Position numbers and translations under genes: made by a program. Positions 1-64,000 of a stretch of DNA of 64,000 nucleotides are shown in pieces; positions within the stretch are counted from its first letter, which is position 1; every line of letters starts with the position of its first letter. The stretch lies in NCBI GenBank assembly GCA_028688325.1, contig JAQTYI010000003.1:32116-96115 (forward strand), given 5' to 3'. The notes beneath the pieces are model-generated. The model worked only from the letters and a program-made list of their open reading frames with translations. It ran no database searches and was not told where the DNA came from. This DNA comes from Candidatus Portnoybacteria bacterium (lineage in GTDB: Bacteria; Patescibacteriota; Minisyncoccia; Portnoybacterales; GWB1-42-6).

Positions 1-365
1 CCGATTATTCCAGTTGGTTCATCGCTTTCCGCTTCTTCCACAAGTTTCGTTAAAAAATCCGACCCAACCGTTGTGTCATTATTCAGCAATAGAACATAAT
101 CCGCGCCTTTTTCCATCGCCAACTTTATTCCTTGATTATTTGCTCCGGCAAAGCCGAGGTTTTTATCGTTCTGTATTTGCGTAATTTTTAGATTCCGGGT
201 CGAGCCCGGAATGACAAAAGGAGACGGCATCAGCTCTTTAGACGCATTATCTATCAACACAACCTCAAAATTATCGTATTCCACCCGGCTCAAAGATTCC
301 AGACACTCTTTTGTGTCCGGCCAGCCATTGAAATTGACGATGATGATAAATACTTTTTTCTTCAT
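1..365 (-). CDS. Glycosyltransferase family 2 (3' part outside window)
   Basis: Manual translation MKKKVFIIIVNFNG...LIDNAS...NLGFAGANNQGI...LLLNNDT, typical GT2 motifs; not in ORF track. Confidence 0.85.
   Translation of the reverse strand, partial: MKKKVFIIIVNFNGWPDTKECLESLSRVEYDNFEVVLIDNASKELMPSPFVIPGSTRNLKITQIQNDKNLGFAGANNQGIKLAMEKGADYVLLLNNDTTVGSDFLTKLVEEAESDEPTGII
191..216. repeat. Palindromic GTCAT-type half repeat inside the GT2 reading frame
   Basis: gattccgggtcgagcccggaatgaca, encodes VIPGSTRN on the minus strand. Confidence 0.8.
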
Positions 366-384
366 GATACCGACTGTCTCTTTC

Positions 385-447
385 TGTCATCCTGAGCGAA
401 GCGAAGGATCTTTAATAGATTTTTCGCCCTACGGGCTCAGAATGACA
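385..447. repeat. TGTCAT...ATGACA palindromic repeat
   Basis: tgtcatcctgagcgaagcgaaggatct...agatttttcgccctacgggctcagaatgaca. Confidence 0.85.
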
Positions 448-457
448 AAATAATAAA

Positions 458-745
458 TCAGTCCTTAAAATCCAATAAATCCTTAAATTCCGGGTTTTTG
501 ATTTTTATCAATTCTATTTTTTTGTTTCTAATCCAACCTTTTATTTTCTTTTCGGCGCATATCGCATCTTCCGGATTATTAAAAACCTCATAAAAAACTA
601 ATTTATTAACTTTATATTTTTTAGTAAATCCCGGCGTTAAACCGTTCTTATGCTCATACATTCTCCTATACAAATTATTTGTGATGCCCGTATATAAAAC
701 AGAGTTTGTATAATTGGTAGCAATGTATATATAATAATTTTTCAT
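458..745 (-). CDS. Small GIY-YIG nuclease family protein
   Basis: YYIYI...LYTGIT..L.RR..EH...AI..EKKIK.W...NP motif pattern; AT-rich. Confidence 0.9.
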   Translation of the reverse strand: MKNYYIYIATNYTNSVLYTGITNNLYRRMYEHKNGLTPGFTKKYKVNKLVFYEVFNNPEDAICAEKKIKGWIRNKKIELIKIKNPEFKDLLDFKD

Positions 746-776
746 AGATTCTTCGGGTTTTGCCCTCAGAATAACA
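746..776. repeat. Half copy of GTCAT-type repeat upstream of GIY-YIG gene
   Basis: agattcttcgggttttgccctcagaataaca resembles 416-447. Confidence 0.7.
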
Positions 777-784
777 CTTCTTTG

Positions 785-3439
785 CTAATACACCCTCCTT
801 ATCTCCGCCCCCAGATAATAATATTTCAGGACCTCCTGATAATTTTTCGCGCCCGTTATGGCAAACCGGCGGCTGCCCGCGGCAGAAAGACCGACGCAGT
901 GATTGCCGCCTCCGCAAATGGACTGCGTATAAGGCGCGCCGATGGGATCCCTCACTCCGCCAGCCAGATATTCAAAACCGGCCTGGCAGAACTGCAAGCC
1001 CCAAATTGAGCAGGCGCTTTTTGTGCCGACCGTATTCAATTCCGGCGCGCCGGAAGAATAAGCCGTAATTATGGGCGAGCCGTTATAAAGCGCCATCTCG
1101 CCCCGCGTGGATTTGACCGCGTCAACCACAGTTGGAGCCGCGGTTTCGCGGACATAACCCTTGTAAAGCTGATCGCTTGAAGTATTATTCAGGATATATA
1201 CTTCGTCCGCTCCGCGCTTGCCGCCTTTCAAAATATAATAATAAGCGTAGGTCCTGGCCGCCACAATCATCGTTTTTTGGTGCTCGACCGGGTCGGTTTG
1301 CGAAATTTCCGCGATGCCCTTAAGATAATCCTCGAGATTCAATTCGTTGACCGCCCAAATCTTATTGGCCTTGGCCGAATAAATTATTTCCACGGCCCCG
1401 CGGAATTGATTGTAATTCAACGACGGCTTCCAGGCCGGATGCTCTTCATAAGAAACGATCGTGACGATTCCGTCGACGGCTTGAGGCGCAATTTTCACAA
1501 AAGCGCCGGAAGCAACAGTAGGAATATTATAGACATAGTTCTCGTTGGCATTCTTTGCCGCGATTATCTGCCCGGATTTATCCAAAATATTATAAGCCGT
1601 GCTGGCGGTTAAAGTAACGCCGGGCGTTAACACCTCATAAATTGCTGCCCTCATCTTGGGTTCGGAGCCGGTTATTGGCACAGGCGTCGACGAAGGACTC
1701 GGCGAAGGGCTAACAGAGGGCGTGGCGCTCGGAGAAGGAGAAGCAAACGGACTCGGGCTGGCGGATGGCGCAAGCAACGGAGACGCCAAAGCCGCTCCGC
1801 GATACAGAACATGGAAATCCTGCGCCGCGATCACCCGAACGCTGGCCCATTTATATTTTTTCTTCTTGAAAGTCGCGCCATCTATCAATATCGGCTGGCC
1901 GCCGGATATCAGATAAACATTATTCTCGTCTTTGGGCCGCAAAAGAGTCCCCTCTTTATATTTTACATAATCGCCCGCCGGATAATAAGCCAGTTCCTCC
2001 GCCGGAATTTTTTTAATCTTTGACCAGCCATATTTCAGATTCAAGAATATTTCCGCGCTGATAAATCGCTTGGGCTTGCCGCCCTCAACCAAATAAACGG
2101 CTTCCTGGTCGGCCGCTTGCAAAAGCGTGCCGTCCGGATACGACAAGACCGCGCCGTCCAGATAATTTTTCAGATCCGCCGGAGCCAATTTCACTTTGGA
2201 CCAGCCATAGCCCAGCGCGACAAACAATGCGCCGGAAGGAACCCAGCGTTTTTTTCCGCCCTGAATGAGAAAAACCCGCCGGCCGTCGCTTAAGAGCTGT
2301 TTGTCGGGCCCGTATTTAACCGCGTCCGCCTCTTGGTATATGTTCAGGTCGGATTCTTCAACAACGCGCACTCTGGCAAAGTCAAAACCCAGTTGTGCAA
2401 ATTGTTTTGCCGTAACATTCAAATTTCTCTTTTTCCCGTCTTGTATCAGATAAATAGTCGGCTCGCCTGTAATTTGCAGGAGTGAGCCGTCCGGATATTT
2501 TAAGAATCTTGATTCGGAAAAAAGATCCAGCTGACTCTGTGAAATCGCGATTGATTTTTGGTAAACTCCGCCCGCGTTAGCATACGACGGCAAGTCATCA
2601 TAAATCTGGCGCGTGCCGCTGAAGATTTTATAAATTTTAGGCAAGCCGTCAACTTGGTAAATATAATTTTTATATTCGGCGGCAAAAGCCGCGGCCTCCC
2701 GGCGAAGACGGCTAAAATCAAGAGACCCGGGATCGGGATTGCCTTTTTCCACATCCTTATGCCCCACGATTATCGGCCCATTGTATAAACTGCTGAATTC
2801 GCTGGTAACCAGATTCCAAATGCTGGAAGAGCGCACACCCTGAGTATCAAGATTATTGGTTTGCGCCAGCCAAGCGACCAGCCGCGCCAAACTTTGGTAA
2901 ACGGCTTCGGGCGGCTGGATCTTGGCGTAATTGCCAAGCAGCGAAATTCCAATAGTGCCGAAATTGAAATTATCATTGGTACGGTCGACAAAAACATGCG
3001 CGGCGCGCGTGCCGTTTCCGCCGTATCGGCCCTCATAGATTCGGCCTTGCTGGTCGATGATATAGTTATAGCCGATATCTCCCCAGCCGCGCGTTACGGC
3101 ATGATACCGATATATCGCCTGAATGGTGGCAACCGGATTGGGGGTATTATTGCAAGTCGGATTTGACGCGTCGCAACCGGTATCATGAACGATTATCCGT
3201 TCCACCGGCTGATAATCGCTGGGTGAAGCGTTTTTATCAGGCATCCAGGTCATCAAAGCATTAAGCGCGGGGGTATTATCCCAAGTTGAACGGGGCAAGA
3301 TCACCGGCACATTGGAATCGCCATAGGTCGGATTTTCATTCTGCGCTTTGGTCAAGGGCGCAAAATAGCCGCCATTGGATAAAATAAGCGAGAAAATAAA
3401 CAGCCAAACTATGTTTTTGGTTAAGAATTTTCGTAACAT
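785..3439 (-). CDS. Secreted N-acetylmuramoyl-L-alanine amidase (PGRP/Amidase_2-like) with internal repeats and a SpoIID/LytB domain
   Basis: Signal peptide; IIVHDT, GWGDIGYN..IYEGR, HKD motifs; YPDG.LL repeats; Ser/Pro linker; LEDYLKGIAE...AARTY...QLYKG...GLS..G...YYY.G. Confidence 0.85.
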   Translation of the reverse strand: MLRKFLTKNIVWLFIFSLILSNGGYFAPLTKAQNENPTYGDSNVPVILPRSTWDNTPALNALMTWMPDKNASPSDYQPVERIIVHDTGCDASNPTCNNTPNPVATIQAIYRYHAVTRGWGDIGYNYIIDQQGRIYEGRYGGNGTRAAHVFVDRTNDNFNFGTIGISLLGNYAKIQPPEAVYQSLARLVAWLAQTNNLDTQGVRSSSIWNLVTSEFSSLYNGPIIVGHKDVEKGNPDPGSLDFSRLRREAAAFAAEYKNYIYQVDGLPKIYKIFSGTRQIYDDLPSYANAGGVYQKSIAISQSQLDLFSESRFLKYPDGSLLQITGEPTIYLIQDGKKRNLNVTAKQFAQLGFDFARVRVVEESDLNIYQEADAVKYGPDKQLLSDGRRVFLIQGGKKRWVPSGALFVALGYGWSKVKLAPADLKNYLDGAVLSYPDGTLLQAADQEAVYLVEGGKPKRFISAEIFLNLKYGWSKIKKIPAEELAYYPAGDYVKYKEGTLLRPKDENNVYLISGGQPILIDGATFKKKKYKWASVRVIAAQDFHVLYRGAALASPLLAPSASPSPFASPSPSATPSVSPSPSPSSTPVPITGSEPKMRAAIYEVLTPGVTLTASTAYNILDKSGQIIAAKNANENYVYNIPTVASGAFVKIAPQAVDGIVTIVSYEEHPAWKPSLNYNQFRGAVEIIYSAKANKIWAVNELNLEDYLKGIAEISQTDPVEHQKTMIVAARTYAYYYILKGGKRGADEVYILNNTSSDQLYKGYVRETAAPTVVDAVKSTRGEMALYNGSPIITAYSSGAPELNTVGTKSACSIWGLQFCQAGFEYLAGGVRDPIGAPYTQSICGGGNHCVGLSAAGSRRFAITGAKNYQEVLKYYYLGAEIRRVY

Positions 3440-3479
3440 TTCTCCTTAATCGTATCATAAAAATCGGGTTTATTCAAAA

Positions 3480-3508
3480 ACAAAGCCCCGCAAAAGCGGG
3501 GCTTTGTT
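3480..3508. terminator. Intrinsic terminator hairpin
   Basis: acaaagccccgc-aaaa-gcggggctttgt with A/T runs on both sides. Confidence 0.7.
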
Positions 3509-3563
3509 TTGTCTTGGCGAGACATTGTCTAACCCAAATTAAAAACAAAAAAACAGCAAAAAA

Positions 3564-3710
3564 CTATTGCTGTTGCGGCGGCTGCGTATTGTCTGTGCCG
3601 GTTGAAGGCGAAGAGCTCGGCGGCATTGTCTTGCCGTTCTCCTCCTTCATCGCCCACCAGATTACTCCTCCTATGATAACCAACGCGATGATGGCAAAAA
3701 ACCACATCAT
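3564..3710 (-). CDS. Small single-pass membrane protein (48 aa)
   Basis: MMWFFAIIALVIIGGVIWWAMKEENGKTMPPSSSPSTGTDNTQPPQQQ; below ORF-track cutoff; terminator downstream. Confidence 0.6.
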   Translation of the reverse strand: MMWFFAIIALVIIGGVIWWAMKEENGKTMPPSSSPSTGTDNTQPPQQQ

Positions 3711-3821
3711 AAGGGTTATTTAGAATTACACTTTGAGTATATCCGACCCTGGCAAAAACGCAAGGCCTCCGTGTTTTGCTGCTGTGGACAACTCCCGGCT
3801 CAAGATATAATTTTAAAAATT

Positions 3822-3913
3822 ATAAAATTTTCCCAGCGCGAAAATTTTACTCGCCAGTTTTGCTCGCTCTCCGCCCAGGACGGAACCGTGCCCGCTCACA
3901 AAACTGAGCGTTT
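3822..3913. repeat. Partial inverted copy of long structured intergenic repeat
   Basis: Reverse complement matches 36137-36240 (aaacgctcagttttg...gagcaaaactggcgagt.aaattttc). Confidence 0.75.
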
Positions 3914-3919
3914 TTAAAA

Positions 3920-5263
3920 TCAATCCCTCGCCTTCTGTTTTAAAACTACTAATTCGGTAAGCTTATAAACATCCCCCGCGCCCATAATCACGCAAATGTC
4001 GCCCGGCTGAAGATTTTTACGCAAATATTCCGCTGCCTCATCAAAATTAGACGCGTAAATAATATTTTCCGATTTACCCTGATCCTGCAGGCGAAGGGCT
4101 AATTTTTCCGAGCTCACTTTTTGCCTGATATCGTCTTTTTCCCTCCCCGTCGCGCTGTAAATCGGTAAAATAATTGTTTTATCTGCCGCGCCGAACGCGC
4201 CGACAAATTGGTCAAAAAAATCGTAAGTGCGCTGGTATTGGTGCGGCTGAAAAACGCACCAGAGTTTCCCTCCCCACTTTGTAAAAGGGGGGTCGGGGGG
4301 GATTTTTTTCAATAGCTCCCGCGCCCCCTCCAGCGTCGCTTTTATTTCTGTCGGATGATGGCCGTAATCATCATAAATTTTGGCGCCATTTAATTCACCT
4401 TTATACTCCATGCGCCGCCAAGCGCCGGTAAATTCATTTAGCGCTTCAACGGCAATTTTTTCATCAATGCCCAAAACTTTCGCCACGGCCAGCGCCGCGT
4501 TGGCATTGGAAACATTATGCTTGCCGGGAATTTTCAGATTCAGTTTTAGCTTATTTTCCGAGCTATATTTTTCAACGCGTAGTTTAAGATCCGCGCTTAT
4601 GAGCTTGGCAACATTTTCGTCTTCGCCATTTACAACTAAGATTCCGTCTTCCGGCAAATGCAAAATATATTCGCCGAAAGTTTCCATGATCTCGGGCAAG
4701 CCGCCTTTATAGGTATCCAGGTGCTCTTCCTCAATATTCAGCAGCACCAAAATCTTCGGCCAATAATTCAAAAACGACTTATCATATTCGTCCGCTTCTA
4801 TCACCAGATACTTACTTGTTCCCGGTCTGAAGTTGCTATTGCCCCACTCTTTGAGTTTCGTGCCCAAGATCACCGTCGGGTCCAGCCCGGCTTTCTCCAT
4901 CATCAAACCGATCATTGCCGTCGTTGTGCTTTTGCCGTGCATGCCGGAAACGGCAATTGTGTATTTTTCACGCGTCAGATCACCCAATGCCGCGGCATAT
5001 TTTTGCGTTTTCACGCCAAGCCGCCTGGCTTCAACCAATTCCGGATTATCCTCTTGCACCGCCGCACTAAATATCACGCAGTCCGACTGCGTGATATTTA
5101 GTGCTTTATGGCCGATGTAAATTTTTACGCCCAACTTTCTCAATTCCGCTACTGTTTCGTTTTTCACCGCGTCCGATCCGCTCACTTCGTCCCCTTGCGC
5201 CAAAAAATACCGCGCCAAGGCGGAAACGCCGATTCCTCCGATACCGATAAAATGAATTCTCAT
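3920..5263 (-). CDS. murC: UDP-N-acetylmuramate--L-alanine ligase
   Basis: IHFIGIGGIG, GMHGKSTTT, EADEYD, DDYGHHPTE, VFQPH. Confidence 0.95.
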   Translation of the reverse strand: MRIHFIGIGGIGVSALARYFLAQGDEVSGSDAVKNETVAELRKLGVKIYIGHKALNITQSDCVIFSAAVQEDNPELVEARRLGVKTQKYAAALGDLTREKYTIAVSGMHGKSTTTAMIGLMMEKAGLDPTVILGTKLKEWGNSNFRPGTSKYLVIEADEYDKSFLNYWPKILVLLNIEEEHLDTYKGGLPEIMETFGEYILHLPEDGILVVNGEDENVAKLISADLKLRVEKYSSENKLKLNLKIPGKHNVSNANAALAVAKVLGIDEKIAVEALNEFTGAWRRMEYKGELNGAKIYDDYGHHPTEIKATLEGARELLKKIPPDPPFTKWGGKLWCVFQPHQYQRTYDFFDQFVGAFGAADKTIILPIYSATGREKDDIRQKVSSEKLALRLQDQGKSENIIYASNFDEAAEYLRKNLQPGDICVIMGAGDVYKLTELVVLKQKARD

Positions 5264-5985
5264 AAAAATTTTTCCTTAATAATCAACCAAGAAAAAACTA
5301 CCACCGACCGCCAGGTTTTGCGCCATTGGCTGGGTTGAACAAATAACCGCCAGAGCCACTCCAGCCCTATTTTTTGTACCATTTTTGGCGCGCGGCGCTT
5401 TCGGCCGGAAATGAAATCAAATGTCCCGCCGACGCCGATGGCGACTTTCACGACTGGCATTTTCTTAAGATTATCATAAATCCACTTTTCTTGCTTTGGC
5501 ATTCCCAGAGCGACCAGCAAAATGGCCGCTCCGCTGCGATTGATAGCGCTTATCGCCTCTTCATCGGCGACATACCCGTTTATCGTGCCGGCAATTTTCG
5601 CCTGCGGCACTTTTTGCAAAATATTTTTTACCGCCCCTTGCGCCACCCCTTCTTTGGCGCCGAATAAAAATATGCCATGTTGCGCGCCAAATTTTGCAAA
5701 AAGCGCAAAAACCAGGTCCACGCCCATCACTCTGCTCTTCAATTTCTCGCCGCCTGAAATATAAGACGCGATTACCGGCCCGACACCGTCAGATAAGCTT
5801 AAATCCGCTTTATTTAAAATTTCTTTTAATTTTTCGTCCTTTTGCGCCTGGACCAGAAAATCAGAATACGGTAAAACGATATGATGCTGCCGACCGTCGG
5901 ACAAAAATCCGCTTATCTTTTTCAGCGATTCCCCAAGATTCAGATTGTCTATTTTTACGCCAAGTAAATACAATCCAGTGGTCAT
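5260..5985 (-). CDS. WecB/TagA/CpsF family glycosyltransferase
   Basis: LSDGVG, RVMGVDL, LGMPKQEKW, GVGGTFDF, GLEWLWRL. Confidence 0.9.
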   Translation of the reverse strand: MTTGLYLLGVKIDNLNLGESLKKISGFLSDGRQHHIVLPYSDFLVQAQKDEKLKEILNKADLSLSDGVGPVIASYISGGEKLKSRVMGVDLVFALFAKFGAQHGIFLFGAKEGVAQGAVKNILQKVPQAKIAGTINGYVADEEAISAINRSGAAILLVALGMPKQEKWIYDNLKKMPVVKVAIGVGGTFDFISGRKRRAPKMVQKIGLEWLWRLFVQPSQWRKTWRSVVVFSWLIIKEKFL

Positions 5986-6071
5986 CCTGAGGCCGCAGGC
6001 CGAAGGATCTGAAAGATTCTTCGCTTCCCCCTTCGCTAAAGCTTCGGGGGGACAAGTCGCTCAGAATGACA
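5981..6071. repeat. GTCAT...ATGAC repeat with a nested second palindrome
   Basis: gtcatcctgagg...gctcagaatgaca containing cccccttcgctaaagcttcggggg. Confidence 0.8.
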
Positions 6072-6080
6072 ATTCTATAT

Positions 6081-6653
6081 TTATTCGTCTACTCCCAGCG
6101 GACAGCTTTCCAGCGTCGCGTATTCGGCGCCGTCAAATTTCAGATCGCTTTCCATAACCTCGATGCTTTTAACTTCAAATTGTACCTTAAAATCCTGTTC
6201 AACATCCGCCGGATTGATTTGCGCTTCTTTCCATTGCTCCATTTTCAACCGCGCCAGAGTGATATGCGGGCTAAACGGCCTGTTCTCAACCTTCCGGAGC
6301 CCCGCATTTTTGCTAAGAAGAGCTTCTTCCAGGGCTTTTTTTAATTCATCCAATTCCGGGTTTTTTTCCGCTTCAAGCCAAATCATTCTGGAAGCTTTAT
6401 CTTTCGGACCTAAGGCGATGCGTTTGAAATTAATGAAAAACGGATCGGCTTTGCCCGCCACCTCGCGCGCTATTTTGCACGCCTCCAGCATCTGTTCATT
6501 GTCAACATAACCGATAAATACCAGCGTCAAATGCAAACTTGCCAATTTTGTCCATCGCGCGGGAAGATAATCAAATTTTTCCTGATATTCTTTCAAGCGT
6601 TTTCGGACTTTTTCTGACAAGTTTATGGCGATAAAAATTCTCTTTTTAGTCAT
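6081..6653 (-). CDS. thpR: RNA 2',3'-cyclic phosphodiesterase (2H family)
   Basis: RIFIAI, HLTLVFIG and PHITLAR motifs. Confidence 0.9.
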   Translation of the reverse strand: MTKKRIFIAINLSEKVRKRLKEYQEKFDYLPARWTKLASLHLTLVFIGYVDNEQMLEACKIAREVAGKADPFFINFKRIALGPKDKASRMIWLEAEKNPELDELKKALEEALLSKNAGLRKVENRPFSPHITLARLKMEQWKEAQINPADVEQDFKVQFEVKSIEVMESDLKFDGAEYATLESCPLGVDE

Positions 6654-6680
6654 ATTCTTTATTATCTCTGTGTTTTTACC

Positions 6681-6852
6681 CGTGCATACGGAAAATTTTA
6701 ATTAGACCGGGAGCGAGGATTTACTTTTCTGAAACGCTCAGTTTTGCTTGCTTTCTCTGTTCGCCGCGGCGAACAGAGAAAGCAAGCAAAACTGCGTGAG
6801 TGAAATTTTCTACGCTGGGGAAAATTTCACGATTTCAGGAAGCAAATCCGAG
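6681..6852. repeat. Long structured intergenic repeat
   Basis: Collinear with 36090-36261 (gcatacg...gagcgaggatttactt..ctgaaacgctcagttttgc...tccgag). Confidence 0.8.
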
Positions 6853-6903
6853 TAATCCTATATTTGCTATATTATCACAGCCAATGCTAAAATCAAACAA
6901 AAC

Positions 6904-8958
6904 ATGCGCCTTTTTGATATCATACCGCTCGCCAGAATTCCCGCCGCCTTGCCTCAAGTTTTGAGCTATTTTTCCGGCCAAAATCTACCAAACGGCGCTT
7001 TGGTCCAAATCCCTTTAGGTAGAAGAAAAGAAGAAGGCGTTGTTGTGGGCGCGCATGACATTGCCGATTACAAAATGGAAATAAAAAGCGCGGATTTTGA
7101 ATTGCGCAATATCAGCAAAATACTTTCGGCAAAACCCGTCTTAACGGCTAAACAAATTGAACTGGCTTTATTTCTGGGCCAATATTATTTTTGCTCACCG
7201 GGAATTTTTATCAAAATGTGTTTGCCGCCAAAAAACACCCTTATTCGTCATTCTGAGCGAAGCGAAGAATCTCTCGCGAATGCGAGGCCCAAAAAACAAA
7301 CCTTAATTCTCGCCCCAACAATAGCCCAAGCTGAAAAAATCTCCACTGGCTATAAAAACGCGGTTTTATGGCACAGCGGCCTTAAAAACAAGCAATTAAA
7401 AGAATCCTGGCAAAAAATTAAAACCGGCCAAGTGCAAACAATAATCGGCACTCGCTCAGCCGTTTTTTTGCCTTTTAACGGCCTGAAAGAAATTATCATT
7501 GAAGACGAGACAAACCCCAACCATAAGTCCTGGGATATGTTTCCTCATTATGACAGCCATATAATCGCGCAGAAGCTGGCGGAAATTTTTAGATGCAAAG
7601 TAATCTATAAAGATTTCGGTCATCCTGAACGAAGTGAGGGATCTAAAAAAGATTCTTCGGCTAATAAATCTCACGCAGTCAGAGTGCGTGAATTCAAACC
7701 GACTATTGTTGATATGAGAGAGGAACTTAAAGACGGAAATTTTTCCATTTTCAGCGTTGATCTTTACGAAGCCGCCAAAGACGCTTTGGCCGAAAATAAG
7801 CAAGTTATCTTATTCATAAACCGTCGCGGCGCGGCGAATTTCGTTCTGTGCCGCGACTGCGGTTATGTCGCCAACTGCCCAAATTGCGATTCCCCGATGG
7901 CATATCATCTGATAAACAATAGGCCTTCTTTATTTTGCCATCATTGCGGCGCCAAAGATATCCTTCCTAAACTTTGCCCCAAGTGCAAAAACTGGCGCAT
8001 CAAAACCGTGGGCTCTGGCTCCCAAAAAGTTGAAGCGGAAACAAAAAAATTCTTTCCGGACGCCAAAATTTCGCGCCTGGACAGCGACAGCGCGCCAAAG
8101 CCCAAAGACCAGCAAAAAATCATTGCTGATTTTATTGATAAGAAAATCGATGTCTTGATAACCACCCAGATAATTTTTTCCTGGCTGGAAGAACTGGCCG
8201 CGGCAAAACCGCAAGTTGTGGGAATATTATCAGCCGACACGCTTTTGCATCTGCCTGATTTCCGTTCGGGCGAACAGACATTTCAGACAATACGAGCATT
8301 ACAATCTTTACAAAATAACGCCCCCCGACCCGCAGCAGCGGGTCTTCCCCCTCTTAAATTAAGAGGGGGCGAGGGGGAGTTATCACAAAACAATTTCATC
8401 ATCCAAACCTACAACCCGGAAAATTCCGTCTTAAAATATATCCGCGATAATGACCGCAAGGGTTTTATCCAAGAAGAAAATGAAACCCGCCAGGCGTTGA
8501 ATTACCCGCCATTCTCGCAAATCGTTAAGCTAACCTTCCGACATCGTGATGCCGACAAAGCCGGGCAAGAAGCAAAAATTTTAGCGGCTAAACTAAATAA
8601 TGCTCTGCCCTCCCTTTCTGTCATTCCCGCCCCGCATCAAGTGCGGGGTAAACTGGAGACGGGAATCCAGGCCCTGACTCTTGAATCTGGATCCCGGGTC
8701 AAGCCCGGGATGACAAATAACAAGTACGCTGATAACATAGAAATATCCACCGCCCTGCCCGCCTTCAATCCGCGCTCGCGCGGAAAATTCGTTTGGAATA
8801 TAATAATAAAATTTCTTTCGGCTGCGGCTCCCTCCTTTTCCAAAGGAGGGTTGGGGAGGATTTTTACTACCTCCGAATTCCTTCAAAAAAGAAACTCTGT
8901 CTTGCAATATGTCCCGCAAAATTGGGAAATAGATGTAGATCCTGAAAATCTATTATGA
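6904..8958 (+). CDS. priA: Primosomal protein N' (helicase motifs degenerate, repeat-derived inserts)
   Basis: GTRSAVFLP, FINRRG, four CxxC pairs, PDFRSGE, YPPF, IDVDP. Confidence 0.9.
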   Translation: MRLFDIIPLARIPAALPQVLSYFSGQNLPNGALVQIPLGRRKEEGVVVGAHDIADYKMEIKSADFELRNISKILSAKPVLTAKQIELALFLGQYYFCSPGIFIKMCLPPKNTLIRHSERSEESLANARPKKQTLILAPTIAQAEKISTGYKNAVLWHSGLKNKQLKESWQKIKTGQVQTIIGTRSAVFLPFNGLKEIIIEDETNPNHKSWDMFPHYDSHIIAQKLAEIFRCKVIYKDFGHPERSEGSKKDSSANKSHAVRVREFKPTIVDMREELKDGNFSIFSVDLYEAAKDALAENKQVILFINRRGAANFVLCRDCGYVANCPNCDSPMAYHLINNRPSLFCHHCGAKDILPKLCPKCKNWRIKTVGSGSQKVEAETKKFFPDAKISRLDSDSAPKPKDQQKIIADFIDKKIDVLITTQIIFSWLEELAAAKPQVVGILSADTLLHLPDFRSGEQTFQTIRALQSLQNNAPRPAAAGLPPLKLRGGEGELSQNNFIIQTYNPENSVLKYIRDNDRKGFIQEENETRQALNYPPFSQIVKLTFRHRDADKAGQEAKILAAKLNNALPSLSVIPAPHQVRGKLETGIQALTLESGSRVKPGMTNNKYADNIEISTALPAFNPRSRGKFVWNIIIKFLSAAAPSFSKGGLGRIFTTSEFLQKRNSVLQYVPQNWEIDVDPENLL
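8619..8715. repeat. 97-bp GTCAT...ATGAC element inside priA
   Basis: About 7 mismatches to the intergenic copy at 12823-12919. Confidence 0.9.
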
Positions 8959-9905
8959 CAAAAACACAGATAAAGATTATTTTCATGGGCACGCCGGAAT
9001 TTGCCGTGCCGATTTTGAAAAAACTGGCCGACAGCGAATATAAGCCGACCGCGGTTTTTTGCGCGCCGGATAAACCGGTGGGACGCAAACAAACTCTGGC
9101 TCCTCCGCCGGTTAAGATTTTAGCGCAAAAATATGGCCTCCCTGTTTACCAGCCAAAAGATAAAAACGAGCTTTCCTATCAGCTAAAAGCTATCAGCTAC
9201 CAGCTAATAATCACCGCCGCCTACGGCCTGATCTTTTCCAAAGATGTCCTGAACGCGCCCCAATACGGCTGCATCAATATTCATCCGTCGCTCCTGCCCA
9301 AATACCGGGGCCCTTCGCCCATTCAGGCCGTCATATTGAACGGCGACCCGGCCACCGGTGTGACAATCTATAAAATGGACGAACAAATCGACCATGGAGA
9401 GATAATCGCGAATCGCGAATCGCGAATCGCGAATCGCAAAATCACCATGCCCGAATTATCTCGAGAACTGTCCGTCCTTGGCGCGGATTTATTATTAGAC
9501 ACCCTTCACGATTGGCTTGCCGGCAAAATCACGCCGGCGCCGCAAGACGAAAGCCAAGCGGCTTTCACCAAAATAATTGCCAAGGAAAACGGCCAAATTA
9601 ACTGGCAAAAATCCGCGCAAGAAATAGAACGGCAAATTCGTGCTTATACCCCTTGGCCAGGCAGCTATTCGCAAGTCGCCAATGGCCAATCGCTAATCGT
9701 CAAAATACTGGAAGCCGAAATATCAGATACAAGCGCCGGAAAACGAGCCGGTGGAATATTTTTGACCGCCGATAATGACCTGGCCGTTCAAACAGGCAAC
9801 GGCGCACTCATCATTAAAAAACTCCAGCTTGAGGGTGGCAAACCGCTTTCTGCTCCAAATTTTCTCCGCGGACATAAAGATATTATCGGAAAGATTTTAA
9901 ATTAG
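8955..9905 (+). CDS. fmt: Methionyl-tRNA formyltransferase
   Basis: FMGTPEFA, PDKPVGR, NIHPSLLPKYRGPSPI. Confidence 0.95.
   Translation: MTKTQIKIIFMGTPEFAVPILKKLADSEYKPTAVFCAPDKPVGRKQTLAPPPVKILAQKYGLPVYQPKDKNELSYQLKAISYQLIITAAYGLIFSKDVLNAPQYGCINIHPSLLPKYRGPSPIQAVILNGDPATGVTIYKMDEQIDHGEIIANRESRIANRKITMPELSRELSVLGADLLLDTLHDWLAGKITPAPQDESQAAFTKIIAKENGQINWQKSAQEIERQIRAYTPWPGSYSQVANGQSLIVKILEAEISDTSAGKRAGGIFLTADNDLAVQTGNGALIIKKLQLEGGKPLSAPNFLRGHKDIIGKILN
9404..9437. repeat. (AATCGCG)n heptamer tandem repeat inside fmt
   Basis: Four full copies plus AATCGC, encoding IANRESRIANR. Confidence 0.9.
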
Positions 9906-9923
9906 ATTACCACTTCTATTTTT

Positions 9924-10030
9924 TGTCATTCCCGCCCCCGCTTCGCGAGGATAAACTTCAGCGGGAATCCAGGACTTTATCGTACCGAATTTATTCAGGA
10001 CCTGGATCCCGGGTCAAGCCCGGGATGACA
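9924..10030. repeat. GTCAT...ATGAC element
   Basis: Ends in ctggatcccgggtcaagcccgggatgaca, as do the copies at 8619 and 12823. Confidence 0.85.
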
Positions 10031-10047
10031 CAATAAGCATTAAAACC

Positions 10048-10084
10048 AAAAACCCCTCTCCGCCCTGGGCGGAGAGGGGTTTTA
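10048..10084. terminator. Bidirectional terminator between convergent genes
   Basis: aaaaacccctctccgccc-t-gggcggagaggggttttt. Confidence 0.75.
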
Positions 10085-10110
10085 TATTCTGATATCAAAA
10101 TACAAGTCCG

Positions 10111-10791
10111 TTATTCAGCGATTTCTTTCCGGAGGCGATTCAAGAAACTGGCTGCCGCGTCTTTGCCGCCGAGCCCAAATGCCAAACCGCCGGCCAAAGC
10201 CAGCATGGCGATGAGGCCCGTGATCAGCGTCTGCAACAAAGCGAAAGCGATGCCAAGTTGAATCAAAGCCGCAAATATCCCAAAAATGACCAGTGACCAA
10301 TAGGTCAAAGCGCCAAGGAACGCCGCTGCTTTGATGTTGGAAGCCGATACGCTGGCTTGTACGATTTTGCGCAAAACACTGGCCAGCCAAAAAGCCACCG
10401 CCAATATCACCACTGATACGACGACGCTAGGGATATAGCTCAAGATGCTGCGCAAGAAAATAGAAACCTCGTTAAGGTTTAAAATATCCGTTGCGGCCAA
10501 CAAGAAAACCAAAACCAGGAACCATTTGACGAAGGCGCCGATCCAGCCGGCAAAATCCATCTTGATTCCCGCTTTTTCAAAAAACTGACCGAGGCCCAGT
10601 TTCTCCAAGCCCGAATCAATCCTCAAGGCGCGCAACAATTGGACTATTAATTTTTGCAACCCCACGGCAATAGCCCAACCCACGAAGAAGATAACCAGGG
10701 CGCCCAATAAACTCGGCAAAAAAACGATAAAGCCGCCCCAAATCTCCTGGAACGCGTTTACCGTAACCTCTGTCCAAGATTGTAATAGCAT
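10111..10791 (-). CDS. Membrane protein with TM_helix repeats (MscS/CmpX-like)
   Basis: FLPSLLGAL..GW, YIPSVV, ALAGGLAFGLGGKD. Confidence 0.7.
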   Translation of the reverse strand: MLLQSWTEVTVNAFQEIWGGFIVFLPSLLGALVIFFVGWAIAVGLQKLIVQLLRALRIDSGLEKLGLGQFFEKAGIKMDFAGWIGAFVKWFLVLVFLLAATDILNLNEVSIFLRSILSYIPSVVVSVVILAVAFWLASVLRKIVQASVSASNIKAAAFLGALTYWSLVIFGIFAALIQLGIAFALLQTLITGLIAMLALAGGLAFGLGGKDAAASFLNRLRKEIAE

Positions 10792-10977
10792 TTATTTCAC
10801 CTCCCTTCTTGCCCTCCGAAGCGTTTGCGCGGGAGGGCCGGATAAACAAAACCCGCATCCCCTTCAAAAAGGGACCCGGGTTAAACACATTTATTATCGA
10901 CCAAAATTTCCATTACTTTTATTATGAGCCCAAACAAAAACCCCGTCCATAGGCGGGGTTGTGGATAAATAAACTAT

Positions 10978-11205
10978 TGCACCGGGAGGGAATCGGCCTC
11001 GGCTCTCGACTCGCAGTTTACCCGAACATAATCGAGGGGCGCTCCTCGGCCTGGCCACCGGCTCGCAGCTTCGCCTGCTGGCGAAACATCGCTCCGCCGT
11101 TCGATTCCTTGCGCGAGCCAAGCAGTTGGCTCGCTCCATGCACAAAAAAATAACTCTGGCGGGTTACTCTTTTTTGTTTACCCTGGGTTTATTTAAATCG
11201 AAAGG
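10978..11205 (-). mobile_element. tRNA-Lys 3'-anchored mini-element with duplicated tRNA 3' end
   Basis: 18-bp direct repeat tgcaccgggagggaatcg at 10978 and 11206; core homologous to 33338-33480. Confidence 0.65.
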
Positions 11206-11278
11206 TGCACCGGGAGGGAATCGAACCCACGACCGTCTCCTTAAAAGGGAGCTGCTCTACCGACTGAGCTACCGGTGC
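11206..11278 (-). tRNA. tRNA-Lys(TTT)
   Basis: GCACCGGTAGCTCAGTCGGTAGAGCA-CTCC-CTTTTAA-GGAG...GGTTCGATTCC; cloverleaf. Confidence 0.95.
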
Positions 11279-11425
11279 GCAACTACGCTCCGATTTTCAT
11301 CGGAGCTTCGATGGGCAAGCATTGAGTCAAGTAAACTGCTTGTCCGTCCGAAGCTCAAATGTAATGCGAGCGGAGGCGGAAGCTACCGGTGCGCACTTAA
11401 TAATTTACCATATTTTACAGAAAAA

Positions 11426-12121
11426 TCAACCCCCTGCTTCTTCTTGGTTTTTTAATTTTTCTCTTATCAGCACTTTTATTGCCGTCAGGCCGTCGCGGTA
11501 TTTTACTTTTTTGCCTTCCTTTTTTACCCGCGGATTGTAGGTTATGGACAGCTCGGTTATTTTAATTCCTTGCTTCAAAATTTTAGCGGTGATTTCCGGC
11601 TCAATTTCAAACCGCTTGCCCGCTAATGACAGATTTTTTAGAATATCCGCCCGAAACATTTTATAGGCCGTTTCCATATCGGTCAATTTTGCGCCGAAAA
11701 GAAAATTGGTCAGGCCCGTTAAAAAACGATTGCCCAAATAATGGACCTTGTTTTTCTCGGGCCGATAGCCGACAAAACGGGAGCCGTAAACGACAGAAAG
11801 ATCGTTTTTCAACAAATGGTCAAAAAGCGAAGAAATCTGATCGATGTCATATTCCAAGTCCGCATCGCAAAAAACTACAAAATTGCCGCGCGCGGCATCA
11901 ATGCCCGTCTTCACGGCCGCACCCTTGCCCAAGTTGCTTTCGTGCTTCAAATTTTTTATTTTTGAATAAAAGCCGCTTATTTTTTCACTGGTGCCGTCGG
12001 TTGAGCCGTCATCAACCACAATAATCTCTTTGTCCATCGCCAACGCCAACAAACGCTCCAGCACTTCTTGGATTGTTTGCACCTCATTGAAAACCGGAAC
12101 AATAATGGAAAGCTTGGGCAT
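11426..12121 (-). CDS. GT2 glycosyltransferase (DPM1-like)
   Basis: SIIVPVFNE, VDDGSTDGT, GKGAA, DADLEY, GSRF, TDMET. Confidence 0.9.
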   Translation of the reverse strand: MPKLSIIVPVFNEVQTIQEVLERLLALAMDKEIIVVDDGSTDGTSEKISGFYSKIKNLKHESNLGKGAAVKTGIDAARGNFVVFCDADLEYDIDQISSLFDHLLKNDLSVVYGSRFVGYRPEKNKVHYLGNRFLTGLTNFLFGAKLTDMETAYKMFRADILKNLSLAGKRFEIEPEITAKILKQGIKITELSITYNPRVKKEGKKVKYRDGLTAIKVLIREKLKNQEEAGG

Positions 12122-12207
12122 AATAAAAATTTTCAATTATCAACTTTCAATTTTCAACAAAGCCCCGCTGCGCGGGGCGAAAAATACAACCTTCAAATTA
12201 ATAAAAT

Positions 12208-12750
12208 TTATTCTTCATAGCTATACTGGGACTGGCGGCCGCGCAGAAACATTATGGCCAGAATCGGCGCCAGAAGCCACATAAAATACGGCCATGGGCC
12301 GACAAAAATAATTTGCGCCAACGGACTGAGGCCGGCCGTCACTTTTGCCGGCAAAAAAGCGATAATCATGGATAAAATCAAACCGATCTGTAAAACGCTC
12401 AGAATTAATATCTGCCACCAAGCACCGCTTCCTTTTCCTCCCAGGCGCATAGTGTGGCGCAGAGAAGAATGAGGAATAGCGAAATAGAAACCCAGCACCA
12501 GCGCCAAAAAAATAAATATCTGCGTCGTGCTGACCGGCGCCGCTTTTAAGCCGAGCCAAGAAAGTTCTTTCCAGGGAATCGCGCGGGTGAGCAAAAAGGA
12601 AAAATAAGCCCCCAGCATCATCGCCACCAGCCGGTTGCGCCCCATAAAAAGCCCATAGGCCAGTGCCACGGCTAAAAATACCAAAGCGCTCAGCCAGTCC
12701 CAAGAGCCAGAAAAGCTTATATTTTGCAGATTTATAAAAGCGAGATTCAT
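12208..12750 (-). CDS. Hypothetical multi-pass membrane protein
   Basis: Five hydrophobic segments; co-directional with the dnaK operon. Confidence 0.7.
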   Translation of the reverse strand: MNLAFINLQNISFSGSWDWLSALVFLAVALAYGLFMGRNRLVAMMLGAYFSFLLTRAIPWKELSWLGLKAAPVSTTQIFIFLALVLGFYFAIPHSSLRHTMRLGGKGSGAWWQILILSVLQIGLILSMIIAFLPAKVTAGLSPLAQIIFVGPWPYFMWLLAPILAIMFLRGRQSQYSYEE

Positions 12751-12792
12751 AATCCTCCAATTACGAATTTATTTTTATCTATTCTGTTTATT

Positions 12793-12984
12793 CCGCGCAT
12801 ACGAAAAACTTTACACCTTCTTTGTCATTTCCGCCCCACATCAAGTGCGGGGTAAACTGGAGACGGGAATCTAGGCCTTAACCCCTGAATCTGGATCCCG
12901 GGTCAAGCCCGGGATGACAACTGGTGTTGTCAATTTTATCGTCGGGCGCAGTTTTTGCGCCACTTTTTGCTGCCAAAAAGTGGC
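12793..12984. repeat. Long structured repeat with nested 97-bp GTCAT element (12823-12919)
   Basis: Ends match the copies at 17855 and 32249 (cgcgcatacgaaaaa / aattttatcgtc.g.gcg...ccaaaaag). Confidence 0.8.
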
Positions 12985-13008
12985 AAGCGACAAAAAGGTA
13001 GTAAAAAA

Positions 13009-14127
13009 TTATTGTTCTATTTCTCTTCTTAAACCTTCTAACAACTCCTTAGCTTTTTTAGACAAGTGCTTGGGTGTTTTTATCTTCACTTTCACTATCA
13101 TATCACCCGCTCCTCGCCGCTGCAAACGAGGCATACCCCTGCCCTCCAATTGAATATTGGTGCCGCTTTCCACGCCTTCAGGAATTTTCAGCTTAACCCA
13201 GCCGGCCAGCGTCGGCACTTCAATTTTGTCGCCCAAAGCCGCTTGAGAAAAAGAAATCTGCAAATTGTAGAACAGGTCGTCGCCCTCTCGCGAAAATCGC
13301 GGATCGGGCCGAACATGCACCGTTACATATAAATCCCCTGCTGGCGCGCCGTACGGGCCCGCCTCACCCTGACCGGCCAAACTGATAACCTGCCCGTCGC
13401 TGATGCCCGCGGGAATTTTAACCCTCAATGACTTGCTTTCTTTTATCCTGCCTTCTCCGCCGCATTTTGAACAAGCTTTATCGGGCTTCTTACCGCTGCC
13501 GTGGCATGCGGGGCATATCACTACTTGGGAAAAATTGAAAAATCCGTTGCCGCTGCGCTGTTCAACCTGGCCCGCGCCTTTGCAGGTCGGGCAGGTTTTC
13601 AGTTTTGAACCCGGTTCCGCTCCGTTGCCCGAGCACCTGTCGCAAACTACGGCCCGCCGCAAATTTATTTCCTTGTCCATTCCCCTAAAAGCATCTTCCA
13701 GGGATATTTCCACATCCACACCAATATTTTGCCTCCGGCTGCTCCTTGCACTTCTGCCCCGTCCGCTGCCGCCAAATATACCCTCAAAGATATCTTCAAA
13801 TCCGCCGCCATTTCTGTTGTTGTTGCTATTGCCGCCTTGACCGAAATTAAACGCCTCGGCAAAAGAGGAAAAATCACGGAAGCCCTCAAAACCGGGCGCA
13901 CCGCCCCGGGCCTGCGCTTGTTCGAAAGTGGAGCCGAACCGGTCATATTGGCTTTTTTTCTGCGGATCGGATAGGACTTGGTAGGCCTCGTTCACTTCCT
14001 TGAATTTTTCCTGGTCGCCGCCCTTGTCCGGATGGTGTTGCTGCGCCAAGCGCCGATAAGCCCGCTTGATCTCATCAGGCGAGGCGGTCTTTAAAACATC
14101 AAGAATTTTATAATAATCTTTGGACAC
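13009..14127 (-). CDS. dnaJ: Chaperone DnaJ
   Basis: DYYKIL..HPD, G/F region, four CxxCxGxG; GTG start assumed. Confidence 0.95.
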
Positions 14128-14132
14128 AAAAT

Positions 14133-14260
14133 TAATAACCAATCACCAAGATACAAGATACAAACAAATTGCAATAATCAAATTTAAAAAGTTCAAACCG
14201 GTTTGATTATTGAATTTTGGGATTTGAAATTTGTTTGGTTATTGTATCTTGGTTATTGTC
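14133..14260. repeat. Inverted heptamer-period array
   Basis: aataaccaatcaccaagatacaagatacaa... mirrored by ttggttattgtatcttggttattg. Confidence 0.75.
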
Positions 14261-14262
14261 TC

Positions 14263-15084
14263 TTATATCTCTAAAATTTCCCTTTCCGCCGCCACTTTAT
14301 TTATTTTAACCACTCCGCTCCACAACAGCGCTCGGAATACCAGCCAGGCAAAAAGCATCATCGCCCAGGAAAGAAAAGTGCCGATAACCTTAAGGCCGAA
14401 AAATATGCTGACTGAAGCCCCCAACGGCAACCATTTTTTAGACGACCGGCCGGCTGCGCTTATTTCTTCATTCATTGAAAAATATATCTTATCTAAAACC
14501 TCCGCTTTTTGTTTTTTAAACTCCGGAGTCGGTTTTAAATCTGTCTTTTGCGGCGAACTTATACCCAAGGCCAGATCGGCTGCCGGACCGGCAATAGCAT
14601 CGAACAAAGGCCGGGGCACAGAAATATTGCCTCCCAGCGACTGGGTGAATGGCGTAAAATAAAAAAGCAAGGTAACGAGCAACGCCAGGCCCGTGATCAT
14701 CGGCGCCAGGCCTTTTCGGAGAATTATCCCGGAAATGAACTTTATCCGCAGTGTCTTTTCAAAATGGCTGCGATAAGCCGCCAGAATAAAAAATATTATC
14801 GCGCCGGCCAGCACGAGCATAGTTGCCAAGCCCGGTTTCAAAAAAACCAAAACCGGCAAGATTATCGCCGCCGGCATGCCGTATAAAAACAGCTCGTCGC
14901 TTTCAACAAGGAAAAATAATCCCGCGCAAATTCCCAAAGCCATCAAAAAAACCAAAGACCAAATTGATCTTACTATCCAATCGGGGCTGTCGCTTAACGC
15001 GTTCGTCAATGTCGCCCAAAATAAAAACGAAAAAACCAGGATTAAAACTCCCAACGCCGAATGTACGATAATTTTCTTGTTCAC
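14263..15084 (-). CDS. Hypothetical multi-pass membrane protein
   Basis: Long hydrophobic ORF between dnaK and dnaJ; start uncertain (15084 or 15102). Confidence 0.7.
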   Translation of the reverse strand: MNKKIIVHSALGVLILVFSFLFWATLTNALSDSPDWIVRSIWSLVFLMALGICAGLFFLVESDELFLYGMPAAIILPVLVFLKPGLATMLVLAGAIIFFILAAYRSHFEKTLRIKFISGIILRKGLAPMITGLALLVTLLFYFTPFTQSLGGNISVPRPLFDAIAGPAADLALGISSPQKTDLKPTPEFKKQKAEVLDKIYFSMNEEISAAGRSSKKWLPLGASVSIFFGLKVIGTFLSWAMMLFAWLVFRALLWSGVVKINKVAAEREILEI

Positions 15085-15150
15085 CCCGCTAGAATTTTCC
15101 ACAAATAACGAATCACCCGTTAAATCTTATATTTAAAAATTCTAACGGGG
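15084..15150. mobile_element. MITE-like element (CCCCG.TAGAA...TTCTAACGGGG), TSD TTCA
   Basis: Terminal inverted repeats flanked by ttca on both sides. Confidence 0.6.
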
Positions 15151-15253
15151 TTCATGCGGTAATTATCGCAAAAATCAGCAACTTTATCAACCCGCATAAA
15201 TGCCGTCGCGCCCCGCCTCGAGGCGGGGCGCAAATTTTAACATTAGACGGTGG

Positions 15254-17098
15254 CTATTTCTTTTCGCTTCCTTCTTCAAACTCTCCCTTAATAGACCCGT
15301 CTCCCTTATCTTTAATTTCCGGCTCCTCGGTTACTTCTTTTTCCGTGGCTTTTTCCTGTTTGTACATTTCCGAGCCGATTTTTTGGATCTCCTGCTGCAA
15401 GGCGTCCAAGGATTGCTTCAAGGCCGCTTCGTCGTTGCCATCTTTCACTTTTTTTACGGCCTCTATCTTTTCTTCCACGCCTCTTTTGATGTCCGCCGGC
15501 ACTTTATCGCCAGCGTCGCGCAAGGTTTTTTCAACGCTGTAGATTGTCGTATCGGCCTGATTGCGCAGATCGATTATTTCTTTCAGTTTGCGGTCATCGG
15601 CCGCGTGCGCTTCGGCTTCTTGCTTCATGCGCTCAATATCTTCTTTAGACAACGCGGAAGTATCTTTAATGGTGATATTCTGAGATTTATTGGTGGCCTT
15701 ATCTTTAGCCGTCACAGTTAAAATGCCGTTGGCGTCGATATCAAAGCTAACTTCGATCTGCGGCACGCCCCGCGGCGCCGGCGGAATTCCATCCAATATA
15801 AAGCGCCCCAAGGTCCTGTTGTCTTTCGCCAGAGGCCGCTCGCCCTGCAAAATATGGATTTCCACGCCCGGCTGATTATCGGAAGCCGTGGAGAACACCT
15901 GTGATTTTTGCGCGGGAATTGTCGTGTTGCGCTCAATTAGCGGAGTTGAAACGCTGCCCATAGTTTCAATGCCCAGGGTCAAAGGCGTAACATCAAGCAA
16001 CAGAACATCTTTCATTTCGCCGCCCAACACCGCCCCCTGAATGGCCGCGCCCATCGCCACGCATTCCATCGGGTCAACGCCCCGTTCGATTTTTTTGCCG
16101 ATATAGTCCTCGACGAATTTTTGCATTATCGGCATGCGCGTGGGCCCGCCCACCATAATGATACGGGTGATGTTTTGCGGACCCAATTTGGCATCATTCA
16201 ACGCCTGTTCCATCGGATGCTTGCAACGGTCGATTATGGGCTTGACCAATTCTTCCAGCTTGGCGCGCGTAATTTTCAATTGCAAATGCTTGGGGCCGTT
16301 CTGATCGGCCGTAATGAATGGCAAGTTGATATCCGTTTCCAGGGTGGAGGAAAGTTCTATTTTGGCTTTTTCCGCCGCTTCCTTCAAACGCGTCATGGCC
16401 ATTTTGTCTTTGCCCAGATCGATGCCGGATTCTTTCTTGAATTCACCCATAATATAATTAACCAGATTCTCATCCATATCCGTGCCGCCAAGATGTGTGT
16501 CGCCGGAAGTGGAAATAACCTCAAACACGCCTTCGCCAAATTCCATAATGGTGCAATCCAGCGTTCCACCGCCAAAGTCAAACACCAATATCTTTTCATC
16601 TTTGCCGGCCTTATCTATTCCGTAGGCCAAAGCCGCGGCTGTGGGCTCGTTGATTATGCGCACAACCTCCAAACCGGCGATGGAACCGGCGTCTTTGGTC
16701 GCCTGGCGCTGGGCATCATTAAAATATGCCGGCACGGTGATGACCGCTTTTTCCACCCGGTCGCCAAGATAGGCCTCGGCGTCTTTTTTTATTTTTTGCA
16801 AAATATACGCGGAAATCTGTTGGGGAGTGTATTCTTTCGCGTCTATTTTTATTTTTTCATCCGTGCCCATTTTGCGCTTAACGGCCAAGATGGTGCGCTC
16901 GGGATTGGTCACGGCCTGGCGCCGGGCCGGCTCGCCCACTAAAAGCTGGCCGTCTTTAGTGAAAGCCACATAAGAAGGAAACGCCTTGCCGCCAACGGTT
17001 GTGCCTTCGGCAGAAGGAATGATTAGGGGCTTGCCGGCTTCAACAACCGCCGCCGCCGAATTTGATGTGCCCAGATCGATACCGATGATTTTTGACAT
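15254..17098 (-). CDS. dnaK: Chaperone DnaK
   Basis: [40 protein letters not shown]. Confidence 0.97.
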
Positions 17099-17107
17099 AA
17101 CTTTTTT

Positions 17108-17228
17108 AAAAATCCAAATTACCAAATCCCAATGACCAATCAATGACCAAGCCCTAAATCCCAAAAATTCATTTTGACATTGGGATTTGGGATTTTATTG
17201 GTCATTGGAAATTTGACATTTGATATTT
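17108..17228. repeat. Inverted heptamer-period array
   Basis: aaatcccaatgaccaa...ttgacattgggatttgggatttt; homologous to the arrays at 20886 and 25034. Confidence 0.8.
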
Positions 17229-17245
17229 ATTTATATTTTTTAAAT

Positions 17246-17836
17246 TTATTTACTCACCTTCACTTTCGCCGCTCTTATAATTTTTCCATTTAATAAATAT
17301 CCCTTCTGCACTTCCTCCACGACCGCGCCTTCGCCGACATCCTTCGCTTCCACACACTCAACAGCTTCATGCAGCGCCGGATCGAATTTTTCACCAACCG
17401 CCTTCATCTCCATTAAGCCGTGTTTCGATAAAATCTTCATTAATTGGTCGCGTACAATTTTTAAACCCTCTACTCCTCCCTTTGAATTTAACCCCTCTTC
17501 GCCACCCTTTAAAAGGGGGGTTGGGGGGTTAGAACTTTTTTCCCCGCGCTCCTGCGCTGCTGAAGCGTCTAAAGTATCCAGCACGGGCAGCAAATCCCTC
17601 AATAGCCCTTCCCCGAACATCTTGCTCCACTCGCCCATCTGCTCTTCCTGGCGCCGCCTGTAATTTATAAAATCCGCCTGCGCCCGCTGCCAGCCCGCCA
17701 GATTATCCTGTTTTTCTTTCTGGCACTGCTCCAGTTTTTCTTTCATCTTTCCCAGCTTGTCTTTCATATCAACCGCGGCACTTTCGTTGTTTTCTTCTTC
17801 GTAATTTATATCTCGGCCTTTTTCTTCTTTATCCAT
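17246..17836 (-). CDS. grpE: Nucleotide exchange factor GrpE
   Basis: RAQADFINYRRR, LLPVLD, FDPALHEAV, QKGY.L...IRAAKV. Confidence 0.95.
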   Translation of the reverse strand: MDKEEKGRDINYEEENNESAAVDMKDKLGKMKEKLEQCQKEKQDNLAGWQRAQADFINYRRRQEEQMGEWSKMFGEGLLRDLLPVLDTLDASAAQERGEKSSNPPTPLLKGGEEGLNSKGGVEGLKIVRDQLMKILSKHGLMEMKAVGEKFDPALHEAVECVEAKDVGEGAVVEEVQKGYLLNGKIIRAAKVKVSK

Positions 17837-17854
17837 ATATATTGGTATTTTTTA

Positions 17855-18048
17855 CGCGCATGCGAAAAATTTTGCTATGAATTCGCGATGAGTTGAGCGT
17901 TAAAAAATTGCGTGCTGTGGTGGGGCCCCGATCGTCAGGTCGGGGCGTTGTGGATAGCAATTTTAGCGAAACGAATCCGAATTTATCAAAATTTTATCGC
18001 CGCGCGGCGGTTTTTTCCGCCGCTTTTTTGCCGCCAAAAAAGCGGCAA
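17855..18048. repeat. Long structured intergenic repeat
   Basis: Collinear with 32249-32437, including ggggccccga.cgtcaggtcggggcgttg. Confidence 0.85.
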
Positions 18049-18052
18049 AAGA

Positions 18053-18769
18053 TTATTGTTTATTGTTAACTGTTTTCTGTTTATTGACGCGCTTGCGCGT
18101 CTCTTCCAGCACAAACTTGTTTTTCCGGTAATTCATCCTCTTTGGCCCTAAAATCCCCAGAACGCCTCTCTCGCCGTCATTGTCGAAACCCGTCACCACC
18201 AAACTGTAATTTCGCAAATATTTTATGGGGTTTTCGCGGCCGATATAAATTTCCGTTTCTTCATCCATATCGCCGAAAAACTTATTGAAATCATCTTCCA
18301 GCGAATCAAAGCATTTCATTATATTTTTCAGATCACCGTCCTCAAATTCCGGCTCTTCTGCCAGCCACCCCAGCCCCGCTCCGTGAAAATCAGCCGCTTG
18401 TCCGAAAACCCCCGATAATCCCAGCCCCCGCGAGCAATCGGCCAAAAACTGCGCCATTTCTTTCATTGAGTCATCGTGAATTTTCCTCATCCGGGCCAAA
18501 ACATGCTCCTGCTCGCTCCGGCTAAAATCCTCTTCGCCGAATTCCTCAATAAAAAACCGAAAGGCCTTATCCGTGGGAAGCCGCCCCGCCGAGGTGTGGG
18601 GCTGCTCCAAAAATCCCTCTTTATCCAAAACGAGCATCTCCGCGCGGACGGTGGCGGGACTGAAGTCAAAATGCCACCTATCAGCCAAATCCGAAGACGC
18701 CACCGGCTCACCCGTCCGCTGGTATTCTTTTACTACGGCTTTTAAGATTTTCTTGCGTCTTTCCTGCAT
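18053..18769 (-). CDS. hrcA: Heat-inducible transcription repressor HrcA (short form)
   Basis: EPVAS, SPATVR.EM, QPHTSAGR.PT, GILGPKRMNY. Confidence 0.92.
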   Translation of the reverse strand: MQERRKKILKAVVKEYQRTGEPVASSDLADRWHFDFSPATVRAEMLVLDKEGFLEQPHTSAGRLPTDKAFRFFIEEFGEEDFSRSEQEHVLARMRKIHDDSMKEMAQFLADCSRGLGLSGVFGQAADFHGAGLGWLAEEPEFEDGDLKNIMKCFDSLEDDFNKFFGDMDEETEIYIGRENPIKYLRNYSLVVTGFDNDGERGVLGILGPKRMNYRKNKFVLEETRKRVNKQKTVNNKQ

Positions 18770-18785
18770 AAAATAAAAAATAAGT

Positions 18786-18842
18786 TGTCGTCCTGAGCTT
18801 GTTTCAGGACCTTAGAGATGCCGAAACAAGTTCGGCATGACA
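18786..18842. repeat. GTC...ATGAC repeat in the hrcA leader
   Basis: tgtcgtcctgagcttgtttcagga...tgccgaaacaagttcggcatgaca. Confidence 0.75.
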
Positions 18843-18854
18843 AAATAATACGGA

Positions 18855-18881
18855 TTAGCAGTCCCATACCGCGACTGCTAA
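18855..18881. promoter_or_regulatory. CIRCE operator (variant)
   Basis: TTAGCAGTC-N9-GACTGCTAA directly upstream of hrcA. Confidence 0.9.
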
Positions 18882-18885
18882 AATC

Positions 18886-18914
18886 ATTCTATTACCACCT
18901 AAAACCTTTGTCAA
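18886..18914 (-). promoter_or_regulatory. Sigma70 promoter of the hrcA operon
   Basis: TTGACA-17-TAGAAT on the minus strand. Confidence 0.8.
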
Positions 18915-18955
18915 CTCCCCTCTTTTGTAAAAAGGGGCTGGGGGAGAAGATTTAG

Positions 18956-19087
18956 TTGGCATCCGATGTCCAAAATATTAAAGACCCCGCACCCAGGACA
19001 TCGGATGTCCTAATATTGAATTTAATCTGCTGACATCCGACAACTTAAAATTCAGAATTCTTTAATATTCGGGTTGTCGGATGTCAA
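18956..19087. repeat. 132-bp double-hairpin repeat, copy 1
   Basis: Direct repeat of 20962-21093. Confidence 0.85.
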
Positions 19088-19183
19088 TACTGGCAAAATA
19101 AAAAACCGCTTGGATTTCCAAGCGGGAGCAGTTGGTCTGCTCGGTCCATAAAAAATCGGAATTGAGACGGGAAAATATAAAGA

Positions 19184-19579
19184 TCAAAAATCCTCTATCT
19201 TTTTCCGAATATATTCGCCTTCACCAATCTGAAACTCTACATCTCCATTCCAATAGACCATCGCGCGGCGAAATTCACCGCCTTTAAAGATCGACTTCGG
19301 AGACTTCGGACTCCACTTAACATATAAATAGAGCCCCTCCCGTTCAGCTTGCCACCTCCCTACAGATACAGAACCCTCCGTTCCCGAAAAAACACTGGCA
19401 ACAAACTCCCGAAAACTATTTTCGATCGCTCTTAGTTTGGCGGGAGTTAATCCGCCGTTGCCGGCCATTACATAAGCGGCGACATAAGGGCCATTGGGCG
19501 GCGGAGCACTTTCTGCGGTCTCCGCAAACAACACACACAAAACTACCACAACCGCAAAAAATACCTGCGCTTTCTTCAT
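19184..19579 (-). CDS. Hypothetical secreted protein
   Basis: Signal peptide, strong AGGAGG RBS, own promoter and terminator. Confidence 0.7.
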   Translation of the reverse strand: MKKAQVFFAVVVVLCVLFAETAESAPPPNGPYVAAYVMAGNGGLTPAKLRAIENSFREFVASVFSGTEGSVSVGRWQAEREGLYLYVKWSPKSPKSIFKGGEFRRAMVYWNGDVEFQIGEGEYIRKKIEDF

Positions 19580-19772
19580 CTCTCTCCTCCTCTCCCCGAC
19601 ATCACCCTCGGCGGTGGGGTTATGTTTAATATTTTTTTGTTAAACAACTTACCTCAATCGGCAAAGATTTGAAGAGAGAATTAAAATGAATAATCATCCA
19701 ACCCTCCCTTCAAGTCCTTGCCGGCTTTTTACCCTATATAGGGGCAAAATACAGCTATATTCGTGATTTTAA

Positions 19773-19801
19773 AGTATACCATATAGCTATATGCTTGTCA
19801 A
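19773..19801 (-). promoter_or_regulatory. Sigma70 promoter with palindromic spacer
   Basis: TTGACA-17-TATACT with CATATAGCTATATG between the hexamers. Confidence 0.7.
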
Positions 19802-19985
19802 GGTTTGGCCCCTGGGGCGGGGAAGGCGCTTTGGAGGGGTATTTTTTTATGGTATGATTATATATAAATAAACAAGGCGATCCGAATCTACGAATCACAT
19901 CCTAATGTTCCGAATAAATTCATTCGGATGAGCGTTTTCGGATAATGTCCCGAGCGAAGCGAAGGGACTTTACGCTTTCGGATAC

Positions 19986-20882
19986 ATGAAAATCACCCAC
20001 AACCAGGTTTCTTGGCAACATATTGCCAAACCGAATTTCAGCGACCTGGAATTTTTAAAGAACGAATTCCGGGTTTCTTCGCCGGTTCTCAATGAATTGT
20101 TGGGCGACAACAAACGGCCGAAAATCGAAGAATACGACCAGTATCTTTTCATCGTTTTGCACTTTCCGGTCTTTAACGAAAGCACACGCCAGACAACGCC
20201 CACGGAGCTTGATTTCATCGTAACGAAAGATTCCGTCTTTACCGTGGCGCAAAATCCCAACCTCGCCCTGGAAAAACTATTCGCCGACGCCCAGAACGAT
20301 GCCGAGTCGCGTGAAGACAATTTCAAAAATTCCGGCTGGCTGTTGTTTTATCTTTTGGATGAAATGGTGGATTCCTGCCTGCCCATGCTGGATCATATCC
20401 ACGAAAAAATAGAAGAGATCGAGAAAGAAGTTTTTGAAGGCAAGGAGCGGGAAATGCTCAAAGAGGTGGCGATAGTGAAACGCGACATCATCGATTTTCG
20501 CCGCACAATAAAACCCCAGCGCTCCATCCTGGAAACCCTGGCCAAAAAATCTTCTCGGTTTTTCAAAAATGACCTGGATATCGTCTGCCAGGAGGTTATC
20601 GGCTCGGAAGTGCGCGTCTGGAACACGCTGGAAAACCATAAAGAAATGATAGAAGCCATTGAGCAGACCAACAGCAACCTGCTGTCTTACCAAATCAACC
20701 AGGTAATGCACACACTAACCTTCTTTTCCATCGTGCTTTTCTCGCTAACTTTCATCGCCGGATTTTTCAGTATGCGCGCCCTTGAAGGCGCCGGCGCTGT
20801 CGGCATCAAGGGAATTCTGGCCATAATGCTGGCCACGATATTGCTGATTGTGATTATATTCAAGAAAAAGAGATGGCTGTAA
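19986..20882 (+). CDS. corA: CorA family divalent cation transporter
   Basis: RPKIEEY..YLFIVLHFP, N.VM..LT, AGFFSM in place of GMN. Confidence 0.85.
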   Translation: MKITHNQVSWQHIAKPNFSDLEFLKNEFRVSSPVLNELLGDNKRPKIEEYDQYLFIVLHFPVFNESTRQTTPTELDFIVTKDSVFTVAQNPNLALEKLFADAQNDAESREDNFKNSGWLLFYLLDEMVDSCLPMLDHIHEKIEEIEKEVFEGKEREMLKEVAIVKRDIIDFRRTIKPQRSILETLAKKSSRFFKNDLDIVCQEVIGSEVRVWNTLENHKEMIEAIEQTNSNLLSYQINQVMHTLTFFSIVLFSLTFIAGFFSMRALEGAGAVGIKGILAIMLATILLIVIIFKKKRWL

Positions 20883-20885
20883 AAA

Positions 20886-20965
20886 GGACAAATGACAAAA
20901 TCCCAATGACCAAGCCCAAAATCACAAATAATCCCTTTTGACATTTGGATTTGGGATTTTTTTGA
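20886..20965. repeat. Inverted heptamer-period array
   Basis: aaatgacaaaatcccaatgaccaagcccaaaatc...tttgacatttggatttgggatttt. Confidence 0.75.
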
Positions 20966-21093
20966 CATCCGACATCCCAAATATTAAGCACCCCGCATTC
21001 CGGATGTCGGATGTCCCGATATTAATTTTAATATGGCGATGTCCGACAACCTAAAATTCAGAATTCTTTAATATTCGGGTTGTCGGACATCAA
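20962..21093. repeat. 132-bp double-hairpin repeat, copy 2
   Basis: Direct repeat of 18956-19087. Confidence 0.85.
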
Positions 21094-21118
21094 AACCCTT
21101 AAAAGATTTATTAAATAT

Positions 21119-22789
21119 GTGCCGATAAAACTATACAATACTCTAACCCGCCGCAAGGAAGTTTTCACCCCGCTCAAAAAGGGCCGGGTGAGTTTTTACG
21201 CCTGCGGGCCGACGGTATATGATTTCTCCCATATCGGCAATTTCCGGACATATCTGTTCGAGGATATTTTGCGGCGGGTTTTGGAATACAACGGATACAA
21301 AGTGAGGCATGTGATGAATTTCACGGATGTGGGACATTTGGTTTCGGATGCCGACGAAGGCCAAGACAAAATGGAAAAAGCAGACAAAAACGCCCTATTT
21401 TTAAAATGCTCAAACTGTAAAAAAGTATTCTTCAGCGGTATCATAGACGCCGGAAAAAACTCAATTCTGAAGAACAACCAGCATAAATGTCCACATTGTG
21501 GTTTTATAAATATTGCTAAAGATAATTCTGCCTATTTTAAATCGGGAGAAAAACCGACAGAAAAAAGCATTTGGCAGATAGCCGATTTCTATATTGCCGC
21601 CTTTAAGCGCGATGCCGCGCTGCTCAACATAGAAAAGCCGGCTGTCTACGCCCGCGCCACCGAGCACATCAAAGAACAAATAGCGCTAATCAAGATACTG
21701 GAGAAAAGGGGCTACACCTATTTAACCGATGACGGCGTATATTTTGACACCTCCAAGCTCCCGGACTACGGGGCATTGGCCAAGCTGGATATTGAAGGGC
21801 TCAAAGCCGGCGCAAGAATTGAGAGCGTGGCGGGTAAAAAAAATCCCACGGATTTTGCGCTCTGGAAGTTTACTCCGAGTGAAACCCGGAGGCAAATGGA
21901 ATGGAAATCTCCCTGGCAACCTCCCGGCAGTCGGGTTCACCCCGAGGATTTACCTCGAGGGGGTAAAGTCATGGGTTTCCCCGGCTGGCATCTTGAATGC
22001 TCGGCCATGTCGCAAAAATATTTGGGCGAGCAATTTGATATCCACGCAGGCGCCATAGACCTTATTCCGGTGCACCATACCAACGAAATAGCTCAGTCCG
22101 AGGCGGCCTACGGCCAAATCCCGGCTCGCTATTGGCTGCACGGCGAATTCGTTCTATTGGACAGCGCCAAGATGGCCAAGTCGCTGGGAAACTTCATCAC
22201 CATTTCCAAGATAGCCGAGAAATTCAATCCGCTATCGTTTCGATATTTGACGCTCACCGCGCACTACCGTTCGCAATTGAACCTGACCTGGGAATCACTG
22301 GAAGCCGCGCAAACCGCGTTAAATAATCTATATCAGCAAACGCGCGAGTTGAAGGAAAACGCCGATCCATTCTGGCCCCTGATTAAAATCGCCGGGGGGC
22401 TGGGACTGGCGGGCAGAAGAACTTCCGCCGAGCTGAAGACAGCCAACCAATACCGGGAGAAATTCCGCGAATTCATCAACGACGACCTGAACACGCCCGA
22501 AGCCCTGGCGCTTGTTTGGCAAATATTGGCTGACCGGATATTGCCGCCAGCGGCCAAAAAGGACTTGCTTTTGGAATTCGATAATCTTTTCGGGCTAAGC
22601 TTGGCAAAAATAAAACCGGCCAGAGTGCCGGAACAAGTAAAACGGCTGGTGGCGCAGCGGGAAGCCGCCCGCCAAGACAAGAATTGGGCCAAAGCCGATG
22701 AATTGCGCGGCCAGATAGCCAAACACGGCTGGCTGGTGGAAGACGCGCCGCAGGGGCCAAAGCTCATAGAAAAACATATCAAAATATAA
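21119..22789 (+). CDS. cysS: Cysteine--tRNA ligase with zinc-ribbon insertion
   Basis: CGPTVY, HIGN, DFALWK, PGWHLECS, HHTNE, KMAKS; GTG start assumed. Confidence 0.95.
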   Translation: MPIKLYNTLTRRKEVFTPLKKGRVSFYACGPTVYDFSHIGNFRTYLFEDILRRVLEYNGYKVRHVMNFTDVGHLVSDADEGQDKMEKADKNALFLKCSNCKKVFFSGIIDAGKNSILKNNQHKCPHCGFINIAKDNSAYFKSGEKPTEKSIWQIADFYIAAFKRDAALLNIEKPAVYARATEHIKEQIALIKILEKRGYTYLTDDGVYFDTSKLPDYGALAKLDIEGLKAGARIESVAGKKNPTDFALWKFTPSETRRQMEWKSPWQPPGSRVHPEDLPRGGKVMGFPGWHLECSAMSQKYLGEQFDIHAGAIDLIPVHHTNEIAQSEAAYGQIPARYWLHGEFVLLDSAKMAKSLGNFITISKIAEKFNPLSFRYLTLTAHYRSQLNLTWESLEAAQTALNNLYQQTRELKENADPFWPLIKIAGGLGLAGRRTSAELKTANQYREKFREFINDDLNTPEALALVWQILADRILPPAAKKDLLLEFDNLFGLSLAKIKPARVPEQVKRLVAQREAARQDKNWAKADELRGQIAKHGWLVEDAPQGPKLIEKHIKI

Positions 22790-22793
22790 AAAT

Positions 22794-22822
22794 AAAAAAG
22801 GATTCCATCGGAATCCTTTTTT
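22794..22822. terminator. Bidirectional terminator
   Basis: aaaaaaggattcc-atc-ggaatcctttttt. Confidence 0.75.
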
Positions 22823-22846
22823 CGTTTTCGCGCTTAGGCGCGTTTT

Positions 22847-23242
22847 TTATTGTAAAACCGTTGCCAGTAATCCGCAAATCTCTTCGGGCATTATCGGCTT
22901 GCCCAAACAAGGACAGCCGAGTCCTTCAAATTTTCCCCTTAAAAGAGCCGAATGTTTTATAAAACCGGAGACCATAATAATGGAAATATTCTCGGTTTCT
23001 TTCCGGCTGCGAATAAAGGCCGCCAACTCCAAGCCATTCAAGCCGGGCATAACATAATCCAGCACCGCAGCGACGAGAATGCTTTCACCTTCATTTGAGC
23101 ATTCCATGAGCTTATCCCTGGCTTCATTGCCGTTTACCGCCCGCAAAACCTCTGTTTCGGGAAAGTTGTCATTGATAAGTTCCTCTATCATTCTTAAGCA
23201 CTCCAGATCGTCATCAGCCACCAAAATTTTTTTCGTTTTCAT
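22847..23242 (-). CDS. Single-domain response regulator (CheY-like)
   Basis: ILVADDD, LDYVMPGLNG, SG, KP; GGAGGAG RBS. Confidence 0.9.
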   Translation of the reverse strand: MKTKKILVADDDLECLRMIEELINDNFPETEVLRAVNGNEARDKLMECSNEGESILVAAVLDYVMPGLNGLELAAFIRSRKETENISIIMVSGFIKHSALLRGKFEGLGCPCLGKPIMPEEICGLLATVLQ

Positions 23243-23451
23243 TTCTCCTCCTGGCAATGTTAGTTGGCCTCAAAAGAACTTGATAAATTCCGCCCCTTTC
23301 TGCGATAAGAAGATTCTATTCCGAAAAACAAATAAATGCAAGGCCTCTTTTTCAACTTTTACTCCCCACGAAATCCACTTTTTGCCGCAAAACGGCGTAT
23401 TGCCAAGTATCAATGCGATGATATACTGTAATAACGCCAGACCGCTGCGCT

Positions 23452-23598
23452 AAATGTCTAAATCCTAATGCCTAATGACAAATGAAAAGCTTAATGCCCA
23501 ATTTCCAATCATTGAGGAATTGGTCATTTCATTAGACATTAGTCATTAGAGATTGGTCATTAAGTACAAATTCTTCGGCCTGCGGGGTCAGAATGACA
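23452..23598. repeat. Inverted heptamer array followed by GTCAT half repeat
   Basis: aaatgtctaaatcctaatgcctaatgac...ttagacattagtcattag; ttcttcggcctgcggggtcagaatgaca. Confidence 0.7.
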
Positions 23599-23611
23599 AA
23601 TAAACTATAAT

Positions 23612-24973
23612 ATGGCTAAACAGAGTAATCAGTCCGATCGCCTTCCCCCGCAAAATATCGAAGCCGAGCAGAGCGTGCTTGGCTCCCTGATGCTGGGCAA
23701 AGATACCATCATCCGCGTAGCGGATATTTTGCGTCCGGGGCATTTTTACCGCCAGATCCACAATATCATCTTTGAGGTGATGTTGGAATTATATGAAAAA
23801 AGCGAGCCGATAGATGTTCTGAGCTTAACCAGCCGGCTGGAAGATATCGGCAAAATAGAAGAAATCGGCGGACCGGCATATTTGGCCGAGCTCGTTAACC
23901 GTGTGCCCACCGCCGCCCATGTTCTGCATTACGCCAAAATAGTGCACCATAAAAAGGTCTTGCGCGATCTCATCGACGCGGCCGACCACATCACGCGCCT
24001 GGGCTTCAATGAGGAAGAAAATTTGGAAAATATCTTGGACGAGGCCGAACAGAGCATTTTTCGCATTTCGCAAAAAAATCTTTCCCAAGAATTCATGCCG
24101 GTCAAGAACGCCCTGGAAGAAGCGTTTGAAAGAATTGATAAATTGCACAAAGGCGACGGTGCCATGCGCGGCGTGCCGACCGGTTTTTACGACCTGGACA
24201 ACTATCTTTCCGGCCTGCAAAAATCCGATTTGGTGATTCTGGCGGCCAGGCCATCTCTTGGTAAAACATCTCTGGCCATGGATGTTGTGCGCCATGTGGC
24301 CGTCAAGCAAAAAATCCCCGTGGGAATATTCTCGCTGGAAATGTCAAAACATGATGTGGTTGACCGCTTGCTGGCCGCGCAAGCCGGCGTCGATCTGTGG
24401 AAGTTGCGCACGGGGCGCCTGTCCATGGAAGGGCTGGACAACGACCTTCTCCGCATACAGGAAGCCATGGCCGTGCTGTCGGAAGCCCCCATTTTCATTG
24501 ATGATGCCCCCTCCCCCTCTGTGCTGCAAATGCGCACCATGGGCAGGCGGCTGCAAACCGAACAAGGGGGTTTAGGGCTTATCGTGGTTGACTACTTGCA
24601 GCTTATCCAGCCCCGCACCAATAACGACAATATGGTGCAGCAAGTCACGGAGATTTCCCGTTCTTTGAAAGGCCTGGCCCGCGAATTGGAGTGCCCCGTA
24701 TTGGCCCTGTCGCAGCTTTCCCGTGCGGTTGAGGGACGCCCCGATCAAATGCCGCGCCTGGCTGATTTGCGCGAATCCGGCTCCATTGAGCAAGACGCGG
24801 ATGTGGTCTTGTTTATTTATCGCGAGGATAAGACCAAAAAGGATTCTGCGCGGCCCAATATCGCCGATATTATTATCGCCAAACACCGCAACGGCCCTAT
24901 CGGCCGGGCAGAACTTTATTTCAACGACGCGCAGGCGAGCTTTAAAAATTTGGAAAAACACTTTAATGAATAA
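23612..24973 (+). CDS. dnaB: Replicative DNA helicase
   Basis: PPQNIEAEQSVLG, AARPSLGKT, VDYLQL, SQLSR, LRESGSIEQDAD, KHRNGP. Confidence 0.97.
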   Translation: MAKQSNQSDRLPPQNIEAEQSVLGSLMLGKDTIIRVADILRPGHFYRQIHNIIFEVMLELYEKSEPIDVLSLTSRLEDIGKIEEIGGPAYLAELVNRVPTAAHVLHYAKIVHHKKVLRDLIDAADHITRLGFNEEENLENILDEAEQSIFRISQKNLSQEFMPVKNALEEAFERIDKLHKGDGAMRGVPTGFYDLDNYLSGLQKSDLVILAARPSLGKTSLAMDVVRHVAVKQKIPVGIFSLEMSKHDVVDRLLAAQAGVDLWKLRTGRLSMEGLDNDLLRIQEAMAVLSEAPIFIDDAPSPSVLQMRTMGRRLQTEQGGLGLIVVDYLQLIQPRTNNDNMVQQVTEISRSLKGLARELECPVLALSQLSRAVEGRPDQMPRLADLRESGSIEQDADVVLFIYREDKTKKDSARPNIADIIIAKHRNGPIGRAELYFNDAQASFKNLEKHFNE

Positions 24974-25033
24974 CAATTTTGACCAGCTGATAATTATGTT
25001 GCTATTTTGAATGAGGTTAAGAATCTATTTATT

Positions 25034-25152
25034 TAATGACAAATGACAAAATCCCAATGACCAATAAATGTCCAAGCCCAAAATCCTAAAAGATTTTTTG
25101 ACATTAGGATTTGGGATTTTATTTGACATTGGAAATTAGAAATTTGTCATTT
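25034..25152. repeat. Inverted heptamer-period array
   Basis: Collinear with 17108-17228. Confidence 0.8.
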
Positions 25153-25163
25153 AAATAACCTTA

Positions 25164-25766
25164 ATGCTTCCTCCTTCCCTCAAAACCCTCATCGACCATC
25201 TTTCAAGATTGCCGGGGTTAGGCCAGCGCTCCGCCACCCGTTTGGCTTTTTATCTTATCGGCCAGCCGCCGGCCGACTTGCACGGCTTAGCGCAAGCCAT
25301 AAAGGACTTGCCGGCCAAGATTAAGCATTGCCCGCGCTGTTTCAATTTAACGAGCAACAGCGAACTTTGCGCCATTTGCACGGACAAAAAACGCCAGCAA
25401 AACATCATCTGCGTGGTGGAAGATATTCTGGATATCATCCCCATTGAGCGCACGCGCCAGTTTAACGGCGTTTATCATGTGCTCGGCGGACTTATCTCGC
25501 CCATTGACGGACTCACGCCGGATAAGCTCCGCATCAAAGAATTGATTGTTCGCATCAAGCAATTTCTGGCCCAAAAAGTTCAGCCCGAAATAATCCTGGC
25601 ATTGAACCCCACCACCGAAGGCGACACCACGGCATTATATCTGGAAAAACTCCTGAAGCCGTCCAACGCTAAAATTACCAAATTAAATCGCGGACTCTCC
25701 ACGGGTAGCGACCTTGAATACGCGGATGAAACCACGCTCATCAACGCGTTGAAATATAGGCATTAG
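25164..25766 (+). CDS. recR: Recombination mediator RecR
   Basis: LPGLG.RSA.R, C4 zinc finger, YHVLGG.ISP, EGDTTA, LEYAD. Confidence 0.95.
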   Translation: MLPPSLKTLIDHLSRLPGLGQRSATRLAFYLIGQPPADLHGLAQAIKDLPAKIKHCPRCFNLTSNSELCAICTDKKRQQNIICVVEDILDIIPIERTRQFNGVYHVLGGLISPIDGLTPDKLRIKELIVRIKQFLAQKVQPEIILALNPTTEGDTTALYLEKLLKPSNAKITKLNRGLSTGSDLEYADETTLINALKYRH

Positions 25767-25769
25767 ATT

Positions 25770-25852
25770 AAATCCTCCCCAGCCCTCCCTTACAAAAGGA
25801 GGGGGACGAATTTGATTCCTCCCTTTCGTAAAGGGAGGTTAGGAGGGATTTA
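25770..25852. repeat. CCCTCCC..AAAGGGAGG palindromic repeat pair
   Basis: aaatcctccccagccctcccttacaaaaggagg...cctccctttcgtaaagggaggttaggagggattt. Confidence 0.75.
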
Positions 25853-25931
25853 GTTTCATTTTTGTTCCCAAAATAAAAACCCGCGAAGCTGCATCGCAGC
25901 CCGCGGGTCTTTTATTATAACTGACGCATTT

Positions 25932-28307
25932 TTATTGTATCGGCACCTGGCTGGGCTGGGTCGGGACTTGAGTTATCGCTGGTTTGCCCGCCTGGAGATT
26001 CGCCAAAATATTCTTGATATCCTGGTTGTCGGGATTGAGCGCCAGCACTTTGTTGAATTGTTCTGTCGCCGCTGGCTTATTGCCAAGCTGGTCGTAGACC
26101 AATCCCAGGAAATATCTGGCGTTGGAATAATTTTGGTCTATCAGGACAGCGCGCTCAAGTTCGGCTTTGGCCGAATTCCAATCGGACTTTTTATAATATA
26201 AAAGTCCCAGCTGGAAAGCCACGCCGATATCCTGCGGATATAGGTTTCTTGTCTTAATCATGCTGGCGATAGCTTCGTTGGTCTGGCCGGTTCGGCTATA
26301 AACCATGGCCAGCTCAAACAACGCCTGCGCGTAATCGGGCTTGGCATCTATGGATTTTTTCAGCGCTTCTTCGGCTTTAGCCAGATAATCTTTTTGTCTG
26401 GCGGCCGCCTCCTTATCTTTCTGGGCCGCCTGCGTCAAAATATCAGAACCCAAAACATAAGTGCTGCCCAGCTCGTAATAATACGAAGGATTTTGCGGTT
26501 CAAGTTTTGAGGCCTCACTATAAGCATCAAAGGCCCATTGCTCTGCCCCATTGATATAACCAATAACTGCCCGATAAATCGCCGCCCGCTGGACCCAATT
26601 GTCAACATTCAACGGCGCCAGGTCCGTTGATCGCTTGCCGATGTTTATGGCTGTGGCGATCAGATTCTGAATGTTGGCATCTCGTTCCGCACTCTGCGGC
26701 TTGGCTATTTCCTGGGTAACCTTCTGCAAGGCGGCCCGTGAAAGCGTGCGCAAATAAAGATCGTTATAAGGATTAAGCATCACCGCGTCCTTGATCTTTA
26801 CCGTGCCGCCGTCTATATCGTTTTTTGCGTTCACCGCGGTTATGCCTTTCTGATAAAGAATATCGGCATAATAATAACTGCCTCCAAGATACAGGGCGCT
26901 GATGGTTAAGACCAAAACGACCACGAAAGAGAAAGACAGAAGCGAAGCGAAGGGCGAAGTCCGGTCGAAGGACACCGACATTGCCGGAATTTTTTCAATT
27001 TCTATTTCGGCCTCTTCGCCTTTGGTCGCTAAGGTCTTCAAACACAAAAATGACAAGCCCAGCATGAACCAAAAAGCGAATTCCAAAGTCAGGTTAGTGC
27101 CATAAAAAAACTGCGAAAGAGCCAATACCAGCCAAGACGAAAATATCGCCAGGGTCAAAGGCCAGTTCCTCCCCCGCCGCTTGATAAGCACAAAAAGTCC
27201 ATAAGCCGCGAAACCTATCAATATGACGGCCCAAGTAAGCGAACCCGCTATACCCAGGGTGACCGGCTGGCTGGCAATTTTGGATACCCCTTGATTGAAG
27301 CGGACGCTCCAAAAATCCGTCTGATTCAAAACCTTATCGCGATACAGACCATACGCGTAAGAATATTCCCCCGGCCCCACTCCGAAAATCGGCTTTTTTT
27401 TCAAAACTTGCCTATCGATATCCATTGAAGCGCTCCAGGAGGGCGCGACTTCCGACGGCACGGATAACCATGTGAAAAGATTCAAGCGGATCGGCAAAAG
27501 CATCAAAACCGCAAAAGCCAGAACAAGCATCGGCAGGGCCAAACGAAACTGACTCATTTGCCCTCGATTAATGATGCCGAGAGAAATGATTATTATCGCT
27601 ACAACCAATAAGGCCCACCAAACATTAGCGAAGTTGATGGATAATATCATTATCAAAAACAAGAAAGCGGCTATGCCGTAGAAAATCCGGCGCCAAACCG
27701 GGGTCTCGTTCTCCGTAAAAAGCACCGCGGCCAAAACCATCAGAGAAGCCAGGAGGAATTCCAAAGAGTTGACCGAACCGACGCTGTTAAAATTGGCTAT
27801 TTTGGCAAAGTCCAATGGCAGCAGGAATTTTCCGGCCAGCTGGAAAGCGCCGAAAAGCCCGGCGATAAGCCCCGAAAAGATAAGAATGGAAACAGAATTG
27901 ATCATCTCCTCGCGGCTCTTGATGTTGTTGACCAGGACGAAAAAAATAATGAGCAGAGCGACAAGCGAGAAGAATGCTTCATTGATGACGCTACCCGAGC
28001 CAACCAGGCCCAAATAAAGATTTTTCGACACTACAGCGCTTATCAAGGAAAAAATAGCGAATAGCGCCAAACCGATATTCAGCCAACTTTTTTTCAACTC
28101 CATCCGCCCTTCGGCCATCATTTTGCCAAGCCACGCTATGAGCAGCACCAGGCAGAAAACAACCAGCAGAAGCTGTTTATTCAGCTCTAAAACATTGAGG
28201 TTGAACGGTAGAAAAAACACCGGCGTTAAAAAAGCAAGCAGATAAAGCCCGCCTTTTATCACCCAGTCGCAAAACCAAATCGCCCTCAGGTCGTTCTCTT
28301 TGCTCAT
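25932..28307 (-). CDS. Polytopic membrane protein (O-antigen-ligase-like) with C-terminal TPRs
   Basis: About 12 TM segments, PIFGVGP motif, TPR consensus (YSNARYFLGLVY, LNPDN). Confidence 0.8.
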   Translation of the reverse strand: MSKENDLRAIWFCDWVIKGGLYLLAFLTPVFFLPFNLNVLELNKQLLLVVFCLVLLIAWLGKMMAEGRMELKKSWLNIGLALFAIFSLISAVVSKNLYLGLVGSGSVINEAFFSLVALLIIFFVLVNNIKSREEMINSVSILIFSGLIAGLFGAFQLAGKFLLPLDFAKIANFNSVGSVNSLEFLLASLMVLAAVLFTENETPVWRRIFYGIAAFLFLIMILSINFANVWWALLVVAIIIISLGIINRGQMSQFRLALPMLVLAFAVLMLLPIRLNLFTWLSVPSEVAPSWSASMDIDRQVLKKKPIFGVGPGEYSYAYGLYRDKVLNQTDFWSVRFNQGVSKIASQPVTLGIAGSLTWAVILIGFAAYGLFVLIKRRGRNWPLTLAIFSSWLVLALSQFFYGTNLTLEFAFWFMLGLSFLCLKTLATKGEEAEIEIEKIPAMSVSFDRTSPFASLLSFSFVVVLVLTISALYLGGSYYYADILYQKGITAVNAKNDIDGGTVKIKDAVMLNPYNDLYLRTLSRAALQKVTQEIAKPQSAERDANIQNLIATAINIGKRSTDLAPLNVDNWVQRAAIYRAVIGYINGAEQWAFDAYSEASKLEPQNPSYYYELGSTYVLGSDILTQAAQKDKEAAARQKDYLAKAEEALKKSIDAKPDYAQALFELAMVYSRTGQTNEAIASMIKTRNLYPQDIGVAFQLGLLYYKKSDWNSAKAELERAVLIDQNYSNARYFLGLVYDQLGNKPAATEQFNKVLALNPDNQDIKNILANLQAGKPAITQVPTQPSQVPIQ

Positions 28308-28519
28308 ACGATTCTTTTATCGATAACCGGCTCCGCGTTTTAAATTTTAAGCGCGGGGACGAAAATCAATATAAATTAAAATTACCTGCTATTTTTATAG
28401 AGGCCCGGATTTCTACGCTTATTATAGCAAAATTAACCCTGGCTACCAAGTATTTTTTGTCCACAGCCGAAAACTAAGGAACAAAAAATCCCCGCTCGGC
28501 GCAAGGGATTTTGAATGGG

Positions 28520-28831
28520 TTATTTTTCCGCCTCTATTTCAACGAGGGTATAGGGCTGGCGATGGCCTCTTTTCACCTTCTCGCGCTTCTTGGATTTATA
28601 CTTGAAAATGATAACTTTATCGGCTTTGTCCTGCTTCAGAATTTTAGCGTTGACTTTCGCACCCTTAATGAAGGGTTGGCCGACTTGCACTTTATCACCC
28701 GCCAACACCAATAAAACCTCGTCAAAAACGATCTTGCCGCCCTCTTCGCCTTTCAGTTTTTCAACTCTTAATTTTTGGCCGGGAGAAACAATATATTGCT
28801 TGCCGCCGGTTTTTATGACAGCTAATTCCAT
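28520..28831 (-). CDS. rplU: 50S ribosomal protein L21
   Basis: AVIKTGGKQY, GHRQPYT. Confidence 0.97.
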   Translation of the reverse strand: MELAVIKTGGKQYIVSPGQKLRVEKLKGEEGGKIVFDEVLLVLAGDKVQVGQPFIKGAKVNAKILKQDKADKVIIFKYKSKKREKVKRGHRQPYTLVEIEAEK

Positions 28832-28852
28832 ATTTTTATATAATCAATTTCT

Positions 28853-28881
28853 TGTCATCCCGAACTTGTTTCGGGATGACA
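28853..28881. repeat. Minimal TGTCAT...ATGACA palindrome
   Basis: tgtcatcccgaacttgtttcgggatgaca. Confidence 0.8.
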
Positions 28882-29083
28882 ATTAAAGATAATTTAAGGG
28901 CCCTTCTCAGGGCCGATTTGACTGTTTGTATATTAACAAAAGGCAGCAAAAGGGTCAAGGCCCATTCCAATTTTGACATCTCCCCGGGGCATCCCCTTTG
29001 CATTTTAAGGGCATTGTGCTATAATGCCCTTAAAGGTTTCCATAATAATTAATACATCCGCCAAAAAGCGGACAACAAAAAAC

Positions 29084-29341
29084 ATGGCACAGAAAACCAA
29101 TTCTGCGTTTATGAAGCCCCTCAAGGTCAGCGCTGAGCTGGCTGCGGTGGTCGGCAACGGCCCGATGGCCAGGTCAGAGGTTGTGAAAAAACTCTGGGCC
29201 TATATTAAAAAAAATTCGCTGCAAGACGCGAACAACAAGCGCAATATCAATGCCGATGCGAACCTGAAAAAGGTTTTTGGAGGCAAAGCGGTCGTCAATA
29301 TGTTCGAAATGACCAAGCTTGTTTCCAAGCATCTCTCGTAA
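29084..29341 (+). CDS. SWIB/MDM2 domain protein
   Basis: S.ELAAVVG..P..RSEVVKKLWAYIK...LQD..NKRNI..D..L. Confidence 0.9.
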   Translation: MAQKTNSAFMKPLKVSAELAAVVGNGPMARSEVVKKLWAYIKKNSLQDANNKRNINADANLKKVFGGKAVVNMFEMTKLVSKHLS

Positions 29342-29418
29342 GAGAATTCCAAATAAAAAATCCCTTGCCAATCGGCGGGGATTTTTTATTTAAATAGGAT
29401 AGCTTAATCACTTTTCCC

Positions 29419-30510
29419 TTATTCTTCGTCCTTTATCGCCGGGCCTTCAATTTGCATGGGCTCGATATCGCTTGTCTTGCCCGTAATTTTCACAACATCC
29501 TTGTCTATCTTGCCAAACTCCTTGTAGGCACGGTTATACATATTAACGGTTGTGCCAAGATTGTTGCCGAGTTTTTTCAGATATTCTTCGTAGCTCCCCA
29601 GATGCTTTTGCAGCATTTCCACATACTTGCGGATTTCCTTGGCCGATTCCTCGATCTGCAACGCGCGCAAGCCCTGCATCACCGTTTGCAGATAAGCGAA
29701 AAACGAAGTTGGCGAAACGATGATGACATGCTTTTCCTTGAACGCGTATTCTATCAAATCGCGCGTATTCACTTTGATGGCGCCCACTTGGTTTATCAAC
29801 AAGTCATAATATATGCCTTCAGCCGGAATGAACATAAAGGCGAAATCCATCGTGTCTTCGTTGGGCCGGATGTATTTGGCGGTTTCGTCTATCCGGTTTT
29901 TCAAGTCCATCTTGAACTGCTTTTCCAGATACTCTTTTTGCGTTTCGTCTTTTTCCTGCAGAATGCGGTTATAATTTTCCAATGAGAACTTTGAATCGAT
30001 GGGAATTATCTTGTCCTTAACAAACACGGCCGCGTCCACGATGTCGCCGTTCTTGAATTCGTATTGCATCTGATAGTTTTTGGGCGGAAGAACATTCTTC
30101 AGAACATTTTCCAAAAAATATTCGCCCAAAACCCCGCGGTGCTTGGGATTTTTTAAGACATCTTCCAACCCCTGCAGCTGATCGGCCACATTCATCACCT
30201 GTTTGTTGGTTTCATCCAGCTTGGTCAGTTTTTCCGTCACATTGATCATCTTATCGCCCATATCTTTGACGATCTTTGAACTTTGGGCAAATTGCTGCTG
30301 GAACATCTTGGCCGAGTCGCCCATTTTGCTATCCACCTGTGTGCCAAAGGTTTGCAAGGTCTGGCGCAACTCTTTCAACTGCTCCTGCATCATCAAAATG
30401 GCCGAGTTATCCTGCGGCTTATCTTCCGGCTTTTTTTTCAGAGTAATATAAATCAGCGCGCCGACAGCGGCCAGAACGACAAATAACAGATAATCTTGCC
30501 ATATACTCAT
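29419..30510 (-). CDS. rmuC: DNA recombination protein RmuC
   Basis: N-terminal TM, RG.LGE, IDSKF, TMDFAFMFIP.E, VSPT. Confidence 0.9.
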   Translation of the reverse strand: MSIWQDYLLFVVLAAVGALIYITLKKKPEDKPQDNSAILMMQEQLKELRQTLQTFGTQVDSKMGDSAKMFQQQFAQSSKIVKDMGDKMINVTEKLTKLDETNKQVMNVADQLQGLEDVLKNPKHRGVLGEYFLENVLKNVLPPKNYQMQYEFKNGDIVDAAVFVKDKIIPIDSKFSLENYNRILQEKDETQKEYLEKQFKMDLKNRIDETAKYIRPNEDTMDFAFMFIPAEGIYYDLLINQVGAIKVNTRDLIEYAFKEKHVIIVSPTSFFAYLQTVMQGLRALQIEESAKEIRKYVEMLQKHLGSYEEYLKKLGNNLGTTVNMYNRAYKEFGKIDKDVVKITGKTSDIEPMQIEGPAIKDEE

Positions 30511-30534
30511 GAATTTAATTTAAATTTAATCACC

Positions 30535-30563
30535 TTGACATACACTTATCAACAGCCTATACT
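30535..30563 (+). promoter_or_regulatory. Consensus sigma70 promoter facing the DUF3800 3' end
   Basis: TTGACA-17-TATACT. Confidence 0.8.
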
Positions 30564-30568
30564 ATAGG

Positions 30569-30617
30569 TGTAAGTATCGAAGAAAGGCGTCGACCGTTAG
30601 GACGATGGCCTTTTTTC
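30569..30617 (+). ncRNA. Putative ~48-nt small RNA convergent with and overlapping the DUF3800 gene
   Basis: Promoter followed by hairpin aggcgtcgaccgttaggacgatggcct plus T6; no ORF. Confidence 0.5.
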
Positions 30618-31412
30618 ATTTTCTACTACATCTAAGGCAATAATTGGCAACCTACGCCTGATATCTTTATCCACAAAAACATTGAAATTATAGCTTTTAA
30701 AACCATTCATAAATTCCTTAGCTCCCGCGTTATTTTTTAAGTATTCTAAAAACCTTCTTTTATATTTATCACCGCTTAAAATAAGATTGGTTGATAATTT
30801 CAAATCGTAGCTTATTGCTCCAACTATCAAATCCGCTATTTGCAAAAGATCATTTGATTTTGAGTCAAAACGACAAACACCGGCAACTGCTAGTCTCTTA
30901 AATTTATCGTTTATTTTTCTTTTAACATTAACTTCAAATTTAATATCTTTTGGCGTTAAAATATGGTCGGCAATTACCATTATAATCTCGTTATAAGCAA
31001 TGCCAGACTCCAGGACTCTAATTGAGATATCTTCGTATGATTTCCAGGGATCTGCACCAAATTCTCGAAGAAAATACTCCCCCTCTTTGTCTACAGAATA
31101 AGAATTAAAACAAGTACTCCTAGTCGCGAAAAACGCATCTATCGAAAATTTTGCAAAATCTATATTATTCTTAGACAATTTATTAAACTTCATCTCATCA
31201 TAAAAATGACGCTTATTTCTTTCATAGATAATTTTACTGTTTAAATAATATGGTTGAGAGCATTTTATAAACCCGACTGTAAAGAATGGGTCTTTTTTAT
31301 TATTCAGACTGCCGCTCTCGTCCAAAAAACAAAATTTAGTCCAAATTTTTCGATAATCGGTTAAAGAAAGATTATTATTCTCTTTTCCTCTTAAAAAATT
31401 AAAGGCCCCCAT
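30597..31412 (-). CDS. DUF3800 domain protein
   Basis: FLDESG near the N-terminus and DS....LLQIADL near the C-terminus; markedly AT-rich. Confidence 0.8.
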   Translation of the reverse strand: MGAFNFLRGKENNNLSLTDYRKIWTKFCFLDESGSLNNKKDPFFTVGFIKCSQPYYLNSKIIYERNKRHFYDEMKFNKLSKNNIDFAKFSIDAFFATRSTCFNSYSVDKEGEYFLREFGADPWKSYEDISIRVLESGIAYNEIIMVIADHILTPKDIKFEVNVKRKINDKFKRLAVAGVCRFDSKSNDLLQIADLIVGAISYDLKLSTNLILSGDKYKRRFLEYLKNNAGAKEFMNGFKSYNFNVFVDKDIRRRLPIIALDVVENEKRPSS

Positions 31413-31445
31413 TTTTATATTAGTAAATTATCTTATATTATAATT

Positions 31446-32237
31446 TTAACACTTTTTCTTATAGATTAACAGCAACAGAGAAATAGAGAAAATTACTACT
31501 GCTATCCACTGGCTCACGCTCAAAATCCCCCAGCGAGGGTCGGCTAGGGGGCCGGAGGAAACGCGAATGAATTCAAGGAAAAAACGGATGGCGGAATAAG
31601 AAATTAGGAATAATAAAAAGAATAGACCATCTGTCATCGTGAGCCCCGCAGGGGCGTGGCGATCCCGCGATACTGCCGCGTCCACGGAATTGCTTCGTTC
31701 CGCTCGCAATGACATATTTTTTATTTTTTTCTGTAAAAACCAAAACACTGCCAACAACCCGAACCCGACCAGCGATTCATATATCCCCATCGGATGGCGC
31801 GAAATGCCGTCCGGCCATAAAATTCCCCAGGGTAAATTTGTCGGCGCGCCCTGGTGGTCGTTGATTAAAATACAGCCGATGCGGCCAATGCCAATTCCCA
31901 GCGCCATCGGTAGAACAAACAAATCGGCTGTTTTCCAAAAAGGTATTTTGGCCTTTTCCATATACGCCCACCCAAACAATATCGCGCCGATCAATCCACC
32001 CATAAAAGCGGCTCCGCCGCCCGCGGTTAACCGCGCCAGAACCCACGCGCCCGATATTGCGCCAAAAAAAATCGCGACGGCCAGGCCCGCGATTTTTTTT
32101 GGCGCCAGATTTTCTTTCCGGGCCAAGTAATAAAACAATAGATATCCAACGCTAAACCCCAGCCCCGCGAACAAACCCCAGATATAAAGCTTTACGGGAC
32201 CAAGAGAGATTTGATTAATAACAAAATACGGTATCAT
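31446..32237 (-). CDS. lgt: Prolipoprotein diacylglyceryl transferase family
   Basis: FMGGLIG, GIGRIGC, LPWG, RHP..IYE, Y..IRFF.EF.R. Confidence 0.85.
   Translation of the reverse strand: MIPYFVINQISLGPVKLYIWGLFAGLGFSVGYLLFYYLARKENLAPKKIAGLAVAIFFGAISGAWVLARLTAGGGAAFMGGLIGAILFGWAYMEKAKIPFWKTADLFVLPMALGIGIGRIGCILINDHQGAPTNLPWGILWPDGISRHPMGIYESLVGFGLLAVFWFLQKKIKNMSLRAERSNSVDAAVSRDRHAPAGLTMTDGLFFLLFLISYSAIRFFLEFIRVSSGPLADPRWGILSVSQWIAVVIFSISLLLLIYKKKC
31632..31714. repeat. TGTCAT...ATGACA element in frame in lgt
   Basis: Encodes MSLRAERSNSVDAAVSRDRHAPAGLTMT between TM helices. Confidence 0.8.
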
Positions 32238-32248
32238 AAATCCAAGAC

Positions 32249-32437
32249 CGCGCATACGAAAAATTTTGATAGAAAATAGCAATGAGCCGAGCGTCTAAAT
32301 TTGCGTGCTGTGGCGGGGCCCCGACCGTCAGGTCGGGGCGTTGAGGATAGCAAATTTAGCGAGGCGAGTTCTATTTTCTCAAAATTTTATCGTCGCGCGG
32401 GAACTCTTTTGCTACTTTTCTGGTTACAGAAAAGTAG
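32249..32437. repeat. Long structured intergenic repeat
   Basis: Collinear with 17855-18048. Confidence 0.85.
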
Positions 32438-32446
32438 ATGAAAAAA

Positions 32447-33337
32447 TTAATAATTTACCAGCTTCTCCGTTATCGATTCCAGCCAGTCATCGGCATGGAA
32501 ACGCCGGATGATATACCTAAACTTGGGTTGCTGGTCAATGATTTTATACACACTGAAGGCCGCCTGATAGCCGGCTTCTTTGGCAAGCTGAATGACATGG
32601 TCGTTATAGCTTCCGCCGGGATAAGCGAGTAAATCAACTTTTTTGCCGATCCTTTCCTCCAATATTTTTTTACTGCCCGCGAGCTCCGCGCTTAATTGCT
32701 TGTCGTCAACTTTGTTCATAGCCGCGTGATCCAAAGAATGGCTGCCTATGCTCATGCCGTTATCGCTCATTTCCTTAACCTGCTGCCAAGTCATAAAATC
32801 CCTTTTATCTATCCAATCGGTCGTAATAAAGAATGTCGCGGTCATACCGTATTTTTTAAGCAGAGGATAAGCCCATTTGTATTGGCCGTAGCGGCCGTCG
32901 TCAAACGAAATAGCCACGGCTTCTGGCGGCAATGGCTTGCCGGTATCAAAATAATCCAGCAGATCATAAACCGAAACTATCTGATAATTGTTGTCTTTAA
33001 AATATTTCAAATGCGCCTCAAAGCCCTCCGGCGAAACAGTAAAAGCGCGGTCTGTGATAGTTGAGCTGGCAACATCGGGCATTGGCCGGATGTGGTGATA
33101 ATTGAAAACCGGAAATTTTATAACAGCGTTATCAGCCGGCTTTTGATAGCTCGGTTCAGGTGTCATCTCGGCGCTTGAAGGCAGCGGCTCTTGCGTTAGG
33201 GTTCTTTGCGGCAATAAAGTCGGAGTCGATGAATTATTGATTTGCACGGTATTTTCCGCTCGCATCCAATTATAAAAAACCGCTCCGATAGTGGCCAGCA
33301 GCATCAAAATAAGAAAGATGAAAAAAGCTTTTTTCAT
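32447..33337 (-). CDS. Polysaccharide deacetylase (CE4), membrane anchored
   Basis: YHHI, SFDDG, GSHSLDH, AYPGG. Confidence 0.9.
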   Translation of the reverse strand: MKKAFFIFLILMLLATIGAVFYNWMRAENTVQINNSSTPTLLPQRTLTQEPLPSSAEMTPEPSYQKPADNAVIKFPVFNYHHIRPMPDVASSTITDRAFTVSPEGFEAHLKYFKDNNYQIVSVYDLLDYFDTGKPLPPEAVAISFDDGRYGQYKWAYPLLKKYGMTATFFITTDWIDKRDFMTWQQVKEMSDNGMSIGSHSLDHAAMNKVDDKQLSAELAGSKKILEERIGKKVDLLAYPGGSYNDHVIQLAKEAGYQAAFSVYKIIDQQPKFRYIIRRFHADDWLESITEKLVNY

Positions 33338-33496
33338 TGGTAGCCCTACGGGGAATCGGCCGCGGCTCTCGGCTCGCCATCGCTCGCCTCGGCCTGGCCA
33401 CCGCCTCGCCAAATTTTCCGCTGAAAATTCGGCTCCGGCGTTCGATTCCCGACACGAGCCAAGCAATTGGCTCGCTTGCTTTTATGGTATTTATAG
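33338..33496 (-). mobile_element. tRNA-Glu 3'-anchored mini-element with duplicated tRNA 3' end carrying CCA
   Basis: 19-bp direct repeat gtagccctacggggaatcg at 33340 and 33496; core homologous to 10978-11137. Confidence 0.65.
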
Positions 33497-33568
33497 TAGC
33501 CCTACGGGGAATCGAACCCCGATTTTACGGATGAGAACCGTATATCCTAGCCGTTAGATGATAGGGCC
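33497..33568 (-). tRNA. tRNA-Glu(CTC)
   Basis: GGCCCTATCATCTAACGGCTAGGA-TACGG-TTCTCAT-CCGTA...GGTTCGATTCC. Confidence 0.93.
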
Positions 33569-33659
33569 AAAACTTACTTTACTTTACCATAATTTTTATT
33601 TTTTTCAATAAAAAACGGGTCGCGCTCAGCGCGACCCGAAAGAACATAGAACGCTGGAG

Positions 33660-33881
33660 TTAAAGCCCGAGGAAGGACAGCGCGGTTTCCCAGAAGGAGG
33701 GGGAGCGCGCCAAAGCATCTTCCCTTGAAAGGCCACAGCTCGAACAGAATTTATCAGCCGGGAAGACCTTTTCGCGGCAGCTGCAGCATTGAGGCAATTT
33801 TACCTCAATCAGCTTCGCGCCACATAAAGAACAGTAGTTACCAAAGACCGATGTCATTTTGCAGCTTGGACAATCTTTCAT
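33660..33881 (-). CDS. Small double zinc-ribbon protein
   Basis: CPSC, YCSLCG, CCSC, FCSSCG; GGGAGGTG RBS. Confidence 0.75.
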   Translation of the reverse strand: MKDCPSCKMTSVFGNYCSLCGAKLIEVKLPQCCSCREKVFPADKFCSSCGLSREDALARSPSFWETALSFLGL

Positions 33882-33953
33882 TTTTTCACCTCCCCTCTTC
33901 TTGCTGTTTTTTTGATAAAAAATACTACTCTCAGCATACCATCCAGCCGGGGC

Positions 33954-33982
33954 TTGACAAGTGAACGATTGTTCAATAAACT
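33954..33982 (+). promoter_or_regulatory. lexA promoter with GAAC-N4-GTTC SOS-type box
   Basis: TTGACA-17-TAAACT with TGAACgattGTTCA (33962-33975) in the spacer. Confidence 0.8.
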
Positions 33983-33998
33983 GAAAATATAATAAATT

Positions 33999-34112
33999 AC
34001 TCCTCCCTTTTGTAAAGAGAGGGCAGGAGGGATTTAAGAAGCTTTCTAAATCCACCCTAACCCTCTCGCCTCGCTAAAGCTATGGCGAAGCGGGCCCTTA
34101 TAAAAGGAGGGA
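33999..34112. repeat. CCTCCC..AAAG.GAGGG repeats with nested palindrome in the lexA leader
   Basis: Similar to the copies at 25770 and 18913. Confidence 0.65.
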
Positions 34113-34121
34113 ACAAATCCC

Positions 34122-34694
34122 ATGGACATCCAAAAAGCATTAGACAAAATCCGTAAATTCTACCGCCAGCGAAAGCGCCTTCCCTCTTATCGAGAAATAG
34201 CGGAGCTCTTAAATTTTAAATCCGTTAACGCGGCCTGGCGCGTGGTAAAGAAATTGATTGATCAGGGCTACTTGGATAAGGACAGCCAAGGAAAATTGAT
34301 ACCGAAAAAATTGGCGCACGAGCTCAAGGTTCTGGGCACGGTGGCTGCCGGCATGCCGACACTGGCCAATCAGGAAGATATGGATACTTTATCGCTGGAT
34401 GATTACCTGCTCACCAATCCTTCCAGAAATTATATGCTGCGCGTCATCGGCCAATCCATGAAAGACGCGGGCATTTCGCCCAACGACCTCGTTATCGTGG
34501 AATCCGAAAAAGAACCGCTCAACGGCGATATAGTGGTAGCCGAGGTTGACGGCGACTGGACTATGAAATATTATCAAAAACGCAAAAATGAAGTTGTTCT
34601 GATTCCCGCCAACAAGGATTATCCCAATGTCTATCCCAAACAAAACTTGCGCATCGGCGGAGTCGTTGTTTCACTGATAAAGAAATATTACTAG
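34122..34694 (+). CDS. lexA: LexA-family repressor / S24 peptidase
   Basis: PSYREIA wHTH, VAAG cleavage site, GQSM and TMK catalytic Ser/Lys. Confidence 0.85.
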   Translation: MDIQKALDKIRKFYRQRKRLPSYREIAELLNFKSVNAAWRVVKKLIDQGYLDKDSQGKLIPKKLAHELKVLGTVAAGMPTLANQEDMDTLSLDDYLLTNPSRNYMLRVIGQSMKDAGISPNDLVIVESEKEPLNGDIVVAEVDGDWTMKYYQKRKNEVVLIPANKDYPNVYPKQNLRIGGVVVSLIKKYY

Positions 34695-34696
34695 AA

Positions 34697-34800
34697 GCGC
34701 GGATATGGACGCAAATCTTATAACGCCGATCAAAAAACGCGGATCTAAAATTTAGGATCCGCGTTGATATCCGCTTGCCATATCCGTGTTAAGATCAGCG
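34697..34800. repeat. Inverted (CGCGGAT)-type short repeat array
   Basis: cgcggat/cgcaaat/cgccgat/cgcggat mirrored by atccgcg/atccgct/atccgtg/atcagcg. Confidence 0.65.
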
Positions 34801-36093
34801 GCTCTCCCATTCTTCTCCCTGGCGCACCAGCAATTCCTTGGCTCGTTCCGGCTCAGCCATCAGTTCTTTGACTATTTTTTCCATGCGCATACCTTGAGAT
34901 CCTTTTACCAATATTATATCCCCTTCTTTTATCATGTCCTGCAATTCGCGTCCCGCATCTTCGGAGTCGGCAAAATACCAAGCTCTTTCCTGCGCCAAGC
35001 CGTTTTTTTTGGCCTCATCGGCCATAAAAATTGACTTTTCTCCAACCGCCAGCAGAATATCCGCCGCCTTGGCCACATTGGCGCCGATCTTCCGGTGCGC
35101 TTCTTCCGAAAAAGCGCCTAATTCCAGCATATCGCCGAGTGCGGCGATTTTACGGCCGGGTTCTCCGTCAGTGCGCAAATTGGACATTCTCCCCAGCAAT
35201 TCCAGCGCCTTCAAAGAAGAGCTGGGTGAAGAGTTGTAAGTATCGTCAATTATCCAGGTTTTTTTTATGCCGCGAAGCAGGCGCAAGCGGCCGGGATACG
35301 GCGTAATACTTTTAAGCGCCTGGGCGATTTCCACCAGGTTCAATTTAAAAATCAAACCCACGGCCATACCCGCCAAAACCGCGTAAACTTGATGCTGCGC
35401 GCAAAGGCCGGATAAGCGAACCGGAACATTACTGCCCTGGTAATCGACCTTAAAAGACATTCCCACATCGCTTAAGTCGTCCAATCTCTGCTCAAAATTG
35501 GAGGCGCGTAAATCGGCTTTTTCATCAAAACCGTAGGTAAAAATTTGCGCCGGAGTTTTGCGCGCCATGGCGCGCACGCGCTGGTCGTCGTAATTTAAGA
35601 CCGCCCAGCCGCCCTTGTCCAGACCGCGCACCAGATTCGCTTTTTCTTTGGCCACTTGGTCCGCGCCCTGGAAGAATTCAACATGCACAGGAATCTCTCC
35701 GATGGCGGTGATGACGCCCACATGGCATTTGATGAAATCCGTCAGATATGCGATATCGCCCATCTTATCGGCGCCCATCTCCAAAACCAAGATTTTGGGA
35801 TAGTTTTTGGCATATAAAATTTCAAAAAAACCTATCAAAAGCGTTTGCAGCCATCGCCAAACGGAATCGCCGCAACTGATCTGGCCCAAAATGGTAAGCG
35901 GCGCACCGATTTCATTGTTGTAATTTTTAATATTGCGGCGCACGCCGAATTTTTCTTTCAAAACCGCGTAGATGGCTTCTTTGGCGGCGGTTTTACCAAC
36001 GCTGCCGGTCACGCCAATGACCAGGGGCTTATAACGCCACAATGTGGCCCGGGCAAGAATTTTTAAAATAAAGCAAAGAATTTTTTTGGGCAT
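34795..36093 (-). CDS. murF: UDP-MurNAc-tripeptide--D-Ala-D-Ala ligase
   Basis: GVTGSVGKT, NNEIG.P, LEMG, DDTYN, GDMLELG, VKGSQG. Confidence 0.92.
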   Translation of the reverse strand: MPKKILCFILKILARATLWRYKPLVIGVTGSVGKTAAKEAIYAVLKEKFGVRRNIKNYNNEIGAPLTILGQISCGDSVWRWLQTLLIGFFEILYAKNYPKILVLEMGADKMGDIAYLTDFIKCHVGVITAIGEIPVHVEFFQGADQVAKEKANLVRGLDKGGWAVLNYDDQRVRAMARKTPAQIFTYGFDEKADLRASNFEQRLDDLSDVGMSFKVDYQGSNVPVRLSGLCAQHQVYAVLAGMAVGLIFKLNLVEIAQALKSITPYPGRLRLLRGIKKTWIIDDTYNSSPSSSLKALELLGRMSNLRTDGEPGRKIAALGDMLELGAFSEEAHRKIGANVAKAADILLAVGEKSIFMADEAKKNGLAQERAWYFADSEDAGRELQDMIKEGDIILVKGSQGMRMEKIVKELMAEPERAKELLVRQGEEWESR

Positions 36094-36261
36094 ACGATTA
36101 TTCTGATTAGACCGAGAGCGAGGATTTACTTTCCTGAAACGCTCAGTTTTGCAAGCGGGCACGGTGTCCCGACTTTATGGAGGGACGAGCGAGCAAAACT
36201 GGCGAGTGAAATTTTCCTGGCTGGGGAAAATTTTACGATTTCAGAAAGTAAGTCCGAGCGA
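36090..36261. repeat. Long structured repeat; its end contains the murF ATG
   Basis: Collinear with 6681-6852. Confidence 0.8.
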
Positions 36262-36265
36262 TTAT

Positions 36266-37966
36266 TTACTCTTCCGGCGGAATCTCATAATAATTAAAAA
36301 GGTATCTGGCCAAATCGCTAAACACCGGCGCCAGCGACTCTGAGGCGAACTGGATGCCACGCGGTTTTTCCAGGCGCAGAAAAATCAAAAATTTCGGATC
36401 ATAAGCCGGAGCATAGCCCTCAAAAGAATGATTGGTTTCATCGGCCGAGTAACCGCCGCTTGAGGCGATTTGCGCTGTGCCCGTCTTGCCGGCCACAAAA
36501 TATCCGGGCAACTTCACCTTATCATAACCGTTACGGACCGTGCTGACCAGCATAGCGGTCAATTTACCGGCGGTCTGCGGCGCCACGGCCTGGCGTATGA
36601 TTTTGGGCTGGGTAATCTCTTCCCGGCCGTCAGGATGAACTATTTTTTCCACAACATATGGTCGCATAAGTTTGCCGCCGTTGGCAATGGCGGCGATAGA
36701 CGAGGCCATTTCTATCGGCGTCACAGAAATGCCTTGGCCGAAAGCGGCAGTGGCAAAATTTATCTCCCTGTTTTCCCTGATATTTTTCAGGTCGCCCCTG
36801 GTTTCGCCCGACAGATCAATGCCGGTCAGTTCGTCGAAACCGAACGCCTCAATGTATTTTTTGAAAATTTCTCCACCGATCAGCCGCTGCACGAAAACGA
36901 CTCCCGTGTTGATTGATTTTTCCAAAACATTGGTCATGGTGCTTGGCCCGTAGGTTTTTTGCTGGGCGTTCTGAATGGTATAACTGCCAATCTGCAAAAT
37001 GCCGGCATCGGTGTAGGCGGTTTCCGGCGAAATTTTTCCCGTGTCCAAGCCGGCAGCCATAACGATGGGCTTAAAAACAGAACCGGGCTCATATAGTTTT
37101 TGCACGCAAGAATTCATAAAAAAATCCGCGCTTTTGGTTTTTTGGTATTCGTTGGGATCAAAATCGGGTAAGCTCACCATAGCCCGGATGGCGCCGGTTT
37201 TCGGCTCCATTACCACGGCACAAGCGGCGCCGGCGTTCCATTTGGCCATCAAGGCCTTCATTCTTTGTTCCGCCGCATACTGAATATTCTGATCCAGCGT
37301 TAAATAAATATTCGCTCCGTCCTCCGCCGGCTCCAAATTATAATCACCCATCAAAAGCCAGTTGCCCAGCGCGTCTTTTTGCGACTCCAGCAATCCGCTT
37401 TTTCCGGCCAGCGCTTCTTGATAATATTGTTCAATGCCGTATTGCCCGATTTTTTCATTATCTTTTATGCCGACAAACCCCAAAACATTTGACGCCAAAG
37501 TTCCCTGCGGATACCAGCGCCATTCTTCCGGCGTCAGGCGCACCCCTTTCAGATTAAGACCTTTTATTTTTTCGGCGATTTCATCGTCCAATTTTGATTT
37601 TAACGGCTCGTATGGATCTTTGGGGTCTTTGAGTTTTTCTAGAATTTTTTCCCGCGCCACACCCACCAATGGCGCCAATTTTTCGGCCACTTTGTTTTTA
37701 TCCGCCACTTCTTTGGGCACTAAAAAAACCGTTCGGAAGGAGCGGTTCACGGCCAGAGGGTGCCAAACTCCGCCTTTTTCTTGAATAAAAATTCCCCCGC
37801 GGCGGGGAGTCAATTTTTCCAAAACATCGTGCTGGTCTTCGGCTAAAGCGGCATAAAAGCTATGCCGGATGATTTGAAGAGAAAAAAGACGGACTGCAAT
37901 GCCGCCCGCCACTAACACCAACAAGATCAGTAATGTATAGAGTCGTAAATTGCCAAACTTCAACAT
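36266..37966 (-). CDS. ftsI: Class B penicillin-binding protein (FtsI-like)
   Basis: PGSVFK, SIN, KTGTAQ; dcw context. Confidence 0.9.
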   Translation of the reverse strand: MLKFGNLRLYTLLILLVLVAGGIAVRLFSLQIIRHSFYAALAEDQHDVLEKLTPRRGGIFIQEKGGVWHPLAVNRSFRTVFLVPKEVADKNKVAEKLAPLVGVAREKILEKLKDPKDPYEPLKSKLDDEIAEKIKGLNLKGVRLTPEEWRWYPQGTLASNVLGFVGIKDNEKIGQYGIEQYYQEALAGKSGLLESQKDALGNWLLMGDYNLEPAEDGANIYLTLDQNIQYAAEQRMKALMAKWNAGAACAVVMEPKTGAIRAMVSLPDFDPNEYQKTKSADFFMNSCVQKLYEPGSVFKPIVMAAGLDTGKISPETAYTDAGILQIGSYTIQNAQQKTYGPSTMTNVLEKSINTGVVFVQRLIGGEIFKKYIEAFGFDELTGIDLSGETRGDLKNIRENREINFATAAFGQGISVTPIEMASSIAAIANGGKLMRPYVVEKIVHPDGREEITQPKIIRQAVAPQTAGKLTAMLVSTVRNGYDKVKLPGYFVAGKTGTAQIASSGGYSADETNHSFEGYAPAYDPKFLIFLRLEKPRGIQFASESLAPVFSDLARYLFNYYEIPPEE

Positions 37967-37975
37967 TGTTAGAAA

Positions 37976-38305
37976 TTATGGTTTTTGCGAAAGAGCGAAA
38001 AACCCCGGAACCGTTTTCAAATATTCAACTTTTTCTATCGCCACCAAGTTCAAGTCCTTGGCCGCATTTTCCAAGCTGTTCATGGAACGAACTCGCATCA
38101 GCGAAATCGTTGCGGCCTGATTTGCGTCCTGTTTGGCCTTCAGGGAATTTTGGACCGCGCGCAATTCAAAATTCCGCGCCACCAAGCTGTTTATCTGCGC
38201 CAAATAAAGCACGCTCATCAAAAATAAGCCGAAAATAATGGCTGCGCTCAATGCGATATTGCCTTTTTGTCGGTCGGCAAAAACTATTTGTTTGTGATAG
38301 GTCAT
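37976..38305 (-). CDS. FtsL-like cell division protein
   Basis: One TM plus coiled coil, located between rsmH and ftsI. Confidence 0.6.
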   Translation of the reverse strand: MTYHKQIVFADRQKGNIALSAAIIFGLFLMSVLYLAQINSLVARNFELRAVQNSLKAKQDANQAATISLMRVRSMNSLENAAKDLNLVAIEKVEYLKTVPGFFALSQKP

Positions 38306-38336
38306 AGGTCCAGATTTCTAAATTAGGAAGCGATGA

Positions 38337-39227
38337 CTATTCTATTTTTTTGATCACGCGAAGTTTCGCGCTCCGGCTCCGGGGATTTACATGGATTTCG
38401 TCCTCCCCCGCCGTTATCGGTTTTTTTGTTAAGAGCTCCGCCCGGCCCGCTTTGGCCAGGTCCCTGAAAAAATTTTTGACTATCCTGTCTTCCAGCGAAT
38501 GGAAAGAAATTATCGCCAAGCGCCCTCCTTCTTTTAAAACATCAATTGCTTGAGGTAAAAATCTCTTAAGATTTCCCAGTTCGTCGTTAACGGTAATTCG
38601 CAAAGCTTGAAAAGTTCTTGTAGCAAAATGTATCCTGCCATATTGAAATTTCTTGGGAACCGCTTCGGCGATAACGCCGACCAGCTCCTTCGTGCTTAAA
38701 ATCGATTTTATTTTTCTGCTTTTTATTATTTGCTCGCTTATCCTCCTGGCGAACGGCTCTTCACCGTATTCTTTCAAAATATTTTCTATTTCTTTGTTTT
38801 CCCAGTGATTGATAATCTCTCGCGCGGTCAACTCCTGATTCGCGCCATATCTCATATCCAGCGGCTCATCTTTCATAAAAGAGAATCCCCGCCCGCCTGC
38901 TTCCAGCTGATCGGAAGATAATCCCAGATCCAGCAATATTCCATGCACCGGCGCAAAATTATTTTCTTTAACGGCTTGCGCGATATTTGCGTATGTGTCA
39001 TTCGCGAATATCATCCGCCCCGACAATCCCTTGGCCGCAATAGTTTCTTTGGCCCGCGTTATTGCTTCGGCGTCCCGATCGAAGAATAAAATCTTGCCGC
39101 CGGGCGCATTCTTTTCTAAGGTCGCCAGCGTATGGCCGGCCGCGCCGCCCGTGCCGTCGATAAAATTCTCATCGGCAACCGGATTCAAATATTCTATTAC
39201 CTCTTGGAGAAGAACCGGGATATGCAT
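38337..39227 (-). CDS. rsmH: 16S rRNA m4C1402 methyltransferase
   Basis: HIPVLL.E, DLGLSS.QL, PLDMR, FHSLEDR, NPRSRSAKLR. Confidence 0.96.
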   Translation of the reverse strand: MHIPVLLQEVIEYLNPVADENFIDGTGGAAGHTLATLEKNAPGGKILFFDRDAEAITRAKETIAAKGLSGRMIFANDTYANIAQAVKENNFAPVHGILLDLGLSSDQLEAGGRGFSFMKDEPLDMRYGANQELTAREIINHWENKEIENILKEYGEEPFARRISEQIIKSRKIKSILSTKELVGVIAEAVPKKFQYGRIHFATRTFQALRITVNDELGNLKRFLPQAIDVLKEGGRLAIISFHSLEDRIVKNFFRDLAKAGRAELLTKKPITAGEDEIHVNPRSRSAKLRVIKKIE

Positions 39228-39306
39228 AAAAATATTTTTAACCATCTTCGAGCCGCAAGCCATAAGCCGATGGCTTAAGGGTTTGCGGCCTCCGGCCCGC
39301 CGATGG

Positions 39307-39738
39307 CTAAAATCCTATTTCCGAAAGTTTGGCAGCCATATCTCCCACCGTCTTTTCGGTTTTCTGTTTATATCCCTCCCACTGCTTCTGATCCCAAATT
39401 TCCAAATGATTGAAAACGCCTGCAATCACGGTATTTTTTTCTATTGCTGCGTATTGCTTCAAGTAATCCGGCACCAAAATCCTGCCCAAGGCATCAAACT
39501 CAACTTCCACGGCTCCCGAAAGTATCACCCGTGCCAATCCCCGCGCTTCCACTTGACCGGTTGGGAGCTTACTTAATTTATCCGCCAGCTTTTCCCATTC
39601 TTTCAAAGGATACAATGCCAAACAATTATCAAGGCCGCGCGTCAGCACCGCGCCCTTGCCCAATTCCTTGCGAAGCTTGGCCGGAATCGCCAAGCGCTTC
39701 TTTTCGTCAATTGTGTGCTGATATTCGCCGATTAACAT
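39307..39738 (-). CDS. mraZ: Transcriptional regulator MraZ
   Basis: GEY.HTID.K.RL.IP, D..GRI, EIW. Confidence 0.95.
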   Translation of the reverse strand: MLIGEYQHTIDEKKRLAIPAKLRKELGKGAVLTRGLDNCLALYPLKEWEKLADKLSKLPTGQVEARGLARVILSGAVEVEFDALGRILVPDYLKQYAAIEKNTVIAGVFNHLEIWDQKQWEGYKQKTEKTVGDMAAKLSEIGF

Positions 39739-40060
39739 ACTTTGCGTTAAATTATGAGCGAGGCGTCCGCTGAAAAAAATGTCGCGCAACCGCGCCCCAG
39801 ATTTGTTTATTTTAATATTGATGCGCGGCGAGCGCCAAGCAGCAACCGAAACTATACTTTATACCGTTGCTTTAGGCTGACTGCGGTTTTTTGAAGCGGA
39901 CGCCGAGCGGACATTCTGAGCGCGGCGAGGGGTCTCCTCGCTAAGGTGAGTCCCGCATCAAGCCCATCTATATAAGAATAGGCACGGGAGGTCCTTCGCC
40001 TCGCGCAAAATGAATTTACGAATACTTGTACTGCATTTCTATGGATACCCCCTCGAGAAG

Positions 40061-40131
40061 TTATCCACAGAAATGAGTACTTACTAACATCTTTATCCAC
40101 AATTATCCACTACCCTTACATTATATTCCAC
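40061..40131 (-). promoter_or_regulatory. Probable MraZ operator (GTGG repeats, ~10-bp phase)
   Basis: ccac at 40097, 40107 and 40128, plus 40065, upstream of mraZ. Confidence 0.55.
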
Positions 40132-40301
40132 TTTCATAAAACCCGTCAACCACCCTGTTCCACTCGAACCGTTAATCCTCCCTTAATTTTTCGCGAACAA
40201 CAAAAAACGGCTCAATCAAGCCGTTTCTCCTTGCTATACACTATAAGCTATACGCTATAAGCTATTAAATTGTCCCCCATTTATCCCCAAGGGTATTTTG
40301 G

Positions 40302-40450
40302 GTGGGCACATCTGGATTCCAGCCACGGAACCCTTTCGATGCCTACCCCGTTAAACTTTTGGGTGTGGATGATAATGGACCCGAACCACTGACCTTTCCA
40401 ATGTGAACCCTTCGACAAGCTCAGGGTAAATTTCGCGCTCTACTTCAGCT
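40302..40450 (-). pseudogene. Two degenerate tRNA-Val-like copies, one interrupted by a palindromic repeat
   Basis: 40365-40450 retains gtagagcg, ttcacattggaaagg and ggttcg, with cccttcgacaagctcagggtaa inserted; 40302-40341 is a weaker 3' half. Confidence 0.6.
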
Positions 40451-40451
40451 G

Positions 40452-40523
40452 TGGGCAATGCTGGGATTGAACCAGCGGCCTTTCCGATGTGAACGGAACG
40501 CTCTACCACTGAGCTAATTGCCC
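40452..40523 (-). tRNA. tRNA-Val(CAC)
   Basis: GGGCAATTAGCTCAGTGGTAGAGCG-TTCCG-TTCACAT-CGGAA...GGTTCAATCC. Confidence 0.95.
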
Positions 40524-40552
40524 AAGCTTGGCGGGGCGAGCCAAACTGTAAC

Positions 40553-41155
40553 TTACACGAATTTCAGCCGGTTCAATAATTTCTCGTGCGGTTTTTCCAG
40601 AATGTCGCGCACGAAACGGTCGAACATATGAAAACGATAATCGAATTCTTTGGTTTCCATCGCCGCATACTCTATCTCCTTGCCGACTTCCGCTTCCATA
40701 TCCGCCAAAAAATTCATCAGTTTTTTATGGGAGATATCGTCGCCGACCAAAAATAAATCTACCCGGCTGTTGTCGCTATTTAAAAATACGCCGCCGACAA
40801 GCGCCATCTTTATCCGGCCTATTTTCATTAAACGCTTCAACATTTTTACCTTGGAAGTCGGACTGGATTTTAAAACCAAACTTTGGAGCTCCGGATAGAA
40901 ATCGAACTTGGGGTTCACATTATAATACAAGCCGCCGATTATTCCTTTTTTTCGGTTGGTTTTTATTTTTTTGGCAGCCAACAAACCGATGCTTTCCAGC
41001 CCACTCACATGCTTAACGACCGCGTTCCGGCGCTCCTGAGTTTTTTTAATGATATTCTGCATCAAAAACTGCCTGTCCGGGTTGCGCAAAAACAGCTTAA
41101 GCAGTTTTACTTTTATCGGCGAGTCGAACAATTGCTCAAGTATTCGTTCTGACAT
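40553..41155 (-). CDS. wHTH protein with degenerate nucleotidyltransferase-like C-domain
   Basis: LF.S...KLL.LFL.NP, ..GVF......VDLFLVGD; start reassigned to MSER. Confidence 0.65.
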   Translation of the reverse strand: MSERILEQLFDSPIKVKLLKLFLRNPDRQFLMQNIIKKTQERRNAVVKHVSGLESIGLLAAKKIKTNRKKGIIGGLYYNVNPKFDFYPELQSLVLKSSPTSKVKMLKRLMKIGRIKMALVGGVFLNSDNSRVDLFLVGDDISHKKLMNFLADMEAEVGKEIEYAAMETKEFDYRFHMFDRFVRDILEKPHEKLLNRLKFV

Positions 41156-41156
41156 A

Positions 41157-41283
41157 CCAGGTAGTAGAAATTCGGCTGTCATATTCAAAAAATATTAAAT
41201 ACAACAGAAGCAATCTCTATTTTTATACTTTTTTGATTGCCAAATAATGAAGTAAATCCAACCGCCGAATTTTCACTACCTGG
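41157..41283. mobile_element. MITE-like element with CATA target duplication
   Basis: CATA-ccaggtagtagaaattcggc...gccgaattttcactacctgg-CATA. Confidence 0.75.
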
Positions 41284-41421
41284 CATATTAAAAAAGAGGT
41301 CTCCCTCCATACCCTGTCAATTATTATATATACTCAAAGATTAGTATTTTTTGACGATTGTGTCCAGCCCCGAACAAGCTACCCTTACCTTCGGCTTTTT
41401 GATATAATATATTTATATCTT

Positions 41422-42165
41422 ATGGTCAAAATCGAAGAAATATTAATAAAGGCCCCTCGCAGCAAAAATACCATTTGCGATATTTTTATGTATGAACCGG
41501 GTAATATAGAAGAGGCCTCCCTGGGAAGCTTATATATGGTGGCCGAGCTCACGACCGACGAGGATTCGCTGCACCTGGTGAATCTTTTAAGTTCCATCAT
41601 TAAACGAGAATATTATCTGCTGCCCCACCGCGGATCGGTGGAGTCGCTGGAAGCGGCGTTAAAAAAGGCCAACCAGGCCCTAAGCGAAATCGCCAATCAA
41701 GGAAATCTAAATTGGCTGGGCAAGATCCATTTTGTCTGCGCCGCGCTGAACAAAGAAAAAGACCTTTTCCTGACGCAGACCGGCTCGGCCCAGGCCTGGC
41801 TTTGCCGCGCCGGCCAATTGGTCAATATAACAAAAAAGCTGGTGCCCTCGGCCAACAAGCCCCATCCGGCCAAAACCTTTCAAAGCGTTATTTCCGGCAC
41901 CCTGGGCTCCGGCGATAAAATAATTTTCGGCACGCCGGCCATTTTTGATTTTTTTTCGCTGCCCGGCCTCAAGCAAATTTTTTCGCTACCCAAGATAGCC
42001 CTGGTTTCCGAGCAGATACAAAAAATTCTGCGTGAAGAGAAAAAACCGCCAACTTTGGGTGCGCTGCTGCTGGAAATCGCCGCGGACGAAGAATTGCTCG
42101 AGCCCGCCAAGGGGCCCAAAAAATTCATTACTCCGCCGATAGCGTTAAGCGAACTGCTGAATTGA
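41422..42165 (+). CDS. Hypothetical protein (possible degenerate PP2C-like fold)
   Basis: Long ORF with upstream TATAAT; LGSLY..., ALKKAN, SG.L..GD pattern. Confidence 0.6.
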   Translation: MVKIEEILIKAPRSKNTICDIFMYEPGNIEEASLGSLYMVAELTTDEDSLHLVNLLSSIIKREYYLLPHRGSVESLEAALKKANQALSEIANQGNLNWLGKIHFVCAALNKEKDLFLTQTGSAQAWLCRAGQLVNITKKLVPSANKPHPAKTFQSVISGTLGSGDKIIFGTPAIFDFFSLPGLKQIFSLPKIALVSEQIQKILREEKKPPTLGALLLEIAADEELLEPAKGPKKFITPPIALSELLN

Positions 42166-42238
42166 CAAAAACCCGCGTTTTTGCACAGGTGCGGAAATAA
42201 AAAACCACTTCGGAAAATGAAGCGGTTTTTTATTTGGT

Positions 42239-42646
42239 TTATTTCAATTCTACGGTCGCGCCGGCTTCGGTCAATTTCTTGCGAATTTCTTCGGCATCGG
42301 CTTTTTTAACATTCTCCTTTATCATCTTGGGGGCTCCGTCAACCAAGTCCTTGGCTTCTTTCAAGCCCAGGCCCGTGACTTCGCGCACAACCTTAATGAC
42401 ATTTATCTTCTGGTCGCCCGCCAACTTCAACTCAATGTTAAAGCTGGATTTTTCTTCGGCGGGAGCTCCGGCGGCTTCGCCGGCAGCCGGCATCGCACCC
42501 ATCATCATCGGCGCAGCCGCGGAAACACCAAATTTCTCTTCTAAAACTTTGACGAGTTCCGCCAGGTCTAGAACAGATAATTTTTCTATCTGCTCGACCA
42601 AATCCTTGAATTTGGCTGGAACCTCAACTTTGTTTTGTTCGCTCAT
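42239..42646 (-). CDS. rplL: 50S ribosomal protein L7/L12
   Basis: [32 protein letters not shown]. Confidence 0.97.
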
Positions 42647-42727
42647 ATTATTTTTTGATAACGAGGGCGTCTTTGAGAAAAGCATCTTTTCTCAACCGAT
42701 ACCCGAATTTATCTTTTTTTATTTGAT

Positions 42728-43240
42728 TTATTGTTTGATTTGTGAGAGCACTCGAACCAATCCTCTCAAATTACCCTGCAAAACATTCAACATTCCGCTC
42801 ATCGGCGCGGCAACGGTGCCAACCAATCTGCCCAGCAATTCCTGCTTGGACGGCAATTTGGCAAGACCGATAACGCTTAAGCTGTCGATGAACTTGTTTT
42901 CCAATATTCCGCCCAAAATTTTCAACTGCGTGTTCTGCCTGGCAAAATCGTTCAGGATCTTGGCCGGCGAAATTTCATCCTGATATCCAAAAGCCACCGC
43001 CACCTGACCATTCATATTCTTGGTATCCACATTTTCAATGCCGCTCTTTTTGAACGACAGGTCTATCAAGGTCTTCTTGGCAACCTTCAGCTCGCCCGAC
43101 TGGCTGCGCAATTTCCGGCGCAGCTCTGTCAATTTGGTCACGCTAAGGCCCGTGTAGTCAGCAAAAACAGCGGCTTTGGTTTTGGTCAAACGCTCGGTCA
43201 ATTCTTTCAACAATTCCTCTTTTTGTTGTTTTGTTTGCAT
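42728..43240 (-). CDS. rplJ: 50S ribosomal protein L10
   Basis: DYTGLSV...ELR, KV.KKTL, LAKLPSK.EL. Confidence 0.95.
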   Translation of the reverse strand: MQTKQQKEELLKELTERLTKTKAAVFADYTGLSVTKLTELRRKLRSQSGELKVAKKTLIDLSFKKSGIENVDTKNMNGQVAVAFGYQDEISPAKILNDFARQNTQLKILGGILENKFIDSLSVIGLAKLPSKQELLGRLVGTVAAPMSGMLNVLQGNLRGLVRVLSQIKQ

Positions 43241-43241
43241 A

Positions 43242-43371
43242 CCAGGTAGTAGAAATTCGGCTATATTCATAAATCCCAATGGACTTACTTAACTTTGCCA
43301 AACTCTATGGTTTTATCAAGTTTTACCAGCCAACGACAATTCGGTTAAATCGCCGAATTTTCACTACCTGG
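43242..43371. mobile_element. MITE-like element with CATA target duplication
   Basis: TIRs identical to 41157-41283, unrelated interior. Confidence 0.75.
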
Positions 43372-43495
43372 CATATATTTTTAATAAAAAACGCCTCTTC
43401 AGGCGCATTAACGATAAGCCATTCGTCGTTTATCCCGAACTTGCTCGCCTCGCTGAAGCTTTAGCGAAGCGGGTCAAGGGACGATCAGCTACCTT

Positions 43496-43574
43496 CCGCC
43501 TGGGCAGGATTTATACTGACTTGCTCATTGGAGTTTATCCCGAGCTTGTCGAGGGACCTGCTTTCTTGGGCTCG
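43496..43574 (-). promoter_or_regulatory. Ribosomal protein L10 leader RNA
   Basis: AAGAaaGCAGG...TAAATCCTGCCCAGG upstream of rplJ matches the L10-leader core. Confidence 0.7.
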
Positions 43575-43619
43575 TATTCTATTAGTTACATCTTACTCTC
43601 TTACCTGAAATTGTCAAGG

Positions 43620-44687
43620 TTATTTCAAATACTTCGCCCTGTTCCTATTATGCTCATCCAAGGTTTTACTGAAAACCGTGGGGCCGTCGAGCGGATGCAG
43701 AAAAAACAGATAATCGGTTTTGGGCGGATTTATCGCCGCGCGGATGGCTTCAATGCCAGGATTGGCGATGGGGCCGGGCGGCAAACCGCGGTACATATAG
43801 GTGTTATACGGCGACTTGATTTTTAAGTCCTCGTATGTGGTCTGCCGCAATTTCTTACCGGTGGCGTAATTTACCGAAGCGTCCGATTCCAGCGCTATGC
43901 CTTTTTGCAGGCGATTGGCAAAAACACCGGCAACAAGCGGCATATCGTTTTCGTCTATCGCCTCCTGCTGGACGATAGACGCCAAAATAACCACATTGTA
44001 TATATTCTTGCCCTGCCGCGATATTTGCTCGCGCAAATCCGGCGTTAGTTTTTTATCAAAATTGTCCAGAAATTTTTTGATTATTCCGGCCGCCTTGACA
44101 TCGCGCTCAAAAATATAGGTGTCGGGGAACAGGAATCCCTCAAGACCGGCGTTAGCCGGCGCGTCAGATAAAAATTTATACTGCACCTGAAAATCGCCGA
44201 CTGTCTCGCCTCCCATATCATCAAAACCGGTTATTCCTTGTTCGGCCAGGCGCGCTTTGACCTGTTTATAAGTGAACCCCTCGGGAAAAGTTATCTTTAC
44301 TTCATTCAAAACGACTTTTCCGCCTGTTATTGTACCCACGATTTCCGGCACGCTGAAACTTTTTCCCAGCGCGTATTTTCCGGCTTGCAAATCGCCGCTT
44401 TGCTTCTTATACCATATATAGGTTTCAAACCACCAGGCGCTGCGGATCAATTTGGCGTCTTCCAGCTGCCAGGAAATTTCTTTTACGCCCAAGCCCTTCG
44501 TCACGGTAAATTCCACCGTTTCAACGCTATTTTTATCCACGGGAACATAAATCTCATAATATGCGTATGCTAAAAATCCCGCGGCCAAAACAGCCAGTGC
44601 CGCCAGGCCGTAAAATAAAACAGCCCGGGATTTTTTTTGCGGCTCGGCTGCTTGAGTTACGGGAATTTTTATTGTTTGGTTTTCCAT
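43620..44687 (-). CDS. mltG: Endolytic transglycosylase MltG
   Basis: TFPEG, LEGFLFPDTY, ASIVQ.E, SPYNTY..GLPPGPI.NPG. Confidence 0.95.
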   Translation of the reverse strand: MENQTIKIPVTQAAEPQKKSRAVLFYGLAALAVLAAGFLAYAYYEIYVPVDKNSVETVEFTVTKGLGVKEISWQLEDAKLIRSAWWFETYIWYKKQSGDLQAGKYALGKSFSVPEIVGTITGGKVVLNEVKITFPEGFTYKQVKARLAEQGITGFDDMGGETVGDFQVQYKFLSDAPANAGLEGFLFPDTYIFERDVKAAGIIKKFLDNFDKKLTPDLREQISRQGKNIYNVVILASIVQQEAIDENDMPLVAGVFANRLQKGIALESDASVNYATGKKLRQTTYEDLKIKSPYNTYMYRGLPPGPIANPGIEAIRAAINPPKTDYLFFLHPLDGPTVFSKTLDEHNRNRAKYLK

Positions 44688-44805
44688 CTTTTTATTATAT
44701 CAATAAAAAAGATTTTGCCAATATTGACTGATTGATTGTAAAATATTATACTATGTATAGTTCCTTCCCGATGGTTCTTACTACTTGAAAAGGGGGTTTA
44801 ACGAA

Positions 44806-45231
44806 ATGGAGAAATCGAAACAGAAACAAGCAGCTGTTCAGCCACCCGACCAGATGCCTAATTTTTTCTTCAAAGACAGCCAGGTTCTCGAAATGCATGG
44901 AAAAAGAAAAAAAGCGAGCAGGAAGAACTGCCATGACGGAACGAGCGGAGCCACTCCTTATCCCGCATCGATTAAAGATTGCAAAAGCTATGAATTAAAG
45001 ATCGCCTGGTCGTTTTGGTATCCCTTGGCCCTGACAATCAGGACCAAAATCGGCAACTGCAATAATAACAACAAGCCCCTCGCAACCTTCGGCTTCAGGA
45101 ACAATAAATACACCCTGAAGTTCCATCCTTGCGTGGCGCTTCGTTTGGGCCTGCCGGGAACTTGCATTTTTCCGTTTCCAGCGTATGACGCAATGACAAT
45201 ATACAATGAAATCATCAGAATGATGCGATAG
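44806..45231 (+). CDS. Hypothetical protein
   Basis: ORF with upstream promoter-like hexamers and downstream terminator; no recognisable motif. Confidence 0.45.
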   Translation: MEKSKQKQAAVQPPDQMPNFFFKDSQVLEMHGKRKKASRKNCHDGTSGATPYPASIKDCKSYELKIAWSFWYPLALTIRTKIGNCNNNNKPLATFGFRNNKYTLKFHPCVALRLGLPGTCIFPFPAYDAMTIYNEIIRMMR

Positions 45232-45389
45232 AAGCTCCTATCTGCAACAACAAAGGGTCTGCGACGCAAAAAATGCGCGCAGGCCCTTTTTTATTTCATC
45301 ACTAAATTTGGCACGGTGATTTGTCCGAAATCCTTTGACTTACCGTTGATTTTAAACGATAATTAGAGCAATCTTTGTTTTAATTATCA

Positions 45390-45977
45390 ATGACCCCACT
45401 CCAGCAAATCATTCTTTGGCTCAGCGCTTATAAATACTTCGCTTTATTTCCCCTGGCCGTGGCCGAAGGGCCCATTATTACCGTTGCCGCGGGATTTTTT
45501 GTTTCCACGGGACATCTTAATTTTTGGCTCGCCTATCTTGTCATTGTTGCCGGTGACCTCGTCGGCGATGTCCTGCATTACGCCGTTGGCCGCTTTGGCG
45601 GAATCAAATTCATTGAAAAATGGGGGCGGCTTGTCGGAGTCGGCGAAAAAGAAGTCCAATCCCTGGAATCGCAATTTGACAAACGCGGCAGCAATCTTTT
45701 ATTTATCGGCAAGATGTCTCATGGCATCGGAGGAGCATTTCTGATCGCCGCCGGCATCATCAAAATGCCTTTTGATAAGTTCATCTTTTCCAATATGATG
45801 GCCACGCTGATAAAATCTCTCCTGCTATTACTCCTTGGTTTTTATTTCGGCCACGCCCTGTCAACCATTAGCACATATTTGGAGAGAATTTCACTGATTT
45901 TCATTGGCGCGGCAATTGGCGCATTTTTAATATACTTTTTCTATTTTAGAAAAGGCCGTAATAATTCCGCGTCCTGA
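45390..45977 (+). CDS. DedA/VTT family membrane protein
   Basis: EGP, GD...Y..GR.GG, AG...M.F.KF. Confidence 0.85.
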   Translation: MTPLQQIILWLSAYKYFALFPLAVAEGPIITVAAGFFVSTGHLNFWLAYLVIVAGDLVGDVLHYAVGRFGGIKFIEKWGRLVGVGEKEVQSLESQFDKRGSNLLFIGKMSHGIGGAFLIAAGIIKMPFDKFIFSNMMATLIKSLLLLLLGFYFGHALSTISTYLERISLIFIGAAIGAFLIYFFYFRKGRNNSAS

Positions 45978-45978
45978 T

Positions 45979-46821
45979 ATGAACAACGCCGTCTTTCAAG
46001 AAAAATCCGTTCAAACAAGCGTCGGCAAAATTTTTTATTACCTGGAAAATTCTTTTCCGGGGCGGCCTTTTGTCGTACTGCTCCACGGCCTGTCTTCCAA
46101 CCACACGACATGGCTCAGCACAATGGAAGTTTTGCGCGCCAACAGATACAACTGCCTGGCGCCGGATATGCGCGGACACGGCCGCTCCGATAAAACAAAA
46201 GATGAAAATTTATATGAACTTTCCGTTTTTTCCGACGACCTGCAAAAAATAGCTGATAACGAGAATATCAAAGATTTTATATTGGCGGGTTATTCGTTTG
46301 GCGGCCAGGCCGCCATTGATTTTACCGCCAGGCATCCTGAACGGATCAAGGGGCTTATCCTTCTCAGCGCCAATCACGCGCCGTTTTTCAAATATCTGCA
46401 TCTTGATTTCCTGACTCCGCTCGTTGTCGGCGCGTTGAATTTTTTGGCCGCTCTTCTGCTCTGGCAAAAGCGCCAAAATTACCATTACTACCAACACGGC
46501 AAAACCGTCGGCTATTGGGATTCCGTTTGGGACGGCTTGCGCACAATGCCCATATCGGTGAATTTTTGGATGCTGGCGCGCGTGACGAAGCTTAATCTGG
46601 AAAATGAACTTAAAAATATCAAAGCGCCCGCCATCCTGGTTTACGGCCGAGAAGATGCGTTCATCACCAAAGCTGAAATCAACGCCGCAGCCAAAGCGAT
46701 GCCCGGCGCCCATCTGATATTTTCCAAAAACCCGGACCATTTCATAAGCACCAACGCCCAGAACGAAACAAACGAAATAATTTTGGAATTTTTAAAAAAA
46801 TATGAGAATAGCGATATTTAG
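45979..46821 (+). CDS. Alpha/beta hydrolase
   Basis: LLHG, DMRGHGRS, GYSFGG, G.ED, H. Confidence 0.9.
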   Translation: MNNAVFQEKSVQTSVGKIFYYLENSFPGRPFVVLLHGLSSNHTTWLSTMEVLRANRYNCLAPDMRGHGRSDKTKDENLYELSVFSDDLQKIADNENIKDFILAGYSFGGQAAIDFTARHPERIKGLILLSANHAPFFKYLHLDFLTPLVVGALNFLAALLLWQKRQNYHYYQHGKTVGYWDSVWDGLRTMPISVNFWMLARVTKLNLENELKNIKAPAILVYGREDAFITKAEINAAAKAMPGAHLIFSKNPDHFISTNAQNETNEIILEFLKKYENSDI

Positions 46822-47962
46822 CGACACTTTCCCCCCGCAAACCACTAATGGCGTGGCCAATGTGGCATATCAGTCGGCCAAGGGACTCGCGGACAGGGGC
46901 CACGAAGTTATGGTTTTTACGGTTTCCAAGGATGCTTCGCGCCATAACGATTCCACCCGCAAGAATCTCTCGATCTGTTATCTCCCCTCTTTGCCGGCTT
47001 TGGTCTATGGCAATGAGCGGCTAAGTTTTCCGATCGGATTTTCTTTTAACCGGTTGAGAAAATTCAAGCCCGATATTATCCACACCCACACGCCGTTTTC
47101 TGTCGGTCTGGAAGCGGTGATGTGCGCCAAGTTTTTCAAAGTTCCGCTGGTCGGCACGCACCACACTTTCTATGACCATTATTTAAAGCACATTGGGATG
47201 AACCATGATTTTGGGAAAAAACTTTCCTGGAAGCTCACGGTCAGCTATTATAATCGATGCGACCTTATCTTAAGTCCGTCCCAATCGCTGGCTAATGCCA
47301 TGGTATCCAAGGGCCTAAAAAAACTGACGACAGTCCTGAAAAATTCCATAGACACAAAATTATTCCATCCGGTCAAAGACAACGAAACCAAAGAGAAACT
47401 AAAACGGTATTTCGGCATAGAAGACAGGTCTGTTGCTTATATGGGCCGGCTAAGCTACGAAAAAAGCATCGACCAGGTTATTAAAGCTTTTCCCTTGATG
47501 CTCGAAGAAATGCCGTCGCTCAAACTGATGCTTATCGGCGACGGACCGGAAAAAGACAAGCTGAAAAAGCTGGCGGAAAAATTGGGAGTCGCCGATAATG
47601 TCATCTTCACCGGATTCGTTTACGGCGAAACACTGGCCCGAGCCCTGCAAACCAACGATGTTTTCATAACCGCCAGCAAAAGCGAAAATATGCCCCTTTC
47701 CGTCCTTGAGGCGATGTCCGCGGGCCTGCCTATCGTCGCAGCTAAGGAAAACGGCCTGGCCGAGATTGTGGAAGAAAACACCAACGGATTTTTCGCGCGC
47801 ACGGACGACCCGGCCGATATCGCCCAAAAAACTCTGGCTATCCTTTCGAGCCCCGAGTTGCTCGGTAAATTCAGCGAGGGCTCGCGCCGCCTGGTCATGG
47901 AATATTCGGAAGAAAAGATTCTGACTCGGCTGGAAGATTATTATAAAGAATTGCTAAAATAA
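46802..47962 (+). CDS. GT4 glycosyltransferase (diacylglycerol glucosyltransferase-like)
   Basis: MRIAIFSDTF.P..NGVA, IHTHTPF, GRL..EK, SE......LEAM. Confidence 0.85.
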   Translation: MRIAIFSDTFPPQTTNGVANVAYQSAKGLADRGHEVMVFTVSKDASRHNDSTRKNLSICYLPSLPALVYGNERLSFPIGFSFNRLRKFKPDIIHTHTPFSVGLEAVMCAKFFKVPLVGTHHTFYDHYLKHIGMNHDFGKKLSWKLTVSYYNRCDLILSPSQSLANAMVSKGLKKLTTVLKNSIDTKLFHPVKDNETKEKLKRYFGIEDRSVAYMGRLSYEKSIDQVIKAFPLMLEEMPSLKLMLIGDGPEKDKLKKLAEKLGVADNVIFTGFVYGETLARALQTNDVFITASKSENMPLSVLEAMSAGLPIVAAKENGLAEIVEENTNGFFARTDDPADIAQKTLAILSSPELLGKFSEGSRRLVMEYSEEKILTRLEDYYKELLK

Positions 47963-48028
47963 TTATTTATTATAAATAAAAAATATTGTCATCCCGCACT
48001 TGACCCGGAATGACAATTCATTGATATT

Positions 48029-49042
48029 ATGAAAATTTGTCTTTACCTGGAATTCTACCATTTCATGAATGGCATTTTTTTCAAGAACCTGGGCACGGGG
48101 CTTTTATCGTCTTACGAAAATCAGAAAAAATCACTCAAAGCCATGAATATCGATTTCACGGAAAAGTGGGACGATTCCTGCGACCCTCTGCAAATCAACA
48201 CGCCCTGGCTCAAATCCCTCTATCTCATCAAAAAAGCCCGCCGCAAAGGTAAAAAGGTTATCATCTGGTCGCATGTCACGGTCGAGGATTTTATGCAGGT
48301 CTTTCGCTTCAACAAATTTTTGGCGCCGCTGATGAAAAAATATTTGACTTACGCCTACGGCCTGGCAGATCTGGTTTTTTGCCCCAGCGCCTATACCAAG
48401 TCGCTCCTTGTCAATTACGGCCTGCCGCCGGAAAAACTGATGGTTCGCTCAAACGGCGTGGATACGAATTTTATTTTTCCCGACCAAGCGAGCCGCGACG
48501 CGTACCGCAAAGAATATAAATGCGAAAAGCTGACCGTCGGCACGGTGGGGCTCGTTATTCCCCGCAAAGGCACCGACACTTTTTTAATGCTGGCTGAAAA
48601 TTATCCGCAATACCAGTTCGTGTGGTTTGGCAAAATTTACAGCGCTATGATGGTTAAAGCCCTTCCCAAAGAGCTACCCGGCAACACGCAATTTACCGGA
48701 TATGTTCAAGACCGCAACGCCGCGTTCAATTGCCTGGATATTTTCGTTTTTCCGTCTTTTGAAGAGAACCAAGGAATGGTCATCCTTGAAGCGGCAGCCG
48801 TCGGACTCCCCATCATCGTGCGCGACTTGCCGGTTTACAACCCCTGGCTTATAGATGGCGTCAACTGTCTTAAAGCCAAAAATGACGAGGAATTCAAGAC
48901 CTGCCTTGAGCGCGTTATCGGCGACAACTCTTTAAGAACGCGGCTCAAAGAAGGCGCCAAAGCTCTGGCGCAGAAAGAAGACATCAAGGCGCTCAATCAG
49001 GAGTTATCAGAAATATACAAAAGATTATTAGAAAATAAATAA
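48029..49042 (+). CDS. GT4 glycosyltransferase
   Basis: LYLE, H.T.EDF, PRKG, EENQGMVILEA. Confidence 0.85.
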   Translation: MKICLYLEFYHFMNGIFFKNLGTGLLSSYENQKKSLKAMNIDFTEKWDDSCDPLQINTPWLKSLYLIKKARRKGKKVIIWSHVTVEDFMQVFRFNKFLAPLMKKYLTYAYGLADLVFCPSAYTKSLLVNYGLPPEKLMVRSNGVDTNFIFPDQASRDAYRKEYKCEKLTVGTVGLVIPRKGTDTFLMLAENYPQYQFVWFGKIYSAMMVKALPKELPGNTQFTGYVQDRNAAFNCLDIFVFPSFEENQGMVILEAAAVGLPIIVRDLPVYNPWLIDGVNCLKAKNDEEFKTCLERVIGDNSLRTRLKEGAKALAQKEDIKALNQELSEIYKRLLENK

Positions 49043-49057
49043 AAAAATATATATTAT

Positions 49058-49148
49058 TCTTCGAGCGAAGCCCCGCTTTGGCGGGGCGTAGTCGAGAAGT
49101 CACACAATAGCTTAGTTCTCGACTCGTCCTATGGACTCGCTCGAACAA
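49058..49148. repeat. TCGAGCGAAG...CTCGCTCGAA palindromic repeat
   Basis: tcgagcgaag...agtcgagaa / ttctcgactc...ctcgctcgaa. Confidence 0.65.
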
Positions 49149-49224
49149 TAATAGTTTAATTTCAATAATAAAAATCCCCCGCGGTTTCCCGCGAGGGTTG
49201 TTTGTTTGTTTTGCAAAATGCATC

Positions 49225-49932
49225 TTATAGTATTTTGGCAATGGCAATGTTCCAAACAATAACGTTTTCTGCCATCGCAATGAAAAAATGTTTTTTCCAA
49301 GAACCCCGTTGTATCATAACAGCCTGAGCGTTCTGAATGATAAAGAACGCTGCCAACAAGCCGCTCACCCAGAACACTACCTCCTTGGGCATCGGAGCGA
49401 CAATATACGCCAACATCACAGCCACCTGCGCCGACATGAACCAGAAATGCACCCAGCCGGCTTTCGTCATATCGTCGTAAAAACCGTTGTGTTCAACGGG
49501 GACTCTTGTTTCGGGAGTATGACCGATATTCCAGCCGATGAAAATATGGCCGAGGTTTTCATCGTGTCCCCACCAGGCGCGATGAAAAAGAATGCTCACC
49601 GCTATGCCGGCAACAAGAAAGAAAGGCGTGAACATGACAAAAAATGAAACACCGTTCCACTGCCGATCCAAGACCGGCCACAACGACGACACAACCAGCG
49701 CGTTGACTACGGGAAAGATATACATATCCCCCCAACTGGCCGCCCAGTTATTCAGAAATGACATGGGCAAATGTTGCCAACGGTATTGGCCATGAAATTT
49801 GACCGGCGTCCTGCTGTATTCTTCCAGTTGCCCCAAAGAGAAAGTTTTATCCTTATAGGACATCACCGCTTCAAACAGCTTCCAGAGCAGCGTTATCGCC
49901 GCTGCCATTAGTACAATCTCTATGGTTTTCAA
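49225..49932 (-). CDS. Hypothetical membrane protein (His/Trp-rich)
   Basis: About 6 TM segments; TTG start after AAGGAGG assumed. Confidence 0.65.
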   Translation of the reverse strand: MKTIEIVLMAAAITLLWKLFEAVMSYKDKTFSLGQLEEYSRTPVKFHGQYRWQHLPMSFLNNWAASWGDMYIFPVVNALVVSSLWPVLDRQWNGVSFFVMFTPFFLVAGIAVSILFHRAWWGHDENLGHIFIGWNIGHTPETRVPVEHNGFYDDMTKAGWVHFWFMSAQVAVMLAYIVAPMPKEVVFWVSGLLAAFFIIQNAQAVMIQRGSWKKHFFIAMAENVIVWNIAIAKIL

Positions 49933-49991
49933 GGTACCGCCCTCCTTTCGTTCGTTTTCCACAAAATACACCAAAACGACAATTGTGTCAA

Positions 49992-50093
49992 TCCCGTTAA
50001 AAATTATTAAACTCTCTTTTTGCTGGCAGAGATTGTATCAATCAGCCAAACGAATTATTCAAAAAATCGTTTATCCAATAATTTCTAACGGGA
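49992..50093. mobile_element. MITE-like element (TCCCGTTA.AAATTA...TAATTTCTAACGGGA), TSD TCAA
   Basis: TIRs related to the 15084 element; flanked by tcaa on both sides. Confidence 0.6.
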
Positions 50094-50741
50094 TCAAACA
50101 TTTTCCTCTTTCAAAAACAACTCGTAGTCCTTCGCAAACAGCCATTGGGCAATGTGGCAAATGCCATAAGCGATGAAAAACGCGGCAAAAACATCGATGG
50201 AATAATGCAAATGGCCCAGCAAAACGCTGGCGCTGAAAAACACGGATAAACAAATGAAAAATGCCCTCAAACGCTTGTTTTTCCAGAATATCAGCGCCAT
50301 CAGGAACGGCATGCCGGCGTGCGAGGAAAAGAACAAGTCATTGCCGGAAGTTATCTCGCTAAACATATTACTCAAACTCAAAATGGGCTGGCCCGGCGGC
50401 GCGGCCAAGTGCGTCAAAGAAATAAAAGCGGAGCGAATCAAAATAAAGATTGCTATGCTTTTGAGCACAAAGGGTATTCTTCGCGGCTCTTTTACCATCA
50501 GCCAGGCAACAAATATAAAAAATATGATAGTTCCTTGAAAAAATATCCAGCCGACATTTATCGCCGGCAAATTATCTAAGAAAAGATCGGAAACGGAATT
50601 GCTCGCGCGGTTGGTTACATAGATATTGGCGCCATAGTTGATAAACAAGCTCAAGGCCAAGAAAACCAAGCCAAAAATACCACTCCAGCGAAGATTATTT
50701 TGCGACCAAAATGACTTGTGTCTATGGATAATATTTTTCAT
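50094..50741 (-). CDS. PAP2-like / sphingomyelin-synthase-like membrane phosphotransferase
   Basis: DLFFSSH and HYSIDV motifs; multi-TM. Confidence 0.8.
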   Translation of the reverse strand: MKNIIHRHKSFWSQNNLRWSGIFGLVFLALSLFINYGANIYVTNRASNSVSDLFLDNLPAINVGWIFFQGTIIFFIFVAWLMVKEPRRIPFVLKSIAIFILIRSAFISLTHLAAPPGQPILSLSNMFSEITSGNDLFFSSHAGMPFLMALIFWKNKRLRAFFICLSVFFSASVLLGHLHYSIDVFAAFFIAYGICHIAQWLFAKDYELFLKEENV

Positions 50742-50775
50742 AGTATCGGCCCGGTTTTACGGGCAAAGCGCGCCT

Positions 50776-51204
50776 TTACTGCGACGACGAAGGAGAAACC
50801 TGGACATCCGGCCTTATTTGAACCTGGCTGGCAGTGATGCTGCCGTCCGAGTTAGCCGTGCCGTTGGCAACAACCTGCTTGCCGACCGCCAGCTCGTCCT
50901 GAGAAGCGGAAGCCGTCTTTTGCAGCTGGGTTGAAGCTGAATAAAAAACTATTCTGGAACCGCCGTCCCTCAATTTGATTGTAACGCTTTTATCGTCTTT
51001 GGCAATGATCTCACCCGCCGCGACTCCGTCGTTGCGGTTAACGCCTGCGGAAAAGTTGCCTGCTCCGCGCTGGCGCTGGCCGCCGGAAAAATTCTGCGCC
51101 AAAGACGCGGTCTTACCCTGTTGATATTTCATGCCGCCGAAAAAACCGCCCGCGCCAAAGATAAGCGCGCACAGAATGCCGGCTATAATAGTTTTGTTTT
51201 TCAT
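50776..51204 (-). CDS. Membrane-anchored OB-fold (DUF5666-like) protein
   Basis: GFFGGMKY, GEII..D, L.VG..V...G....DGS.TA..VQI. Confidence 0.65.
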   Translation of the reverse strand: MKNKTIIAGILCALIFGAGGFFGGMKYQQGKTASLAQNFSGGQRQRGAGNFSAGVNRNDGVAAGEIIAKDDKSVTIKLRDGGSRIVFYSASTQLQKTASASQDELAVGKQVVANGTANSDGSITASQVQIRPDVQVSPSSSQ

Positions 51205-51209
51205 AAAAA

Positions 51210-51335
51210 TTAAATTCTGAATTCTAAATTCTAAACAATATTTAATGACCAAATTTCAAAACCGTTTCAATGTTTAAGATTTTTGGATTTTTAATTTTGA
51301 GTTCGTTTGGAATTTAGAATTTAGGATTCAGAATT
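51210..51335. repeat. Inverted heptamer-period array
   Basis: aaattctgaattctaaattcta...ttagaatttaggattcagaattt. Confidence 0.7.
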
Positions 51336-51349
51336 TTTTATATTTACTG

Positions 51350-52573
51350 TTATTCATATCTTAATGCTTCAATGGGATTCAATTGCGAAGCGCGCCGGGC
51401 TGGATAATAGCCAAACACCACTCCGATGGCCGCAGAAACTCCGAAGGCCAAAAATACCGAAGACCAGGAAACCGATGTGGCGATGCCGGCGAACAAAGAA
51501 ACCAGATAAGCCAAAAGCCAACCCAAGCCGACCCCAATCATCCCGCCAAGAAAAGTCAAAGTTATCGCTTCCATCAAAAATTGCAGATTTATATCCCTCT
51601 TCTTGGCGCCGATGGCTTTGCGCAGGCCAATTTCGCGTGTTCGTTCAGTCACGGTCGTCAACATCATATTCATTATGCCGATGCCGCCAACCAGCAAAGA
51701 GATGCCGGCAATGGAAGCCAGCAGTATTGTGAAAGTACTGGTAACCGTTGAGGCGGTCGCCACGATATCGGCCTGAGTCAGAACGCCAAAATCCGCGGCC
51801 GCAGGGTCTGATATCTTATGCCGCTCCAGCAAAAGGATCGTTATCTGCTGTTGGACGGAAGCCATTGAAGACTGGTCCTGTGCCTCAATGCTGATGGTTG
51901 TTACATAGGCATCCCCTGCCAAGAATCTCTGCGCTGTGGTCAGGGGGACATAAACAATGTCGTCGGGATTGTTGAACCCCGATCCTCCTTTGGCCTGCGT
52001 GATGCCGACGATCTTGAATATTACGCCGTTGATCTTAATTGACTGGCCCAGCGCTTCGGCGCCCTGGCCAAAAAGATCGTCCCTAACGGTCGGCCCGATA
52101 ACGGCCACTTTGGAATACGAGGCCATCTGCTGTGCGTCAATGAACGATCCCTCGCCAACAGCGATATTGCGCACCTCAGGATAGGCCGGGGTGGTGCCGG
52201 TAATGGATGTGTTGGTATTTTGGCCTTTGGCCGTTATTTGATAACGGCGCGTGAGTTCTGGCGCAATCTGCTTTATGGAACTTATTTCTTTCTGGATGGC
52301 GTCCGCGTCAGCCTGCGTCAGGGTCTGGGCCGAGCCGCGGCCAGCGCTCACCTGCACACCGACGCCCCGCTGGGCGCCCGGCGTTACGATGACAAGATTG
52401 GAGCCGATGGATTGGATGCTGGACTGGATGCTGCCTTGCGCCCCCTGGCCGATGGAGACCATAGCAATAACCGAACCGATGCCGATAACAATTCCCAGCA
52501 CCGTCAAAAAAGACCTGATCTTGTTGGCCGACAAAGCGAAGTAGATTTCTTCCAGCAGATCGAAAATAGCCAT
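51350..52573 (-). CDS. MacB/FtsX-family ABC permease
   Basis: RSFLT.LGIVIG, GGIGIMN, ERTREIG.RKA.GA, YPA.RAS.L.PIEALR. Confidence 0.93.
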   Translation of the reverse strand: MAIFDLLEEIYFALSANKIRSFLTVLGIVIGIGSVIAMVSIGQGAQGSIQSSIQSIGSNLVIVTPGAQRGVGVQVSAGRGSAQTLTQADADAIQKEISSIKQIAPELTRRYQITAKGQNTNTSITGTTPAYPEVRNIAVGEGSFIDAQQMASYSKVAVIGPTVRDDLFGQGAEALGQSIKINGVIFKIVGITQAKGGSGFNNPDDIVYVPLTTAQRFLAGDAYVTTISIEAQDQSSMASVQQQITILLLERHKISDPAAADFGVLTQADIVATASTVTSTFTILLASIAGISLLVGGIGIMNMMLTTVTERTREIGLRKAIGAKKRDINLQFLMEAITLTFLGGMIGVGLGWLLAYLVSLFAGIATSVSWSSVFLAFGVSAAIGVVFGYYPARRASQLNPIEALRYE

Positions 52574-52577
52574 AAAT

Positions 52578-53258
52578 TTATCTTAAAATCTCGTCCTTCA
52601 AAATGCTTCCGTCGCGGATATGGATAATGCGCTTGGCATGCCTGGCCACTTCCGGCTCATGAGTTATCAGAACGATGGTGTGGCCGGCATCGTTGAGCTT
52701 CTTGAATGTTTCCAATATCAAGTCGCCGGTTTTCGTGTCCAGATTTCCAGTCGGCTCGTCCGCCAAAATAAGAGAAGGGTTATTTATCAGCGCCCGCGCG
52801 ATTGCCACGCGCTGCATCTGCCCGCCGGACAGCTGATTTGAAAGATGGTGGAAGTGCGTTTCGGGCAGACCGGTTGCTGATAATTTTTCTTCCGCTATCC
52901 TTACCCTCTCTTCTTTGGAGACGCCCGAATACACCAAAGGCAAATAAACATTGCGGATGACCGAAGCGCGAGGCAAAAGATTGAATGACTGAAAAACGAA
53001 ACCGATCTTATTTTTTCTGATATCCGCCAATTCGTCTTCCGTCAACAAGGCGACATCTTGTCCGTCCAACAGATATCTGCCGCTCGTCGGCGTATCCAAA
53101 GCGCCCAAAATATGCATCAGAGTTGATTTGCCCGAGCCGCTTGGCCCCATTATCGCCACGAATTCCCCGTCGTTTATTTTGAATGACACATTTTTCAACG
53201 CCAAGAATTCCACATTCTCATTCTTGTATAGTTTGGTGATATCGGATATTTCTATCAT
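52578..53258 (-). CDS. ABC ATP-binding protein (MacB/LolD-like)
   Basis: [25 protein letters not shown]. Confidence 0.95.
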
Positions 53259-53264
53259 GCTATT

Positions 53265-55082
53265 TTAATTTCCCCTTATAGCCCTATTAGCCGCGCCTCC
53301 ACCGCCCGCGCCGCTAAGGCCGGGAATCCTCAAGCCGGAACTTTGGTAGGGAGAAGTGTTCGTCGTGCCGGAAGTTATGGTTTGAACGATGATGGTGTCC
53401 CCTTCTTTCAGTCCGATGGTAATTTCCGTTGAGGTGTCGTTAGACGCGCCAATCTCCACGGCTTGGGCCTGAGGCAACATTTTCAATGTGACTTGATTGG
53501 CCGAACCGGTCACCGGCTGAGACGCGGATTTATCCGCGATCTCGACATAAGATTGGCCCCCCTGGGTTTTCACGGCGCCGTTGGGCACGACCAGAACATC
53601 CGGCTTGGCATCGATTATTACTGACGCCGATGTGCTCATGCCGGGTTTTATCCTGTCATCCTGCGCGTCCAAAACTATTTGCACATTATAACTTACAACT
53701 CCCTGGGCGACCGTCCCGGTAACATCTATTTGCGCCACATGCCCCGTCAGCGTCAATCCGTCAATAGCGTCAAAAGTGAGATTGGCCCGCTGGCCGATTT
53801 TGACCCTGGCTACATCGACTTCGTTCAGCGATATCACGACGATGCGCTGGCTGGTCACGACAGTGGCCGCGGCAAAACCCGAAGAAACCGAATCTCCTTT
53901 GCCAACATTAATCTTGGCGATGACACCGTCAAAAGGAGCGCGGATATAATAATTCGCCAATGTTTGCTGGGCGTCCGCCAAAGCATTCTGCCGCTGCTTG
54001 ACTGCCAGCTGTTGCGATTGGATATCCAGCGGATCAGCGCCGGCTTTTAATTTTGCCAGCGATTGGGTTTTTTCCGTGATGGCCAGATCGTCGCTCACCA
54101 GCGTGTCTTTGTAATTTTTTATCAAGTCCATGCTGGACGAAATGCTTGATAAATTAGTGTTTGATTTGGCGGTATAGGTTGCGACATTGGCCTGATGTGT
54201 TGCCATCTGCAAAGGCAACGAAGTTCCCCTTGCAGTCAGGCGATCCTTCACAAAACTTAAAAAATTATCCGAACTCTTCACGGAATTGGACGCCAATTTG
54301 AAAGTGTTGTAAGTTTCATTGAGCAAAGCGTCTATCGCGTCGTTGCCCGAATCACGGGTTGCGGCCTTATAATTAAGGAAATTTTTATCGTAAGCTGCGC
54401 GAGCCGCCTGGTATTTGGCGTTGGCATCATCCCTGTAAGTAAAAACCGTCTGGTCGTATACTTTGGCCAGATCGGTATAGTAAGAAATATTATCCTGTTG
54501 CGGGTTGTAACTGGTGCCATAAAGCGCGCTCTGGACGCCGGTAATCACGGTTGGCAAATCCAGAAAAGCATTGGAAATATTGGTAAAAGCGTCCGAGTAA
54601 GCCGCATTCAGACTGTCCTGACCCTTGGCTTTTGCCTGCCGAGCTAATGTCAGCGAGTTTTCGGCCTGAGTTACTGCTAATTGGTCGGCCGGTTGGACGA
54701 GCTTGTCCAAAGATAATTGCGCCGAGTCCAAATTCGCCTGCGCATCGCGAACCGCTTTCTGCGCGTCTTGCGCGTTTAGCTGCACAAGCAACGCGCCGCT
54801 TTTAACCTGCTGCCCCGCAACCACCCCAACGAAAGTCGCCTCTCCCGACGACGCTTTGGCTTTAACATCCACCTGGCTCGACGCCGAGACCTGGCCGTTG
54901 CCGCTGATTGAAGTTACCAGGGTATCCTTTTTGACCGCACCCAGAACATAACGGGTCGCGGCCTGACTTTGGTTTGAGGAACTGTAAAAATAATATGCGC
55001 CAAAAAGCACGGTGATAACTGCGGCTGCTGTTAAAAATTTATGCTTTTGAGCAAGCTCCTTCAATTTTTGCGGATAATTCAT
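53265..55082 (-). CDS. Efflux periplasmic adaptor (MacA/HlyD-like) with long coiled coil
   Basis: IRAPFDG, EVD..RVK.GQ, IKPGM, VP..AV. Confidence 0.88.
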   Translation of the reverse strand: MNYPQKLKELAQKHKFLTAAAVITVLFGAYYFYSSSNQSQAATRYVLGAVKKDTLVTSISGNGQVSASSQVDVKAKASSGEATFVGVVAGQQVKSGALLVQLNAQDAQKAVRDAQANLDSAQLSLDKLVQPADQLAVTQAENSLTLARQAKAKGQDSLNAAYSDAFTNISNAFLDLPTVITGVQSALYGTSYNPQQDNISYYTDLAKVYDQTVFTYRDDANAKYQAARAAYDKNFLNYKAATRDSGNDAIDALLNETYNTFKLASNSVKSSDNFLSFVKDRLTARGTSLPLQMATHQANVATYTAKSNTNLSSISSSMDLIKNYKDTLVSDDLAITEKTQSLAKLKAGADPLDIQSQQLAVKQRQNALADAQQTLANYYIRAPFDGVIAKINVGKGDSVSSGFAAATVVTSQRIVVISLNEVDVARVKIGQRANLTFDAIDGLTLTGHVAQIDVTGTVAQGVVSYNVQIVLDAQDDRIKPGMSTSASVIIDAKPDVLVVPNGAVKTQGGQSYVEIADKSASQPVTGSANQVTLKMLPQAQAVEIGASNDTSTEITIGLKEGDTIIVQTITSGTTNTSPYQSSGLRIPGLSGAGGGGAANRAIRGN

Positions 55083-55093
55083 ATATCGATCGG

Positions 55094-55588
55094 TTATTTG
55101 GAGTTAAAAACCCTTATCAGGATGGCCTCTATCTGTCCGCCGGTGTTGGGATTGCCGACAACTACGACCAATTCGCCGATTTTAAGATCGCCCAATTTTA
55201 TGTCCTGTTGTCCGTTGCGTATTATCGTTTTGTCGGAAACGACCACGATCTTTTCGGGCGTGTTATTGCCGTCCACCACCAGATTATTGCCGTCTATCTT
55301 GATTATCAGGCCCGTTGTGCCGTGGGCGCTGATAAAATCACTGCCGAACATCATCGGCATCTGGCGGAAAAATCCGTTTCTCGGGCCGCCGAAATTACGG
55401 TGATAATTTTCTCCCCAATTATAGCTGAAATTGGCCTTGCGATAGCCCACCGCCATCCCCAATCCGAAAACGCCGGTGATGATTATCAAAAATAAAACCG
55501 CGGCCGTTGTTATTTTAAAAATTCTGGAATGAGCCGCTCCGGCTAATTTTTTGGCGATGCTATCGCTGATTTTTTCGTTCGTTTCCAT
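55094..55588 (-). CDS. Membrane-anchored hypothetical (OB-fold-like C-terminus)
   Basis: One TM; W.ENY..NF, HG..G.I, G.P...G.IEA..IR. Confidence 0.65.
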   Translation of the reverse strand: METNEKISDSIAKKLAGAAHSRIFKITTAAVLFLIIITGVFGLGMAVGYRKANFSYNWGENYHRNFGGPRNGFFRQMPMMFGSDFISAHGTTGLIIKIDGNNLVVDGNNTPEKIVVVSDKTIIRNGQQDIKLGDLKIGELVVVVGNPNTGGQIEAILIRVFNSK

Positions 55589-55597
55589 ATATTTATA

Positions 55598-56071
55598 TTA
55601 ATTATTAAGTTTAAAAGTCGAATTAAAATTAAGCTTGGGCAAGCTGTTAAATATGAGTCCGGCCGACACCAACAACAATAAGAATCCGGCCATAGTTAGA
55701 GCGAACGGCCAGACGGGCAAAGATTCCAAAAATGACAAGGCAAAATCCTGCCAATTGGCCAGAATCGCCATAGAATCGGAAAAGGCCAAAAATAATATTT
55801 TCAGTGTTCCGGTTTGTTCAAATTGCCGGCCAAGCTCGGAAACGGCAAAAAACACGACCGACAAAGAAATACCGGAAACGGCTAAAGAGCCGATCATTTC
55901 CATCCTGGCATAGAACAGTCGGCGGTGTGAAATGGCCAGAATGATCTTAGGCAGCAAATAAGCCGGGGGCTCTTGGCCCTCGGCTAATATTTCCGGTAAC
56001 ATCTTATCAAGGTGAGCCAAAGAAAAGTCGACGGTTTCTTTGGCATTAAAATTGGTCTTTTTGTCCTTCAT
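55598..56071 (-). CDS. Putative anti-sigma membrane protein
   Basis: Directly downstream of the ECF sigma; 2-3 TM segments; start reassigned to MKDKK. Confidence 0.6.
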   Translation of the reverse strand: MKDKKTNFNAKETVDFSLAHLDKMLPEILAEGQEPPAYLLPKIILAISHRRLFYARMEMIGSLAVSGISLSVVFFAVSELGRQFEQTGTLKILFLAFSDSMAILANWQDFALSFLESLPVWPFALTMAGFLLLLVSAGLIFNSLPKLNFNSTFKLNN

Positions 56072-56672
56072 ACCTATATATACGGGTCGATGGTCCTTTT
56101 TGGTGCATTTTGCCGCCCGCAATCCTTTTTCTCAAAAATAGCAAGGCCCGGCGACTCCGGCTTTTTACCGTATCTATAGGTTCTCCCAGCAATTCGGCTA
56201 TCTCTTTGAAGGTCATACGCTGGCCGTAGCGCAGTAAAATTATTTCCCTGCTATGCCCGGATAATTTTGCCAGATGCTCCTGCATTTCCCGGGCTAATTC
56301 TTTCTTGTTTATTTCCTCGATTATAGATTCTCCCGTATCGGCTATCTTGTCCGATAACTGTTCTCCGTCTTTGTCGTTTTCCAACGCCGAAAACGCTATC
56401 GGCTTTTTGCGCCGCAAATAATCCACGCAAATATTCCGGACGATGCGCCACATCCAAGTTTGAAAATTTCTATTTTGATCGAATTTCCTCAGTCCCTGCC
56501 AAACTTTCATGAAAACCTCCTGGGTCAGATCTTCCGCTTCTTTGGCGCTGCCGATGTAACGAGCCGTAAAATTGAACACGCGCTTAAAATAGCGCCTGAT
56601 AAGCGTCTCCAGCGCCTCTTCATTGCCCGTTAGATAAAGCCCGACTAATTGTTCATCGGACAGATCTTTCAT
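56046..56672 (-). CDS. ECF RNA polymerase sigma factor
   Basis: AEDLTQEVF, F.TW...I.RN...D, TFKEIAE.LG....TVKSR..RA. Confidence 0.93.
   Translation of the reverse strand: MKDLSDEQLVGLYLTGNEEALETLIRRYFKRVFNFTARYIGSAKEAEDLTQEVFMKVWQGLRKFDQNRNFQTWMWRIVRNICVDYLRRKKPIAFSALENDKDGEQLSDKIADTGESIIEEINKKELAREMQEHLAKLSGHSREIILLRYGQRMTFKEIAELLGEPIDTVKSRSRRALLFLRKRIAGGKMHQKGPSTRIYRYEGQKDQF
56081..56107 (-). promoter_or_regulatory. Candidate ECF promoter
   Basis: tGCACC-17-CGTA about 10 nt before the anti-sigma ATG. Confidence 0.5.
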
Positions 56673-56690
56673 GAAAAAAATAAAAGGGAT

Positions 56691-58499
56691 TTATTCTTCC
56701 TGGCCATTACCGTTCCTGATGAATCCGCCGGCCTGCAACGCCCAAAGTTTTTTGTAGAGAGTATCTTTGGCGATGAGCTCTTTATGCGAGCCGCTTTCTT
56801 TGATGATGCCTTTTTCCAGAACGACTATCCTGTCCATCTTCCTGATGGTTGAAAGCCGATGCGCGATGACGATAACCGTTTTGCCTTTCATTAAAACATC
56901 CAGTGCGTCCTGGATAAGAGCTTCCGAGCGCGAATCCAAGCTGGAAGTGGCTTCATCCAAGATTAATATCGGCGCGTTCTTCAAGATGGCGCGCGCGATG
57001 GCTACCCGCTGGCGCTCTCCGCCAGAAAGCTTGATGCCCCGTTCGCCCACATGCGTTTCGTATTTTTTGGGCAGATTATCTATGAACTCGTCGCAATAAG
57101 CCAGGCGTGCCGCTTTTATCACTTCCTCGTCCGCGGCGCTCTGGCGTCCATAGCGGATATTGGCCATAATGGTGCGGTGAAAAAGTATCGGGTCTTGCGG
57201 CACCAAACTAATATTGTTGCGCAAGCTTTCGAGTGTTACCTTTTTGATGTCTTGCCCGTCGATAAGGATATTCCCGCTTATGGCGTCGTAAAAACGCAGC
57301 AAAAGCCGGACTAATGTTGTTTTTCCCGAACCCGACGGCCCCACCAGCGCGATTTTCTCGCCGGCCTTGATTTTTAAATTAACGCCTTTTAAGACCTCCC
57401 GCCCGTCGTTAAAATAAAAATTAACATCATTAAAAACAACCTCGCCGGCCGACACCTCCAGCGGCTTGGCGCCAGGCGCGTTTTTGATATCGTAAGGCAG
57501 TTTCATTATTTCCACCATTTCTTTCATATCGGCGTAGCCCTCGTAGAAATCACGCACAATACGGCTGAATTCCCACAAGCGCATGCCAAGCCCTATAACA
57601 TACATTTGCACCAGCACGAATGTGCCGATGGTTACAACGCCGACCTGCCAGTAGCGGACGGTAAAATATAAGATGATGAATTCTATGATAAAAATAAGCG
57701 CCGCCTGGATGCCGTCCATTCCGAGGTCCGTGTTCCAGTTGAAAGCCGTAATTTTTCTCTGCTCTTCCGTGACTTCCTTAAAATTGTCTTTTTCGCTCTG
57801 ATGGCGGCTGAAAATCTCGATATTGTTCTGGTTGGCGATGGTGTCGGCCAAAACAGCCGTAGTGCGCGAATCGGCCTCGGCCGCTTTGATGCTGTATTTC
57901 AATTTCCAAAGCGAATAAAAATAATTTACGACTATATAAAGCGCAGCCCAACCGATTATGAGTATCGTCAGGCGTTGTTCTATGGACATGGTGATTATCG
58001 CGATACCCGTTAAACGAACAATCAAAGGGACGAGATTCCAGGTAATGCGGTCGGCCAGGCGCTCAAAAGCGCGGGCATAGCGCCCCACGCGCTGGACAAG
58101 CGCGCCGGAAAAATTATTGGCGAAAAAATTGTATGAATGATGGATAAGATAACCGTAGGCCTGCCGGCGCAAAACCGCCATTGATTTTGCCTGGAAAAAA
58201 ACATTGGCGAATGAGCCGACCCGCCAGAAGACCCAGGCGCAAACATTCAAAAATAATATCATCAAGAGTATATCGATAAGCTGGGCCGCCACAATATTTT
58301 TATCCGGCACAAAAGCAAGCAAGTCAAAAAAACGCTTAAAATAAAGCGGTGTTATTATCTCAAAGACGCTGGCGCCGGCAATTCCGGCAATGGTCAGAAA
58401 CATCGCCAGTTTGCTGCTTTTTATGCCATACCAAACATAACCCGCAACATCTTTGAGGCGAACTGGCGGATATTTAATATTGGAATTCTTGTCTTTCAT
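56691..58499 (-). CDS. ABC exporter, fused TMD-NBD
   Basis: GPSGSGKT, VGERG.KLSGGERQR, LDEATSSLD, IAHRLST. Confidence 0.95.
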   Translation of the reverse strand: MKDKNSNIKYPPVRLKDVAGYVWYGIKSSKLAMFLTIAGIAGASVFEIITPLYFKRFFDLLAFVPDKNIVAAQLIDILLMILFLNVCAWVFWRVGSFANVFFQAKSMAVLRRQAYGYLIHHSYNFFANNFSGALVQRVGRYARAFERLADRITWNLVPLIVRLTGIAIITMSIEQRLTILIIGWAALYIVVNYFYSLWKLKYSIKAAEADSRTTAVLADTIANQNNIEIFSRHQSEKDNFKEVTEEQRKITAFNWNTDLGMDGIQAALIFIIEFIILYFTVRYWQVGVVTIGTFVLVQMYVIGLGMRLWEFSRIVRDFYEGYADMKEMVEIMKLPYDIKNAPGAKPLEVSAGEVVFNDVNFYFNDGREVLKGVNLKIKAGEKIALVGPSGSGKTTLVRLLLRFYDAISGNILIDGQDIKKVTLESLRNNISLVPQDPILFHRTIMANIRYGRQSAADEEVIKAARLAYCDEFIDNLPKKYETHVGERGIKLSGGERQRVAIARAILKNAPILILDEATSSLDSRSEALIQDALDVLMKGKTVIVIAHRLSTIRKMDRIVVLEKGIIKESGSHKELIAKDTLYKKLWALQAGGFIRNGNGQEE

Positions 58500-58720
58500 C
58501 TCTTAAATTAAAAACAGCCCCGCCGGGCATAAATATAAGCGCGTTGCTCCTCTTTTTTTGCCGACCCTTGCGCTCTTTTGAGCCGTTTATGATATTTTAT
58601 CAAAGCGCCGTTCAATGGTCAAATTTGAAGTCAAAAAATTATCGCTTCCTGTTGCCAAAAACAAGCAACGAGCATATAATGAAAACCCCCCGATAAATCA
58701 ACGGAAACAAGCCAAAAACC

Positions 58721-59299
58721 ATGACCAATCGTTATAAAAACATCATTCTGGTAATTTCCGGCACTATGGCCAGCGGCAAGGACGCCGTTTTGCGATTACT
58801 GCGCAAAAATGTTGACTTTTCTTTTGTAAAATCATTCACCAGCCGGCCGCGGCGCCACAACGAAAAAACAAGCCCGCCCTATAAGTTTATTTCGCGGAAA
58901 AAATTCAAAAAACTGGTGTCTAAAAATTTTTTCTGGGAATTTAAAAAATTATACGGACATTTTTACGGTATAGCCAAAATCGATATCCGAAGGGCCTTGG
59001 CGCGCCAGAAACCCGTTGTTTTCCGGGTAAACGAACAAGGCGCAGATAAGATAAAAAGTTTTTTCCCCGAAACTAAATCGGTTTTTATCGCCCCGCCGTC
59101 GTTGGAGGTCGTGAAAGAAAGAGCCGCCAGGAGAAAAAGTGTTCCCCGACGCCTCAAAAACAAGCGCTTGGCCGCCGCAAAAAAACAACTAAATTCCTTG
59201 ACAAAAGACCAGAAATGGGACTATGTTATAGTTAATAAGGACTTGCGCCAAAGCGTGGAAAAGATAGGCCGAGTTATCGGCTCCTTAAAAACTCAATAG
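58721..59299 (+). CDS. Guanylate kinase-like protein
   Basis: SG..ASGKD, TSRPRR, Y.FIS...F, YG, FIAPPSLE. Confidence 0.8.
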   Translation: MTNRYKNIILVISGTMASGKDAVLRLLRKNVDFSFVKSFTSRPRRHNEKTSPPYKFISRKKFKKLVSKNFFWEFKKLYGHFYGIAKIDIRRALARQKPVVFRVNEQGADKIKSFFPETKSVFIAPPSLEVVKERAARRKSVPRRLKNKRLAAAKKQLNSLTKDQKWDYVIVNKDLRQSVEKIGRVIGSLKTQ

Positions 59300-59328
59300 A
59301 AACCGAAACCGGAAAGGAGGTGGTCGGT

Positions 59329-60336
59329 ATGCCAAGAGAGCAAAAAACACATGAAAACATCTCCATCTCTTTGATTTGGGATGTCTGGGACCGGCTGTTG
59401 TTGCTCTTCAACGAAAAACACGGCCTCTGGATGCTGCCCGGCGGCCATAGCGAACCGGAGAAAGGAGAAAATATCACCGCGGCGGCCAACCGGGAAAACC
59501 TTGAAGAAACAACACTGTCTGACATTGAGGGATATCGTTCCCTTTTTTATCTAGAGGACACAAAAGAAGGCCGTCCTCGGGTATTTTTTGTCCACGAAGG
59601 GTTTTATTTGAAGAAGGATCCTCAAGATATTAAGCTTCCCAAAAAACTGCTGAAAAAAGAACATATCAGGGAGGCCAAGTGGTTTTCTCTGGAGAAGCTG
59701 GAAGACCTTCCGCTTTCGCCCATTGCCAAAAAAGCAATAGATATGGCTCTGCCGTTGCTTGACAGACGGAAAGACATCAACTCCAATCGTGCGCGCAACT
59801 ATCTTCAGAAAATCCTGTCTCAAGCGCAAAAAAGTATTAATAACCCCAACAAACTCAAGCAGATAGACCGGACGATTAAAAAACTGGGCGGGCTTATGGG
59901 CGGCCTGGACAAAGAAGGCGGCGGTCCGGCAATCAATTCGCCGGATATCTCCGAAAACAATCACGAGAAAAAAGACCTTGTGATAATAGTTGACGACGAC
60001 AGGTCCATCAGCTCCCTGACCAAAGAATTTCTGGAAAATTTTTACCGCGTCTTCACTTTTGACAATCCGACTGATGCGTTAAAATATTTGGAAAAACTGC
60101 CCGAGGAATCGATTAAGGCGATTCTGGTAGATTTTTATTTTCCAGCGGAAGCTAATGGCAAGACCGGCGTGGATTTCATTAAAAATGTGAACAATCTTTA
60201 TCCCGGCATAAAGACCATTCTCTTCACCGGCGATATTTTGGAGGCGCAAAAACATACCGGCTTATGCCTGCAAAAGCCGACGAGCTTTGAAGAAATCCTC
60301 GGCGCCATAAAGGGCAATGGCAAGACAAAAATCTGA
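59329..60336 (+). CDS. NUDIX hydrolase - receiver domain fusion
   Basis: LPGG.SE....AAANRE..EET; C-terminal IVDDD, VDFYFP, TG, KP. Confidence 0.8.
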   Translation: MPREQKTHENISISLIWDVWDRLLLLFNEKHGLWMLPGGHSEPEKGENITAAANRENLEETTLSDIEGYRSLFYLEDTKEGRPRVFFVHEGFYLKKDPQDIKLPKKLLKKEHIREAKWFSLEKLEDLPLSPIAKKAIDMALPLLDRRKDINSNRARNYLQKILSQAQKSINNPNKLKQIDRTIKKLGGLMGGLDKEGGGPAINSPDISENNHEKKDLVIIVDDDRSISSLTKEFLENFYRVFTFDNPTDALKYLEKLPEESIKAILVDFYFPAEANGKTGVDFIKNVNNLYPGIKTILFTGDILEAQKHTGLCLQKPTSFEEILGAIKGNGKTKI

Positions 60337-60435
60337 AACCCGGCATCTCGCAAAAATTGCGAAATAAGATGCCGGGTTTTTCATTGCAAAAAACCGCCCC
60401 AAGCGCAATCAAGGAGCGGTTTTTCCAAAAGATTA

Positions 60436-60777
60436 TTATCCGATTTCTATTTCTTCTACTTTTTCAAATATGCTGCTCACTACTTTTCCCATGGGTTTCT
60501 TTTCCAATATTTCATACCTCCCCTCGCCCTTGGGAATGATTTTTGTGGGAAATCCTCGGTGAAATTCGGCGATAACTTCCCCATTTGATATCAGCTTCAT
60601 ATCCTGGCCGCAAAAACCTTCTTCCGGCGCTTCGGGCTTTTTTTGTTCGCCGGGCTTAGGAAAAGGATAAATTTTTGCGGGTCCCTTTTTTTGCTCGCCC
60701 TCGCTTAATTCCCCTTCTTTCGGCTCCGGCGAAGGCAAACTTTCAAATGCTTGTTTTTGCGATTCAGCTCCAAGCAT
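60436..60777 (-). CDS. Hypothetical protein
   Basis: 113-aa ORF, Pro/Glu-rich N-terminus. Confidence 0.5.
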   Translation of the reverse strand: MLGAESQKQAFESLPSPEPKEGELSEGEQKKGPAKIYPFPKPGEQKKPEAPEEGFCGQDMKLISNGEVIAEFHRGFPTKIIPKGEGRYEILEKKPMGKVVSSIFEKVEEIEIG

Positions 60778-60934
60778 AGATTTACATTATTTACCCTATG
60801 TAAATACACTATCATAAAAAGGCGAAAATAACCACATTTTGATAATATGCCCGCTTAAGACAAAAAAGACCGGCCAACGCGGCAACAACCATGGATATAA
60901 AAATTATAACAAAACTCGCCGCCACGCGTAAACA

Positions 60935-60964
60935 AAAACACCCCCGCAAAGCGGGGGTGTTTTT
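60935..60964 (-). terminator. Terminator of the cold-shock gene
   Basis: aaaaacacccccgc-aaa-gcgggggtgttttt. Confidence 0.75.
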
Positions 60965-60977
60965 AAATTGCTTGTGA

Positions 60978-61175
60978 TTAAGCCCGTGATACGCCAACGG
61001 CGCTGGGACCCTTTTCACCTTCAACGACTTCAAAGGAAACGGCATCGCCAACCTTCAACTCATCGAAGGTCACGCCTTGCAGCTCTTTGGAGTGGAAAAA
61101 CAGATCCTTCGCTTCGCCTTCGCGAGAGATGAATCCAAATCCCCTGTCCGTGAGCGTTTTGATAACTCCAGTCAT
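60978..61175 (-). CDS. Cold-shock domain protein
   Basis: RGFGFI, DLFFH, G.KGP.A..V. Confidence 0.95.
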   Translation of the reverse strand: MTGVIKTLTDRGFGFISREGEAKDLFFHSKELQGVTFDELKVGDAVSFEVVEGEKGPSAVGVSRA

Positions 61176-61350
61176 GTGATTTTGCTTTTTATTATTTTTG
61201 CTTAGAAACTCGACTATGTCTCTTCTGCTACTTTTTAACTCTATCAGAATTATTGGTTTTTGTCAAAAAATCAGTAAATAAAAGCCCGCCAACGCAATTA
61301 GTGCTGGCGGGTTCGTTTGATGTAAAAAATGATTCTGCGGCCGGTTAACA

Positions 61351-61947
61351 TCAGAAACCGGATGGCCAGATAAAAAAATACTCTCTTTCTTTTTTGCCTT
61401 GATTTTTTATTTCTTTGGTTTTAAAACCCATGGGGAAATCTAATTGGAAAGTGCTTGTGAATATCGCTCTTTCTCCATTTTTATCGTAATGTATTTCCGC
61501 AATTTCAAAACCCGTTAATTGCTTGTCAGCGTCCAACAACTTCATAACTTTGCATTCCGCTATAATACGCTTGCTGTTGTTGTCAACGGCGATTGCGCCG
61601 GCAGGCATCCGAGAAAGCATGGATATAGTATCTTTGTAAACAAAGATGTTCCTCCATTCACCGAAATCCTGGCATAGCACGATTGATTCCATTCCCATCA
61701 TTCCCCCGCCGATATTCTTGGTATATTCATTGAACTCCAGAGGCATTGGCCCTCTATAGAACGGCGGCTTCATCATATAGCTTTTCCTATAACTGAGGGT
61801 CGGGCCTCCGATGGAATTGACCAGCGCTTCAGTATCTTTCAGGTCTTGCTTATGCCAGAATTGCTCCACATCGATGTTCGGGCTGCTGCTACAAGCAGCC
61901 ATCAATAAAAAAATCGGGGCAACAATCAATGAAATAATTTTTCGCAT
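61351..61947 (-). CDS. Putative lipoprotein
   Basis: Signal peptide with LMAAC lipobox; AAGGAGG RBS. Confidence 0.75.
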   Translation of the reverse strand: MRKIISLIVAPIFLLMAACSSSPNIDVEQFWHKQDLKDTEALVNSIGGPTLSYRKSYMMKPPFYRGPMPLEFNEYTKNIGGGMMGMESIVLCQDFGEWRNIFVYKDTISMLSRMPAGAIAVDNNSKRIIAECKVMKLLDADKQLTGFEIAEIHYDKNGERAIFTSTFQLDFPMGFKTKEIKNQGKKEREYFFIWPSGF

Positions 61948-61977
61948 GCTTGGCCTCCTTTTCAGAAAATGTCTTTA

Positions 61978-62630
61978 TCAGAATCTGCCCCATCCGACCC
62001 TATGGCTGCCGGGCCCTGAGCGTATCCGATAACCGTGAGCGCGTGCCCAGTCCGAACCGCCGCTATGCAGCTCTCCTGAGCCGCTGTTCAAAAAATCTTC
62101 AGCCATGCCTTTGTCTCCATACCGCATAAGCAAAGAATTTAATGTGCTCTGCGTTCCAGATATGCCCAGTTTGACGATTAAGAATAAAACCCTCAACCGG
62201 TCGATGTGGATCAATACCACCCTTGTCATTGAATCTCCCAGGGTCTGACTATCGTATTTTTTGAGCATATCATAGAGCTTGCGCCCTTTGACCGGATATA
62301 CCCAATTTGCCTGCATATCCAAACAAGCCGCGGCCGTGAAAATAAGCTTATCAACATAGAGCGCCCTCTTTGCTTCAATGGGATTGTCCTTTTGCAAGCG
62401 GGCTAACTGTTCCACTTCATGATCGTCCAGAGTATATGATTTGGCGATCTTAGCCCTGGCTTCGCCGACATGGGCACCCAAGGGATTTGACTTGATATAA
62501 TCTCCGTAGGACTCAAAACTGTCCATTTGCCTGGCTTTTTCCCAGGACTTTTGGTCAACCGTTGCACAACCGGTAAAGAGCAAAACCAAAAAAACAACCG
62601 CAACACCGCCGAAATCACACCCTTTTTCAT
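61978..62630 (-). pseudogene. Putative lipoprotein with a 1-nt frameshift in the signal peptide
   Basis: RBS plus MKKGVISAV at 62630 is out of frame with ...VLLFTGC; adding one base restores a full lipoprotein signal. Confidence 0.6.
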
Positions 62631-62797
62631 GGCTATTCCCCTTTCTTTTGTTGTTAAAGAATATTTTTTACAGACAGCATTGCCTTGTCCCCCTATTTAA
62701 TAATGAAGAGTAATGCGAAATAAGGCAATAGTCAAATATAAAATAAAAAAGTCGCTTTAACCGAAGCGGCGCGGGAGCAATCGCTTGCTCAATTTCT

Positions 62798-62971
62798 TCA
62801 ATTCTTCATCACCTTACCCAATCCGACATACGGGGGAAGATTTTCTCGGTGTATTTTATTTCCCCCTCTCCTGGTTATCATCCGAGGACACCTTGAACAT
62901 AATACCGATACCTGACTATCAGACATACTGACTAATATTCCGCACTCACACTTAAAAACATCCATCTCCAT
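62798..62971 (-). CDS. Small zinc-ribbon protein
   Basis: CEC...CSRC; GGAGG RBS. Confidence 0.55.
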   Translation of the reverse strand: MEMDVFKCECGILVSMSDSQVSVLCSRCPRMITRRGGNKIHRENLPPYVGLGKVMKN

Positions 62972-63341
62972 AGTTTTACCCTCCCTAAGAACTACTTTAT
63001 CCTGGCCAGCGCCGATTTGGTGTTTCTCGCATCGCGCAAGTATTCCAGCTCGGCCGCTACCCTCATGATGTTTTCGCTTGGCCGAATGTGTGCCTATGGC
63101 TGCAATCACTTGCCAAGCCGATCGGGTCAAACCCAATCTTTCTGAAACTTCCCGCAGCGTCAGCTGCCTTCATCGCGTCTCTCATATTTTCCTCTTTTAT
63201 TGAAGAACAAAAGGCGTCGGATATCTTTTTAACAAAAACGGCACAATCTAAATCGCGTCGGTTTTGATAGTGATTATTTGACCCAAATCAAGTTTCTGGA
63301 TATTTGTTGTTATAAATCAGTACTGCAATTTCACCCCTATC

Positions 63342-63554
63342 TTATCCGCCAACTGTAACAGCCATTTTTTCGTGCCGGTCGACTTTATGGGACAAAGCGA
63401 CTATTTCTTGAAAACATGTATCGGCTTTTTTAGCATAACCGTCAACGGAAATCTGAAGATTATTAAAATCTTCTTTTAGATCCTTAAAATCCCCCTCTAT
63501 CTTATTGAACTTCTCGTCCAAATATTGAATTAATTCTGAAAAATCTTCTTTCAT
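63342..63554 (-). CDS. Small coiled-coil hypothetical (C-terminus possibly frameshifted)
   Basis: Heptad pattern; TTGACA/TATAAT-like promoter just upstream. Confidence 0.6.
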   Translation of the reverse strand: MKEDFSELIQYLDEKFNKIEGDFKDLKEDFNNLQISVDGYAKKADTCFQEIVALSHKVDRHEKMAVTVGG

Positions 63555-63796
63555 ATAACTTCATTATAAACCCAGCAAAACCTTGTCAAATGAGAATCTC
63601 GGGTCGTTTGAACCTGTCCACTGATGGCACAGATTAAAGAATTATACTGGAACACCATTGAACGAGTAATCCTTAATTGAAAGCAGGCCTATCAAACAAG
63701 CGGCCTTATCACTTTGACATGAAATGGTACCTGACACCTTTATTTTTCTCGCAAAAATTGCGAAACAAGACGCCGGGTTTTTTCCGTAAAATTTAT

Positions 63797-64000
63797 TTAA
63801 ATTTTAATTTCCTTTATTTTTTTTGAAAAAAGCAGCAATAAAACCATGGGCAGAGCAACCCGCTTAAAGCCGGTAAAAAACAAAAAGGCGGCAGCCGGCA
63901 AAAAATTTGCCAGGCCGGTGAAAGTGACGGGATCCGGATGGTGCAAAAGCCAGGGTTTCCAAAAAACCCACCAAAGGCCGGCCAAAATCGGCGCCACCCA
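63797..64000 (-). CDS. 3' end of a membrane protein (partial)
   Basis: Hydrophobic ORF running off the window edge. Confidence 0.4.
   Translation of the reverse strand, partial: WVAPILAGLWWVFWKPWLLHHPDPVTFTGLANFLPAAAFLFFTGFKRVALPMVLLLLFSKKIKEIKI

Follow-up and report, generated by a model that had tools for sequence, protein, structure and literature searches.

The question raised by this locus is whether a small nuclease can be the enzymatic partner of the short hairpin repeats that surround its gene and recur throughout the genome. REP and REPIN repeats, which carry a GTAG tag, are paired with RAYT, a tyrosine transposase of the HUH type, and a preliminary description of the locus proposed that a GIY-YIG protein plays a comparable role here, nicking and spreading palindromic repeats of the form GTCAT...ATGAC. 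The window analysed is a stretch of 64,000 nucleotides (C5:32116-96115) of a 911-kb genome in eight contigs (label G000). It contains, on the reverse strand at 458..745, the AT-rich gene of a 95-aa protein with a GC content of 27%, compared to 46% in the window; 8 of the 835 called genes of the genome have a GC content of 28% or less.

The protein consists of one domain, GIY-YIG (PF01541, E=4e-17), and its named homologues are mostly from Patescibacteria. Residues Y7, Y18, R28, H32, E65 and N84 are present and their columns are invariant or near-invariant among 90 aligned homologues; Y7, Y18 and E65, which align with the catalytic Y6, Y17 and E64 of the Neisseria nuclease SsnA, are invariant in all 90. 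For blastp we used the N. gonorrhoeae SsnA orthologue (L292, 94 aa) as a stand-in for N. meningitidis CAX49033; it was identified through the primer context in Chenal et al. (2025; PMC11893778) and its NTS flanks. This query matched the 95-aa protein with 40% identity over 85 of 94 aa (E=2.8e-20), inside the blastp limits of the Ssn family (E<1e-10, at least 75% query cover), whereas the nine other small GIY-YIG proteins of the genome gave E values of 3e-7 or higher. The size limit of the family, a single GIY-YIG domain in fewer than 150 aa, also includes the protein. In a midpoint-rooted tree (95 columns; 30 of 76 Ssn-like rows sampled) it lies with the SsnA orthologue on the same side of a 100/99 split of 33 versus 23 rows, apart from other small GIY-YIG proteins. 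NCBIfam returned no match for the protein. The fold model (pLDDT 91) has three strands plus helices; the closest solved structure is 1zg2 of UPF0213 (sequence E 5e-6, Foldseek E 5e-5), Slx1 structures reach TM-scores of 0.50-0.63, and sequence and Foldseek structure searches found no solved Ssn structure. On the basis of the Pfam domain, blastp, the invariant columns and the tree, the assignment of the protein to the Ssn nuclease family is well supported.

The building block of the repeat is a single oriented unit, (T)GTCAT followed by a hairpin and RATCY, and the GTCAT...ATGAC element is two such units head to head; the base preceding GTCA is T in 86% of units. Three regular expressions written from this genome counted 112 units at 80 sites, compared to 0-3 per dinucleotide shuffle (10 shuffles). 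They comprise 50 units of type A with a perfect stem, 60 of type B with a bulged or interrupted stem (CTGAG..GAAGRATCT), and two of type C, whose stem is also interrupted. A single pattern, GTCATYCN{10,30}GRATCY, gave 113 matches in the genome and 0 with the reversed control; it replaced an earlier relaxed pattern that was too noisy (106 matches versus 31-42 in shuffles). By simple ORF calls, 37 of the 112 units are located within ORFs of 150 aa or more. The idea that the repeats are a usual source of start codons was dropped, as 6/112 units hold the first ATG of an ORF, several of these with a more plausible later Met. A MITE or an insertion sequence with target-site duplication was likewise rejected: at the 57 unit pairs listed, no short direct repeats occurred in excess over shuffles (offsets 0-3, lengths 2-5; 16 tests, lowest p 0.06).

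The nuclease gene is touched by type B units only. Ten nucleotides after its stop codon begins an inverted pair, the first half of which is unit 1 (417..447, reverse strand) and the second half unit 2 (385..411, forward strand), which points back at the gene and forms the outer end of the cassette; the full repeat previously recorded at 385-447 is thus present, but as two type B units and not as one palindromic repeat. The region 380-452 around this pair folds at z -4.0/-4.7. On the other side, a unit at 746..776 (reverse strand) points at and abuts the ATG; it had been regarded as half a palindrome but is a whole type B unit with its GTCAT tag mutated to GTTAT, and the orthologous unit in the relative G151 keeps GTCAT. 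The upstream host gene encodes an Amidase_2/SpoIID cell-wall protein (785..3439, reverse strand; 884 aa; PF01510, PF08486). The downstream host gene encodes a GT2 glycosyltransferase (308 aa; PF00535), the 5' part of which (1..365, reverse strand) is in the window before the gene runs off it. A single type A unit (190..216, reverse strand), listed as a copy at 191, is inserted in frame in this gene and is not part of the cassette; relatives have other inserts in the same loop.

The dozen related copies reported for the window all start with GTCRT or end with ATRAC where they had been placed (12/12), but they belong to types A, B and C and do not form one family. Besides the units at 385 and 746, type B includes a gene-less pair at 5981 (5981..6070), the ATGAC end of which holds the first ATG of a WecG/TagA ORF, two units in frame in priA at 7246 and 7618 (7247..7272 and 7619..7644, both on the forward strand) and, by inspection, a degenerate single unit at 23571 (23567..23597, reverse strand). 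Type A includes, in addition to the unit at 191, pairs at 8619 (8620..8714, in frame in priA), 9924 (9925..10029), 12823 (12824..12918) and 18786 (18787..18841, with the AACTTGTTT loop), the last three intergenic, and, by inspection, two short fused palindromes with both outer tags at 28853 (28854..28880, 27 nt) and 47987 (47988..48014). The copy at 31632 is an 81-nt type C pair in frame in lgt (31633..31713). The gene priA (6904-8958) has at least five PriA loops that hold in-frame repeat-derived peptides; in three relatives these loops are occupied by repeats of other families, and in G010 by none.

A comparison of homologous loci revealed that the association of enzyme and unit is both specific and oriented. 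Of 137 loci, 134 had a match and 130 yielded a protein of 60 aa or more, which were reduced to 110 at 90% identity. The loci scored were 76 Ssn-like ones and 27 with other small GIY-YIG genes; 7 were left out because they were own copies, had short flanks or gave intermediate scores. With GTCATYCN{10,30}GRATCY, a pattern built from this genome's units and written after earlier results were known, inward units within 130 nt on both sides were found at 25/76 Ssn-like loci, 0/27 other GIY-YIG loci and 0/827 host genes, and any unit within 130 nt at 47/76, 0/27 and 66/827, respectively. Thus, the flank enrichment that the preliminary description had put forward as a check is strong, and it is directional: at Ssn-like loci, 34 upstream units point inward versus 12 outward, and 33 downstream units inward versus 8 outward. 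UPF0213 and Slx1 have the same fold as the Ssn-family protein, but the other small GIY-YIG genes are without unit flanks (0/27). The nuclease gene at 458-745 itself fails the both-sides pattern, because its upstream tag is mutated. A broader tag, which was adjusted to the flanks and is therefore circular for the positives, placed inward units on both sides at 49/76, 0/27 and 2/827 loci. Of the 56 loci with typed units, 46 have one and the same unit type upstream and downstream (18.4 on average and at most 29 in shuffles), and unit types cluster on the protein tree, which is itself poorly resolved (21 changes versus 48 shuffled). Because kin share labels, this match between enzyme subgroup and unit type shows pairing and is not proof of co-evolution.

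The link also holds between genomes. In a survey of 150 genomes of the class, 25 had a match at E<=1e-12 and 17 at E<=1e-20, and these 17 were counted as Ssn-like. Genomes with the gene have a median of 21 units and those without it 2; at least 10 units were found in 13/17 genomes with the gene versus 8/133 without (Fisher p 2e-10, overstated by kinship), so genomes with the gene are indeed repeat-rich, although four Ssn-positive genomes have fewer than 10 units. The lack of the gene in repeat-rich relatives had been named as evidence against a partnership, and such relatives exist in part. Eight of the 21 repeat-rich class genomes had no Ssn-like match at E 0.01, only distant GIY-YIG proteins (26-42% identity) or none; one of the class relatives, G098 (99% complete, 90 contigs), has 341 units in dense arrays and no Ssn-like candidate. 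Among 25 order-level relatives, the gene is present in 10, with 8-191 units, and 6 of the 15 gene-negative relatives have 16-104 units. Gene and repeats are strongly but not obligatorily linked; loss of the gene once the repeats had expanded, or repeat-flanked genes that remained unassembled, could each explain the repeat-rich genomes without the gene.

A genome may have as many as five Ssn genes at unrelated sites, some of them broken, and in order-level relatives the cassettes are found between many different gene pairs. In G000, a second, intact copy (C5:11536-11814) is 66% identical, with type B pairs on both sides and a 40-nt direct repeat. A frameshifted copy with type A flanks (C3:56315-56591) has an apparently intact counterpart at that site in G159, and this frameshifted gene is the only partner of the genome's 50 type A units.

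Is the system new? Chenal et al. (2025; PMC11893778) described Ssn as single-domain proteins (cd10448) flanked by SRM hairpins, which rules out a categorically new system; the partnership of enzyme and repeat proposed for this locus is supported by both the flank and the genome tests, but it is the Ssn/SRM system already published. These authors reported that four Ssn members each cut their own units in vitro, that they cut only single-stranded DNA, in a sequence- and orientation-specific manner 5' of the hairpin unit, and that SsnA reduces transformation by DNA that carries NTS, the one function of the family demonstrated in vivo. The word nicking is therefore not apt, as the other members cut single-stranded DNA a few bases 5' of the unit and do not nick duplex DNA. 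The analogy to REP/RAYT was also raised there, as a hypothesis, and mobilisation was left hypothetical as well. Shared with that system are the single GIY-YIG domain of about 95 aa with equivalents of Y6, Y17 and E64, oriented GTCAT-stem-RATC units, the unit-gene-unit layout and dozens to hundreds of genomic copies. The present locus differs in that the flanking units are of the bulged type B, in that a third of the units are intragenic here versus 2% in N. meningitidis (PMC11893778), and in its host, whose Patescibacteria-like genome of 0.9 Mb has several type-matched Ssn copies. The published SRM pattern has 35 matches in the genome (shuffled mean 1.7); it fits 31/50 type A units exactly, but 0/60 type B units match it without substitutions. 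None lies within 500 bp of the nuclease gene, whose flanking units depart from the pattern by 2, 3 and more than 3 substitutions. Since the SRM pattern was found at 71% of homologues (PMC11893778), its absence reflects a repeat variant and does not exclude an Ssn protein; across loci, an exact SRM within 500 bp was present at 12/76 Ssn-like, 0/27 other GIY-YIG and 44/827 host genes. No bulged unit is among the assayed substrates in the oligonucleotide list of that paper, and 13 of its 14 supplementary files gave 0 matches to the names Patescibacteria, Parcubacteria, Saccharibacteria and CPR, with 286 'Candidatus' rows present. Our search of the mostly open-access literature found no paper that deals with Ssn mobilisation or reports Ssn from Patescibacteria. 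Both the pairing of enzyme and repeat and its comparison to RAYT are already published; in the literature searched we found no bulged units, no Ssn subgroups with matching unit types, no comparison of filled and empty sites, and no host among Patescibacteria.

The units also have the features of the CGTC-tagged REP superfamily (CGTC-1 to -4), which includes dRS3 of Neisseria and RPE-4 and RPE-6 of Rickettsia (Di Nocera et al. 2013; PMC3733652): a terminal unpaired YGTC tag, a short stem-loop, a tail, inverted dimers and intragenic in-frame copies. Families 1-4 have stems of 8-9 bp and loops of 4-5 nt; many type A units have such a perfect stem and loop, but the type B units at the nuclease gene do not, and the stem is interrupted in types B and C. 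The accessible text of that study ties no transposase or dedicated enzyme to CGTC repeats. The locus resembles REP/RAYT in that one enzyme gene is flanked by a genome-filling repeat, in family-specific pairs of enzyme and repeat and, by analogy to other Ssn members, in a single-stranded hairpin substrate that would be cut near a terminal tag. However, the flanked enzyme is a hydrolytic GIY-YIG nuclease, not an HUH (Y1) enzyme, and the tag is YGTC, not GTAG. No strand-transfer chemistry is known for this enzyme.

Seventeen loci of relatives were compared at the 3' end of the amidase gene, one of which is on a contig that ends too early. The same cassette fills the orthologous site in G000, in one of the 17 (G151) and in a metagenome locus (L017). 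In G155 and G010 the two host genes abut without a cassette, separated by 2 and 0 nt. In G152 the site is occupied by a DUF559 gene flanked by inverted hairpins of a different kind, and the remaining relatives have other repeats or another ORF; the cassette is absent in two of three same-genus relatives. The nuclease gene is under strong purifying selection (pN 0.09-0.12, pS 0.71, dN/dS about 0.04-0.06). The downstream pair differs from its G151 orthologue at 2/63 bases, while synonymous sites differ at 71%; because the pair is closer to this orthologue than to any paralogue in G000 (the best about 90%), its conservation points to selection on the units in place. Recent horizontal homing into the site is not readable, as synonymous sites are near saturation in the nuclease and both neighbours, and for the same reason gain and loss cannot be ordered here. 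In contigs of four DNA runs, no cassette-skipping joint occurred among the 15 of 57 joints shown; the alignment of one related-strain contig breaks off at 801, with 55 letters that do not align. The cassette copy at 458-745 looks old and settled.

We consider it probable that this is an Ssn-family nuclease between inward hairpin units which cuts single-stranded DNA outside type B units, and that cutting together with host recombination seeds gene-less pairs across the genome. The family of the protein, the unit-gene-unit layout, its clade specificity, the matching unit types on both sides, the many unrelated sites and the filled versus empty sites are observed in the genomes compared here, whereas cutting of single-stranded DNA only, oriented and 5' of the unit, would be carried over from the four Ssn members assayed (PMC11893778). 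The units may expose hairpins on single-stranded DNA, either on the lagging strand or on DNA taken up via ComEC/DprA, and the 95-aa enzyme is predicted, by analogy to those members, to cut the DNA beside the bulged type B unit, 5' of the tag. With the spacing known from Neisseria, cuts would be expected near 380/381 on the forward strand and near 451/452 and 780/781 on the reverse strand, so that the outer cuts would bracket the cassette on opposite strands; poor cutting is predicted for the upstream unit (746-776), owing to the mutated C in its GTC tag. A hydrolytic GIY-YIG enzyme forms no covalent protein-DNA link. Rejoining must for this reason come from host enzymes, unlike in RAYT. Host repair or recombination might then insert units or pairs elsewhere, where they are tolerated in spacers and protein loops, and cutting and repair might also reshuffle gene-less unit pairs. 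Comparison of the relatives' sites and of target duplications gave no direct sign of movement of units or cassette. More tentatively, Ssn cassettes could be the autonomous members of transposase-free mobile elements, each Ssn subgroup excising and spreading its own hairpin type through host repair, while unrelated tiny nucleases of the genome (DUF559 and other small GIY-YIG clades) would run parallel families that compete for permissive sites in Patescibacteria.

Rather unlikely, and compatible with cassette spreading rather than exclusive of it, is that the host keeps the enzyme in order to tune recombination by cleaving transforming single-stranded DNA at the units, the units being spread by other means such as gene conversion. 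That is the one role demonstrated in vivo for the family, by SsnA of Neisseria (PMC11893778); comEC and dprA are present in the genome, which makes a role against incoming DNA possible, Patescibacteria have been described as naturally competent (PMC12455944), and gene and flanking pair are strongly constrained at an old shared site. However, the gene is patchy (17/150 class genomes) and missing from the cassette site in two of three same-genus relatives, its copies, up to five per genome, are scattered over unrelated sites and some are broken, and a host function leaves unexplained why each gene is surrounded by its own inward units.

It is improbable that another enzyme, either a transposase of HUH/RAYT type or one of a host system, mobilises the units, with the nuclease gene as cargo captured once between two of them. 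Repeat-rich genomes without the gene and two genes of the Y1/HUH transposase family in G000 would be in line with such a passenger, as would the permissive cassette site, where relatives have a DUF559 cassette or other repeats. Yet both Y1 genes are without flanking units, the nearest unit being 1.2 and 6.5 kb away, and PMC3733652, in its accessible parts, reports no transposase for CGTC repeats, which makes an HUH mobiliser less likely; moreover, the unit type tracks the Ssn subgroup, and four Ssn members cut their own units in vitro (PMC11893778). Still less credible is a role at the RNA level, in which the hairpins are translational attenuators, terminators or mRNA-stability elements for a toxic nuclease and not a DNA substrate: one unit abuts the ATG, the pair follows the stop codon and is far more conserved than synonymous sites, and REPs are often discussed as RNA elements (PMC3733652), but 37/112 units lie inside long ORFs, SsnA binds and cuts the DNA unit and does not bind RNA (PMC11893778), and units on opposite strands at the two ends are more in keeping with DNA ends than with a single transcript.

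Several other nuclease genes and repeats of G000 were recorded in the same survey. Three DUF559 nuclease genes (C3:269071-269385, C3:323250-323441 and C3:387160-387477) are each enclosed by CCCCC..GGGGG hairpin units in inverted orientation. These units form a second repeat family, which has many copies without a gene and to which L155 belongs too; the DUF559 cassette that occupies the Ssn cassette site in G152 is of this kind. In the window, family D1 of this type is found at 4271, 8347, 8829, 17499, 18917, 25817 and 34001. The small GIY-YIG gene L002 (C3:338557-338820) is bracketed by inverted CCAGGTAGT..AAATTCG arms, and arms of this type without a gene occur in the window at 41147-41293 and 43342-43375 (families D18 and I22). 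Five small GIY-YIG genes outside the Ssn family adjoin tRNA genes: L011 (C3:184014-184262), L008 and L010 (C7:28075-28733), L009 (C3:177270-177524) and L007 (C3:417975-418229). One of the five is located between a 38-nt copy of the 5' part of tRNA-Glu and the intact tRNA, two are in tandem around tRNA-Ser with duplications of 14-17 nt, and one is between 18-nt inverted repeats beside tRNA-Pro, which looks like tRNA-targeted insertion. AT-rich palindromes of CAAAT/ATTTG heptad-like units are located at 14133-14265, 17110-17229, 20884-20964, 23451-23560 and 25032-25154, and related long hairpins, another repeat type with 29-30 nt arms at 93-97% plus one perfect 56-nt palindrome, at 3840-3913, 36137-36216 and 6739-6794.

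What spreads CGTC-type REP repeats has been an open question since 2013, and mobilisation was only a hypothesis in the Ssn paper of 2025. The locus does not settle how the repeats spread. It is, however, clean material for a test, with a cassette of 396 nt, empty sites at orthologous positions, types of enzyme and repeat that go together, and pairs that lack a gene. The published SRM motif undercounts the partners of the family, as it is found at 12/76 homologues, whereas the broader tag derived from these data matches 72/76. With the bulged type B unit, a family that has been proposed as 'restriction enzymes' for single-stranded DNA would gain a new recognition sequence.

Follow-up and report, generated by a model that had tools for sequence, protein, structure and literature searches.

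A PriA without helicase motifs in a Candidatus Portnoybacteria genome: likely a fork-binding scaffold with short genomic repeats in its loops

The priA gene of this Candidatus Portnoybacteria genome encodes a PriA without helicase motifs that likely serves as an ATP-independent, fork-binding scaffold, and the six repeat copies that it carries likely landed later, in loops that tolerate them. We give this reading, which draws on sequence comparison, a structure model and analogy with known systems, a probability of roughly three in four. The gene lies in a window of 64,000 nucleotides (assembly GCA_028688325.1, contig JAQTYI010000003.1, positions 32,116 to 96,115), and close homologues of its product carry the source labels Candidatus Portnoybacteria, Parcubacteria or Patescibacteria. 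The features of interest, in window coordinates, are as follows.

458-745, minus strand: single-domain GIY-YIG gene (PF01541), a candidate partner nuclease, closely followed on its downstream side by a full family-A element (381-452); the unit spans 381..745
6904..8958, plus strand: priA, an open reading frame of 684 aa without the winged-helix domain, the Walker A segment and motifs III and VI
6937..7227 (aa 12-108), plus strand: retained 3'-DNA-binding domain (PF17764, E 4.7e-15)
7246..7290, plus strand: site 1, partial copy of a family-A repeat, lying in the short linker that remains after deletion of the motif 0/Walker A segment
7501..7551 (aa 200-216), plus strand: degenerate motif II followed by a conserved aromatic-rich loop
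7619..7662, plus strand: site 2, first element, partial family-A repeat directly behind the strand at whose end motif III is normally found
7664..7694, plus strand: site 2, second element, family-B hairpin with a further in-frame copy in a Y1 (PF01797) gene of the genome
7849..7986, plus strand: Cys-rich region with four CxxC pairs, all eight Cys kept in 114/114 motif-less homologues
8315..8384, plus strand: site 3, double hairpin of family C, adding 24 aa relative to sisters, in the loop that follows the usual motif VI helix
8618..8717, plus strand: site 4, family-D element in a loop of the C-terminal domain; its 3' hairpin (8687-8715) fits the published Ssn-related motif (SRM) pattern
8826..8865, plus strand: site 5, family-E hairpin in a second loop of the C-terminal domain
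8955..9905, plus strand: fmt, a conserved neighbour overlapping the priA stop
12823..12920, plus strand: intergenic family-D copy, 92.9% identical to insert 4 over 98 nt with 7 mismatches (blastn)

The product of the gene scores 324.8 bits against TIGR00595 (cut-off 230.35), and this is the only match above the cut-off in the 0.91-Mb, 100%-complete genome. A second, motif-bearing PriA was sought in the genome and none was found; the weaker matches are RecG- or Mfd-type helicases where checked. The position of fmt, within 1.5 kb downstream of priA, is shared by 15/20 order-level and 40/64 class-level loci. The protein retains the 3'-DNA-binding domain (3'BD), two RecA lobes, the Cys-rich region with its eight cysteines and the C-terminal domain. 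The winged-helix domain is absent. The linker after the 3'BD has a median length of 33 aa in order-level relatives, 83 aa in motif-bearing Patescibacteria PriAs, in which a short linker already takes the place of the winged helix, and 221 aa in the GTDB set. A first-pass annotation of this DNA had reported that motifs I, III and VI are missing, that motif II reads EDET and that the Cys-rich region is intact, and a pattern check of the protein agrees. Searches for the Walker A, DExH and motif VI patterns across the whole protein returned none, and motif III is missing as well; the canonical motifs are not to be found elsewhere in the chain. By sequence, this protein is a PriA orthologue and not an active SF2 helicase.

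The same state extends far beyond this genome. Among 117 full-length homologues, a set that excludes one chimera-like record (P0070) and two partial records, Walker A and motif VI are both present in three and both absent in 114. At the level of the class, PriA was found in 119 of 201 genomes at E ≤ 1e-20, and we sampled 69 loci (the 29 best-scoring and 40 spread over the ranking), one of which duplicates a relative, leaving 68. Walker A is absent in 67 of these 68, with or without inserts; degeneration of Walker A and of motifs II, III and VI is seen in almost every class PriA sampled. In this family the Walker A segment has been deleted outright, and the subgroup that includes this gene has lost a further 13-20 aa after motif III. 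A Walker-A-like motif and motif VI remain in a single class PriA of the sample (L038, G192:C5), which nests among motif-less PriAs: a FastTree tree groups the motif-less proteins with a support of 0.97, yet this locus falls inside the group, and branches are long. The motor may therefore have been lost several times, or the long branches mislead the tree. Elsewhere in the phylum, where 86 of 151 genomes have a PriA match, Walker A is present in all 30 best-scoring loci and in none of 20 others in the aligned column; these 20 were chosen as late-starting or weak matches, and both sets are selected, so that no frequency can be derived from them.

When priA is compared with the rest of the genome by blastn, five multi-copy stretches stand out (7239-7290, 7614-7694, 8345-8383, 8615-8723 and 8827-8865), with a depth of up to 11-35 genome matches each; the third reaches 8315 against one copy. 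The gene holds six in-frame repeat copies at five sites, from five genome-wide families that we call A to E. The first-pass annotation had described five in-frame palindromic inserts in a frame that stays open. The five sites and the open frame stand, but the copies number six, because site 2 combines A and B, and the palindromic character varies: it is pronounced in B, C and D (DNA-fold z of -4.4, -7.4 and -4.0), weak for E (-1.7) and not significant against shuffles for the two family-A copies (-0.4 and -1.1), which are partial elements. The likeness of insert 4 to intergenic sequence at 12823-12919, put earlier at about seven mismatches, was reproduced by blastn. Clear target-site duplications were sought and none was found; short A-rich words are shared by the flanks of only three of the six copies. 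In inserts 2-4 most other frames contain stops and the used frame has none, as expected if the inserts are translated. Immediately outside the gene, 48 bp upstream, lies a repeat of another family, ∼150 bp long (6700-6856). This repeat contains a perfect palindrome of 56 bp (6739-6794), and the rest of the genome holds at least 12 long matches to it.

The five sites are also the places where PriA length varies most. Among 96 close homologues, the standard deviation of length is 5-11 aa at these sites, most other 30-residue windows having values below 3 and three windows values of 4-5, and 16-23 parsimony changes between long and short states fall on the tree per site. The A-E profiles match 7 of the 22 other order-level priA genes 13 times, and 13/13 matches lie within the five sites. 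The resident family changes from lineage to lineage: site 2 holds A and B here and E in relatives, site 3 holds C here and A or D in relatives, and site 4 holds D here and C or E in relatives; at site 5, a family-E insert recurs in three relatives. The 13 matches comprise eight distinct site-family pairs, some of which may share ancestry, and the family assignments draw on 23 order-level DNA loci and on loop lengths, with protein-only homologues (P identifiers) left out. The profiles, specific to this genome, match only one duplicate locus among the more distant class loci. At site 1 of P0007-P0099, many linkers contain low-complexity peptides rich in Lys, Gln, Asn and Ile, apparently from yet another short repeat.

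As a control we compared 15 RecG and 10 Mfd loci of the same taxonomic family, in which the motifs are all kept. RecG carries seven and Mfd nine repeat matches (16 in total), none of them after motif III or at motif VI. In all 25 of these loci the post-motif-III stretch has 43 aa and the motif VI stretch 32-33 aa, against 20-59 and 21-52 aa, respectively, in the PriAs of 14 family genomes. Because RecG and Mfd keep these lengths despite inserts elsewhere, sites 2 and 3 were probably opened by the loss of the motor. This is firmly supported for site 3, where motif-bearing PriAs have a motif VI stretch of 27-28 aa in 30/30 cases, with the proviso that the comparators are other helicases than PriA. 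The case for site 2 is weaker, because motif-bearing PriAs vary there (40-58 aa, with 43 in 18/30) and active Mfd accepts inserts just before motif III (three matches). Sites 4 and 5 are loops of the C-terminal domain and are unrelated to the motor. Loops that are closed in active SF2 helicases but open here provide independent evidence of an unused motor. One Mfd-type helicase of this genome with intact motifs and repeat inserts (L002, G000:C3:397162-399423) has 753 aa and is much shorter than solved Mfd chains (1140-1170 aa).

A more far-reaching possibility, which we hold to be doubtful, is that loss of the PriA motor in much of the Patescibacteria made the catalytic loops into landing pads for several nuclease-linked repeat families and that repeated insertion followed by imprecise loss now trims the dead motor, as in the 13-20 aa missing after motif III in this subgroup, and cycles new peptides through it. 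Selfish DNA would then drive the last steps from an enzyme to a minimal scaffold, and the insertion sites would constitute a natural map of loops that no longer matter.

The repeats are not special to priA. Profiles seeded from the inserts detect 53, 11, 15, 47 and 44 copies of families A-E in the genome and none in a locally shuffled genome. These families occupy 52 sites in 36 ORFs, active enzymes among them; 58 of the 170 copies (34%) lie in ORFs of at least 150 aa, against 80% of the genome in such ORFs, a depletion which argues that most coding insertions are purged. In a seed-free census, 39 ORFs called mechanically contain 64 repeat segments between them; some of the ORFs are perhaps spurious, and a minority of the host genes carry a tool annotation. 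In-frame copies also occur in the window in a MurC-like gene (3920-5263; families B/E) and a GrpE-like gene (17246-17836; family E), both named from a reading of their sequence.

Several copies adjoin nuclease genes. The genome has 14 GIY-YIG, three DUF559 and two Y1 matches. Copies of A or D lie within 350 bp of 4/13 small GIY-YIG genes and near none of the other nine; family C lies on both sides of one DUF559 gene and E precedes the other two; one Y1 gene has family-B copies within it and upstream of it. From this adjacency, the GIY-YIG, DUF559 and Y1 nucleases probably spread the repeats beside them. The part of insert 4 at 8687-8715 fits the published SRM pattern, which has 35 matches in the genome against 0-3 in five simulated genomes; at the other priA inserts the pattern was sought without a match. 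The GIY-YIG gene at 458-745 matches no NCBIfam family. In the Y1 gene (PF01797, G000:C3:157703-158422), the family-B hairpin is read in the same frame as in priA, and a second copy lies at the gene start. Several of the 14 GIY-YIG matches (e.g. C3:177309, C3:184050 and C7:28434) adjoin, by eye, tRNA-like sequence and not copies of A-E.

The added peptides are likely neutral passengers with a quick turnover. An adaptive role, in which the new peptides or mRNA hairpins give PriA new binding or regulation, is improbable. priA does lead all ORFs in the number of A-E sites (five; Poisson P about 3e-4, corrected for 652 ORFs), and the recurrence of family E at site 5 would fit such a role. However, the census was seeded from priA and so favours it, the peptide at each site differs among relatives and is often absent, and confidence in the structure model is low at the insert cores (10-residue pLDDT means about 44-66).

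The first three inserts do lie at the places of the lost motifs, and this positional match, noted in the first-pass annotation, would fit the order of cause and effect implied there, in which motifs I, III and VI were destroyed by the repeats. Segment lengths argue against that order. At site 1, the segment measures 26 aa here, 17-18 aa in sisters and 74-81 aa in motif-bearing homologues, and insert 1 therefore occupies the scar left by an old ∼50-aa deletion that removed the Walker A segment. Site 2 measures 39 aa here, 21-24 aa in sisters and 43 aa in motif-bearing homologues; insert 2 therefore follows a strand that was already without motif III and the next 13-20 aa. At site 3 the corresponding values are 46, 22 and 27-28 aa, with 22 aa in 33/96 close homologues, so that the loop which received insert 3 had already lost 5 aa and motif VI. 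Alignment with sister PriAs, which had been proposed as the way to order the events, places motif loss before insertion: the nearest homologues, P0002 and P0003 (77% identity), lack the same motifs and have no repeat at sites 1-3, and the 67 of 68 class loci without Walker A are unmatched by A-E save for the one duplicate. The inserts are recent, because they are 83-100% identical to other genomic copies, whereas the motif-less state is common to proteins at 30-40% identity. Motif loss thus most likely came first, across the lineage, and insertion later, and we read the erosion of the motifs as stepwise and as long preceding the inserts. The idea that repeats removed the motifs is largely refuted and carries very little probability; what survives of it would be an ancient repeat-assisted deletion that has since eroded.

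There is just as little reason to regard priA as a decaying, non-functional remnant that gathers junk. In favour of decay, PriA was not found in 82/201 class genomes, on which account it may be dispensable in this group, and 18 genomes of another family in the same order (f6; G020, G024-G040) have only weak, non-PriA matches. Most of the genomes without a detected PriA are more than 90% complete. However, the frame in this genome is open, every insert is in frame, and priA is present in 16/16 family genomes. Outside the loops, dN/dS is 0.07-0.16 in 11/12 pairs (one is saturated, and dS is near saturation in most) and about 0.1 in all four regions, dead lobes included; by these ratios, priA is under purifying selection. 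The 114 motif-less homologues keep all eight Cys and the residues of motif IV, and large parts of their aromatic-rich loop and C-terminal core are likewise conserved. The structure prediction proposed earlier for the inserts places them as low-confidence loops, coil or short helix, on a PriA fold (mean pLDDT 86, pTM 0.85), and the best structural matches of the model are PriA itself (8fak, E 6.8e-38; 6dcr, Z 24.2, rmsd 5.9, 521 aligned).

Motif loss, the kept fold, selection and the precedent of Deinococcus PriA together support the earlier suggestion of an ATPase-dead scaffold, and the protein is likely a motor-less, ATP-independent, fork-binding one. The genome encodes DnaB, DciA, one SSB, RecG and an Mfd-type helicase; a DnaD-family protein was sought in it and none was found.

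The inserts have partial read support of the kind that the first-pass annotation had called for. Logan contigs of runs X1 and X2 span sites 2 and 3 with zero differences, and contigs of X1, X2 and X3 span site 5 without differences. At sites 1 and 4 the contigs end inside the insert, as expected from the repeats there, but cover the junctions of both sites. All four sequencing runs belong to one study, and the source sample may be among them. Exact skipping of an insert was sought at contig joints and seen in none of the 15 joints listed out of 26. That the inserts arose in assembly, or are cut out of the RNA ahead of translation, is the least probable reading of all: it could appeal to the contig ends at sites 1 and 4, to the single study behind the four runs and to the closed hairpins formed by elements C and D, but single contigs span sites 2, 3 and 5, in-frame inserts occupy the same sites in many independent relatives, and inserts 2-4 are free of stops in the frame that is used.

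In the course of events that we favour, the first two steps are seen in the sequences: the motif-bearing Patescibacteria PriAs have a short linker instead of the winged helix, and the motor motifs have decayed in almost every PriA sampled from the class, with deletion of the Walker A segment in this family and of 13-20 aa more in the subgroup. The protein would recognise forks through the 3'-binding domain, the aromatic loop, the Cys-rich region and the C-terminal domain and would reload DnaB, with DciA as a probable partner, and fork remodelling would fall to RecG or another helicase. A PriA-DciA partnership is itself only suggested in PMC9825169, in the text available to us. Small non-autonomous repeats would insert throughout the genome, probably spread by the adjoining GIY-YIG, DUF559 and Y1 nucleases; gene-breaking copies would be purged and in-frame copies would persist in tolerant loops. 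Judging from the RecG/Mfd control, sites 2 and 3 would be tolerant because the motor is dead, and sites 1, 4 and 5 would be ordinary linker or surface loops.

What is new here is the order of events, in which the motor went first, the finding that different repeat families settle in the same five loops, and the RecG/Mfd control. An attractive causal story has been corrected and a testable one remains. A PriA that is helicase-dead by its motifs is the rule in the sampled class of the CPR, down to deletion of the P-loop segment, which outlines a minimal PriA for replication restart. The repeats act as a natural insertion scan, in which loops that are shut in active SF2 helicases stand open in a dead one, and they show how a conserved protein, once its catalysis is lost, may take up new peptides from selfish DNA. 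A literature search judged from its listings, whose scope took in few subscription journals, returned no publication on a motif-less PriA or on in-frame palindromes in the CPR, and, with subscription journals again mostly outside its scope, none on repeats that flank DUF559 genes.

The closest precedent is the PriA pseudohelicase of Deinococcus radiodurans, which has no ATPase activity, does not unwind DNA, binds ssDNA and forks, and shows evidence of contact with DnaB (Lopper, Boone and Morrow 2015, PMC4504706, as far as that text was available). The conserved Walker A and B residues are absent from that protein as they are here, where fold and selection are kept. The sections available of a 2018 review name Deinococcus as the sole exception and state that E. 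coli PriA with the K230R substitution supports restart (PMC5778457). Unlike in Deinococcus PriA, the Walker A segment, the winged helix and the stretch after motif III have been deleted outright in the Patescibacteria protein, whose activity is here judged from its sequence, and the freed loops hold repeats. The PriAs of E. coli and Klebsiella (PDB 8fak, 6dcr and 4nl4) have the same domain order and fold as this one but possess a winged helix and intact motifs and are active as SF2 helicases; 6dcr, an engineered winged-helix deletion, is among the two best matches of our model.

Among known repeats, families A and D resemble the CGTC-tagged REPs (Di Nocera et al. 2013, PMC3733652) and the SRMs associated with Ssn nucleases, which are single-domain GIY-YIG proteins (PMC11893778): they share a GTCAT-type starting tag and a hairpin (clear for D, not for the two partial A copies in priA) and, as those are described in the parts of the two papers at hand, lie inside DNA-repair genes and in some cases flank small GIY-YIG genes. 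Unlike SRMs, the family-A copies in priA fail the strict SRM pattern, and families B, C and E are of other kinds, beside Y1 and DUF559 genes. The mobility of SRMs is merely proposed in PMC11893778, the available portion of which nowhere mentions Patescibacteria. Short repeats within insertion domains have been described for Y1 subclass 2.4 (PMC6006769, in the portion available). The likeness to the RPEs of Rickettsia, suggested in the first-pass annotation, is supported by analogy, in that both are repeats, palindromic here mainly in B, C and D, that sit in frame in housekeeping genes and add, or here would add, peptides (RPEs as described in the available text of PMC10969869), and in this genome multi-copy repeats are found both between genes and in frame in unrelated genes. 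The two differ in that RPEs measure ∼150 nt and the elements described here are five unrelated short families of 30-100 nt; five sites in one protein are affected, with loops refilled by different families across lineages, and the insertions are linked to the loss of a motor.

Follow-up and report, generated by a model that had tools for sequence, protein, structure and literature searches.

A family of gene-less, folding modules with the architecture of tRNA-linked repeats behind tRNA genes of a Portnoybacteria genome

The window, i.e. the 64,000-nucleotide stretch of a Candidatus Portnoybacteria contig analysed here, contains two short elements, one behind tRNA-Lys(UUU) and the other behind tRNA-Glu(CUC) (Table 1). 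Each is closed by an exact copy of the 3' end of its own host gene, of 18 bp in the Lys element (10978-10995 = 11206-11223, period 228) and of 19 bp in the Glu element (33340-33358 = 33496-33514, period 156); an exact 18-mer within 300 nt would be expected by chance at about 4e-9. The Glu distal copy ends in CCA where the gene has CTA, and it adjoins the ATG of a polysaccharide deacetylase gene. These features were all found in the sequence, as were the blocks common to both elements, the variable hairpin and the T-loop in inverted orientation that a first-pass annotation had described. The inverted T-arm is specific to each host and is not a universal motif, the distal junctions lack the T-loop GTT, and hairpin C of the Lys element is of a long type that also occurs in the Glu(UUC) copy of the same genome. 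Contigs from a public DNA run, which is possibly the source of the window itself, span 10907-11233 and 33352-33524 with zero differences, so the elements are not assembly errors. One X4 contig skips the Lys unit, a weak hint, as its short side comprises 31 letters only. An Rfam scan of the window at the gathering threshold returned tRNAs only, and no integrase was found in the flanks of the two elements.

Table 1. Positions of the two host genes and of the parts of their elements in the window.
Feature	Positions	Strand	Basis
tRNA-Lys(UUU), host gene	11204..11278	-	
Lys spacer: remnant of another short palindromic repeat, then A-tract/hairpin/T-tract	11139..11203	-	sequence
3' close of the Lys spacer: partial inverted copy of the acceptor 3' strand	within 11139..11203	-	
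Lys hairpin A (optional across the family)	11113..11136	-	
Lys anti-T arm: inverted copy of host T-loop/T-stem positions 53-63	11099..11110	-	
Lys core helix P2 with tandem G-A pairs, and variable hairpin B	11059..11099	-	
Lys core helix P3 and variable hairpin C	10995..11056	-	
Lys distal copy, exact 18 bp of the tRNA-Lys 3' end (56-73)	10978..10995	-	
tRNA-Glu(CUC), host gene	33496..33568	-	
Glu hairpin A	33455..33475	-	
Glu anti-T arm, 11/11 complementary to the host T-arm	33440..33450	-	
Glu core helix P2 and hairpin B	33402..33440	-	
Glu core helix P3 and short hairpin C	33358..33399	-	
Glu distal copy, exact 19 bp of the tRNA-Glu 3' end, and CCA	33338..33358	-	

The two elements belong to a wider family of gene-less, tightly folding modules of 140-280 bases that occurs in very small, uncultured bacteria. 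A unit consists, in order, of the host 3' end, a spacer, the optional hairpin A, the anti-T arm, a core that forms a three-way junction and a direct copy of the host that starts at 56/57. The same genome holds five full copies, every one behind a tRNA, and one half copy; 5 of its 46 tRNA genes carry a unit. A total of 83 non-redundant copies were gathered, 63 of which are no farther than 300 nt from the end of a tRNA or tmRNA, as are 22 of the 24 held-out model matches. The hosts comprise 32 types including tmRNA (more than 30 kinds of tRNA), and this range, together with an orthologous empty site (below), bears out the proposal of a non-autonomous module at the T-loop of many tRNAs. Carriers are patchy (7/151 genomes of the phylum) and one shared core spans several classes. 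The Lys(UUU) copies are kept at the same site in two genera, which indicates that turnover is slow. Tandem units occur (L008, L080 and L354/L365), as do 1.x arrays. An Rfam E-value scan of the copies returned no relevant family, and literature searches, at the level of listings, gave no description of this module family; others gave the E. coli papers and one review. The module is a new, sequence-unrelated family with the architecture of the known, unexplained tRNA-linked repeats (TLRs) of Escherichia coli. A match with a described tRNA-linked repeat, which the first-pass annotation had taken as a refutation of its reading, holds for the architecture, whereas at the level of sequence family none is detectable.

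Both arms of the unit are tailored to the host. The distal copy agrees with its own host at 15.9 of 18 positions, compared with 9.3 (maximum 10.3) for permuted hosts, and the anti-T arm agrees at 7.24 of 10 positions (57-66), compared with 5.53 (maximum 6.1), both with n = 62 and with related copies that are not independent. The distal copy is exact in 32/62 copies and matches at no fewer than 16 of 18 positions in 43/62. L028, the sole host seen with C55, has the matching G in its anti-T arm, a position that is absent from the distal copy. Where gene and distal copy mismatch, the anti-T arm follows the gene in four cases and the distal copy in two. CCA is present in the distal copy only in five and in the gene only in two of 43 copies; given this lack of an excess, copying from mature tRNA was rejected. 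An inverted copy of the acceptor gives a weak family-wide signal (6.22 versus 5.81 of 10; at least 8 in 10/60 copies).

Duplication of tRNA 3' ends is the usual signature of islands driven by integrases or serine recombinases, and the units might be remnants of such islands, with attL/attR retained and the cargo lost. This explanation is largely refuted and is regarded as improbable. The tyrosine-integrase link drawn in the first-pass annotation is not supported, since the identity block starts at 56/57 and cannot contain the full 7-bp T-loop overlap: the three bases ahead of the distal C56 are GTT in 0/44 copies, and the overlap as given in the accessible text of PMC8371274 is therefore not common to both ends. 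A search of a viral collection gave 31 pattern matches but no true copy (a second pattern gave 0), and blastn gave no match in phage and plasmid collections. The two tyrosine recombinases of the source genome lie at none of its six copies. In favor of island remnants, L001 and L064 have genes or gene fragments of serine recombinases on the upstream side of the core. These two loci hold islands that were read as later insertions, and they were rejected as autonomous versions; the same reading and rejection apply to L055, in which a 230-amino-acid gene (no Pfam match) lies between tRNA-Glu and the core but the distal copy differs from that tRNA. The unit at Gln(CUG) in G002 lies directly behind the tRNA and is followed by the same GIY-YIG gene (82% identical) as in the source genome, so that the 8.4-kb version of the latter is likely to be a later insertion as well. 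Long versions with recombinase genes, a class that the first-pass annotation had suggested seeking, look like later insertions, and no autonomous version was found.

On the tRNA-sense strand, the core is a strongly covarying three-way junction. Paired cells amount to 87.5%, compared with 69% in shuffles, both members vary in 30/38 pairs, there are 26 G-U cells against 4 A-C cells, and RNAalifold alone recovers both P2 and P3. The two folds of the unit differ by about 2 kcal/mol or less as RNA and by 3-5 kcal/mol as DNA. The shared core, the invariant junction bases and the many compensatory changes across several classes imply selection on the fold. This argues against a neutral origin through slippage during replication and the correction of quasi-palindromes at tRNA ends, to which we give little credence, although duplications of variable extended length and eroded arms are found among the copies, and many other fragments gather at tRNA ends in the source genome.

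The fold may belong to a functional pre-tRNA trailer RNA, in which the distal copy would sequester the anti-T arm, supply a processing site and release a small RNA like E. coli RrB/RtT, while ectopic gene conversion would account for the spread of copies. It is the transcribed strand that folds, and GGAA is the commonest loop of hairpin C (17 loops among 77 copies), both in keeping with such a role. Furthermore, the E. coli rrA/B/F TLRs are transcribed, processed and bound by Hfq and CsrA, and the authors proposed the repeat as an RNase E site, according to the accessible text of PMC8144298. However, occurrence is patchy, orthologous sites are empty, distal copies are eroded (L024, L030 and L368) and the set of host tRNAs is not fixed, and a trailer RNA is considered unlikely.

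Several observations concern movement of the unit. The Lys site is empty in G003 and is filled by a unit at the orthologous position in G002, which provides the kind of empty site that the first-pass annotation had suggested seeking. In G002, moreover, Ala(GGC) and Arg(CCU) are followed by cores of 82 nt that are identical to each other; the identical tract stops at position 61 and the Ala distal copy has the A57 of the Arg gene. This pair could reflect conversion between two existing units and not a new jump. In L271, a fragment of an Asp T-arm is followed, in this order, by the 3' end of a Ser tRNA, a unit tailored to Ser and the 3' end of an Asp tRNA, which is the chimera predicted by insertion into a foreign T-arm; it is the only clear chimera, located at a spare fragment on one short metagenome contig. 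Together, the empty site, the tandem arrays, the identical core at two tRNAs and the Asp/Ser chimera indicate traffic at the level of DNA. The best explanation, to which we assign a probability of about 0.5, is a gene-less TLR-type repeat with a single-stranded fold that likely passes from one tRNA gene to another as DNA. Strands would be exchanged in the T-loop, with the inverted T-arm of the repeat acting as the guide in cis and a function that is probably encoded by the host providing catalysis in trans.

In such an exchange, the anti-T arm would have two alternative partners, the distal copy of its own unit (7-8 bp) and an intact T-arm (11 bp). The arm includes a constant GAAC, which would serve as a toehold for the GTTC of any tRNA because it has no partner in the distal copy. 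The GAAC-GTTC pairing would set both 56/57 junctions side by side, exchange at this point would excise or insert the unit of about 170 nt, and gene conversion and template switching would then adapt the arms of a landed unit to its new host. Counted against movement as DNA are the broken chimera that insertion into an essential tRNA would first give, the slow turnover of the Lys(UUU) copies and the lack of an enzyme tied to the unit, of a circle junction and, apparently, of a replication-strand bias. The excised circles that had been sought left no junction in the contigs of four runs per locus, which drop rare variants, and by a crude GC-skew proxy the flank skew is positive for 40/59 copies compared with 34/46 tRNAs of this genome. 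GIY-YIG genes lie beside only 4/83 copies and inside none, and a complete genome with eight copies has no GIY-YIG match at 1e-8. A Y1 transposase was found in 2/8 carrier genomes besides G000 and a reverse transcriptase in 7/10 carriers; there was no strict co-occurrence with the GIY-YIG, Y1 or reverse-transcriptase profiles, but the negative genomes may carry other repeat families, which makes this test a weak one.

Movement might also occur at the level of RNA, in which case the junction would be a ribozyme with the anti-T arm as its internal guide. It would leave the T-loop at 56/57 by splicing, enter it by reverse splicing and then be reverse-transcribed. The geometry aligns both junctions as a guide sequence would, the 5' strand of the tRNA is paired to the distal copy of the acceptor in the minimum-energy folds, and splicing would rescue a chimeric tRNA. 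Such a model, however, has a low probability: no intron or ribozyme of Rfam matched up to an E-value of 5, the constant part of the core is small, the distal copies show no enrichment of CCA, and a reverse transcriptase was not found in the two copy-rich genomes G002 and G078. A more general proposal, which we consider unlikely, is that of a minimal mobile element that aligns itself and carries no gene: the folded unit would use an editable cis guide to invade the universal tRNA T-loop and would recombine there as single-stranded DNA or as a ribozyme; the same mechanism would then explain the E. coli TLRs.

The E. coli TLRs (RtT/rttR, Rfam RF00391; rrA/B/F) have been known since 1978 without a known function (Egan and Landy 1978 and Rudd 1999, as cited in PMC8144298). 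Like the present family, they carry no gene, measure about 150-180 nt, follow different tRNAs, end in an 18-19-bp repeat of the 3' end of the host and are sometimes in tandem. In the units of tyrT and the lysT region, an inverted copy of the host T-arm is also present and base-pairs to the distal copy, with hairpins enclosed between the two; 'inverted' as a word is absent from the accessible text of PMC8144298, and Rudd 1999 or Egan and Landy 1978 may already describe this arm. In contrast, the junction lies at 58/59 in the E. coli TLRs and at 56/57 here, their copy includes an encoded CCA, their core is different, the RF00391 model misses copies of our family and our model R1 misses the E. 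coli units, while the hosts here include tmRNA and 30 tRNA types. A second, sequence-unrelated family with direct and inverted copies, for which over 30 hosts, one empty site, one chimera and the exact junction are known, turns the question of how such repeats gain the 3' end of each host into specific experiments. If the guide model is true, base pairing would offer a route to target any tRNA gene.

The ends of IS200/IS605 elements and the REP/REPIN elements form single-strand hairpins and are moved by HUH (Y1) transposases. Our family shares the single-strand hairpins with them and, presumably, the choice of target by pairing with a cis guide; it differs in its 17-19-bp duplication, in showing no Y1 co-occurrence and apparently, by the crude GC-skew proxy, in showing no lagging-strand excess over other tRNAs. 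With the tRNA islands of tyrosine and large serine recombinases and their integrase-less remnants, it shares the duplicated tRNA 3' end, the intact gene upstream and the empty sites. Unlike these islands, it carries an inverted arm derived from the host and a single-strand fold that covaries, and no recombinase, 7-bp overlap identity or episomal copy was found for it.

The gene-less module behind tRNA-Lys(UUU) and tRNA-Glu(CUC) is real. As the first-pass annotation described, homologous cores lie downstream of both genes, each closed by an exact distal copy of its own host's 3' end (18 bp at a period of 228 for Lys and 19 bp at a period of 156 for Glu), and both units were reproduced in public DNA contigs with zero differences. 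The difference reported at Glu, where the gene ends in CTA and the distal copy in CCA, is also present, as are all the other features named in that annotation. Coordinates, including those of minor observations, are collected in the table.

Coordinates of the two host tRNA genes and of further features in the window, its own genome (G000; contigs C3 and C7) and other collected loci (L-numbers)
Feature	Position	Strand	Remark
tRNA-Lys(UUU)	window 11204-11278	minus	ARAGORN and Rfam
tRNA-Glu(CUC)	window 33496-33568	minus	ARAGORN and Rfam
Junction of Glu unit and polysaccharide deacetylase gene	window 33332-33340		distal CCA abuts start codon
tRNA-Val(CAC) trailer	window 40251-40450		degenerate tRNA 3' fragments, without core
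Palindromic repeat	window 32296-32388		also at G000:C3:213164; mis-called as tRNA at relaxed threshold
Long imperfect palindrome	window 9920-10030		high depth from contigs of other organisms
Island behind tRNA-Gln(CUG)	L001:5669-9803		ABC-three-component defence system (CTD10, MC6, DUF2326); C-terminal remnant of large serine recombinase
Small GIY-YIG genes with tRNA 5'- or 3'-end copies on their flanks	G000:C7:28075, C7:28434, C3:184050, C3:177309, C3:418017
230-aa protein without Pfam match	L055:5220-5912		G000 homologues at C3:255448 and C3:245596, both directly adjoining tRNA genes
Second repeat family, tandem 123-nt units	L002:1120-1560		G000:C3, behind tRNA-Ser(CGA); array extends into assembly gap
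Unit behind tRNA-Arg	L369 (G078:C6:11045-11149)		shifted register: closing stem from very end of tRNA, not T-loop

In the tRNA sense, the host 3' end is followed by a variable spacer (often an A-tract hairpin), an optional hairpin A, an inverted copy of the host T-arm (the anti-T arm) ending in GAAC, the core helix P2, which has tandem G-A pairs and hairpin B, and, beyond a short linker, the core helix P3 with hairpin C; the direct copy closes the unit. Where the distal copy is good, units measure 137-278 nt (median 167). Tailoring to the host was evaluated on 62 copies, one truncated copy having been left out, which represent 32 host types, tmRNA accounting for two. The distal copy shares 15.9 of 18 positions with the host it follows, compared with 9.3 when hosts are permuted, and is exact in 32/62; the anti-T arm agrees at 7.24 of 10 against 5.53 (maximum 6.1), a comparison that includes two mis-anchored rows and kin that are not independent. 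In 15 of the 62, two arm bases are instead engaged in a tandem G-A pair. GTT precedes distal C56 in none of 44 copies, and since position 56 pairs within P3, the host-derived part may begin at 57.

Paired cells make up 87.5% of the named structure, compared with 69% after shuffling and 33-41% in slid controls, and both-sided changes occur in 30 of its 38 pairs. RNAalifold, unaided, recovered P2 and P3 and did not recover the host-specific closing stem. In 75/76 copies the sense strand folds more stably than the other, with RNA and DNA parameters alike, which fits RNA and single-stranded DNA equally; that the units serve as a functional trailer RNA is considered unlikely, and that such a fold acts as a T-loop ribozyme very unlikely.

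The element is widespread but patchy. In the 911-kb assembly of the window's own genome, Lys(UUU), Glu(CUC), Glu(UUC), His and Gly(CCC) are each followed by a full copy, five in all, and a single right half copy terminates with a tRNA-Gln(CUG) end that is 8.4 kb away from the gene itself; the full direct-plus-inverted layout occurs within 450 nt of 5/46 tRNA genes. A GTDB pattern scan of 8 of 64 parts gave 118 loci, of which 24 were true by profile (labelled Patescibacteria groups, 17; Gammaproteobacteria MAG, 4; 'bacterium', 3), and further copies came from searches of metagenomes and relatives. Among 83 non-redundant copies, a tRNA or tmRNA end lies at most 300 nt upstream in 63 and farther away in three; none was called in 17, where the upstream sequence is shorter than 400 nt in 11 and contains a group I intron in one. 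Model R1, trained on 42 of the 61 copies left by a length and redundancy filter, matches 7/151 phylum genomes, including that of the window. Of its 24 matches with loci in the six others, none used in training, 22 are no more than 150 nt from a tRNA end and 14 show an exact duplication of at least 14 bp. The core search and tally of adjacent tRNAs therefore show that most cores neither lie away from tRNAs nor lack the host-specific duplication. The hosts at three loci (L306, L263 and L326) look like intron-split tRNA genes, Rfam confirming a group I intron in L306 only.

A match to a described tRNA-linked repeat was found in architecture and not in family. [quoted passage not shown] The units at E. 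coli tyrT and in the lysT region, like those here, contain an inverted host T-arm, which pairs with the distal copy to close a branched fold, and the final motif of the tyrT arm is close to the tandem-G-A variant of the present family. However, RF00391, the Rfam family RtT, matches the E. coli units only and R1 matches copies of the present family only; the element is thus built like a TLR but is not classed in RtT. It is a variant of the TLR kind, a kind itself unexplained. Raised mobilome coverage at tyrT-rttR is described in a preprint, which puts such RNA-gene signals down to RNA/DNA hybrids, not circles (bioRxiv 10.1101/2024.07.17.603846). A search of literature listings found no account of a Patescibacteria family.

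The suggested link to tyrosine integrases recombining in T-loops was not borne out: the attL/attR reading fails the 7-bp overlap rule (PMC8371274), and no integrase lies within or next to the two window units. A search for longer, recombinase-bearing versions was also suggested, and the 8.4-kb Gln version holds a serine-recombinase remnant; the island is likely a later insertion because in a second genome (G002) a unit stands directly between Gln(CUG) and the same GIY-YIG gene. That the units are island remnants is accordingly judged highly improbable. No copy was found in viral, phage or plasmid collections, the proposed search for excised circles yielded no circle junction in contigs, CCA was not in excess, and a crude GC-skew proxy showed no strand bias beyond that of other tRNAs. 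GIY-YIG genes flank 4/83 copies, and GIY-YIG, Y1 transposase and reverse transcriptase are each absent from at least one copy-rich, complete genome. In the window's genome, 6/11 small GIY-YIG genes lie near a tRNA or a fragment of one.

Signs of movement were observed. The search for empty sites succeeded: the orthologous Lys site is empty in a third genome (G003), with the same downstream flank, and filled in G002, where the distal end of the unit is eroded. Also in G002, Ala(GGC) and Arg(CCU) have identical 82-nt cores, T-loop-derived motifs form the limits of the identical tract, and the Ala(GGC) distal copy carries A57 of the Arg gene. In the window's genome the long hairpin C of Lys(UUU) is common to Glu(UUC) and not to Lys copies of relatives, and a single 657-nt locus (L271) reads as a piece of an Asp T-arm joined to a Ser 3' end, followed by a unit tailored to Ser and then by the 3' end of Asp. 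Tandem arrays are present and some duplications extend at least 30 nt into the trailer. Neutral slippage as the origin of the units is judged very unlikely.

We favour spread at the DNA level guided in cis, at roughly even odds (about 0.5), and regard the strong form of a cis-guide mechanism as unlikely. The main weakness of the DNA-level model is that each new insertion would leave an essential tRNA broken until it was repaired. The anti-T arm can pair either with the distal copy or with the intact gene, the two pairings having similar energies. Its constant GAAC would pair with GTTC, which only the intact gene offers, and pairing would therefore favour the target T-loop, bringing two 56/57 junctions together. 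A host function may then cut and join at these junctions, and the arms could be re-tailored later by conversion. The tandem units behind tRNA-Ser(CGA) have a similar hairpin A, anti-T arm and tRNA-Ser 3' copy, with a different core and no R1 match.
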